From Octopus bimaculoides (Eukaryota): a DNA stretch of 64,000 bases. Of this stretch, positions 1-64,000 are shown piece by piece; the first letter of the stretch is position 1, and every line of letters begins with the position of its first letter. The DNA lies in assembly GCF_001194135.2 (NCBI RefSeq), contig NC_068986.1:69841352-69905351 (forward strand), written 5' to 3'. Both the position numbers and the translations under genes were made by a program. Below the pieces are notes generated by a model. The model had not been told where the DNA came from and made no database searches. It was given only the letters and a program-made list of their open reading frames with translations.

Positions 1-481
1 GACTTTAGAAATTAACTAGCGTTAAGACTTTAGAAATTAACTAGCGTTAAGTCTTTGGAAATTAACTAGCGTTAAGACTTTAGAAATTAACTAGCGTTAA
101 GACTTTAGAAATTAACTAGCGTTAAGACTTTAGAAATTAACTAGCGTTAAGTCTTTGGAAATTAACTAGCGTTAAGACTTTAGAATTTAACTAGCGTTAA
201 GACTTTAGAAATTAACTAGCGTTAAGATTTTAGAAATTAACTAGTGTTAAGTCTTTGGAAATTAATTAGCGTTAAGACTTTAGAATTTAACTAGCGTTAA
301 GACTTTAGAAATTAACTAGCGTTAAGACTTTAGAAATTAACTAGCGTTAAGACTTTAGAATTTAACTAGCGTTAAGTCTTTGGAAATTAACTAGCGTTAA
401 GACTTTAGAATTTAACTAGCGTTAAGACTTTAGAATTTAACTAGCGTTAAGACTTTAGAAATTAACTAGCGTTAAGACTTT
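1..481. repeat. 25-bp minisatellite (GACTTTAGAAATTAACTAGCGTTAA), 19 full units plus a partial, truncated by the window start and an N-gap
   Basis: Exact 25-bp period read directly. Variant unit GTCTTTGGAA... starts at 51, 151, 251 and 376. Confidence 0.97.
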
Positions 482-3400
482 NNNNNNNNNNTCCGATCTG
501 TTCTGTTGTGTTAATAAAAGGCGAACACTTCAGCCTGAAAAGTAAGAAAGCATTTGTATCAACTATAGTTGAAATGATATGTTATTGCTTTTCTACGCCT
601 CTTCTTCACGTGATTGATCATTTCTGAATCAGGATATGCCTATGCAACATTAGTATGTTTATTTATCTTCTTTATCCACAAAGTTGAACTTATTAAGATC
701 TGAACACATATAGGTATTCGAAGACTCCCTTCGCTTTTTTATCCAATCGTTATCCATGTTAATCACAATAAATTTGTTTCTGATAAAATATAAAGATGTT
801 ATACTTTGTGTTTGTATCTGGTTTGCAAGATTCTTTATGCGAACTCGTGTGTTGATGCAAATTTTGTTGTTTCTGGGGAGAGTCATATTGTCTTAATGCC
901 TTATTATCTAACACACTCACCGGTTCGATTTCCAATCATTTATTATTTATATTTTTTCTTCCAAAATTTTCGTTGCTTTTGTAACTTTGCCAAAAAGCCA
1001 CCATCCATTGACAAGGTTGCAAAAGCAACTAAAATTTTGGTAGAAAAAATATAAATAATAAATGGCTGTAAGTCAAACCGGTGAGTGTGTTAGATAATAA
1101 GGCATTAAGACAATATGACTCTCCCGAGACACAACATAATAAAGTTGTTAAATATATGGAAAACAAATACTGGATTTTCTCGATATAACTTTATCAAACA
1201 TTGCCGTAACGGTCTGGAGAAAAAAATCACTTAATAATGATATCATTTGACATTATTGCAAAGTAAGCATGGAATTTTTAATACTAAAAACATATGTGCA
1301 TACACATTCATATACGCACACTTTCACTAAAAATATGTACATAAATTTGGGGAAGATGACTTTATTCCAGACAGGAAAAGCATTTTGTGGACTCACTTAT
1401 TTCTGAAAGACAACTTCTAGCTTAAGAATTTTCTATTCTTTTGACATTTTATACTTTTACTTACAATAAATGTCAAGAAGAGGTAAATGGAGTGCCTCAG
1501 TGTATACCTCAGTTAATGCACTGCTCGTCGTCAAACCTAAATACCTGACTGGAAATATGCTAAAAGATTTTCTTCTATGGGGTCTTCTATAATAAATTGC
1601 TTTGACACGCCATTTCCAGTTTCCTTTTAATGCATTCCAAGAAATGGCCAATGCTTACTGTCCAATAACATGTTTAAATGTTGATTTCTTTTGACGAGTC
1701 ATAAAGCTATCATCTAATGGCTGCAGTTTAATCAATTGAATCTACCTCAGTGTATATTCCCCTTATTCACATTAGTGAAAGAAAGATATGTTCTAGCATG
1801 GTTCGAACTCACGAGAGTGAGATATAGAACTTGACATTTTTAATACATTTTTTTATACTCCTCATTGTCATTCATTACAAACATAGTGCAATACGCTGGG
1901 ATAAATAACAGATCCTGTTATTTACTCTCAGATGTGTTACCATTATGTAACCGGTCTATATTTACTCCCTTAACTATACAAAGGTTATTACGGTTGAGTA
2001 AGCCAACCATTACTTATTTAACTGACGGTTAGACTTGACATAGTAGATCAGAACTTTTTCTATATTCATAGAGTTATTTCAAACTACTAAAATCCGAAAA
2101 CAAGTTGACTCTCTTGTCCCAGTCGATTAACTAGTTAATATTTTTGTAACATAACACAGAAATATAAATATTATGTTGTACTATCATATCTCTCCAGTGC
2201 ATTTGGAAACATTAAAGCACTAAAATATTATTCCTTGCGGACAATATAAAGTAGTTTTTGTTTTTTTAATGTTATGTGGTCTGTCGGTTTAATAAGAGCC
2301 CTCAGTTAAACTGGTACATAATTTGAAGCGACTGGTGAGAATGTGAGTCGATAGTCTTTGAGCATAAGATAACTAAGAGTGAGTGTTGGAAGTGATTAAA
2401 GCTATTTCGTAAAGGGAAACTTGTAACAGAAACTAATTCACATTACTTACTTCAAAACTACTTGACATTACTCCTGCTTTGTTTTTTCTACTCTTCCTTC
2501 CCCTTTTTTTCATTCACTCTCGAACCCTATTTCTTTCCTCTACACAAACACAACTCTTTCTCAAAAACATCTCGCACACTTTCACTTATGCCCATTCATT
2601 CGTGCGTAAAGACATGAACACCCCACAATCTCTCACCGTCTCCTTCCATCCAACTACCTTCTTAAACCCCTTCTTCAAAGATGGCTTCTGACAATTACCT
2701 TCCCGCATTATTACAACTAGCTAAATTTGATATGAGACTTTGATACTGTTAATAAATTTCCCTTCTATTATTTCATCTTAAAACATGAGTAAGTCACTGG
2801 GTACAGTGTTAATCGAACTAGTAAGATGAACTGAAGCTAAAGACTTTGATCAATCGATTATCTGTTTCTCGCATTTCTTCTCGGTAATATAGTGAGGTAA
2901 TGTAGTAATCCGTTTGGGAGTGGTAAGGCAACCAGACCAAGCTTTATGAAAAGCTATCGGTCGATTCGTTTAAAATATTCTGCAGTAATTTTGATTGAAT
3001 TTATGCTGACACGAAATATAGCACGAAATCATTATGTCTTGACAGTTATTATGTAGTATTTAACTATAATATCGTGTTGACAAGCCAAGTCGATAGGACA
3101 GTGACCTATAAAACTAGGAATATAACATTTTGTATCTTATTAAATGCTCAGCGCTGAGTCCATACTAAAGGATTTGAAAATACACTAGGAAAGTGTTTCC
3201 AGTATTACTAATATGCGAGAATGAGGTAAAAATTGCGTTATAAGCACAAAAGAGACGAAGTAAAAATCGACCACACCAGTTCACTTTTCTTCGAATTTCT
3301 AGGTAATGATAAATTTTTTAGAGTAAAATATCCAAACCACAATGTTATGTTTTATTTTCAGTTACTAATTGTAATTTGGATAAATGAAGAAGCTTTAGTA

Positions 3401-3599
3401 TATTTTAAAATTTAACAGCAACTCATTTGTCATCAGTTTATTTTGTTTGACTATAATGTAAGTTAAATTATCTTCACTATGATAAATAAGTTGTCTAGAC
3501 AACTTCCTGTTATAGTCTCAACGGATCTGAACGCGTTGAGTAAGTACAGTAAGTTCTGAACCGAGTGGAAATAGAGTGTGCTAAGTGCTATGAAAACCA

Positions 3600-4150
3600 T
3601 GGTCATCACCCACTGCAACCTCTTGGACTATCCACCTCCTGTGTTAACAGGAAATTATTGATGTCTTTGACATTTCAAAGAAGTGAAAGACTTCAAATAC
3701 GTGGGCTCAGAGATCATCTCAGCAAAGCGGGACCTCAAAGTGAGGAAGGCGACTGCAGGAAAGCCTCTGTTTAGCGTTGGTAGTGTGTAGAACGCCAACC
3801 TCTCCAACATATCAAGATGAGCTGGTTTTATGCGACTGTAAGATCTATCAAACTATATGGATATAAATTGTGGACCCTGAACTCTACCTTGCAAAGGTCT
3901 ATGGAGAGTGTTACACCAACACGTTAGCCACAAGCAAAACACCAGGTTCATGTGAGATAATAGCAATCAAAAGAATGAGGCTGGCCGGTCATTGTCAGAG
4001 ACAGTGGCAGTTGCAAGTCAGCCAATATACGTGGAAGTACCTGAAATAGATATAGAACTGGAAACTACTAGCGAGCTTGTAAGGTGTATGACGGACTGAA
4101 ATGGTTTGAAGTATCACTGGATACTCGTCTATCGACGACCTAAGTAGGGG
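3600..4150 (+). mobile_element. Decayed RTE-clade LINE, C-terminal RT region
   Basis: Broken frames give KEVKDFKYVGSEIISAKRDLKVRKA, IKMSWFYATVRSIKLYGYKLWTL and MRLAGHCQR, matching RTE motifs FKYLGS, LLYGxExWTL and RLxxAGH. Stops and frameshifts are present. Confidence 0.75.
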
Positions 4151-5133
4151 ATACGCATCATTTAAGTTGCCCGAAGTCAGTGAAGCTAACCCTTCATTTT
4201 CAATATTTATTTCAATATCTGTAGACTAATGGCTACAGATATTGAAATAGTCTCTTGCAAATAGTAAAAGCTTACAGTTGCAAACAAAACCACTTCTTAA
4301 ATGTATGTTCCGTTACTCTAGATGCTGGGAGTAAACTAACGACAAACAACATCTTCGTGATACTAAGATATATAACGAGCAAAACAGATGCGGCTACAAT
4401 GGCCAAGAAATCCTCGCCTGCCTGTCAACATGAAGAAAATTAAAAATGACCGTTCATTTAGAATCTAACGTTTACATATGAAAATAAAACTGTATCTAAA
4501 ACGTACTTTAGCTGGAATGTGTTAAAAAATAATGCAATTAAATACCTTAAAGCAAGTAGATAACACCTGTCATGTCAACTAAATTGACTGTAAAAAATAA
4601 AGCAACAGTTTGCTGTTAGAAACGAAAATGGTATGGATATATATAAAGTATAGAAACCATAAACTACTTGTCTGTTGCTATATTCTGTACGCTAGTAGCT
4701 ATTGAAATTTTAAAAGGGGTAAAATCGATTTAATCGGCACCGTTAGAATTCATTAGGAAATTCAACAGCAATGAACATCAAATCTTACACGTAGAACTAT
4801 GAATATAACTCAAACATTGGAATATAACTCAACCACTTCATTGTCTTCAGTTTTGATACCCTTACATTATATATTGTTATCATAACAGAAAATTCAGTCA
4901 TCTGATATAATGCAAATTCTTCCTACTTTTGCATTGCAGAAAGTTGTACCATTACTGGATCCAACAAAATGCCACAGCATTTTACAACTATATCAAATTT
5001 ACTACAAATAAACCCAGACATAGTCCACCGACCACATCTGGGCTAAGTAGAAGAAAAACTCGATGCAAGTGCATACTTAAGATACCATATGCATATGCAT
5101 ATATGTATGTATTATGTATGTATATACATAATA

Positions 5134-5339
5134 CAACTGCCACTGTCTCTGACAATGACCGGCCAGCCTCATTCTTTGATTGCTATTATCTCACACAAAC
5201 CTGGTGTTTTGCTTGTGGCTAACGTGTGGGTGTAACACTCTCCAAAGTCCTTTGCAAGGTAGAGTTCAGGGTCCTCAATTTATATCCTTATAGTTTGATA
5301 GATCTTACAGTCGCATAAAACCAGCTCATCTTGATATGT
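5134..5339 (-). repeat. Inverted copy of 3807-4013 (RTE remnant)
   Basis: Manual alignment of the reverse complement gives about 7 substitutions and 1 indel over 207 bp. Confidence 0.93.
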
Positions 5340-5358
5340 ACATACATACATACATACA

Positions 5359-5430
<72 letters not shown>
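5340..5430. repeat. (CATA)n/(TA)n compound microsatellite
   Basis: Read directly. Confidence 0.95.
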
Positions 5431-5432
<2 letters not shown>

Positions 5433-5584
5433 ACGGGCTTCTTTGAGTTTCCGCCTACCAAATCCACTCACAAGGCTTTGGTCGGCCCGAGGCTATAGTA
5501 CAAGTCACTTGCCCAAGATGCTACGCAATGGAACTGAACCCGGAACCATGTGATTGGTAAGCAAACTCCTTACCACACAGCCAC
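5433..5584 (-). mobile_element. tRNA-derived SINE, family B (GTGGCTGTGTGGTAAG...GGTTCAGTCC head)
   Basis: A/B-box-like head on the - strand. The same sequence recurs at 20368, 52032, 60772 and 61742. Confidence 0.8.
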
Positions 5585-6859
5585 TTTGTGTGAGTGAATA
5601 TGTATGTATATATATATGTGTGTGTGTATGTGTGTGTGTGTGTGTGTGTGTGTATTGTGTGTAAGTATATGTATATGTTTCCATTCAGAGTTTCTCGATT
5701 CTTGCAAAATTGTGACTAGCAACACAGATTAGTCTCACTACTAATTCCTATCAGATCTACGATTAAGGTCTTCCACCTTTGAATATATTGTCCTTCTTTC
5801 AAGAATTTTTTTGATCAAGGGTTACACCACGTTATGTAAACTTCTTTTTCATTAAGCCAGTTGCATGTGAGTTTGGTGAAATTTGACTCGTAATTTTATT
5901 AGGTCTCTGACCACATAAACACGTTTTCGTTACCTTATTACTTATATTTATTGAAATTTCAAATGATGCAGGAGGGAGAGTGGATTAAACGGAAAGACGC
6001 CATTATTAGTCAATCTCCACTAACATTGGTCATTTAAGACACCTTCAAAACAGAATTACTGAGTGATCTAAGCGTAGAATAACAGATCGCCCATTTATTC
6101 TCCACGCAGTATCTTACTACTGAGAGTCAGCTGTCAAATATCTGTGGTCTGGGAGTCATCTTGGAAGTAATGTCACTCGCTTAACAACTTCAGGTCACTG
6201 AATTTAGATGTGGTCGTTATCGACGAGGCAAGAATTTCCAGGATGCAAGCATTTGTGTTTCTTCGAATGGAAACTTAATTATAATTTGTTAGTGACTCTC
6301 GAAGAAAGGAGAAGATGATTTCAATAAATTAACTGATTTCACAGAAAATTTCATCTTCATATTTGTTTGTAAAATATACACACTAAGCTACATATGGCTT
6401 TTGTTTTCTTACAAACAACAGCACACAACTGAATAGGATCATCGTTTCATACACAAATTTGTACTTCTCGAAAGAAAACACTAGCTACACAAAACGTTTT
6501 AATCTCAGCTCTTCGTGCTGACCACTACTTGAAATAACTATCGATGTAAAATACTATACCCTCTCACAGCTGCTCCAGTCCCAGCTATTCTAGTTGAAAA
6601 TATCATTTTCCTCATTGAACTTGACTTATTTCCAGCTACGCTTACTTGATAGTCAACAACATCAGTTTATTTATATTGTGCATGTTATGATTTATGCTTT
6701 TAGCGTTCGGGCTATAAATGTGAGTGTATGTATGTATGTGTGTGTGTGTGTTTGAGTGTGTGGGGGATGCGTTTGGGTGTGCGCTCACACACATGCTTGT
6801 GTAAGTGCGTGTGTGTTCCTACATAGATAGAAGCGTTGACGTACTTATTATCCATACGT

Positions 6860-6960
6860 GATTGATAAAATAAAGTTCCAGTCAAGTAGTGTAGTTCCAA
6901 GTATATATCAATTAACTTCATCTCTCAAAACTGCTGGCCTTGTACCTAAATTAGAAACAA
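6860..6960 (+). mobile_element. SINE family A, degenerate 3' part
   Basis: GATAAAATAAAGTTCCAG...CTGGCCTTGTACCTAAATTAGAAAC resembles the 3' end of the copy at 34728. Confidence 0.5.
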
Positions 6961-7479
6961 TTATAACTTAATAATCCTACCCTGCGTGTTTATATATTTA
7001 TATGTGCGTAAAACAAGCTTAGTATTTTGCATGCAATATGATTACATATTTGTGCTATTTTAATGAGCATTGTTTCAAAGATACTATCTTCAAAATTATG
7101 TTTACGTTTATTCACTCTGCTCGCACGATATTATTTCAGGCAGAAATGTGTTTCTGTGTCCATCCTCTTCGGTTTTTAGTAATTAATTCCCTCTCCGAAT
7201 ACGACTATATCCTATGATATGCCTTAATTCATCTCTATTGAGGTTCACCTTGGTACCTATTGTGTAATTAACATTCAGTTCATTTCATGTTTTATTCGGT
7301 TGCTTTTATAGATTAGTCTTGAATATGAGCTAAATTCTGCATTTCTTTAAAAAGTGTTCCTTGATACAACCGCAACACATATGTAAATATATGGACACGC
7401 ATTTATGAATATACTTGCTTATAACTAGAATGCTTCTATATAAATATTGATAGACTTTCCACTTCCAATATTTGCGTGT

Positions 7480-8497
7480 ATACACAAACACACACACGAA
7501 CACGCACTATGCACACACGCACACGCACTATGCACACACACATACACACACACACACAGGTATGCACGCACGCACACACACATACACGCACACACGTATA
7601 CATGCAAAAATGTAAACACATACAAGCTTGTCGTAAGTACGCAAGTACAGTTATACGTTGGTATGCAACTTTCGTATCCCACATACATATGAGGCACACA
7701 CATAGTGCTACAAGAGAGTGTCGCTTTCCTTAAACTCTTATTTAAGTTTTATTTCCCATTTGTCAAGTAAAAGATCCTGCCTACCATTTGTGATTTCCTA
7801 AGTCCCTTGTCCACACTCTCAGGGACAGTATTAATCTTGACATGATTTTACAGAAAGGCTAATATTGTTTCCCTTCTAGCATCAAAGAACTCGAAATCCC
7901 CGATGACGACTAAAAGCAGACATAATGTCCTCCACCTAAGTAGCGTCTCTTCCTTTTTCCTCCACAAGGGCACGTCTTTCCTCATCATTATGCATGTTGT
8001 ATTCCCCTTATCCACACACTACAACACAGCTGCTAAAACCAGTCTCCACCCAACTTCAGAACGTTAACTTCTCCTTTCGCCTCTTCACATACCTTCCATT
8101 TTTCTGCGTGCATGTATGTGCTGAGGCTATGTTGTTGTTGTAGTATGTTGGTGCCATTATTTTGTAATTTTTTTCTCTTCGCTCAAGATATTGTTCATTG
8201 TTTCCTCGTTGGTTTATTACTGTAGTAGATAGAGAACTCCTGTTTAATGTGACATCTCCTTAATTTTCTTGATTCAGGCGGAAATTACTCGTTGCTCCAG
8301 TGTATTGCTGGCCCCACTATCATACAGTACATCTATGTAAGCATTTATTTAAATGCTTCGAGGCATTTAATTAGAAATTCGTTGAGAAAATGCTATTATA
8401 GTACGCAAAATATACATACATACTGTAAATATATATATACATATATGTATATATAAACGTATGTGTGTGTGTGCGTGTAAATATGTATGCATGCATG

Positions 8498-8570
<73 letters not shown>

Positions 8571-8716
8571 GTATATATATGTTTGTATATATATACATAC
8601 ACCTGTCTCTATCCAATATATATACGTTTGTACGTATGTATGTATGCAGATATGTATGTATTTATATATGCACGTGCATATATGTGTATGTGTTTTCCTG
8701 TGCATGTTTGCGTACA

Positions 8717-8754
<38 letters not shown>

Positions 8755-8930
8755 CATGAGAGTTTGTGTGTGTAATGACCAAAACTGTGCGTGTCGTTTT
8801 TATGTGTGCAGCTATATACCAAGAAAATTATGATGGTGTGATATATATGTGAGTGATATTGAAATACATGCAATAAACAATACATTTGCACACATACGCG
8901 CGTGTATGCACGCATGTACATATACGTACA
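7480..8930. repeat. Two blocks of CA/TA/TACA-rich degenerate microsatellites (about 7480-7700 and 8430-8930)
   Basis: Source of the HT/YI/CV-repeat pseudo-ORFs in the track. Confidence 0.9.
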
Positions 8931-9457
8931 TATTATTAATGGATTATTTTCTAAACGTCATATACATTTCTTAATTGCATACTACCTTCCACATCACTGC
9001 ACAGAATTCATTTCTGATGTTTTGGAGTAAACGATATCTGGTAAGATATATCACGAAATTAAGAGAATATTTCCAGCAAATAACAGTATATTGGAGTAAA
9101 TTCAGAAAATTCTTTCTAGTCAAAAACAAAACAAAAAATGAACAGAGAAGAAAGAAGATAGAAGTCATGTATATAATGAAGTGTATTCCTTCACCTAAAA
9201 TCATTAACATTTTCACGCTTCCAGTAAAAGTTCATAGTAGATGAACTCAATTTTCTTGTACTTTTAGTACAAAAAAAGTCGGTATTATATTTTAATGTGT
9301 GTGTATGGTAATATTAGTTTGGAATTGAAAACCACCAAAATCTCACAGAGATTATTGTTGTTTTTCAGTTTTTACACAGCGAAACTAGGGTTTCCATATG
9401 TTTACAGGATGACCTGGAAGCAATCGCAAGTACTTACAAGTTAAAAATAATGATGAT

Positions 9458-9638
9458 AATTTCTACAAGGCCTGAAATGTTAAGGGTTGGAGCTAGTCGA
9501 TTATATCGACCTCAGTGCTCGACTGGTACTAAACAGATCGATCCTGAAAAGATAAAAAGTCACGTTGGACTTGGTGGAATTTGTACTCAGAACGTAGATT
9601 GATGAAATGCTGTTAAGCATTTTGTCCGGGGCATGCTA
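9458..9638 (-). mobile_element. tRNA-derived SINE family A (...CTGAGTTCAAATTCCGCCGAGGTCGACTTTGCCTTTCATCC...)
   Basis: Matches copies at 10428, 14108, 17568, 34728, 44458-45310 and 51222. Confidence 0.75.
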
Positions 9639-10422
<784 letters not shown>

Positions 10423-10427
10423 AAAAA

Positions 10428-10572
10428 TACTTTCTGCTATAGGCACAAGGCCTGAAATTTTTGGGGAATGGATTAGTTGATTTGATCGACCCCAGTACGC
10501 AACTGGTTCTTAATTTACCGACTCTGAAAGGATGGAAGGCAAAGTCGACCTCGGCGGAATTTGAACTCAGAG
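10428..10572 (-). mobile_element. SINE family A (3' part)
   Basis: GGCACAAGGCCTGAAATTT...GGCAAAGTCGACCTCGGCGGAATTTGAACTCAGA. Confidence 0.8.
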
Positions 10573-10624
10573 GTCGAGTTTGCCTTTTCATCCTTTTGGG
10601 GTTGATAGGTTAAAATAGTAATAA

Positions 10625-10994
10625 AAGAAAGAACAGTAATGATAATCGACATAGCATGCCATGGTGACAACGGGATCAATGTAAAAGAAGGAGGAAAAAA
10701 TAAACAATTATTTGAAGTGGGAAATACGAAGGCTGTGGTCAATGAAGAGAGTAGACGTGATACCAGTAGTAATTGGTGCACTTGGAAGTATCAACACTCA
10801 ACAACCAGCATAACTAAATAAAATTGGTGGAAGTGTGAAAGTAGAACACCTTCAAAAATCAGCATTGCTTGGAACTGCAAGAATTCTTCGCAGGGTTCTT
10901 CAAGCATGTCCAGTAAACAAGTGTCACCTTAGTCTGCTGGTTGTGGGCAGCCGACACTTTTCATCATACCCAGCAAAATAAACTGTGAGTGTTC

Positions 10995-11030
<36 letters not shown>
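10625..11030 (+). mobile_element. Second R4/Dong-like 3' fragment (different family) with (TAA)n tail
   Basis: IIDIACHGD, WEIRRLWSMKRVDVIPVVIGALGSI and LQKSALLGTARILRRVL, then a (TAA)n tail at about 10998-11030. Confidence 0.8.
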
Positions 11031-11033
<3 letters not shown>

Positions 11034-12316
11034 CGGGAACATGTGAGAGTGATAAAATATGTGAGAGTAATAAAACACTGCTCCGAAATCTATCCAGAAA
11101 TACTGGGAATAAATACTACGGGATTCCACAGAAATTCTGTCTCTCAAATTCACTCACAAAGCATTACTCGACTAGTGCTCTAGCAGAAAACATTTACCTA
11201 AGGTGATCATTGTGAAACCGAATTTGAAATTATATGATTGCGAATCAAACCTCTTAATCTCTAAATACACCCATGCCTACGCTTACACAGAATAAAAAAA
11301 TATATATTCATGTACATATGTATGTATATGCGCGTGTATATGAGTGCGGGTGTGTTTGTATATATGTATGNNNNNNNNNNNNNGGGGGGGGGGTACGAGT
11401 GAGTTTATTTGTATGCCAGTGTGAATTGCTATACTCACAGATGACTAACATATATTCCTGGAGCAGTTTGCAGAATAGGATTCTGTTTATGACTTAAAGC
11501 AGCGAAAATATTTACTTGTCCGTTTATACAATCCAGTTCTGGCTGGCTTCGTTTATATCTGCTGACATTTCAGTAAATGTTTACGTTGTGAGACAAGTCA
11601 TGTACACAGCAAAGGTAGTAACCTCTGAGCTCTATGCCAATCAATCTTCGGTAACTACCGAAAGCAAGGGCACTTTTGTTCCTTGATAGAAAGAGAAAAA
11701 GAACTTTAGGAAATTATCTTGCACAGACGTAATGAAAGAGCCGTACATTAGTTTGAAAGCAGCCATTGCAAAATGGCTTTATTAGGAAAGAATTGTCGTG
11801 TGAAAGACCTTAAACATCAATAACAGTTATTTGGAGAAATATTCAGTAACCGAATCTTGACTTATATTTAATAAGTTTCTTGGTCATACTATACAAATGT
11901 AATGTAACCGCTGATATTGACAGTAATTGTTACACCAAAAATAGTGTTCGTTAGTTGATGTGCTTATTTGTGTTTATGTTTGATGTGTACATGTGAAGAT
12001 GTATGTGTACGATGGTTGTTTGAGTGTCAGAGTATGCAGTAACGTACTGTTGTGCTATGCTGTATACATGAATACTTGTGCAATGTTTCCGTCAACAATT
12101 TGGCGAAGCAGACCAAGACTGATTTTGCGCTCCAGTGAGGGAAATACCATTTAAAATTGAAGGAGGCGATAGGATCTTTTTTTCTTTTTATGTAAGGGCT
12201 CATCAGACCTTCCTAGCTCTCTGGCCTCCGAGCTGTTACCCATCCATACGCTTCTGTATTCGTGTAGATTGTCGGAAAGCAGTTTGTTTATCTCGTGCAA
12301 CTATGTTTCAAGAGTA

Positions 12317-12317
<1 letters not shown>

Positions 12318-12373
<56 letters not shown>

Positions 12374-12875
12374 NNNNNNNNNNNNNNNNNNNNNNNNNNN
12401 NNNNNNNNNNNNNNNNNNNNNNNNNNNNNNNNNNNNNNNNNNNNNNNNNNNNNNNNNNNNNNNNNNNNNNNNNNNNNNNNNNNNNNNNNNNNNNNNNNNN
12501 NNNNNNNNNNNNNNNNNNNNNNNNNNNNNNNNNNNNNNNNNNNNNNNNNNNNNNNNNNNNNNNNNNNNNNNNNNNNNNNNNNNNNNNNNNNNNNNNNNNN
12601 NNNNNNNNNNNNNNNNNNNNNNNNNNNNNNNNNNNNNNNNNNNNNNNNNNNNNNNNNNNNNNNNNNNNNNNNNNNNNNNNNNNNNNNNNNNNNNNNNNNN
12701 NNNNNNNNNNNNNNNNNNNNNNNNNNNNNNNNNNNNNNNNNNNNNNNNNNNNNNNNNNNNNNNNNNNNNNNNNNNNNNNNNNNNNNNNNNNNNNNNNNNN
12801 NNNNNNNNNNNNNNNNNNNNNNNNNNNNNNNNNNNNNNNNNNNNNNNNNNNNNNNNNNNNNNNNNNNNNNNNNNN

Positions 12876-12921
<46 letters not shown>
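12318..12921. other. (TG)n - N-gap (12374-12875) - (TA)n. Other gaps: 482-491, 11371-11383, 15639-16007, 32151-32177, 47570-47579, 57186-57275, 62239-62248
   Basis: N runs, mostly abutting simple or tandem repeats, typical of short-read scaffolding. Confidence 0.97.
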
Positions 12922-12929
<8 letters not shown>

Positions 12930-14107
12930 CGCACACACAGAGGTATACATATATACATACATATATGCATATATATATACACAATATATATAACATATAT
13001 GTAACGATATATATATGCGCATATATGCAACGATAGGCCCGAACCATGCAGAAATATATTAAAAGAAAGAAAATATTAACTATGTAACATGTAGGTGGTT
13101 GCTAGACTACAAGGCGATGGAATATACATAAGATATACATAGCTAAATACAATTATGAAATGAAAAATGGTGAAGGATATGGAAAAGAAAAAGAAATGTG
13201 TAGAAAATAAGTGAATATAGCATTAAATACATTCAAAGAGAAAGACAAATTAAAATTGAAAATTATGAACTTTGACCTATGAACAAAAATTACTCCCTCT
13301 CCACATAATTTTCTTATCTTGTCTTCCTCTATTCGCAGATATTTCCTCAATCTGTTGTATAAATTATGTAATATAATAACAATTCCTTTCTATATACAAA
13401 TATTAAGAATTTTTTAACTGAAACGAAAAATAAATGTATAAGCTTATATCCTGTTATATACTGTACTTCATTAAACTTGAACTTATTTAATGACGAAAAA
13501 TGAAATAAAATAATATAAATATAAATGGTTCCTGACAAGATTATTATCTCCCTTGCAACAGTAAGGAACGAATAACAAAGGAAAGAATGACTCACAACCC
13601 TACAAAAATTCCAAATGAAAAACTGTGTTTTTCCTTTAATACTTCTTTTCTTTTTATGACTTGGCAAATTGGCCAGACTTGTACGAAGGAGTACGTAGGT
13701 TATAAAGTCGAATGGAAATGGCTAGGACTACGCTTATTTTCCTAATAGCTGCACAATTGACAGGTGACCTACGATATACGCGCAATTATTGGTACACCTT
13801 CTGCTGCAATAGTTATTTTTGCAAGAAATACAATTAGGAATGTTACAACCTGTACGTAAAATTTTAAATGAAGCTACTTCTCTTTCCATTAAACTAATGA
13901 ATGTTGTACTATGAACGAGAACAACTTCCATTACACAAATGATCTCTCCATTGTATTTTTATATCCTTCTGTCTTTGAAAGTATTTGTTTTATTCTGTAG
14001 AGTAAATTATGTGATGTAATTAACTAACCCTTACTTTCTACTAGAGAGAGATAGAAATAAATCGAAATCATTTATTCTATATCAAATATTAGCACAACGA
14101 TAGTAAC

Positions 14108-14292
14108 TTCGAGGGTGATAGTAAGTCGATTAAATCAATCCTAGTACTCAAATGGTACTTATTTTATCGACTCCGAAAGGGATGAAAGTCAAAAACCGAC
14201 CACGGCGGAATTTGATCTCAGAACGTGAAGTCAGACAAAATGTCACTAGGCATCTTGCCGGTGTGCTAACATTTCTGACAGCACGCTGCCTA
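14108..14292 (-). mobile_element. SINE family A
   Basis: TTTTATCGACTCCGAAAGGGATGAAAG...CGGCGGAATTTGATCTCAGAACG...GCTAAC. Confidence 0.75.
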
Positions 14293-14689
14293 AAACTTTA
14301 TATACCAATATTAAAGATTTATCGCTAAAGCGAAAATACCATAAAAAATATGTTGAAAGATATATGATATATCTCATTCCATTAAACTTAAATTTGTTAT
14401 ACGAAAGGAAAAATAAGTAAAATTGTCTCTTAACAGGATGATTCTTTTCCTTCCAATAGAAATGACGGTACAGCCAATGAAAAAAAAAGAGGTTAAAAAG
14501 GAAAAGTTACTCAAAAATAAACCGTAAGGGTTTAGAGAAAATTAGAAGATACTAGAAGTGATCGTAATACTGTGTGAATATTTAGATAATTTCAAGATTC
14601 CTATTGTGGATTATGGGATGCATCATCAGTGGTTTTTCTCTGGTCTTCCTGAGTTGATCAAGTCTTGGTTTACATCAGTAGTACAAGCC

Positions 14690-14900
14690 ACAGATCAGCT
14701 CTTTTTAATGGAACTTATGTAATGCAACTTATGGGCCTCCTTTGGAAGCGCACTTCAATTGCCATGCACTGTGCCTTCCATTCCCGATTTCTACACTGCT
14801 TTACCAGCCCCTTGCATATGTTTCTCCCAGGCCACAGTCAGCTTCCACATGGTTACCTGCTTGTTGGAATTTGAGATCAATATGGTTGTTAGTATGATGT
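14690..14900 (-). mobile_element. HERO/NeSL/R2-like non-LTR remnant (restriction-like endonuclease region)
   Basis: - strand frames give SNSNKQVTMWKLTVAWEKHMQ and LVKQCRNREWKAQCMAIEV, resembling KxVxxIELTVPWE and LxxxCxxxGWxxxxxxIEVG. Confidence 0.55.
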
Positions 14901-15525
14901 GATAAAAACCAAATTATACTTGCATTAAAACTACATCTCTGATATGAATATAAGAGAAGGACGAATAAAACAATTTATAGAAACTGAGATAGAGAAAATA
15001 ACAATTGCGCAATGAATATACAGATTAGAAGTGGAATGCAATGAATAAATAAATATATCAATCAATCAATTACTTAACAAACAAGAAAGTATTGGTTACA
15101 GGCTGGTGATGTGAAATGTCTTGAAAGCAGCAGCAATAAAACAGGTGACATAAATTAGAATCAAGGCGTCGTCTACAGGTAGATCATGCTTCTGCAAAGA
15201 TACTTAATCGATCTGCATAGACTAAGAGTTGATAATAGAAACTAAGTGAAATAAATGAAGGTCTGACATTACACTTACATAAATATGTACACACACCACA
15301 CACACACACACATGTATGTATGTATGTATGTATGTATGTATGCATGTACGTACGTACGTATGTATGTATGTATGTATGTATGTATGCATGTACGTACGTA
15401 CGTATGTATGTATGTATGTATGTATGTGTATATAAATGAGATGTATATATGTATGTGTATATAAATGTCTACATGTATGTATAGCCGCGAAAGGCTCCGA
15501 ATATATATATATATATATACATATT

Positions 15526-15569
<44 letters not shown>

Positions 15570-16007
15570 ACAATTTGTATTTATAATCATTCATGGTATG
15601 AAACAGGCTGGTGGTGCATGATAGTTCAGTGTAAGATANNNNNNNNNNNNNNNNNNNNNNNNNNNNNNNNNNNNNNNNNNNNNNNNNNNNNNNNNNNNNN
15701 NNNNNNNNNNNNNNNNNNNNNNNNNNNNNNNNNNNNNNNNNNNNNNNNNNNNNNNNNNNNNNNNNNNNNNNNNNNNNNNNNNNNNNNNNNNNNNNNNNNN
15801 NNNNNNNNNNNNNNNNNNNNNNNNNNNNNNNNNNNNNNNNNNNNNNNNNNNNNNNNNNNNNNNNNNNNNNNNNNNNNNNNNNNNNNNNNNNNNNNNNNNN
15901 NNNNNNNNNNNNNNNNNNNNNNNNNNNNNNNNNNNNNNNNNNNNNNNNNNNNNNNNNNNNNNNNNNNNNNNNNNNNNNNNNNNNNNNNNNNNNNNNNNNN
16001 NNNNNNN

Positions 16008-16038
<31 letters not shown>

Positions 16039-16770
16039 CAAACAGAGCCCCTCTTAATACTAGTAATAAGGTAAATATCAAATGTATTCAAAAGTTAAGC
16101 ACGTATTTTCATCTGACGATTGCTTCTGAATCCAACGTTGAGATATATTGTCTTTATGTGTTCGGTTTTCTGTATCATGCGGGCTGGTGTATATTTTCAG
16201 AAAGTATACTTATGTATATATAACAGTGTAGGAACATGTATTTATGTATAAGCTAAATTATTACATATACACTTATATACGTATATGAAGATTTCTGGTA
16301 ATATAGACATTATGCCTGTGAGATACTTATATGTCCACGAAAACAGCACCCTTAAACACTAACTCTTGTTTACGCTCATATAAACACCCAGACGAACTAA
16401 TATACACATGCTTGCACAAAATCTTAAAAGCAATTGATTAATTTTATTTCCAACGCCTTTAAGTTCTCTTTTTAACCTCCTCCTACTGTAAGCATAGATT
16501 TTTTTGTTGCTCTGAATAACACTCTTTTAATATTTCTAATTTAATCATCGCATCCTCTGTTGTCTCTTAACTCTGAAATTAATTCAAATGATTTTATTTA
16601 CGGTATTTAATCAATTATAGCGGCGAAGTCTTAGCCAGTCTTTTACATCCACAGCTCTCTAATCTGGTTAGTTTTTCTAATTTCTAAATGTACAGAACTG
16701 TATACCATACTGTCGGCATGTCTTTGAGTAGCTATTGTTGCTGGACAATATCTTCCCAATTCACATTTTA

Positions 16771-16831
16771 ATGTTACTTGTCCTTGTGTTTGGCGCCATA
16801 TTTTTATTGTTAGCTGGTTCTTTGCAATCGT
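16771..16831 (+). CDS. Putative first coding exon (signal peptide) of the Cys-rich secreted protein gene
   Basis: The first ATG after an in-frame TAG (16729) gives MLLVLVFGAIFLLLAGSLQS plus 1 nt, then a strong donor GTGAGT at 16832. Phase 1 matches the acceptor at 30438. Confidence 0.5.
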
Positions 16832-17567
16832 GTGAGTAGGGATAAACAAACAAAAGTCAAAGAAAAGCAATCAATAATGTGCTCGAGTGAGTAGGCAAAC
16901 TTGATAACTATTGATATTACAATTCTATCGCTCTTGTTAGTATCAAGTAATCAAGGGTATGATTAACTTTCGTGACATTGATTAGAAGCAGAACACTGGT
17001 GGTAGGAAAGGCATTTAAATGGAAGACGGATAAATATAAGAATAAGGGGGTTACATTTGGTATCAAACGCACAGGAAACAACGTCAGAAGAAAGAAGGCA
17101 TATAAAAAGGAAAATAGGGTAATTTGTCCAACAATTGAGGACAAAAACTGATAGAAATATTTTTAAAAAATAACATGACTTAATTAACTAAACCCTGGGA
17201 TAGTTAAACTGAAATTGTGACATTGGGAGTTCTAAAACAATACAACAAATAAGCTAGAATTTCATGAAACAATTTTATTATAGTTTATAGAATTTAAATA
17301 TTTTGCAGCAGATGTGGCTACTGTCTTCGCTAATTAGTTCTGCTTTGTTCAATATCAAGTGAATAAAACGGAGCGAATTCATAACCTATGTGTAATACAT
17401 CGAAAAAGTCACGTGTCACCAGTTTTGTACATTCTTTTATTATATAATGATACTCAGATATTTATTTGACAGAAATCAAGTTTATCTTTGTAATCTTATA
17501 GGAATTTGAGAGGCAGATAGATGGTGTATTTCATATTTTGAGGAAAAGATATTTCAGCTCCTTCAAA

Positions 17568-17746
17568 ATATTGGTTTCAAATTTTGACGCAAGGCCAGTG
17601 AGTTTGGGGGAGGGGCTAAATCGATTAAATCGATCCCAGTGCTCAACTGGTATTATCTTATCGACTCCGAAAGGATGAAAGGCAAAGTGGGCCACGGCAG
17701 AATTTGAACTCAGAACATAAAGACGGACGAAATGCCGCTAAGCATT
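17568..17746 (-). mobile_element. SINE family A
   Basis: GCAAGGCCAGTGAGTTTGGGG...CCGAAAGGATGAAAGGCAAAG...GAATTTGAACTCAGAAC...GCCGCTAAGCATTT. Confidence 0.8.
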
Positions 17747-18282
17747 TAACAACATTTACAGACATAATATACTCTATGCTGGGCAATTTTTATAACTTAG
17801 AAAAATTATAATTATTTCACATCAATAATTTCTCATTGAAAATAGTGAATTTTAAACAAAATTGATTAGTTTCAGTATCCTATTCTTATTGTACAACGAG
17901 ATTGACAGGAAGAATGTAGAAATGCTCCTCCATCGACTGACAATTTCACACTTGCTTGAAGAAATAAAAATGTTTTACTTCCGGCCTGAAATTTCAGTTT
18001 TCCAACCTAAGAATTTCAGAAGCTATTCCAGTAATCGCCAAAAGAAATATTACAATTATAATCATTGATGGTTGCAAAAGACACCTATTACTATAATGGT
18101 GTATAGTATAAAGCAATTACTTTTGTTGATATAACTATCATCATCATCATCACCATCATAATCAACATCACCTTCATCGTCGTCTTCGTTGTCGTCATCA
18201 TCGTCATCATTATCAGTAATTAACTTTGTTAAGTGATAAATACATTTATTAAAAAATGAAGCTAGCGAAATAATTTCATCCT

Positions 18283-18299
18283 TACTACTGCTGCTGCTG

Positions 18300-18363
<64 letters not shown>

Positions 18364-18365
18364 AA
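18283..18365. repeat. (CTG)/(CTA)n trinucleotide repeat, preceded by (CAT)-rich sequence at about 18137-18212
   Basis: Read directly. Explains the poly-S/D ORF 18062..18397. Confidence 0.93.
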
Positions 18366-19837
18366 CAACAAACAACAAATACTACTGATAATGGCATAAA
18401 TTCAGCTGGTAACGCTTACCATATTCATGACATTTAACTCAATGCTGATTTTGACATGGCTGTAGGAATAATTATGTTGATAATTTAAGAAATTCTAGTT
18501 CCAGTTTGTACGAGTATAGATTATTGCTTAGCCACACAGACGCGTGAATGCCATCCCTGTATATATTTCTGTTGGTTCTAAGGCAGTTAGACAGCGTGGT
18601 ATTTGCTCAAGCAAGAGACCAGACAAAGAAAATCAGAGTAGATTGACCAGTGTATGAGTTGATCTTGAATCATTCTGAAATGAGAAAGTGAATTATCAGA
18701 AAACTGCATTGTTCTAATGTCGCTCTGTATTGAACTGGGATTCAGACGTGACATTAAGAATAGTTGGGAACTTATTTCAGCCTTACTGCATGTTCACAAT
18801 AATGCAAGTTGGAAACACACTTGAAAGTTTTGTGAGAAAACGACGAAAGTGAAACAATATCTGCATATACTTGGAAGGAATTATGAATTCATAGCACAAT
18901 TTTATTTGGTTGGCATCGAATAAAAAGCAGATAAGCATGCATGCTTAAAGTGGCTTTCTCAGAGCTTTAGTATATATAGTTCTCTTTTCTATATCTTTAC
19001 TCTTATTTTTTCAAAAGCATTTAACCAGTTTTCACCACTAGCACTAATATTATTATAATGACCGAAGATGAAGTGCGTAATAATATTTAGTCTCAGAGAA
19101 CTTGAATGTTAGAGTCGATTAAGAAGCCGTTTGTAATTAGTCCTTGGCGCTGTTTACATTCGTGACGAAGGCTATCTTGATCGAGTCTCACAACTGTAAG
19201 CACCAGCGCTTTAAACTCGTAAACGATTATATATTTGTAGCGTCTGTATCAATTACTCTTGCAGATAAGTTAATTTCGATATAACAATGTGAAATTTAGC
19301 GCTCACTTAATGCTATGTAATCTGGAAATCATCTCTAATCTAATAGATAGGAAGTAGTGGACGTTTAATTTCTTCCAGACTTCGATTTCACATCCTGTAC
19401 TGTTTGGTTATACTTTAATCATCCATGGTTGATAAAATGAGCACTGTCGTATACTGTGTATTAAAAAGTCTATGATATCAATACGCAAATGCAAAAGAAC
19501 TAGAAATTAGCATCCGAGGAAATGAATGTGTAGGTAGGTTTAAATTCGTAGTTATAGACTTCTTTTCACTTCATTTATCTAACCAATGCTGATAAAAACA
19601 TTAATATTACTTAATCATATATCTCCTTACTATCAGAGAGCGTGCGTGTGCTTATCTCATGAATCTGTTTTAGCAAGCAACTGTTACCATTATCACTACA
19701 ATCAACGCCTATTACACCTCTGCTGTGGTTAATCCCAAAAATATTTTTAAAATCTTTGATACAAATATAATTGCTAATATCAGTATATCAGTGAACATAT
19801 AAACCCCAACGATTGGTTTACGTTAACATTTCCGCTA

Positions 19838-19891
<54 letters not shown>

Positions 19892-19934
19892 GTGTGTGTG
19901 TGTGTGTATGAGTGTGCATTCTTTTATTATTTTA

Positions 19935-20125
19935 TTTGTTTCAGTCATTTGACTGGGGCCATGCTGGAGTACCTTCGGCCGAACAAATCGACTCCAGGAC
20001 CTATTCTTTCTAAGCCTAGTACTTTTTTAACAGTAACTTTTGCCGAACCGCTAGGTTACGGTGACGTAAACACAGCAGCATCGGTTGTCAAGCGATGCTA
20101 GGATGACAAAAACAGACGCACAAAA
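19935..20125 (-). mobile_element. SINE family C (TTTCAGTCATTTGACT...GCCATGCTGGAG...GCCGAACCGCTA...GACGTAAACA as read on +)
   Basis: Recurs at 48540 and 59572 (same orientation) and at 53775 and 63440 (opposite). Confidence 0.75.
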
Positions 20126-20367
20126 ACATACATACATACTGGAAAGCTGAAATCTACAAGATTTTTCACTCACTCTTTCTCTGTTTATTTTCTCTTATTC
20201 CTTTCTGTTGAAGAGCACAGGCGCGAAACGTAAAAGATTCTTTCATTTTTCTCGAGCGTCAAACTAATACACTTGGTTGTTGTTCATACACCTGTCTTCA
20301 TCTTTTGTTTCTCTATAAATTTCAACTATATATATATAAAAAGTAAAAAGTACATATATATATATAG

Positions 20368-20517
20368 GAGGGGATTCGTTCAGTTTCCGTCTACCAGATC
20401 CACTCACAAGGGTCTGGTCCATCCGAGGCTATAGTAGAAGACACCCATTCAAGATGCCATGCGGCGGGACATGCTCTGAGCAATGTGGTTGGGAAGCAAG
20501 CTTCTTACCACACGCGC
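20368..20517 (-). mobile_element. SINE family B
   Basis: ATCCACTCACAAGG...GAGGCTATAGTAGAAGACAC...GGTTGGGAAGCAAGCTTCTTACCACAC. Confidence 0.8.
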
Positions 20518-20518
20518 A

Positions 20519-20562
<44 letters not shown>

Positions 20563-20577
20563 GTGGACGGACAGACG

Positions 20578-20611
<34 letters not shown>

Positions 20612-20667
20612 TATATATATAGATATTTACATACATGCATACATGTATATTTGTATGTATGTATGTA

Positions 20668-22229
20668 TATATAGCAAATGAAGGACGGAACATGGAATAT
20701 ACGAGAATTTATTAATCACGACAATTGTTTCGACACATCTAGCATCGATCCCTCATGGGTGGCACATTCAACAACTAAATCAGGAGGACCCAGCGGTGCA
20801 GATGTACTCAGTCGGGTGATAAATAGATACAACTTATTAAAATAATAGTTCCGCAATGTAAATTCTTGTTTTGTAGAAAGAAAACAGCCAGACGGAAAAA
20901 AAAAATTTCTTCATTTATATAGAAGATCAAAAATAAAATCACAGATGGGAAAAAAGAGAAACGAACACGCAATACAGCGAGAAAAGTATTAAAAATAACC
21001 GTTAACAAATATGGGTGTATAAACTCCCTTGGGCAAGCTGCATAGCACGAGTACACTTGCTCATACAAGCATCCGCGAAAATGTGAGCATACGCACACGT
21101 GAGGTTTGGTGCACTCATGATCACAAAGCGAGTTAGCTATCTACTTGGTGTTTGCAAGAATGGGCGGGGTTTAAATGTAAACTTAAGTCATCCATACCGT
21201 GAAGTAAATTAAATCATGTTAACGGTTACTCAAAATTCCTTCCAACTGCATTGTGCGAACGTACATTTATATGGATGTAGGCATCTCGTGAGTCTTTCAC
21301 AAATTCTATTGATGATCTTCTCGTTAGTCCACAGAATAGACAGGGATTCGTCGGAGCAGAGACGGCATCTCCTGGAAATTATATTGTATGATTTCGCGTG
21401 CCTTACTATGGACCAAGTTATACTGTACTTCATCTTATCCTACTTCAGTCACCATACAAAATCGGCCAAAGATGTTGAATGTCTGTTGTTGATTGTCTTA
21501 AAGATGGCGACATGGTTACGATAATGATTCTTAAATGAATCAGCCGTGTACCCAATATAAACATACGGTCCTCCCCTTGTATGCTCGGTACATTTATATA
21601 CAAGAGTTGTACTCATACAAAGATTCATCAAAGGACATTTTGATTTTTCTCTGCATGAGCATTTAACGTACTTATTTGTATACAAGGTAGTTCCGGCCCC
21701 ATTTACCGGCGTTGTTACCGTGTTAGCTGTATCATAACTATTTCTACAGCTACAATGTGGTGGTAACTGGTGTTTATCATTGCAGTTTACATCTGCTTGG
21801 TTAGTATTTAGATACATATGTGTCGCTAGATCCAGTAGGTGGGTTATTGCACCATTGCCGCATTTTGCTATTGTTTATGCGATGCATATGCTGGCCTAAA
21901 TTAGCAGAATCGGCGTAGGATACCTTCACGGAGTGCCGATTAAAATAGCATGATATCGATTAGGAAAACATTTGTCCAAAGCAGCAATCTTAGTTGAAAT
22001 ATGCGAACAGAAAATCGAGATGAACCAAAGGACATCTTGATTCCTATATCTGTTGTTAGGTTTATTTGATCGAGTGTGCTATACAGGATTGGAACAAGCA
22101 GTTGAATTATTATAACGCGTGTGTCTATGAGTTTTTGTTGGTAGTTCATTGACATGAATAATGTCTAAACAATTGTCGTGATTAATAAATTCTCGTATAT
22201 TCCATCTTCCGTCTTTTATTTGCCATATA
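20668..22229 (-). mobile_element. 5'-truncated Penelope-like element (GIY-YIG endonuclease) with 3' pLTR and inverted partial pLTR at the 5' end
   Basis: - strand frames give DVLWF, FNRHSVKVSYADSANL, CSCREKSKCPLMNLCMSTTLVYKC...YIGYTADSFKNHYRNH...STSLADFVW and WSIVRHAKSYNIISRRCRLC. The 68-bp ends (20668-20735 and about 22162-22229) are inverted with 5 mismatches. Confidence 0.85.
20716..20763 (-). ncRNA. Degenerate minimal type I hammerhead-like motif in the pLTR
   Basis: The - strand reads CCAC-CCAUGA...GAAAC-AAUU-GUC-GUGA, with palindromic stem III ACAAUUGU and a GUC site. The CUGANGA box is mutated. Confidence 0.45.
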
Positions 22230-22415
22230 CATAACGATCACTGTGAAAGTGACCGTTCTATATATAGACTATGAGGGGTTCAGTTTACTTGTGATCAAAG
22301 CGAATAGGTACGCTGGATAAGAGCCATAATTGATCGACCATTAGATTCTAAGATCACAGCGAAAGGCTGTGATCAAGGGATCCGTGTTAGGGTTCCGTTA
22401 TAGCATATACATATT

Positions 22416-23069
22416 AGAGGAAAAATCAAAATCAAAGTAGAACGAGTATCTCAAGTCATTTAGAATAACTTAATGAGGTTTCTGGGATAAACTAGGTGGT
22501 TGGTTAGCCGTCCGTGGCCAGGGTATTCCGTCATCAGAGACAAGGTATGCTTATTTTAGACGAGGAAAAATTACAGTTTACAAGGAATAAAATTCACAGT
22601 TTATAAGGAATAAAATAGAAGAATAAAGAGTAAAAGTAGTTAGAAGAATATAGGCAGGAGAATAATGTTCACAACACATCTTTTTCCAGAGGATAAGGAT
22701 GTTGCTCGGTACTTCCATGAAAGTATACTATATTCTTCTAACTACTTTTACTCTTTATTCTTCTATTTTACTCCTTTATTCTTCTATTTTATTCCGTTTA
22801 AACTGTGAATTTTATTCTTTGTAAATTTTGTGTTAAATATTCTAAAATATTCAGTCTAAAATAGTCTAAATAGCCTAAAATATTCTAAAATATTGTCTAA
22901 AATATTCATACCTTGTCTCTGATGACGGAATACCCCGTGCACGGACATGCTAACCAACCACTTGGGTTATCCCAGAAACAGCTGTAAGACTTCAAATTCA
23001 CCTTACCCTAATTAAATTATTCTAAATAACTTGAGATACTCGTTCTACCTTGGTTTTGAATTTTCCTCT
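22416..23069. repeat. 654-bp foldback: arms 22416-22653 and 22728-23069, 74-bp spacer
   Basis: Arms align by eye in reverse complement (AGAGGAAAA...GTAGAACGAGTATCTCAAG; GGTTAG; GTATTCCGTCATCAGAGACAAGGTATG; AGTAAAAGTAGTTAGAAGAATATAG), with indels. Confidence 0.92.
22915..22990 (+). ncRNA. Candidate minimal type I hammerhead ribozyme (Penelope-pLTR type)
   Basis: GUCU(22915-18), CUGAUGA(22919-25), stem II region, GAAA(22975-78), palindromic ACAGCUGU, GUA site (cut after 22986), AGAC(22987-90) pairing with GUCU. The stem II closing pair is a non-canonical C.A. Confidence 0.6.
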
Positions 23070-23089
23070 GATATAATAATAATAATAAT

Positions 23090-23136
<47 letters not shown>

Positions 23137-26042
23137 TTATAAAGCAATTAAATTGTTTTAATTTCAAAAGCGTTATCCATGCTATCGGTCGTGTCAATGT
23201 TACAAAATTGAACAAACCGAATAAAAGATTTAATTTTACATCACTTAGCACAAATTTCATGCTTCTAGATGTTTCTGTAAACTTTTCCGACAAAAAAGTT
23301 CTGATTGATTGACTCGGTTTCTTTTACTTTCATATCTCAAAATTAGCAACTCTTGTTCAATTCGCTCGGGCAGTGTAAGCAATATTTAGTTTATTGCATT
23401 GACTATCTATACATTAACAGAATTACATTATTTTTATGAGAGGTCTCGTAATAGTTCAATTTATAGATCCTAAATGAAACTAACGATTCATTCTTTCATT
23501 ATCTCGAGTGAATCGACGAATGTTGCCATTCTCTGCATCGTAGAGTAAGGACATTAATCGAAAATTTGAGGTTGATCAAATATTGTAAGAATACATAAAT
23601 ACACTAGGGATTGGAATCGCTGGGTGATTGCAACTAATATTATTCGGTGACCACCGATTACTTTTATTGCTTTCATATGTCATTTCCAATGACATGCGTA
23701 CTTATTTTTAAAAAGAATTATAGTAGTTTTACTGTTCATATTAGATTTTTCATTAGCAATTATTCTACAAGAAAATGGCGTGTAGTCTTAATATCATCAG
23801 ATTCTAACTTAATTCTTCCGTAGCAAGAACTCTACTATCAAGCATTTGAATAAACATCATCGTTATTTAAATCACAAAATCAAAGTACAATAAAGAACCA
23901 AGGCTAGAACAACTTTAGTTGGTTGATACAAATAGAATAAGAGAACAGCTTGAAAGAGAATCGCCCTCACCTCATTAGAAAATCCTATTTTAATTCAATG
24001 AGAATTTAATCACCGCCATCAGCCTGTTTTATTGTAGCGATTATAGGAATTATAGAAGTCATGAAGGAGGTATAAGTTTCCCCTTTCATAAATCACAGAA
24101 GAAGCTAATATAACTTCTCAATGAAGCGGGTGCTGTATTGATAAACTGCATGTAAACTAAATCTATGACCGTGTTTCGATTCCCAATAATAGCCTTGTAT
24201 TATTGCTTAACTTCCTACCGAGAGATACATAGAACATCATAACCGCATTCCTTTTCTATAAATAAGAATTGTTGTGTTTATGTAAGAAATCAATATTACT
24301 CTGCAATAAAGACTAATAACTAATTTTAGGACATCACGAAACATTCCTAACCTTCCTCTTATCCAATGATTTCGATGAAATATTCAGATTCGTTCAAGTT
24401 TTAATACATATTGAATTAAAACTTGTGAATTAATCTATACGACAGCTTCTGAGGAAATTAACGACAGAATTCTCTAATTATAATCACCTTGATATTTCTT
24501 TAATATCTTCATTTATATTATGCAAACGAAACTTCTACTTCGTAGATTATATTTGTTCATTTTCTCCATGTGGTAAACGAAATCAGTTGTTCTTGACAAT
24601 TTTACTCGGAGGTGTTGCACTTTCCCTCTTATTCAACATTTACATTTTATGAGAAGGTGGCAGCAACAACTTTAATTAGCGACAAAAACATACATTATTA
24701 ACTTCCTTGACAATGTTAATATTAATCAGCATGACAATGCATTTGTTATATTTCCACATGGCGTCTTTAGAAAGTTGATGAATTCAGAAAAAAAAATTAT
24801 ATTTTGCACATTCTCAATGAAAGAAGGATAATTTCGACAGCTTCAGTTAAATCACGCGCATAATTATTCAGTTCTTACAGAATAATTATTAATTCTGATT
24901 TTCGAAATCATTACAGATTCCATCACTTCTCGATGAGAAACTCCAAAATCATATAATTAATTATTGAAGTATAAGTTTGGTACATACAGTAACTATAGCT
25001 ATATATCTCTTATAATGCACACGTGAAATGCTAAACTTCCACACACAAAAAATTAGAAACAAATTAGATATTTTTTAAATAACTATATATGAAAAAGAAA
25101 TAGTTAAAGGGGCATAGTATAAAATGAATAGCATTCTATTACATCATAAAGCAGCATATTCACAAAAAAACTTATAAAAAGCGTAAACAAAAAGTGAATA
25201 ATCAGAAATCATTAGAAAAAAAAAATAAAAAGAACGAAATAGTAAATGTTACAATGAAGAAAAAAATTGTGTAAGATCTTGTTCTGAATGAGAATTGTCT
25301 CAAAGATATCGGGAAATTGCCACTTCAATCTTAGTATAGACTTTTTAAGAAAACTATTGTTAACTGGAAATAAATTTTTCTTAAAAATCTCTTGTCAGTT
25401 TTGCTGTCATCCAACCGGATGTCACTGTTGATGTGTGCCATTACTTTTGTTATCAACAACATGGTTGAGAGAAAATGACTCAGGGGAGCGTTCCGTATAA
25501 TAATTAGAAATATGTTAGGGTCTTACATATGTAATATAGTGGATTGAAAAGTGTCGATTAACCGAGATTATCTAAGCAATTATTAGACAAAAACTCTCTG
25601 AAGATGTTCAAAATTTAAGACAAGGAAATAATAACTTCTATAAGATCAGTTTATCGACATTTTGGGGGCAGTATAAACAATACAGATTTAAATAGATCTG
25701 GCTTTTAACCTTTTGAAACAGCGAAAGCCCTTTGGTAGTCGAGATTTCGTTTGACTATATTCCATGGAAGGCACAAAGACGATCGATATCATGGTTTTCT
25801 ATTTATGCCTGAAAACGATGATAGTTCTGTCTTATAGCAACCTTAAGCACAGAATATGTGGCCGTCCACTTTTGCGTCTTCCAGGAGCATACCCAAATGA
25901 AAATGCGCCCGCTGAAGGATATTCGTGGGTTTAAAGGGTTAAAGCCAACTGGTGAAAAAAACAGAAGTGTTTCGATACCATAAGTCCTTTTCAATAAAGC
26001 ATATTTTGCTCAGTTGGCAATATATATATCTATGTTTATATA

Positions 26043-26055
26043 TGTGTGTGCGTGC

Positions 26056-26125
<70 letters not shown>
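26043..26125. repeat. (TG)n microsatellite
   Basis: Read directly. Confidence 0.95.
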
Positions 26126-26126
<1 letters not shown>

Positions 26127-27566
26127 GTGAGTGTATTTGTCTATGTACAGAAATTTAGTGGTGCTGATTATAAATATCAACAATAGGATATGTAATACTG
26201 TGAGCTGAGATATTTTGATAATCCGAGAATACAATAGCAATTAGAAGACAAAACTCCTTCTAAAAGGTGCCTAAAATCTAAAGCTAGTCGACATTTTGTA
26301 ACCTGTGTATAAATCCATTCGTTTTGTAATGAGAATGAATTACACAGAAAGAGACGCTGTCAAAAGAAATAATATTTTCGAATTATGTCGTCTTTAAATA
26401 TAAACATAATGATTATCACATTGAAATGCGACATTCAGACTAACTTCCTTTGTCTTTCTCTCAGACAACTTTAAGCCAAAATATTCTGTCGGAAATGACT
26501 AGACATAAAAGTAGCAAACAGTAAGTGACTTCGTTGTTATGTAATAGTATGAAATATAGGAAAGGAATAATGATTTTAATGTGTCACGTTAAATGAGAAT
26601 GACTGATCGTATATGATGGTGTATACAGAAATAGCCGACGTGGTATTTAAAATGAAACAGTGGAATACCGTCATTTCTTTCTGTATACTTAAACTTGATA
26701 ATGCAGACTGAGTGTTAGCAGTACGGAAAGCAAGCTGCTGAAGTAAGATGCATTCAATGTGATTATAAATGAAAAGAGGTGCGGAAAGAATGTAAGAGAA
26801 GTGTTGAAAATAATGGATTATCTGTATCAATAAGAGTCTCAAAGGAAAAATCGTTTATGGATTGTTGACTCAGCAAAATTAGCAACCGCTCTGATTCATC
26901 AGAAGACAAATAATGACGATATGATAACGATGTTTCAACAAATAAAACAAAACAAAAAATCAATATATATTTAAAAGCTAGAAAGAAAATAAAATTCTTT
27001 TATAAAAAAAATAACCAGAATAGCTGCTGCTAGGAATAGGCATGTGGTTGGAAACTTTATAGTGTTGTAGTTTCTTTATGAGGGTAAAACAACATTTTTC
27101 AGGGTGGGGGGGAACAAAAAAACAGAACGACCCGAATCGATATAGAAATGAGTTAATTAACTTACATTGATAAATTGATAGCGGTCTCCTTTAATTAATA
27201 GCACAACAAGAAGCAACTACATTGATATCAATAGCTTCTTCAAATGTTATATAATTGATTTGAAACTATATAAAAACGTTTGATTCTTTGAACAAGCGTC
27301 ATATGAAAAATCTGTACTGAGTGGCGGATTCTTCTCTCTGGGCGTTATCCACGCACAAAGTATATTGACTCATCATGACAAAAAGTGCTGTTATAAAAAG
27401 ATAATCAGAGAAATACAGAGTGCAAACATTATAAGGAGGCAGTAAAGATGTAAAGGTATGTTGAAGCAATTGCATAAAAAACCATGAAGCTGACAATGCT
27501 ATTCTATTGCTAAATCTTTAAAGCGTACTGCATTGATACATCTTGACTTGGCAAGCGACAATTATA

Positions 27567-28777
27567 CGAGTTGGTATCAAAATGTTCCCGGACTAGTTCT
27601 GTCGCGCGCCAACAGATGGCGGTACACGATAGTGTGTGCAGTGAGAGCTAGCAGTGACTCATGAGGCAGTGTGCCGAGTAGCATCGCTATGTTTATTTCG
27701 CAAGTTGTGAAATTTGTGTTTTTGTGATCACGTGTATGCTGTACTCTGCGGTTTTATCATGGATTTGCGTTAAACCTGGGAAGTTTGAGAAAGCTTACGG
27801 CGACGAAGAAATGGGCCATACGCAATGTTTCGAGTGACATAGGCGCTCCAAAAGCAGAAGAACGTCCTCTGGAAGACCTACCACAAGTGTCACCCCCGGA
27901 AATGTGGAGAAAATTCATCAACTTGTGCATGAGGATCATCGACATTAACGACATTGCTGATGTTGTTGGTCTGTGATATGGGCCCGTGCAGGCAATCCTA
28001 ACGTCTGAATTAAACATGCGGCATGTCTCTGCCAAGTTGTCTCCCGCTTGCGACCACTGAGCTCAAATAACATCGCGTCTGTTAAGATCTGTCTACATCT
28101 CCATCAGTGTGCTGCTGATGACCCATCCTTCATGTCGAGGATCATCATCGGTAACGAGAGTTGGGTCTATGGGTACGACTCTGAGAAGAAGCAGCAGTCG
28201 TCGAAATGGAAGAGCCCTTCACGACCAAGGAAGGCACGACAGAGTCGCAGCTCAATCAAGAGCATGCTCATAATATTTTTTTTTTGCGACATCTGTGGTA
28301 TTGTGGATCGAGAATTCGTCCCCCAAGGCCAGATCGCCAATCGAGAGTTCTACTGCGACATTTTGAAGCGTTTGAGAGAGACCATTTTGTGAAAGAGACC
28401 GGATCTGTGGAGCGCGAAGAATTGGGTACTTTACGATGATAACGCACCGTCGTCGAGCACTCCTCACTCCTAAGTTTCTCTCCTAAACAGCATGATAACG
28501 CTTCTGCACCCACTCTATTCACCAGATTTAGCACCTGCACACTTCCATCTCTTCCCCCAAGATGAAAATGCCACTCAAAGGTCGCCGTTTTAATACTGTT
28601 GCCGAGATCCAGAGCGAATCACAGAATGTCCTCGATTCACTTACGAAAAACGACTTCCACGCCGGATTCCAAATGCGGCAGGTGACTATTTCGAAGAAGA
28701 TGATGTTAAAACTTGTGTAAATAAGTTTTTTCTTTTATCAAACACAACTAGTCCGGGAACGGTTTCATACTACCTCA
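27567..28777 (+). mobile_element. Full-length decayed mariner (Tc1/mariner) transposon, 1211 bp
   Basis: 32-bp imperfect TIRs share the core GTTCCCGGACTAGTT, with TA at 27565-66 and 28778-79. Frameshifted transposase: IIGNESWVYGYDSEKKQQSSKW, SMLIIFFFCDICGIV, DDNAP, YSPDLAPAHFHLFP. Confidence 0.92.
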
Positions 28778-30437
28778 TAGTTGTTGAAAATCTGCAGTTG
28801 ATAAAAACTATGGGAATGTCTTTCATTTTTCTCTACTTACTAGTTTGTTATAATATATAGTAAGCAGTCAATAATATAACTGTTTTAATATATAAAACCA
28901 ATTTTTCTAAGGATAATAAGACTACAGATCTGCCTCCTAGATCTTTAATGATTGAGTAGATGTATGCATAGATATTTAGATAACTGCTTATAAAGGTGCA
29001 TTGAATACAATGATTAGAGCAAACAATAATTATAAAAAAATATTAAAAAACCCCAGTCATAAACATTTTTCTGCAATACAAATGTTATTTAAGTGTTTCG
29101 AAAATTTACTACAACCCTCGCAAAATACTATGAATCTTAAGTCACAGGGAAGAAAGTCATCAGTTAAATGATGTAAACCGAACAACATAAGGAGCAATCT
29201 TGAGTGTTAATGGTGAAAAGGTGACCAAGTTATTCTATTAAATAATGTAGAATATTAATCCAAGTTAGATCTAAAGCAATATAGTCATCGTTCTAGCTTT
29301 CACACGAATGTAAATATCGAAAACATTTCTCGCATACCTTTGTTAGGAAAGTGTTAAACTCCAGGAAAAACATTCTTGAGAATCATAGCAGAGGTTATAC
29401 TGTCTATCTTCTCAGTACACACAATTTTACAGCAGATTAACCTGTAGAATATAAATGAGGCGCATGACAAAGAATGCAATAACAAGAAACGCAAAAAGCT
29501 CCAAATGGATGCTAAAATTAATTAAAGGATTAAAGCTAACGGAGAAAGAAATATAGAAAACTATAGATCATGCACTTCTCTATTCTATAAAGTGTGCATG
29601 GAACTGCGAGTCCGTGTTTTTGTGAGTATGAGTATGAAAATACTTTTCAATAAACATTTTTGTCACATATTTCATCTGATGGCAATTATCTCCTTTCGAT
29701 CAACGTAACAACCAAAGTATTCACCGTAGTTTTAAAACCATCAACATCAAGGCAACAGATACCTTCACTGGAATAGTCTATGAAACACCAGAAATCTTTT
29801 ATTTCAGTCCCGTACTCAATTGCATGTTGGGATTTCTGTTGAAAGGTTTAGTAGCAGATCAATATTTCTATAAGTAACGATCGTTCACCCGTACTTCAGA
29901 TAAGGCCGATCTGAAGCAAAATAATAACTACAACAACAGCAGTATCAACAATAATAATAACAACAACAACAACAGATGCACTACAACAACAGCAGTATCA
30001 ACAATAATAATAACAACAACAACAACAGATGTAACTTAAATTGCAAATAATGCTTTTCATCAAGGTATACTCCTTTGATTTCCTAGTGGCTAACAAATAA
30101 AGGACCTTCGTTTAGGGATAAAACATTCTGAACTTAGATATCCACATTATTTCAATAATCCTTCAAATGCTCAAAACACTTCTGAAGATTTTTTTTTTTT
30201 TTTTGTTCCTAAGAGGCAAACTTTCTGGAGAACTTCTACAGAGCAGGCACTCCATTCCAATCTCTTTCATCCATTTGTCTGTATCATTACTCACAGTCCC
30301 CATTATATCAACTGTCACAGACACAGGTTTTATGGATTTCATCATCATCATCACTACCATCATCATCATCATCATCATCATCATCGTTCTCATTCTTATT
30401 ATTTATATATTTATTTATCTATTTTTTTTTATTTCAG

Positions 30438-30591
30438 TTACGCTAACTGGAGCGTTGCAGTGTCCCAAAGATTTTACCCAGAAAACAACCGAATGTTTAG
30501 CAGATTATACAAGAGAATTGAATAATGTTGAAAATAATGAGTACAAACTATTAACTGGAATTGAAGTTGAAGCTATCAGAGCATTTTGCAG
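30438..30591 (+). CDS. Coding exon 2 (phase 1 to 2) of the Cys-rich secreted protein gene
   Basis: Acceptor TTTTTTTTTATTTCAG, donor AG|GTATAT. 154 nt encoding TLTGALQCPKDFTQKTTECLADYTRELNNVENNEYKLLTGIEVEAIRAFC. Splices in frame to 53563. Confidence 0.8.
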
Positions 30592-31799
30592 GTATATATA
30601 TATATATGTTAACAAATTTTTTCTCAGATACGAATTCGTTTCAATCTTGTATTTTAAGGCTGGTCTAAACATGTTTATCACACTTCTTAATACATTTTCT
30701 TAGAAGTCGTTTTGAATGAGTGTTGCTAATTCAAACTCAAGGATAGCTCTAGCATTTAATGATACAAAAATATAATAGACAAAAGACATCATCAATTTTT
30801 AAAAAGTCACAAGCTAGATGTATTCATACATTAGAAACCAAAATAACGTCTTTTGTGTTCAAATTTTAAAAAAATGAATTTTATTCACATTTGGCAGTCT
30901 TATTTGAATTTATGTTTTAGTTGCTTCAGTGTAATTTTTTCATGTCGTATATACTAGATGAATTAAAAACCTAATCGGGTACAACTGAGAGAAGATTATA
31001 TAACCAATCAAGAAATAACAAGAATTTGTTATTAGTCTAATGTACAAAGTCTCTCCATATTAGATTAAGACAGTTCATCCCCACATATGAGTGTTAATTG
31101 AGATATTTAGATGACGGGAAAAAGTAGAGCTTTTCTAGAAATAGCAAACATTTACATCTTTTTCTTACTAGAGGAATGAATAGTATCCATGGTTTTTATA
31201 GGCCCTCCTAGATCAGTGAAACTGAAGTCATCAACGTTTATTTTGAACGTTTGCAAATCGAAAACTGCGGGAAAGATATAGGTGGAGAGGAAATTCCAGA
31301 GAGCCGGCATTGGGGAATGAAACACCGGACGTAGTGATTAGTGTTACGTCTGGTGGGGTTGAGGCACCAAAAAAAAAAATGAGAAGAAATGTGGTGGGTG
31401 GGCTGGTAATGCTTGAGTTAATTTGAGTCGAATCAGTTTTGAATAGCAAAGACTCTTATAATACTGGTAGAAAAGTAAGGGAGAGGAGGAAGCGTACCTC
31501 ATCTCTTCACTTTTACCAGAGAATGGAATATGCCTGAGGGTGACGACTTTGTGCTAATCAGCCGGATTATCCTATACTAGATGAGGTCTAGGATATACGC
31601 GTATGCGGCATCAACGGTGTTCTAGACGTAATATTTCATGGTAGGCCTCACCTAAGCTCACAAAGTAAAAGTATGACTAATTGTTGTAGTCTGAACGGTT
31701 TTTGTTTTGGGGGTTAAGGTTCCATGACAATGGAGATAGATATATAGAAAGATACGTAGGTAAATGAGTTGATAGACAGATAGATAGATTGCTGGGTTC

Positions 31800-32065
31800 A
31801 AATATCATTTGCAAACCTATGGAAAACGAACCTCCACCAACTATTCTGCCTATATGTCTGTCCACACTTTTGAATGCAGTGTATGCCAGAAGGTTTGCAA
31901 ATCTAACAGAAGCCTCAAAAGAGATTTTAGGATCCACAATGATCAGAACTTTTGTGCAGTTCTTGATGGTCCAAATCGGATAAGCAATCTATGTGGGTGT
32001 CTTGTCAGAACATTGTCTGGTTTAAAAAGCCATATCAGATGCCTTGATAGTTCTAAGGTGTAGGT
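31800..32065 (+). mobile_element. RTE-type LINE C-terminal zinc-finger remnant
   Basis: FECSVCQKVCKSNRSLKRDFRIH and LCGCLVRTLSGLKSHIR are two degenerate C2H2-like motifs of the kind ending RTE ORFs. No exon-like splice signals were noted. Confidence 0.55.
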
Positions 32066-32110
32066 ACAGGAGGTGGTCAAACTCTGCATAAGGAGTAAAC
32101 AACCAGCACC

Positions 32111-32150
<40 letters not shown>

Positions 32151-32177
32151 NNNNNNNNNNNNNNNNNNNNNNNNNNN

Positions 32178-32234
<57 letters not shown>

Positions 32235-34727
32235 GGTGTAAGGTGTGGTGTACAGATATTAAATATAGAGAAAAAAGGTCGCCAGCATTTTGGAATAAAA
32301 TCTTTTTATTTTTAGTTATTAGCGCTTTCGTTCGTTTCTCGAACTTGTCAAATAGAATTTTGTGAATGTACAAACAGTTTGTTCATTTATATAAAAGAGA
32401 TGTTTTTTTTTGTGGGGAAAGTTGTTTAGAAGAGGAGAACATTGTTTTCGTTTTCTTGGGTGAGGTTCCTCTATAATATTAAGTATTGTATGTGAACTGG
32501 CTGTAGTGTAATGTTGGCATCAATATTTTTATGATATTTATAAGAGATCAAACAATATTACCAGGACAACATTAAATTAATATCTTGATAACTGTCTTGT
32601 CAGTAAACAAGCTTATTCATCTCAGACTTTTTCAACTTTTAACCTTTCGCTGTTGCTTAGATCAACATTTCATTTAATGGAATGAAATTACTATAACGAA
32701 AGAATAAAATTTACATAAATGAAAGTAATTCGTAGTAAAATTGAGTACACATGAAAGAAATGTCTGAAAATATAGAAGTGAAACAACCATGTCCTTTCTG
32801 AAAATATAGTACATGGTGCGTACCATCAGTTGCTTGTAAAGTTTCAAAAAAATTTTTTTTTTCTTATTCATGAAGTTCTGTAATTCGAAGTCAGCGAAGA
32901 TATTGAGCATTTCTCTTAATATTCTGGGAAGTAAATCCCTAGCCTGAAACCTTCCTCGATAAATACTCACCGCGTATCCAATTTTACAGATTGATGTTAA
33001 GGCACTAATAGCTATTGCGATCAGCATAATCATTAGAATCACATACTGTCTATTCAAATGCTTAGCTTTGTATCTCATTTAACAAATGTTAGTATGGTTT
33101 AGAAAAAAAGACATCCTGATTAAGTTAGTTTCTCAAAATCGCTAAATAATTGAATCGCTAAATAATTGAATCGCTAAATAATTCCCAGAAACATTATCTC
33201 ATAATGTGAGCATATTTTAGATTTTGCTGTGAATATTTTGCAGGATAAAATGGAACAGCGAATAATTGGGTAATATATTATTGGGAAAGAAGTTGTAAAA
33301 TCACACTGATTCAGCTTTTAAAGAGAAAAATACTCTTCAGTGGAAATAAAATATATTAACTCTAACAAGCAGTAATGCATCGACTTACGAACAATTTAGT
33401 AGCGTTCTGACGTAGGTCTTACACGTGTATCACCAGAACTTACTTTGTTGTTGTACCGGAAAGATAATAATTATACAGAATAATTAGATCTAAAGAATGC
33501 GCCAATATGAGTTACGACAAAAATTACTGATGCTTTGCAGATCCTTTGCGGATTTAATCTTGATAATAAAACTTCGACTGGATGCGTGAATAAAGATATA
33601 GGCGACTCATGACGAAAATTGAATTGAAAGATAGTCGTAAAGATAAAATATATCAAAGTAAAAATAACAGCTTTGATTTAGAGCATCGATGAGAAAGTAC
33701 TGGACATATCGATAAATAATTCAATATATGAGGGTCTCTGTGATGCTGAAGGAAATGGGTCTATTGATTTATGAAAGGAATCTCTGATGGATTTCAATAA
33801 GTTTTAGCGTAGATTCTATTTGTGTTATCATTCATTAGAATCACTTGGGTGTAAAAGCAACCAAAACATCCAATAAGTTGGTTAAAAATCCTCTGTAATT
33901 ATTAAATGTTTGCGATGAATTTCCTATTATTCCGAAAAGGACTGTACCGAAATAAAACGTTATTCCATGCTTTATTCACTCTTGGATATAATCTATGATT
34001 TGAGAAATGTATGCCTATTGCCTTTCGTATATAATATAAGAAACAATGAGGAATATTCACACTGAATGATCAGAGAGCAAAGATGGGAAATTATCAATAA
34101 TAGGCACTTGTTGATATAGTCTCAAAGACAAAGAACGTTATACGATTGTTTGGTTTAAGAGAATCCTTTGTTGTTTTGAACAACAAAACCTGTATAGAAG
34201 TGTTATGTACCATTAATACGAACAAAGCCAGTTTAATGGGAAAAGTCATCTATGCATTTGAATATAAATTTTAGATGTTAAGATACGCGTGAGGCATGTT
34301 ATCGTATAAAATATTTGAAACTTCCAGGGAGTCACTTGCTGTTCCTGCTATAACTACTTAAGATGATACTGCTAATTTTACTTAATTTTTAAATATAAAA
34401 ATATCCAGTAAAGCAAGGATAAATTAAGAAGTTCAAAAATTTTAATATTCAATAAGTAATTGGCTCACATATTTTTCTTCTCTCATATTAGTTGATAACT
34501 GAAATAGTTGCACCAAAACGTGTTTCATTAAAAACTACTGTATTATGGAAAAATTATATTTCCAGAGGAAAGAAAACAGTATAAAAAATATTGGTTCAAA
34601 GCCTACAATGGATAAAAACATGGAATCAAAGGGTGGTCGCTCTTAGTTGCTTAGATAAAATTAAATTGTTATCGGTTATTGAGCTAAGTTTTTCTGTACA
34701 CCGATTAGGTAATATTACTTAGATAGG

Positions 34728-34900
34728 GCGTCGAGCAGGCAGAATCGTTAGCACGCCGGAGAAAATGCTTAGCGGGCGCATTTCGTTCGTCTTTACATTC
34801 TAAGTTCAAATTTAACCGAGATCGACTTTGCCTTTCATCCTTTCGGAGTGGATAAAATAAGTACCATTTAATTGCTGGCCTTGTGCCAAAATCTGAAATC
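34728..34900 (+). mobile_element. SINE family A, near full length
   Basis: GGCGTCGAGCAGGCAGAATCGTTAGC...TTCAAATTT...GACTTTGCCTTTCATCCTTTCGG...GGCCTTGTGCCAAAATCTGAAA. Confidence 0.85.
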
Positions 34901-35703
34901 AGTATTACTTACATAGATACTTTTGTTCACTGTTGCAATAAAATTGTCTCTGATGAGGAATCAGATGAATTGTTGAGGTAAAATGCATAACAAATCAATA
35001 AATCCTCTGCTTTCATGCGGAGCACCTTGTTCCGGTCCCCTTAGCTGAGTTCATTTCTTCACAGAAAGGGTTTAGGTCTCAAAATCTAACACTTGAAGGT
35101 CGCATTTTAAATGATCGAACAATCAGAATATCGAAATCTTAAAAAAGCCGAAACTCAGAATACTAAACGCCATTATGTTAAAAAAAGAAGCTCCAAATTT
35201 TAAAATACTTTAAAACAATAAACTCGTAACACTTGTAAAAGACATTTCCATCCAGTAGAAAGGTAAGTTCATTTGAGAAAATATATTGTAACATATACTG
35301 ACAACAAGTGAAACTGTATTGCAGGAACACGATATCGAAGACATAAGCGAGAACATATACTTTTTATTTATTGAATATTCTCGTTCTTTAAATTTCATCA
35401 TTATTGTCTTTACTCTTTTGTTTTTACTTTTGTCTTTCAATACAGACATAAACACGCCGAATAGTCACATTTTTGAGAGTCCGAAATTAGACTCGTACAC
35501 TTGTTTATCTTTCTTTGCCTTAAGATTTTCACTGTGTAATAGAAATATAGAAACTTCGGCCTTTTGATTGGTTGACGTGTTTTGATTCGTATTGAGAGTG
35601 TGTACTAATAGAATTAACGAACAGAAATATTCGATAAATAAACCATTTTCTCTTATATATATGATATCGTATCCCTGTTTATGTGTTATTTTTCATACTT
35701 AGG

Positions 35704-36298
35704 AGTAATGTTTGTCCCCTTTTATACATGGCTATTGCCTAGGAACGGATGTTACTGTTATTTTTAATCCCAAAGAGTCGCCTCCTCCAGCTGGTTATTC
35801 GGTGCAATATGCACCCGATATACATTGCAAGCGGGGAGATAACTCCTGTCATCTTCTAGCTACGAGACCACCAAAGCATACCGTTACGACCACTTTGTGA
35901 TCATCCTCGATGACAGATATCTGTCCGCTAGACGTAGTAGTGGTTCACTCCAGCTCATAATATATAGAAAATAAGTGGCATTGGCATACGGTCATTGATC
36001 TTGCAACAAGTAAATTAACTAGTTAAGAAAAATCTCTGTAAAAGATGGAGTTTACTGAGAAATAATGTTTACCGCCACCCGATGAGTACCCACAGCGAAG
36101 ATGATCACAAAGAGGTCGAAACCGTTAAGGGCTGGTGGTCTCGTAACTAGAAGATGGCAGGAGTTATCTCCCCGCTTGCAATATATAGGGTGTAGATTGC
36201 ACCGAATAACCAGCTGGAGGAAGCGTCCTCCTGGAGTTAAAAATAGTAGTAACGTCCGTTCCAAGGGACAGTCATGTATAAGTGGCGATAAGTATTAC
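35704..36298. mobile_element. Palindromic MITE-like element with about 200-bp inverted arms
   Basis: 35704-35912 is the reverse complement of about 36094-36298 (e.g. CCAGCTGGTTATTCGGTGCAAT; TTGCAAGCGGGGAGATAACTCCTG). Confidence 0.8.
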
Positions 36299-38929
36299 TT
36301 CTCAGTAGAAATACTACTTTCATCTCTATAAGGGATGAAAACAGTATTTATACTAATTTAACTAGCTAACTTGCTTGTGTTTATACTTGCTTTTAGCCTG
36401 ATTTTCATATTATTTTTTTGTCAAATCTTTCAAAATTCAGAATTTTAAAATGTTAACATTATGACTATCAGTTTTCGGTCTTTCGGGGTTTTAGTATTCT
36501 AATTTTTTTGATAATTTGAAATTTGAACTTCTTGCGTTCCAATTTATGACAAACGCAGTACAGGATATACTCATAGGATATGTTCAGCTCGCATCTTAGC
36601 TAATGAAATATTTGTCAGTTTGCTTGAATGACGTCTTACTTTAGTATCCTGTACTTCTCAATAATACTGTTAAAATTATTATATAATCGGCACAGAGAAC
36701 GGAGTTCATTAAAATCTGTTCAAAGAATATCAGGTGTATGACTGAACAGTGTTTATTTTAAGTGAATTACAACTGAATTACTTAGGAAGTAGCAGAGTTG
36801 TTGTTGTTGTTGTTTTGTTGTTGTTTTTTGTTTTTTTTAGATTTCATTTTTCGTTTAAATAATATTCAATGGTAATAGTAATTCAAATAGCTGACTATTG
36901 TAATGAGCATTACTTCGTGATCAGAAATATTCTTTAAAAAACACTTGCGAGATGTTGACGATTAATCTATAACATATCAAAATGAGAGTTTCTATTCACA
37001 GCAAAGAAATGAGAACCTTTCTACGTTGATAAAAGTTCACCAATATTAGACATGATAATACTTGTCTGGTTTGCACGAACCTTATCTTTTTGTTTTAACG
37101 TGTATGTATATATGTGTATGTATGTACGTATGTGTGAATATGTATGTATTATAGCTGTGCATTTCATATTTTTGACAAATTTTGCTTCATTTACCTAGAT
37201 GTATTTGTATTTATCATGGTAAAGTTACAGCGTTTACTTAAGTTAACTATTTTTTAAAAACTCTTTTTCAAGCTATTTAAGTTCAGGACTTTACTGTCAT
37301 TCTTCTTCGTCGATTGGTTATACCCAACATCGCCTTTTGTTGTGGGAGCCTGCATTTCCTGGCTCGTCATGATAGAAATCATATATATGCAAATGTAATA
37401 AGGCTGTGACGTCTGGAAAACTGTGAATTAGGATAACTACAAATACCAACACAGAACGGAAAGGTTGCTATGCACAAAACCTAACGAAGAACGACGCATG
37501 CGCGCGCACACACACACACACACACATGTATGTGTGCGTGCGTGTGTGTGTGTAACACATGCGAGTGAATCTGTGTTGTAAATGATAACCTATGGAATTA
37601 ATATTTTTCTTAAGCACTCTTTATTATTAGGTTGTTTTTCAACACTCACATATTAAAAATACTATTTTTGGCTACACAAAGTAATCCTTTTATAGAAGTG
37701 CCTTTGGATACTGAAGCATAGAGATTTTTAATTAATCATGTCATTATTTTATTTATAACTTTCACTTGAAAAAGATGGAGATAATGAAATAACTAAAAAC
37801 AGTAATATAGCTACGTTCACCTCGTCGTTCCTCTCTAGTTCTCTTCCCTTGTTTAAACCTAGTTCTCACTTCCACTCTATTTAATGACTGGTTATCAAAA
37901 GGACGGGAATTATACTCATTTAGTTACTAATTTTTTTCTCAAATTTTCAACGAATAGCATAGAAATTAGAAAGTATAATCTACAAAATAAATGCGGAAAT
38001 ATAAAGAGGTGTCCATTCTTAATAAGGAAATATTTGAGTATACTATTATGATATCTATATTGGAAGTAACAAAGTAACTTGAGTACTATTCAGATATTAG
38101 TTACCTCAATGAAGTCTTTAAGCAGAATCAGCGTGACATCCGGTGTGACAAGTTTGAATCTCCGAATAACTGTTGAATTCCATTCGATTGAGTCCACATA
38201 TTTTTCGCTTACCCAGTCTTATTCATAAAGCCTGTGTCAAGTCAATGCTATAGCAGGAACGACTTGCTTGTAGTGCTGAACAGTGGGATTGAACCCGAAC
38301 CCGTCACGTCACCACTGCGAACCGAAATTCTTTAGTAGTGCGCTTTATATGAACATGTGGAGTCAGGCATGCCATCAGGATAATCGGTTCCGCATGTACT
38401 CTAGAATATCAGGCTTCTGTGTACTTTTGTTATTGTGTTTTATTATAAACAAATTTTATGAACGAGATATTTACATAAAAGTGTACTTTAAAAAAAATGT
38501 CCTTTCTTTACTACATAAAAGGATTTCTGCTTTGTTTTTTTTTTGTTTTTGTTTTTTTCGGGAAGATCAAACGCCTACCAAAGTTCTTCAGTAATTGTTG
38601 AGGAGGAAAGCCTGTTCATTGTCAACATTAATATCCTTCTGAATAGAAACAATACGGCAACGATATATTTTACTGTTAGTCATTTGTTGAATATCTCAAT
38701 ACTGCTAAAAGCTACAGCCATATACTACTTTATCTGTCATAGTAGTTCAGCAATCTGCTTAAGTCGTAAGTCTATTGTCAAATTTAATAGTCTGTTAAAT
38801 TTCTCTTCCATTCATGTCAGAAAAGACTAAAAGATTAATGAAAACAGCATTCTTCACTATATATCTCCTGTCACTCGTAACCACCCCTTTTTATTTTTGG
38901 TTTCGTTTTCAAGTCAGTGCTTTCTCTGT

Positions 38930-38930
38930 C

Positions 38931-38996
<66 letters not shown>
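38930..38996. repeat. (TC)n microsatellite
   Basis: Read directly. Confidence 0.95.
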
Positions 38997-38997
<1 letters not shown>

Positions 38998-41900
38998 AAA
39001 AACATTTCTGTTTTTTGTTCCTTACTTGATAAAAAAAAGTAGAAAATTTCATAGGCTTTAAAACGAGGGGTGCCACGGATTATCAATTCTATACAAGTTT
39101 TCTACTATAGGTTTACAAGACTGTTATTAATTCACTTCTCTCAAGCTGTAATCGTTTTACTCGTAGTGTGAGAAAAAAGCCTTGCTATAGCTAGCTGTCT
39201 TCTGTAACATCTTCAGAATATGGAATTTTAAAGTATTTTCATATGATTTCAACGTCTAGATGTAAATTATACATGAATTAAATTTAAGGAAGCAATTAAT
39301 GTCGAGCCAGGCTGTCTAACCCTGTGGTCCACGACCTTTTGTAGCTCAATACCCCCTTCCAATGTTTTGATAAAAGGAAACTAGATTATTTTAATCAAAC
39401 AGAAGCTAATTTTGCACTGTAGTTTTCTATATGTTCTTATACTACCACATCCAGCCCGTACTACTCTTTGGGCATTTGCATAGACAAATGCCTCCCGTGT
39501 AAAATTTTTAGCGAAATTACAAAAGAAGAAATAAATTTATACAATGAAATTACACTAAATTTTAGGAATTGATAACCCAATCTCCCACTCAGATTCTTTT
39601 GTTAGCAAAATATAACTTTCTGTGTACAAAATTAATAAGAGCGTCACTAAGTGTCAAGATGTATCATTATAATCGAGAATAATTATTCATAGACATCACA
39701 TGCAGGAAAACATTAGTCCTGAGTTATTGTAGTTAGCTTCCTCCTACATAAGCATTGTTGATTAATTAGGTTTTGTATCACTACATTAAGTATCGTGACA
39801 CTACATTAACTGGCACTTGAAAGTGCACTCAGCGTAACAGTAAAACAATATTTGCTGAATTTAAGTAAGATTCGAATCTGTACGCATTCTGTTTGAAATA
39901 TATGGTGAACCCTACAGGACGGAAATCCTTCTCCGTATTTCCTTGCTTGTTGTTAGTCTTGATAAACTTGCTATTCATACTTCCTAGAAATTGTATACGC
40001 ATAACTATGGAAATCCATGAGAAGAAATTTCAGTCTATGATATAATGCAATAACAATGTTACTTGTATATGCGTAGTGGTATCGCATTTTATATTGGATA
40101 TTATTGCGATTTTGTTTAGTAAAATGATTACCAATAAACCAGTCACATGGGATGCGAACATGAATATCATCGGTCTCAGAGGGCCTGCAAAGTCATAGGC
40201 ACTACTTCTTCCTCTATACTGAGCAAGTAACAAAAATCACTTTTCTTAACAAGTGCATTTGTGACAATTAATAATATGTTCTCAGAAAACATTAGTTTAC
40301 CAAAGATATAGATTTGTTTTATCGATAAGTATGGATATATTTTACCCTTTATATTTTCCATCTGTTCTCAAAAGCAAATTTCGGTTGCCTAACGTATCGA
40401 TTTCAAATGTCTTCCTATGTTTAAGCGACTCACGTGTACCTCAGTAAGTATCTGATGGTATTGAGACGCACCTTTTTCCAAAACATCGGTCTTTGTCATT
40501 TAAGTATAAGGCCAAGGTTTCCTTTATTTGTGAATGAACGTTCACAGACTGCAATGTCCCGTAAACTTTACAACAGGCGCTTCTCTAATCGAATGTATTT
40601 TCTAAAGCTAACAATGTTTATACATAACGCTTACTTTCAAAAATAGCACCATTTAGGAAGAAAATTGACAAGGTGTTAAACATACTAGCAATCATTTATA
40701 TACTAAAGCTAGCGATCATCAAGGAAAGACATCCTCGCAAAACATTATCATTTTTTGCAATGTTTGTTTAATTGATAGATACAAACATTCAAGTTCAAAA
40801 TTTTAAAATTGCCAGTACCCCAACATATTGAAGTCACAGAGAAGACATGTCTTCACAGCTGCTTATATAAGTATTACCATTTACTGAACTTTGTACCAGA
40901 TATTACAATATCTGTACATCTGAACTATGTCAGAGAGTGATATTGAATGCGATGATTGACAGAAAGAGAATAGTGTAACACATTTTAAAACTTCTCTTCT
41001 AATATTTTCAGAAACCAAATCAAAGTCACTCATCCTCATGTCTCAAGCCATTGACTATTTACTTTTGTTTATTCCAAATTAAGTGTTCTGTATAATAACG
41101 GATACAAATCGCTTCATAGAATGTGAATAAAAGTAAAAGAGCAAACAGGACAAAACTAGGGCATTTTACCAATATGATATAAAATCCGATAATAATAGCT
41201 AATAGTTGATTTAACCCAAATTTATATACGTATCTTTCAAATTTTACTTGTACATTGTAATTCGTGTAATTTTCACGACAAAAAATTGTATGCTAAATAC
41301 CCCTCCAATTTCTCAATCAACAAATATAGGTGTTTTATGAAATGAATCTATGTTCAGGAATATTTTAGAGTTTAATGTGATATACAGTGTGGATGTTACT
41401 CACAGAAGGCTTAGCATCTTTTTGTCAGATGTAATGAGATCTCACAATGATCTGAATATGTGAAACATTTAAACGACTTGATCTTGAAGAGGGCTACGAA
41501 TGTCAAGCAAAAGCATTATTTTTTCTATTTCAATGAAGAGCTTTCTATAATTGCAGTGTGTATTATAAGCTAATACGCCTGTACATAGTTAAATACGTTA
41601 CTTATTGAAGAACATAGCTAAGTACCAATAAGAGGATTTGACATGTCAACAACTATACTAATCTTATCAATTTCCGTAGCTTGTGAAATATTTTCTTTGT
41701 TACTAAGCAAAATAGCGAGTTCAACAGGAAATGCAATAGTACAATGTTCAATTCTTATTCGAAAGTTTCTAGAAATTGAAGCTGCAAATCTCCCTCAAAT
41801 AACACCCAACTACTGTCTAGAAAAAAAGATACATTGGATAATGTAGCTCTAGGTTTCTTATATTTATGCAAACAGGTTAGATGGTCATGACTGGAATTCC

Positions 41901-54410: not shown

Positions 54411-56819
54411 AATATCTGGCTAAAAATATAATTACTGGGGTCAATTTGATCTCATGTACTCACCAATGAATGAACCATATAAAAGAATATAGTATGTGTC
54501 CTGTACTGACTGGATTACACGTAAATATGCTTATTATTTTATGACATTTATTATCGTTCAATCTAAACATGGATTAGTTATTTGCGAGATTTGTAAGTTT
54601 GGAGCTTTTATACGATAAATGTCGAAATATATATGAGCAGTTATTCTTATACTTTTCAATTTTTTTAAAGAAGACGGTTAGTAATACTCGTCTCCCACGA
54701 AATCTGTTAATATACAAGTGCTGCCATATAAAACGACCATTCACCAATGTTATAGTGCAAGTCAATCGAAGTTCAAATATTTGGTGAAAATCAAAAAATG
54801 GAATTTGAAACTCACAGTTCATAGCTGAAATTAGGTTTTACTTTCTGCTACTTGTACATCAATTTAGTCATATATGAATATAGGGTTAGGGTTATATAAC
54901 TACTGGGTGGTCTTCCGTATTTTCTTTGTTGTCCTATGGTCAGATGAAATATATGAAACTGGTGAGGTCATTAATCTTATTTCAATGAACAACCGTTAAA
55001 ATTTTTACAAGATAATACGGATTCAATATGTGGTGGACTTTTCTATTCAACATATTCTATCATACTAGTTCAATTTCTCGGATAAAGCATTTGTGTAATG
55101 TCACTATATAACTATATTTATTTTTGTTGTTTTGTTGTTAGTCTCTTGAGTCCAAGAAAGATGATTCCATAATTTCTTCTTTAACAGCCTGCACAGATGA
55201 TTTGTTTATAGTGATCAAATGTTTGTGCAATAATTTTATTCAGCTTCTCCATCAAATCGACGCTACCTGCACAATTGCATAGAGTGCTATACATCATTTG
55301 TCGAAGTGGTTGCACTATATTCATATAGTTATGCAACTATATTCATATAGATGAAATAGAAGACTACGTATATATCTATATTATATTACGCTCGATGCTA
55401 TTTTTACTTTGTATCTTTCCAAATCTTTGTCCAAAGAAATCCTTCCTTTCAACAATCTATTTGCCAATACAAATATCTTTTCCTACTTTAAGCACCAAAC
55501 CCTGGTATAATTACGCAGTTCATATATACTATCTTAAAATTTTTTGTGTGTTGTATATTTCTGCTGCAAGTTTTTGTTAGAAATACATTATTCTTAATAG
55601 AAATATTGAATTGCCATCAAATGCAATATCTTGCATCCTGAAATACCTTCGCTTTTCCTTTTATCCGATAAAAGTATTGCTCAGAATCACATACTTAATG
55701 TTACGTCGAGTTAGGAACCAAGATATAGACGCCCATAAATTAACTATCTAGATATATTTACACGAATAAAGCTGACCAAGCATATTAGTACGATAATTTT
55801 ATGTCCATTTAAAAGGACATATACACGGCCCTTTGAAGTAAGTATTTGTATAAATGTTATCAAAATCATTCATTAAAATACATCAAATTACTGTTCACTA
55901 TCATTCTTTTCACCAAATTCAATGTTATTTCTGTCCACGAGAATATTTTATCCCATACCGTTTCACTGCAAGTTCTTATATCTTTGATAGAATTATTGCA
56001 GAAAGAATGAATATGATTTTGGAATAACTAAATTACTAACTGCACCCCTGTGAGATTTTTCTACATCTATCACTTAAATATCATATTGAAGTGATTTAAA
56101 ATAACTTTCTTACCTTAAAGTTATTTAATCTACGCCAGTAGAGGATATCATATGCAAAAATTGCTTTTTCAATTGCCTTTCCAACTTTATTGTTTCAAAG
56201 TGGGAATTGTTGATTTATCATCCTATCATCTCCCTGACGACTGAAAAATAGATTAAACCAAAAGATATTGAAACGCTGTTGCAGGAGTTGTATAGATTAC
56301 ACATTTAAATGAAAATTGGCATGCCAATCAGTGTGCGCAGTTGTATTGCTAACCTATAATCTTTCTATATAGTAAATAATTAACTTTCAATGTCGTTAGC
56401 CTTTAGACGTGATAAAATGTAGCTACCAAAGCTGATAATGATATTACATAAATATTGCTTTTGTGGAGTGTTATGTAATTGGTGCTGATGTATGATTAGT
56501 GCATATTGACGTAGGATCCCTTACCATTATCAGCACAACAATCATCAGTCAATCTCGACATTGTGTCGATCACCATCTCACTTGTTACCAAAATGTCGTT
56601 ACTACCTTCTAAACACAGCTATGACAATCACCTCTACAACATAACGTAAGATACACAATTCACATTGTAAGGATGATAAACTTGTGGCTGTTACTCGTAT
56701 TTTCTCATAATTGATATATATATAATCTCCAGCATTTAAACACTATCTTTCTTAACATGATTTTTCTCTGAGTTTCATGAGGAATTTGTATTTACTCTGC
56801 GTGCTTAAGCTAAAGCAGG

Positions 56820-57060
56820 GAGTTGTTGTCACTCGTCTTTGCCTGTTTGTGTGTTTGCAAAATTACTGGAAAGTGGCTGAATGGATTTTCACCAAATTTG
56901 GCGGAAATACTCAGAGCATAAGCGGCTCGAAATCATAAAAAAATGGCTTGATTAGCTTCAAAACAGGCGGACGGGTTTATCAAAATGTTTTGCAGATTTT
57001 TTGCGAAAGAATTTATGTCCATGCAGGGTAAGCATCGTTTGGACATGTTCTCAGCACAAG
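56820..57060. mobile_element. Possible non-autonomous Helentron/MITE-like repeat
   Basis: GCCTGTTTGTGTGTTTGCAAAATTACT...ATGGATTTTCACCAAATTTGG resembles, from memory, motifs of HINE/DINE-like elements. No termini were defined. Confidence 0.25.
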
Positions 57061-58289
57061 AATCTATTACCAGCACCTAAAAACATGTATTATGTCTATT
57101 AAATACCATTTATCCCTCACCAGATGGTGTACTTTTTTTGTTGATCTTCGAGAAATAGTACACAATATATATATATATATATATANNNNNNNNNNNNNNN
57201 NNNNNNNNNNNNNNNNNNNNNNNNNNNNNNNNNNNNNNNNNNNNNNNNNNNNNNNNNNNNNNNNNNNNNNNNNNNTATACACGCAGAAGGTTGAAAAGGA
57301 ACACGTGAGTTGATATATATGGAAAAAAACGTCAAGGTAGAAAATGCTAAAATAATTTTATAAAAACATTTCAGTACCGGTTTCAGTCATTTAGTATGGA
57401 AAGCAATTGAATTTTGGAAAAATTAAAAGAAAAGTTTTTTAAAAGAATATTTTCATAGTATTCAAATACAAGGGACATATTCCTTGTTTCTGCCTGTCTC
57501 TGTCTCTTTTGTTTACTCTTGTGGGTTCGAAGTCGTTTTGAATTCTTGATAGGGAAGAAAAAGAAGAAGAAGGAGGAGGAGGAGGAGGAGGAGAAGTTCT
57601 TCTCCTCTGACCAATATATCCATCATGGACATGCGACCATGGAGAGACTCCCTATAACTGTTGATTAAAGATGTTTAAGCCTTTCAAGTAGAAACATTCG
57701 TACTGCATCAACTGAGCTGTGTAACGGACAAAGATACTTGTCAGCAAATCACATCTAGCAGTGTGTAAGCATAACGAGAAGTACAGTGGAGAAATGTGTT
57801 TTAATAACTTCAAACCAAGATAATCTGTGAAACAAGATTTGGAGAAATGTTTAATATAGTATGTTGTGTGAGAAAGACAAATCAGATTTAACGAGTGTAC
57901 TGGGTCGACCTGATAAAGTGAGTATGCAGATAGCTAACTCGGTTAAGGAGAGGCCGCTGTATTAGTTGAGGTGTCAGAGACGAAAAAGAATGTGTTTGTG
58001 AGTTATGTTTGATGCAACTTCATGAATGTACATTTGTAAACTGGTTGAATAGTGTTCATTTAGGTGCAGGCTGAAATATTTGTGTATGTAGTAAGTGTAA
58101 CAAATGCCACTTGAGCGTTATAGAGTGTCAAAGACCGATTACCGCTGATATATCTAGAATTGAAGAGGAAGCCTACTGTTTGTGAAATGCTTCTGGAAAA
58201 AGTATTTATGTTCGGCTACCAATAGCAATCATCAGCGTCTGTAAAGCTTAGCCAACGTAGCGATTTTGATGGTTTTTAATTGTTCTTCA

Positions 58290-58980
58290 TAACTAAGGAG
58301 AGAAAAGCGTACAAAATAGCTTTCTCCCCTCGATGGTTGTTTTTCAAAATATCTGCACATAGCAGTAGTACAATGTGGCAAGACATGTCTTCGTTGAGTG
58401 TGGTGGATAACTGTATGTTGAAAATTAAGTATTTCAGAATGGTATCATCACCGCAGGATTTTCTGTTGTCAGATTTGACAATAACCAAGTCATTAATGCA
58501 CTAAAGGAAGACTGTAGGAGAAAACCAGTACTTTGACGGAATACCAGGCATTACTGAGTGTAGTTTAGTGAGAACGTCTTCAGCACACCCTGAAAGTGTG
58601 CATTCTGATAAGGAACTTCTAACCAATGGGACTGAAACTTCCGATTAAGAGAAGTGTAGAGGCTATAAGCAGATTTATAGGCAATGCTTACACTGAAGTC
58701 AATACAACATTTTTCCGAACTTCTCAATGCTAAAAGACCATCGGGGCGTAACAGAAAAACAGTCTCTCAGTGGATCTGATGAGAGGTTAATAACTGACAG
58801 AATCAGAGAAGTACACTTTCTAATGATAGAACACATTTTGATGTATGAGATAGATCGCTGCAGAAATAGAAAAAGGTTGGAAATTTTTGCTTTAGTAGAA
58901 GCAATCTTTCGGGATCAGAGTTTGTGCAATGGAAGCGATACTTTTGATAGAAGTTTGTTAGCATTTGGTGAAGTGTGAAT
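58290..58980 (-). mobile_element. Highly decayed CR1/L2-type reverse transcriptase remnant
   Basis: - strand GIPSKYWFSPTVFL*CINDL...SCGDDTIL...LNEDM aligns by eye to GVPQGSxLxPxLFLxFINDL...YADD...LNxDL. Confidence 0.5.
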
Positions 58981-59571
58981 ATAGTGACAGGACTAACAGA
59001 ATAGAGAAAGTGAGTTGGAAGATTTATTTGCTCACGCGATCGAGTTGGAAAAAAAGAGGGCAGCAAATGGGAAGGCTTTCGAAATATTGCTACAAACGTA
59101 GCCATCGTATTTCAGGAAAGGTGGGTAGCAGCATTCACCAAGCCACTAGACGACATTTTAACAAATGCAGAGAAGCCAACTACTGTTTGAGTGGTAGGAA
59201 ACGATGCAAAATGCTTTATGTACAAACTTTTCGTTTGTATGTACTCAAAAATCCTCTTGATACTCTCACTCCTTGAATCATTTCCCAATGTACCATCTGT
59301 ACCCGTTATTGTCTCACCTACTCGTATCCCCACCCAATAATAGAATTCTTGATTTATAACCAACAGAAAATTTAGTGCTAAAAGTCTTCTGAGTCGCGAA
59401 AATACCTAGCTCCTGTATATATAGGTTTTTCATTTTCTCTTGATTTATGTTTATTGTGACAATTTATCCTAATCGATACCACGTGTTTTTTTTTGTTTTG
59501 TTTTTTTTTTCATGTCGCATTGCTTTTTCTGGGTTCTGTAGGGACATAACATTATCTTTTATTTTGTTATG

Positions 59572-59735
59572 TATTTCAGTCATTGGACTGCGGCCATACA
59601 GGGGTATCGCCTTGAAGCGTCGAATAAATGCCCCAGTACTTATTTAAAAACGTTTGATACTTCTATTAGGCTGTGTTGGCTAACTGCTAAATTACGGTGA
59701 CGTAAACAAACCAGTACCGGTTAGCAATCAACAAG
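59572..59735 (-). mobile_element. SINE family C
   Basis: TTTCAGTCATTGGACTGCGGCCAT...GCTAAATTACGGTGACGTAAACAAACCAGTACCGGTT. Confidence 0.75.
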
Positions 59736-59764
59736 GGGAAAAGTACATACACATAGATAGACAA

Positions 59765-59850
<86 letters not shown>

Positions 59851-59854
<4 letters not shown>

Positions 59855-60185
59855 CGTAGGTATGCACATACTTGTACGTATATATGCATATACTCATTTA
59901 TTATTTGTTTTTACATGACCGAACGCCAACGTCATCACTGTTGTAAGTAGTTATTTCAACTTTATATTTTCTGACGCGACTCTATCTCTTTCTCTATCAC
60001 TTTTTCCCCCTCTCGTTCTTCCTCTGTTACTACTACGTATCTCTCTTTACCCCTCTCGTTCTTCCTTCTGTTACTACTATATCTCTCTATTTCCCCCCTC
60101 TTACTTCCTTCTGTTACTACTATATTCCTCTCTTCCTGTCGTTGCCCACCTATTCTTCTACTTCCTCCCTTTGTTTCTCCCTCTA

Positions 60186-60222
<37 letters not shown>

Positions 60223-60746
60223 TACCCCCGCATGGTCACATGCTTCCGGTCACTAATCCTTTTCTTCCTTGGCTATCGCCGAGCAAACACGCGAACTTAC
60301 TTCGTCCCCACTTTCAAGTTCGTGCCTCACAGCGTTCATATACACATATTTTTTCCCATCTGGCCGCGTAGCCTTTTCCGTTTGTTTTCCTGTCTTGTTT
60401 TCTTTTCCGTTTGTTTTTCTGTCTTGTTTTTTGTCCGCCACTATATTCCCCCATGGCACAGGTTTAATTTGTGTATACAAATTTAATTTGCGGTCCATGG
60501 AAAGAGCCGTTTTAACGATGCGTCCTACCCAACTCTTCGAAACGCCGGTGTTAAAACGGGGATAGCTGATGAAGGAAAATGTTCTCTATGGGGCTTGTGT
60601 GTTTTCTGTACTCTGGTTAGTATTATTTTTTTGTCTACGTTTTGTTTGCAATGTCCTGTACCCAGATATGCACCTATATATACAGGTAGACGTAGGTATG
60701 CACATACCTGTACGTATATATGCATATACTCATTTATTATTTGTTT
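59851..60746 (+). mobile_element. 896-bp non-coding insertion with 60-bp terminal direct repeats, embedded in (TA)n
   Basis: 59851-59910 equals 60687-60746 (1 mismatch). (TA)n lies immediately upstream (59766-59850) and downstream (60747-60767). Confidence 0.8.
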
Positions 60747-60771
60747 ATATATATATATATATATATATACG

Positions 60772-60910
60772 CCAGGCTTCTTTTAGTGTCCACCTACTAA
60801 ATCCATTCACAAGGTTTGGTCGATCCGGACTTATAGTATAAGCCAGGGTGCCTTGCAGCGGGACTGAACCTGAAACCATGAAGTTGAGAAAAGAACTTCT
60901 TACTACACAA
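60772..60910 (-). mobile_element. SINE family B
   Basis: AAATCCATTCACAAGGTTTGGTCGATCCGG...GGGACTGAACCTGAAACCATG. Confidence 0.75.
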
Positions 60911-61741
60911 ACATACCTTCCAAAATTATACAGCGTCTATTAGTACAACCACAAAATTATTGACATCAACATCAAAGAGTTACATAAAGTGAGATGGAGA
61001 TATAATCATAAAACTAAAACGACACATTTAAAGCCAAAAATTCTTATTTATCCTGTCTTCAGTTTACTAACATTTGACTTTTTATTTGGTTTCCAACTTC
61101 GTTACAAAGAGGCATAAAAAAACTGCTATATAAAAATGACGTTTTATGTATGCTGCTTTACATAGGTAGTGAGGACGGTAGTTTTCTAAACGTTGACATG
61201 TAAAATCATAAAAAAATATCTCATCCGTTACATAAGTACTTCATCTATAGGTTAGTGTTACTTTTTGTGTCATGTATTCTCTTTCTCTTTCTCTGTTTCT
61301 TTGTTTAAGTTCGCGTGTGTCTCTCCCTTTCTTTCTCTTTCCCCTAGGAAACACATACATACACATGCACATACACACACGCACACACGTATGCATGTAT
61401 TTATACTACTCTAGCTGCATTTCAAATCATTATTACATTATACACCTTAAACATTTATAAACGAAAGTTTGTGAATATTACTATTTGGGGCTGGTACAGG
61501 GGCAACACCGAGAGAAATGACTGGTATGTTAATAAGTTTTCATGGAAGCATAAATCCCGGAATAGAACCTCTTTTAGATGATTCTCTCAATAGGAATTCA
61601 ACGCATATTTCTCCAGATGCTAAATTATATGCATATGCTTACGAAATGTCGGCACCAAATTCAAAGTTTATGTCACATAGAGGGACCTTACGGAAATGAG
61701 ATAAAACAGAGTGTATTATGTGTTCTTACACGACATCAAGT

Positions 61742-61866
61742 ACAGGCGTGGCCGTGTGGTAAGAAGCTTGTTTCCCAACCACATGGTTCTGGGTTCAGTC
61801 CAACTGCATGACACCTTCGGCAAGTATCTTCTACTATATAGCCTCGGAAACTGAAGGAAGCCTGTT
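61742..61866 (+). mobile_element. SINE family B
   Basis: AGGCGTGGCCGTGTGGTAAGAAGCTTG...GGGTTCAGTCCCAACTGC...CTACTATATAGCCTCGG. Confidence 0.8.
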
Positions 61867-62092
61867 TATATAAAATATGTATCCATGCTGAGCCGTTAAA
61901 CCCTACATATTTTTTTCTCTCTCGATTTTCCTTTTCGTTTTTTTTCTCCGCTTTTTTTTTACCTCTTAATACTTTCTGTCGAAGAGAGTAGGCTCGTAAC
62001 GTCAAAGATGTTTCCATTCTTCTAAAGCGTTAAACTAATACATCTGTTTTTTTGTCCTTCACCTGTCTTCGAAAGTTACCTATAAATTTGAA

Positions 62093-62130
<38 letters not shown>

Positions 62131-62255
62131 AGATATAAAAAGATATATACGAGTATATATACAGAAGGCCAGTAGGTGGGCTGGTAATGCGCTAGAAGAA
62201 GATCACATGTCATGTGTCTCCTATATATATATATATATNNNNNNNNNNATTTGAA

Positions 62256-62286
<31 letters not shown>

Positions 62287-62296
62287 CATGTCTCTT

Positions 62297-63175
62297 AAGA
62301 TCACAGTTCGTATTCTTGGGATGGTTACAGTGTAGCTCGTAATATCCGTGGGCATCGAGTAGATCATCTTCACGAATTCATTTCTTCAAGCGATATAACA
62401 TTCATAGATGTTTACCAGAGGCATGTTTATCCCTTTTGAGCAGTGCGAAGGTTAACTGAATTATATGGGTATTTCTGTGTGTATTTGGTGGGGAGGATAG
62501 GAAGGTGATAGAAAGAGAGGAAGGAATGGTAGTTATATGGGAAGGAGGTGTGGACTTATTTCGCTATTCAGTCTGCAGATTTCAAGAATGGGTCGTACAT
62601 TCTTTTGTTCGATCTCATTTAAGGTATGACTATCTTCAATGAATTCTGAAGTAAACATGTCGGTCAGTATAGCCACCACAACCATCAGCTGTAGGAGTTC
62701 ATTATCTGAATTGATAAATGGTACTTTCTTAGGGTGACCTTTTAATTGTTTCAGGTACAATGGTATGTATCCTAAATATCGGTTGGTTTGTCAATTTGCT
62801 TTTATTCCTTCCTTGTTTTATAAAGTGTTAAGGGCGGTTGATGTTATTCTGTTTCAAAATGGGGGTTTTTTTTTCAAATTCCAGAAACGATGTTTTGCTT
62901 TTATGTTCGAATGATATGATCACCTCTGAATGTCTATTTATCATGTTTTCCCTGGATGTGATGATTCCCAGAGTTTCTTCATGGCATATGTTGCATACCC
63001 ATGATGTTCCGGCGTAGCGTTTTTTTTTTCTTTATAATAGACCAGTGAGTCATATGCTTTATTCCATTCTGTTTGAGCCTCCAGACGAGGTTCGATAGTG
63101 ATCTAGAGTGTCACCCGATGCTCACAGATACTACGGACTACACTGTAATCAAACCAGGAATTACGGACTGTGAGA
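62297..63175 (-). mobile_element. Second Penelope-like remnant (C-terminal tail of the GIY-YIG ORF) bracketed by about 60-bp inverted repeats
   Basis: 62895-63050 (-) gives HWSIIKKKK, then after a +1 frameshift RYAGTSWVCNICHEETLGIITSRENMINRHSEVIISFEH, matching WxI...CxLCxxE...LNxRxE. 62301-62360 and about 63112-63172 are inverted at roughly 75-80% identity. Confidence 0.6.
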
Positions 63176-63439
63176 CATGTGATTTGTGGAAACGCGTGTA
63201 GTGAGGCATTAAATGTTTAAAAAATCTATCCAAGGATTATTGTTATATTTAATATTTTTATCCTACACTATATTGGTACCGCTCGATGCAACCCCCAAAA
63301 ATTAGTTCACCAGTCAGCATCATTAGACTGTGACCGGCATATGGAATAGGAGCTTTATATGCATTTTCAAAACGTTTCCCGTAAACAAATTTATAATACA
63401 TATAGATAATGTGTGAGTATGTGTCTTTGTATCTGTGTT

Positions 63440-63625
63440 TGTTTGCCACCATCGCTTGATAACCGGTGTTGGTGTGTTTACGTCCCTGTAACTTCGTGGT
63501 TCATCAAAAGACACCGATAAAATAAGTACCAGGTATGAAAAAATAAGTACTGAAGACGAATCATTTGACGAAGTAACAAGGCGGTGCTGCTAGCATGGCT
63601 GCAGCCTAATGACTGAAACGTGTAT
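63440..63625 (+). mobile_element. SINE family C
   Basis: CATCGCTTGATAACCGGTGTTGGTGTGTTTACGTCCC...GGCGGTGCTGCTAGCATGGCTGCAGCCTAATGACTGAAAC. Confidence 0.8.
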
Positions 63626-63707
63626 AAGATTTTTTTTTAAAAACCATTAAAAGTTGTTTTCTTATATATGCCCGTATATTATCAATTTACTGTTTTTCTT
63701 ATTCCAG

Positions 63708-63837
63708 AATATGCTCGCTACCAGACATGTTTTATTCTTCATAGTGACCACACTGAGAACTGCTTTAGCAAAATTACTAAAAAGACAGTTACTATATTTA
63801 CAAAACTTAAATATCCATCTGACGCAGTGTTCTGCAG
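63708..63837 (+). CDS. Coding exon 4 (phase 1 to 2) of the Cys-rich secreted protein gene; the gene continues beyond the window
   Basis: Acceptor TGTTTTTCTTATTCCAG, donor AG|GTAAGA. 130 nt encoding YARYQTCFILHSDHTENCFSKITKKTVTIFTKLKYPSDAVFC. Phase-compatible with exon 3. Confidence 0.88.
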
Positions 63838-64000
63838 GTAAGAATTCTTGATTTATTTTCTATCTGAACAGTTTTCTAGAGTTAAGTATGAAAGTCAAAA
63901 TAAGAAAACAAAACAAAATATTGCTCCATATACAAACCTTAACAAAAAGGTTTTTTTAGATTTTGATATCTAGGCAATGTTTTCTTAAGATAGGTACAAT

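Follow-up and report, generated by a model that had tools for sequence, protein, structure and literature searches.

Three internal exons of LOC106868175, an annotated Octopus bimaculoides gene for a predicted DUF19-like, probably GPI-anchored surface glycoprotein

The Pfam family DUF19 (PF01579) is characterized by twelve conserved cysteines. Its many members are secreted proteins of nematodes; in C. elegans it comprises 51 genes, of which 42 code for a signal peptide and 14 are induced upon infection (PMC3534327, Table 2). DUF1397 (PF07165) is the family of the insect 27-kDa haemolymph glycoprotein, and 27-kDa glycoprotein-like proteins are present in plasma-membrane preparations of insect gut (PMC12858984). 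In the literature on both families we found lists and expression changes only, and no biochemical function. In vertebrates, neuritin/CPG15 (NRN1, PF15056) is a small neuronal protein with a GPI anchor. From profile comparisons we infer that DUF19 and DUF1397 are the closest sequence relatives of the octopus protein described here.

The DNA analysed, a stretch of 64,000 nucleotides of O.bimaculoides (the window), in all probability contains three coding exons from the interior of LOC106868175 (residues 34-175), the product of which would be a DUF19-like, probably GPI-anchored surface glycoprotein. The exons are numbered 2-4 after a first-pass annotation, made from the sequence alone, which had proposed four exons forming a hidden gene of 47 kb. 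The translation of exons 2-4 matches residues 34-175 of XP_014768805.1 (P0010; 287 aa), a record entitled "uncharacterized protein LOC106868175 [Octopus bimaculoides]", at 100% identity. The gene had thus been annotated before, and its extent was underestimated: its annotated range in GCA_001194135.2 is 334,082 bp, so that the window lacks its first and last exon(s). Orthologues, none of which could be named from the sequence alone, are found in O.vulgaris (CAI9723731.1, 94% identity) and O.sinensis (XP_029638123.1), and one UniProt model of the gene, A0A0L8HXR4, already bears the name 'DUF19 domain-containing protein'. When the peptide of exons 2-4 was used in a word-index search, no homologue was returned; a later profile search gave the identical annotated protein. 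LOC106868175 is a real, ordinary gene that NCBI and UniProt already list for three species of Octopus, and biologically it stands for a predicted, unstudied surface glycoprotein; we found no paper on it. Of modest interest are its coding sequence of 864 nt, spread over about 334 kb, and the discordant 5' ends of the public models: translation begins at Met91 in the UniProt model, and the O.sinensis model differs at its N-terminus.

Exons 2-4 are supported by RNA contigs from four runs of four studies (X1, X5, X9 and X13), which confirm the proposed + strand, phases and exact GT/AG sites. The contigs from X1 and X5 run through exons 2, 3 and 4, two contigs from X9 cover them, and that from X13 covers exon 2. 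In the X1 contig (1359 nt, + strand) positions 269-425, 426-565 and 566-695 of the record correspond to exons 2, 3 and 4. Exon 2 (30438-30591, + strand; AG acceptor, GT donor, phase 1 in and phase 2 out) codes for residues 34-85 of XP_014768805.1, i. e. the end of the predicted signal sequence (VTLTGA) and the beginning of the mature protein (LQCPKD...) with Cys42, Cys53 and Cys84. Contigs from all four runs align to 30435-30591 with 0 mismatches; the first three nucleotides of this fit, CAG, are also those with which the upstream exon ends. The following intron (30592-53562, + strand, 22,971 nt), across which the X1 contig jumps from 30591 to 53563 between record positions 425 and 426, contains N gaps at 32151-32177 and 47570-47579 as well as mariner-type transposase remnants. 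Exon 3 (53563-53702, + strand) codes for residues 85-132 with Cys93, Cys101 and Cys124 and carries the only N-glycosylation sequon present, N112-L-S (53642-53650). The X1 and X5 contigs stop exactly at 53702 and the X9 contig reaches 53683, and the loose end of X9 5' of exon 3 is the 3' end of exon 2.

The next intron (53703-63707, + strand, 10,005 nt), delimited by the ends of the RNA contigs, is interrupted by two N gaps (57186-57275, 62239-62248), and a SINE-like repeat is located in it around 53840-53910. Exon 4 (63708-63837, + strand, donor at 63838) codes for residues 132-175 with Cys139, Cys150 and Cys174. Contigs from X1, X5 and X9 fit it with 0 mismatches. Their loose ends before 63708 are the 3' end of exon 3, and past 63837 they continue identically with CAATGTGAAACGCG... 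(S-NVKRVHNCI), which matches residues 175-184 of XP_014768805.1. Both junctions, 30591/53563 and 53702/63708, are hence crossed by RNA. The placement of the X1 contig shows that the order, orientation and frame of exons 2-4 are correct across the gaps, and because this contig joins the three exons directly, no exon is concealed in the gaps in the X1 isoform. All four N gaps between exons 2 and 4 are intronic and touch no exon; they affect only the lengths of the two introns, which contain estimated gap sizes. In the sequence, the four proposed exons are flanked by TA/GT, AG/GT, AG/GT and AG/GT, and they do join into a frame of 161 codons with an open 3' end, with the cysteine spacing (10-30-8-7-22-14-10-23) and the single NLS sequon that had been described. 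The runs labelled as organisms B and C yielded a single contig, identical over 47 nt, and are thus uninformative on divergence. An Rfam search of the window gave no match.

The 5' end of the proposed model did not withstand the comparison with RNA. In that model, the gene starts at 16771 with an exon (16771-16831) coding for the signal peptide MLLVLVFGAIFLLLAGSLQS, consists of four exons over 47 kb, is absent from the annotation and gives rise to a freely secreted protein. An ATG, a hydrophobic run and an in-phase GT donor do exist at 16771-16831. However, a crude scan of the 30.4 kb upstream of exon 2 found 56 combinations of ATG, hydrophobic run and phase-1 GT, so a 'signal exon' of this kind is expected by chance. 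RNA depth over 16500-17100 is zero in X1, X5, X9 and the raw-read run X23, and 4/4 independent contigs (X1, X5, X9, X13) enter exon 2 from ...TACGGACTTACTACATTCTTGGAATCTTCACAG (...RTYYILGIFT|V). This upstream sequence agrees with the N-terminus in the annotation and is also conserved in O.vulgaris, and the codon at its junction with exon 2 is V (G|TT), not F. The proposed exon 1, its junction 16831/30438 and the signal peptide were rejected on these grounds. Together with the annotated range of 334 kb, they make the four-exon gene very improbable, and as the main isoform it is already refuted. Even less credit, practically none, can be given to the idea that the exons are transcribed without meaningful coding, as a pseudogene or a chance open reading frame in a long non-coding RNA. 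That the window peptide has no Pfam match above threshold would fit this idea, but the frame is open through all exons, identity to the O.vulgaris protein is as high as quoted above, all 12 cysteines are kept across molluscan classes at 26-30% identity, and AlphaFold2 (AF2) models the domain with confidence. The outcomes named beforehand as refuting the gene did not occur: spliced RNA is present, and the peptide is kept in O.vulgaris, O.sinensis, gastropods and a bivalve.

The end of the true upstream exon and the start of the downstream exon are both absent from the window when up to 3 mismatches are allowed and shorter words are tried as well. The upstream exon could sit in one of two gaps of 502 nt (12374-12875) and 369 nt (15639-16007). 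It seems more likely that it lies beyond the window, because the gene spans 334 kb; it is expected to end with ...TCTTCACAG/GT, >30 kb 5' of 30438. The locus can serve as a calibration case, in which a reader without tools placed three real exons with exact splice sites, although 23 and 10 kb of intron separate them, and guessed a remote family correctly, yet invented a plausible false signal-peptide exon.

In XP_014768805.1, an N-terminal signal-like segment is followed by an all-helical domain, which contains 12 cysteines, then by a Thr-rich stalk and, at the C-terminus, by a hydrophobic tail. The 12 cysteines (residues 42, 53, 84, 93, 101, 124, 139, 150, 174, 183, 192 and 214) are conserved in the alignments A2 and A3; Cys84 is missing in one relative. 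In the AF2 model (overall mean pLDDT 78), residues 42-215 form a single confident domain consisting of helices only, with means of 73-97, mostly >90, for blocks of ten residues across residues 41-220. A Foldseek search of this model against the PDB found no resembling structure (best E about 1, TM <0.3), and thus the fold yields no functional clue. DPP4, the sole match in a sequence search of the PDB, was discarded as a chance match (E = 0.09).

Relatives were searched with the exon-2 translation alone and then with the database protein. Homologues were found in Nucella lapillus (KAL8558838.1), Gigantopelta aegis (XP_041348483.1) and Sinanodonta woodiana (KAL3851854.1). Identity to the octopus protein is 26-30% in gastropods and a bivalve and 53% in a more distant relative (a Logan transcript). 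The top match of exon 2, a tandem-repeat protein of 1545 aa (P0001), aligns only to residues 6-29 of the query, 18 times, and is not a relative.

The topology was judged from hydropathy and from the pattern across the family. A hydrophobic segment directly precedes the first cysteine in 10/10 full-length members, and in eight of them the only hydrophobic segments are this one and one within ~60 residues of the C-terminus. In the octopus protein, the hydrophobic core is preceded by 25 residues, an unusually long N-terminal stretch; T and A at -3/-1 fit a signal cleavage site. A possible course of events is that the N-terminal hydrophobic segment (YYILGIFTVTLTGA|LQC) directs the precursor into the ER, where the 12 cysteines could pair in as many as six disulfides and so lock the helical domain. 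N112 would receive an N-glycan, and O-glycans may be attached to the Thr-rich stretch at residues about 219-233, which would serve as a short stalk. Finally, the C-terminal hydrophobic tail LFYLTFFAVSFYYLMTFL would be swapped for a GPI anchor, which would keep the domain exposed on the outside of the plasma membrane, where it could act in binding or recognition. The product of LOC106868175 is thus probably tethered to the membrane by a C-terminal GPI-type signal and not freely secreted. Of the secreted, helical and Cys-rich protein envisaged in the first-pass annotation, the Cys-rich helical character holds and entry into the secretory pathway is likely, and free secretion is improbable in view of the probable GPI-type tail.

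Alternatively, the same domain of the same gene could be anchored by a C-terminal transmembrane helix, which would make the product a type I protein with a cytoplasmic tail of eight residues. The C-terminal layout, ...TNGYGVTILPPR-LFYLTFFAVSFYYLMTFL-SSGTLKWT, recurs in relatives, and its eight polar end residues also fit a transmembrane anchor: in the octopus protein SSGTLKWT follows a hydrophobic stretch at residues about 262-279, and residues 261-280 are modelled as a helix by AF2. Furthermore, the C-terminal hydrophobic region is longer in P0012 and P0013, and these two and P0005 have 28-45 residues past the hydrophobic stretch. However, 7/10 full-length members end 1-8 residues past this stretch. 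In a typical GPI signal, the terminal hydrophobic stretch comes after small residues and a polar spacer, and here, too, small residues (N/G/S; N-G-Y-G ahead of LFYLTFFAVSFYYLMTFL in octopus) and a polar spacer precede the stretch. We therefore consider the transmembrane helix rather unlikely.

The proposed remote resemblance to DUF19 was borne out by profile comparison at scores below the Pfam gathering score of 23.2 bits: 14.0 bits (E = 0.046) for XP_014768805.1, 21.0 for the O.vulgaris and 22.9 for the O.sinensis protein, and 16-21 bits for relatives. Six of 11 family members match DUF19, and it is the best or only Pfam match of the three octopus proteins; the window peptide by itself gave no DUF19 match in the Pfam search. 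Residues 42-201 of the octopus protein align to positions 1-143 of the 157 profile positions, and the alignments of P0004 and P0011 cover positions 1-157 of 157. The octopus family has the same number of conserved cysteines as DUF19, a comparison of counts apart from the columns of the nematode profile. In both, a single helical domain of ~160-175 residues with 12 conserved cysteines comes after a signal sequence, which in the octopus family is a predicted one. Unlike DUF19, the octopus family is molluscan and has in addition a stalk rich in Thr/Ser and a putative hydrophobic anchor signal at the C-terminus, for which the listed C.elegans proteins of 140-220 aa leave little space (PMC3534327).

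The octopus protein has no match to DUF1397 at E <= 1 in Pfam. The bivalve protein P0011 passes this profile (28.5 vs 25.7 bits, positions 19-206 of 207) as the only family member to do so, and matches both DUF1397 and DUF19; P0015, the closest non-octopus relative, reaches 14 bits. As is predicted for the octopus protein, DUF1397 proteins are secretory-pathway glycoproteins. The placement of a molluscan family between DUF19 and DUF1397, neither of which is known to have a solved structure, is of modest interest.

Neuritin combines a signal peptide, a Cys-rich helical domain and a GPI signal, a layout predicted for the octopus protein as well, and its C-x8-C-x7-C core spacing is in register with that of the octopus protein (hhalign, probability only 8%). 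In contrast to the octopus protein, it has about 6 cysteines and roughly half the domain length. Its sequence, validated as NRN1 at 134 bits, matches the N-terminal half of DUF19 below threshold (E = 0.009). On the basis of this match, the register of the core and the common layout of signal, domain and GPI tail, a lophotrochozoan family of anchored helical proteins with six disulfides might unite DUF19, DUF1397 and neuritin in one ancient superfamily. The octopus protein could then be the molluscan counterpart of a GPI-anchored neuronal growth or plasticity factor, and neuritin could correspond to the N-terminal half-domain; we regard the whole proposal, the superfamily included, as unlikely. 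Every score in support of the superfamily is sub-threshold. The octopus protein has no match to NRN1 in Pfam; among the 11 family members, one (P0014) matches NRN1, at 15 bits (gathering score 27 bits) and E = 0.03.

The four stretches joined by the first-pass annotation are present in the window and give a frame of 161 codons that stays open at the 3' end, with the claimed Cys spacing (10, 30, 8, 7, 22, 14, 10, 23) and lone N-L-S sequon; their splice flanks are TA/GT, AG/GT, AG/GT and AG/GT. Exons 2, 3 and 4 (30438-30591, 53563-53702 and 63708-63837, + strand) are real and their boundaries exact. The predicted junctions 30591/53563 and 53702/63708 are joined exactly in RNA contigs. A 1359-nt contig of the sequencing run X1 was fitted to the + strand at 30435-30591 (record 269-425), 53563-53702 (record 426-565) and 63708-63837 (record 566-695); one X1 fit at exon 3 reached 8 nt further (53555-53702, record 418-565), with mismatches. 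Contig fits break exactly at both junctions and at 63837, and the loose ends beside each exon carry the adjoining exon's sequence. All three exons were spanned by contigs of X1 (k-mer depth 36.7) and X5 (10.2) and covered by two contigs in X9 (8.3 and 7.2), exon 2 was also covered by an X13 contig (5.4), and sampled words of exon 2 were found in 18 runs from five studies. Past 63837 all contigs read CAATGTGAAACGCGTCCATAACTGTATAGA, in frame as S-NVKRVHNCI, a continuation that was sought in the window and is absent from it.

Two observations concern the transcripts themselves. The X1 transcript carries a synonymous T>C polymorphism at 53686 (GAT>GAC, Asp126) that X5 and X9 do not. In X20, a run labelled organism B, an 830-nt RNA contig matches the final 47 nt of exon 2 (30545-30591) without a difference and continues beyond 30591; the sample is either from a very close species or contains O. 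bimaculoides.

The exon 1 proposed at 16771-16831 is false. RNA depth across 16500-17100 was zero in X1, X5, X9 and the raw-read run X23, and all four contigs (X1, X5, X9, X13) reach exon 2 from another sequence, ...TACGGACTTACTACATTCTTGGAATCTTCACAG. In frame the true upstream exon ends in ...RTYYILGIFT, its final G opening a Val codon (G|TT); because this exon ends in CAG, as the intron does, the contig fit begins at 30435 and not at 30438. The upstream sequence was absent from the window, also when sought with mismatches and as 12-mers, and the exon is thus separated from exon 2 by 30.4 kb or more, except if it falls within the N gaps 12374-12875 or 15639-16007. A crude scan of the 30.4 kb 5' of exon 2 gave 56 combinations of ATG, hydrophobic run and phase-1 GT, so that a signal-like first exon is expected there by chance.

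Of the eight N runs in the window, four fall inside the claimed gene (32151-32177, 47570-47579, 57186-57275, 62239-62248). All are intronic and harmless to the gene model. Since the X1 contig joins exons 2-4 on the + strand, scaffold order and orientation are correct, the frame is continuous and the X1 isoform has no gap-hidden exon; the estimates of gap size bear only on the lengths of the introns, 22,971 and 10,005 nt.

Queried with the 140-aa peptide of exons 2-4, a word-index protein search gave no match. Given a 6-row alignment, the same search recovered a protein 100% identical to the peptide, and the null result is therefore weak evidence. Exhaustive phmmer searching with translated exon 2 gave five relatives, and their profile led to this protein, the 287-aa XP_014768805.1 ("uncharacterized protein LOC106868175 [Octopus bimaculoides]"), to which the peptide plus loose-end residues is 100% identical over 100% of its length. 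Residues 34-175 are encoded in the window. In GCA_001194135.2, LOC106868175, with its 287-codon CDS, is annotated over 334,082 bp; the window thus covers a central part of a gene of great length that reaches far past it at both sides, and the proposed 47-kb extent is wrong.

Nor had the gene been missed, as it is annotated in three Octopus species. Three other models share its 90% cluster: O. vulgaris CAI9723731.1 (287 aa, 94% identical), O. sinensis XP_029638123.1 (310 aa) and the 197-aa O. bimaculoides UniRef entry A0A0L8HXR4, which is named "DUF19 domain-containing protein", starts at Met91 and lacks exon 2 and all upstream sequence. The O. sinensis model ceases to agree with the other two exactly upstream of the exon-2 boundary, which independently supports that boundary; its N-terminus up to this point is unrelated, 63 residues long and lacks a hydrophobic signal. 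The 5' ends of A0A0L8HXR4 and XP_029638123.1 look mis-modelled, or the latter may use another promoter. Follow-up is worthwhile on the 334-kb span of an 864-nt CDS, the disagreement of public models at the 5' end and a possible DUF19/DUF1397/neuritin link.

The product is an uncharacterised DUF19/DUF1397-like, 12-Cys helical protein, predicted to be a surface glycoprotein and probably GPI-anchored. Its relatives include the gastropod proteins KAL8558838.1 (Nucella lapillus) and XP_041348483.1 (Gigantopelta aegis), the bivalve KAL3851854.1 (Sinanodonta woodiana) and several transcript-assembly proteins of unnamed species. A Pfam search with the window-only peptide gave nothing useful (CPG4, E = 0.2); full-length XP_014768805.1 matched DUF19 only, at 14 bits (residues 42-201, profile positions 1-143 of 157), and its orthologues scored 21.0 (O. 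vulgaris) and 22.9 bits (O. sinensis). The DUF19 resemblance seen earlier is thus sound as a remote-homology call, but 14 bits against a cut-off of 23.2 does not give formal membership. DUF19 was matched by six of the 11 family members, several across all 157 positions, and DUF1397 by four, the bivalve protein scoring above the cut-off (28.5 vs 25.7 bits). Both families are functionally uncharacterised. Of the 51 DUF19 genes in C. elegans, 42 encode a signal peptide and 14 are infection-induced (PMC3534327); an oyster DUF19 protein is listed in a pull-down (PMC10058639), and insect gut plasma-membrane proteomes include 27-kDa glycoprotein-like proteins (PMC12858984).

The N-terminus of XP_014768805.1 reads MATFSYLCRRLALDTKGLLITTLRTYYILGIFTVTLTGA|LQCPKD..., followed by twelve conserved cysteines (42, 53, 84, 93, 101, 124, 139, 150, 174, 183, 192, 214), a Thr-rich stalk at about 219-233 (VTTTSTPTTTRSTTH) and the tail ...TNGYGVTILPPR-LFYLTFFAVSFYYLMTFL-SSGTLKWT. 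An AlphaFold2 model built with the 11-sequence alignment (mean pLDDT 78, pTM 0.61) has nine helices ahead of the stalk and lacks any strand of at least three residues, with ten-residue block means of 73-97, mostly >90, over residues 41-220. Solved structures gave no match by sequence, nor by Foldseek fold search (best E about 1, TM <0.3). Judged by the usual layout of secretory and GPI signals, the protein would be a disulfide-locked, N- and O-glycosylated surface glycoprotein, most likely held by GPI; the main alternative is a short-tailed single-pass membrane anchor. Of ten full-length members, eight have no hydrophobic segments apart from one that immediately precedes the first Cys and another in the last 60 or so residues, and in seven of ten this second segment stops 1-8 residues short of the C-terminus; in the relatives P0012 and P0013 the hydrophobic region at the C-terminal end is longer.

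Vertebrate neuritin shares the layout proposed for the octopus protein: signal, Cys-rich helical domain and GPI tail. The sequence used for human neuritin scored 134 bits on NRN1 and is thus a true family member; it also matched the first half of DUF19 (E = 0.009). With hhalign the C-x8-C-x7-C core of the family profile and neuritin fell in register, at a probability of only 8%, and the link is suggestive and no more.

The window has 34% G+C and many microsatellites. A (CAT)n microsatellite at 30339-30390, about 50 nt 5' of the exon 2 acceptor, was covered by RNA at very high depth, with many false backward joints in the RNA layout; this signal derives from repeats elsewhere, not from LOC106868175. 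A SINE-like repeat at 53840-53910, 140 nt downstream of exon 3 (GGGGTCGATTT...GGTGCTCCAGCATGGCCGCAGTCAAATGACTGAAACA), had no match in Rfam; its RNA-contig k-mer depth of up to about 9x10^5 and hundreds of short contigs per run point to a repeat family that is transcribed and very abundant. Decayed mariner/Mos1-type transposase remnants lie in or near introns at 48841-49254 (-), 49420-49845 (-) and 28009-28389 (+), with Pfam matches to Transposase_1 (E = 4e-15 and 1e-5) and HTH_48 (E = 0.004).
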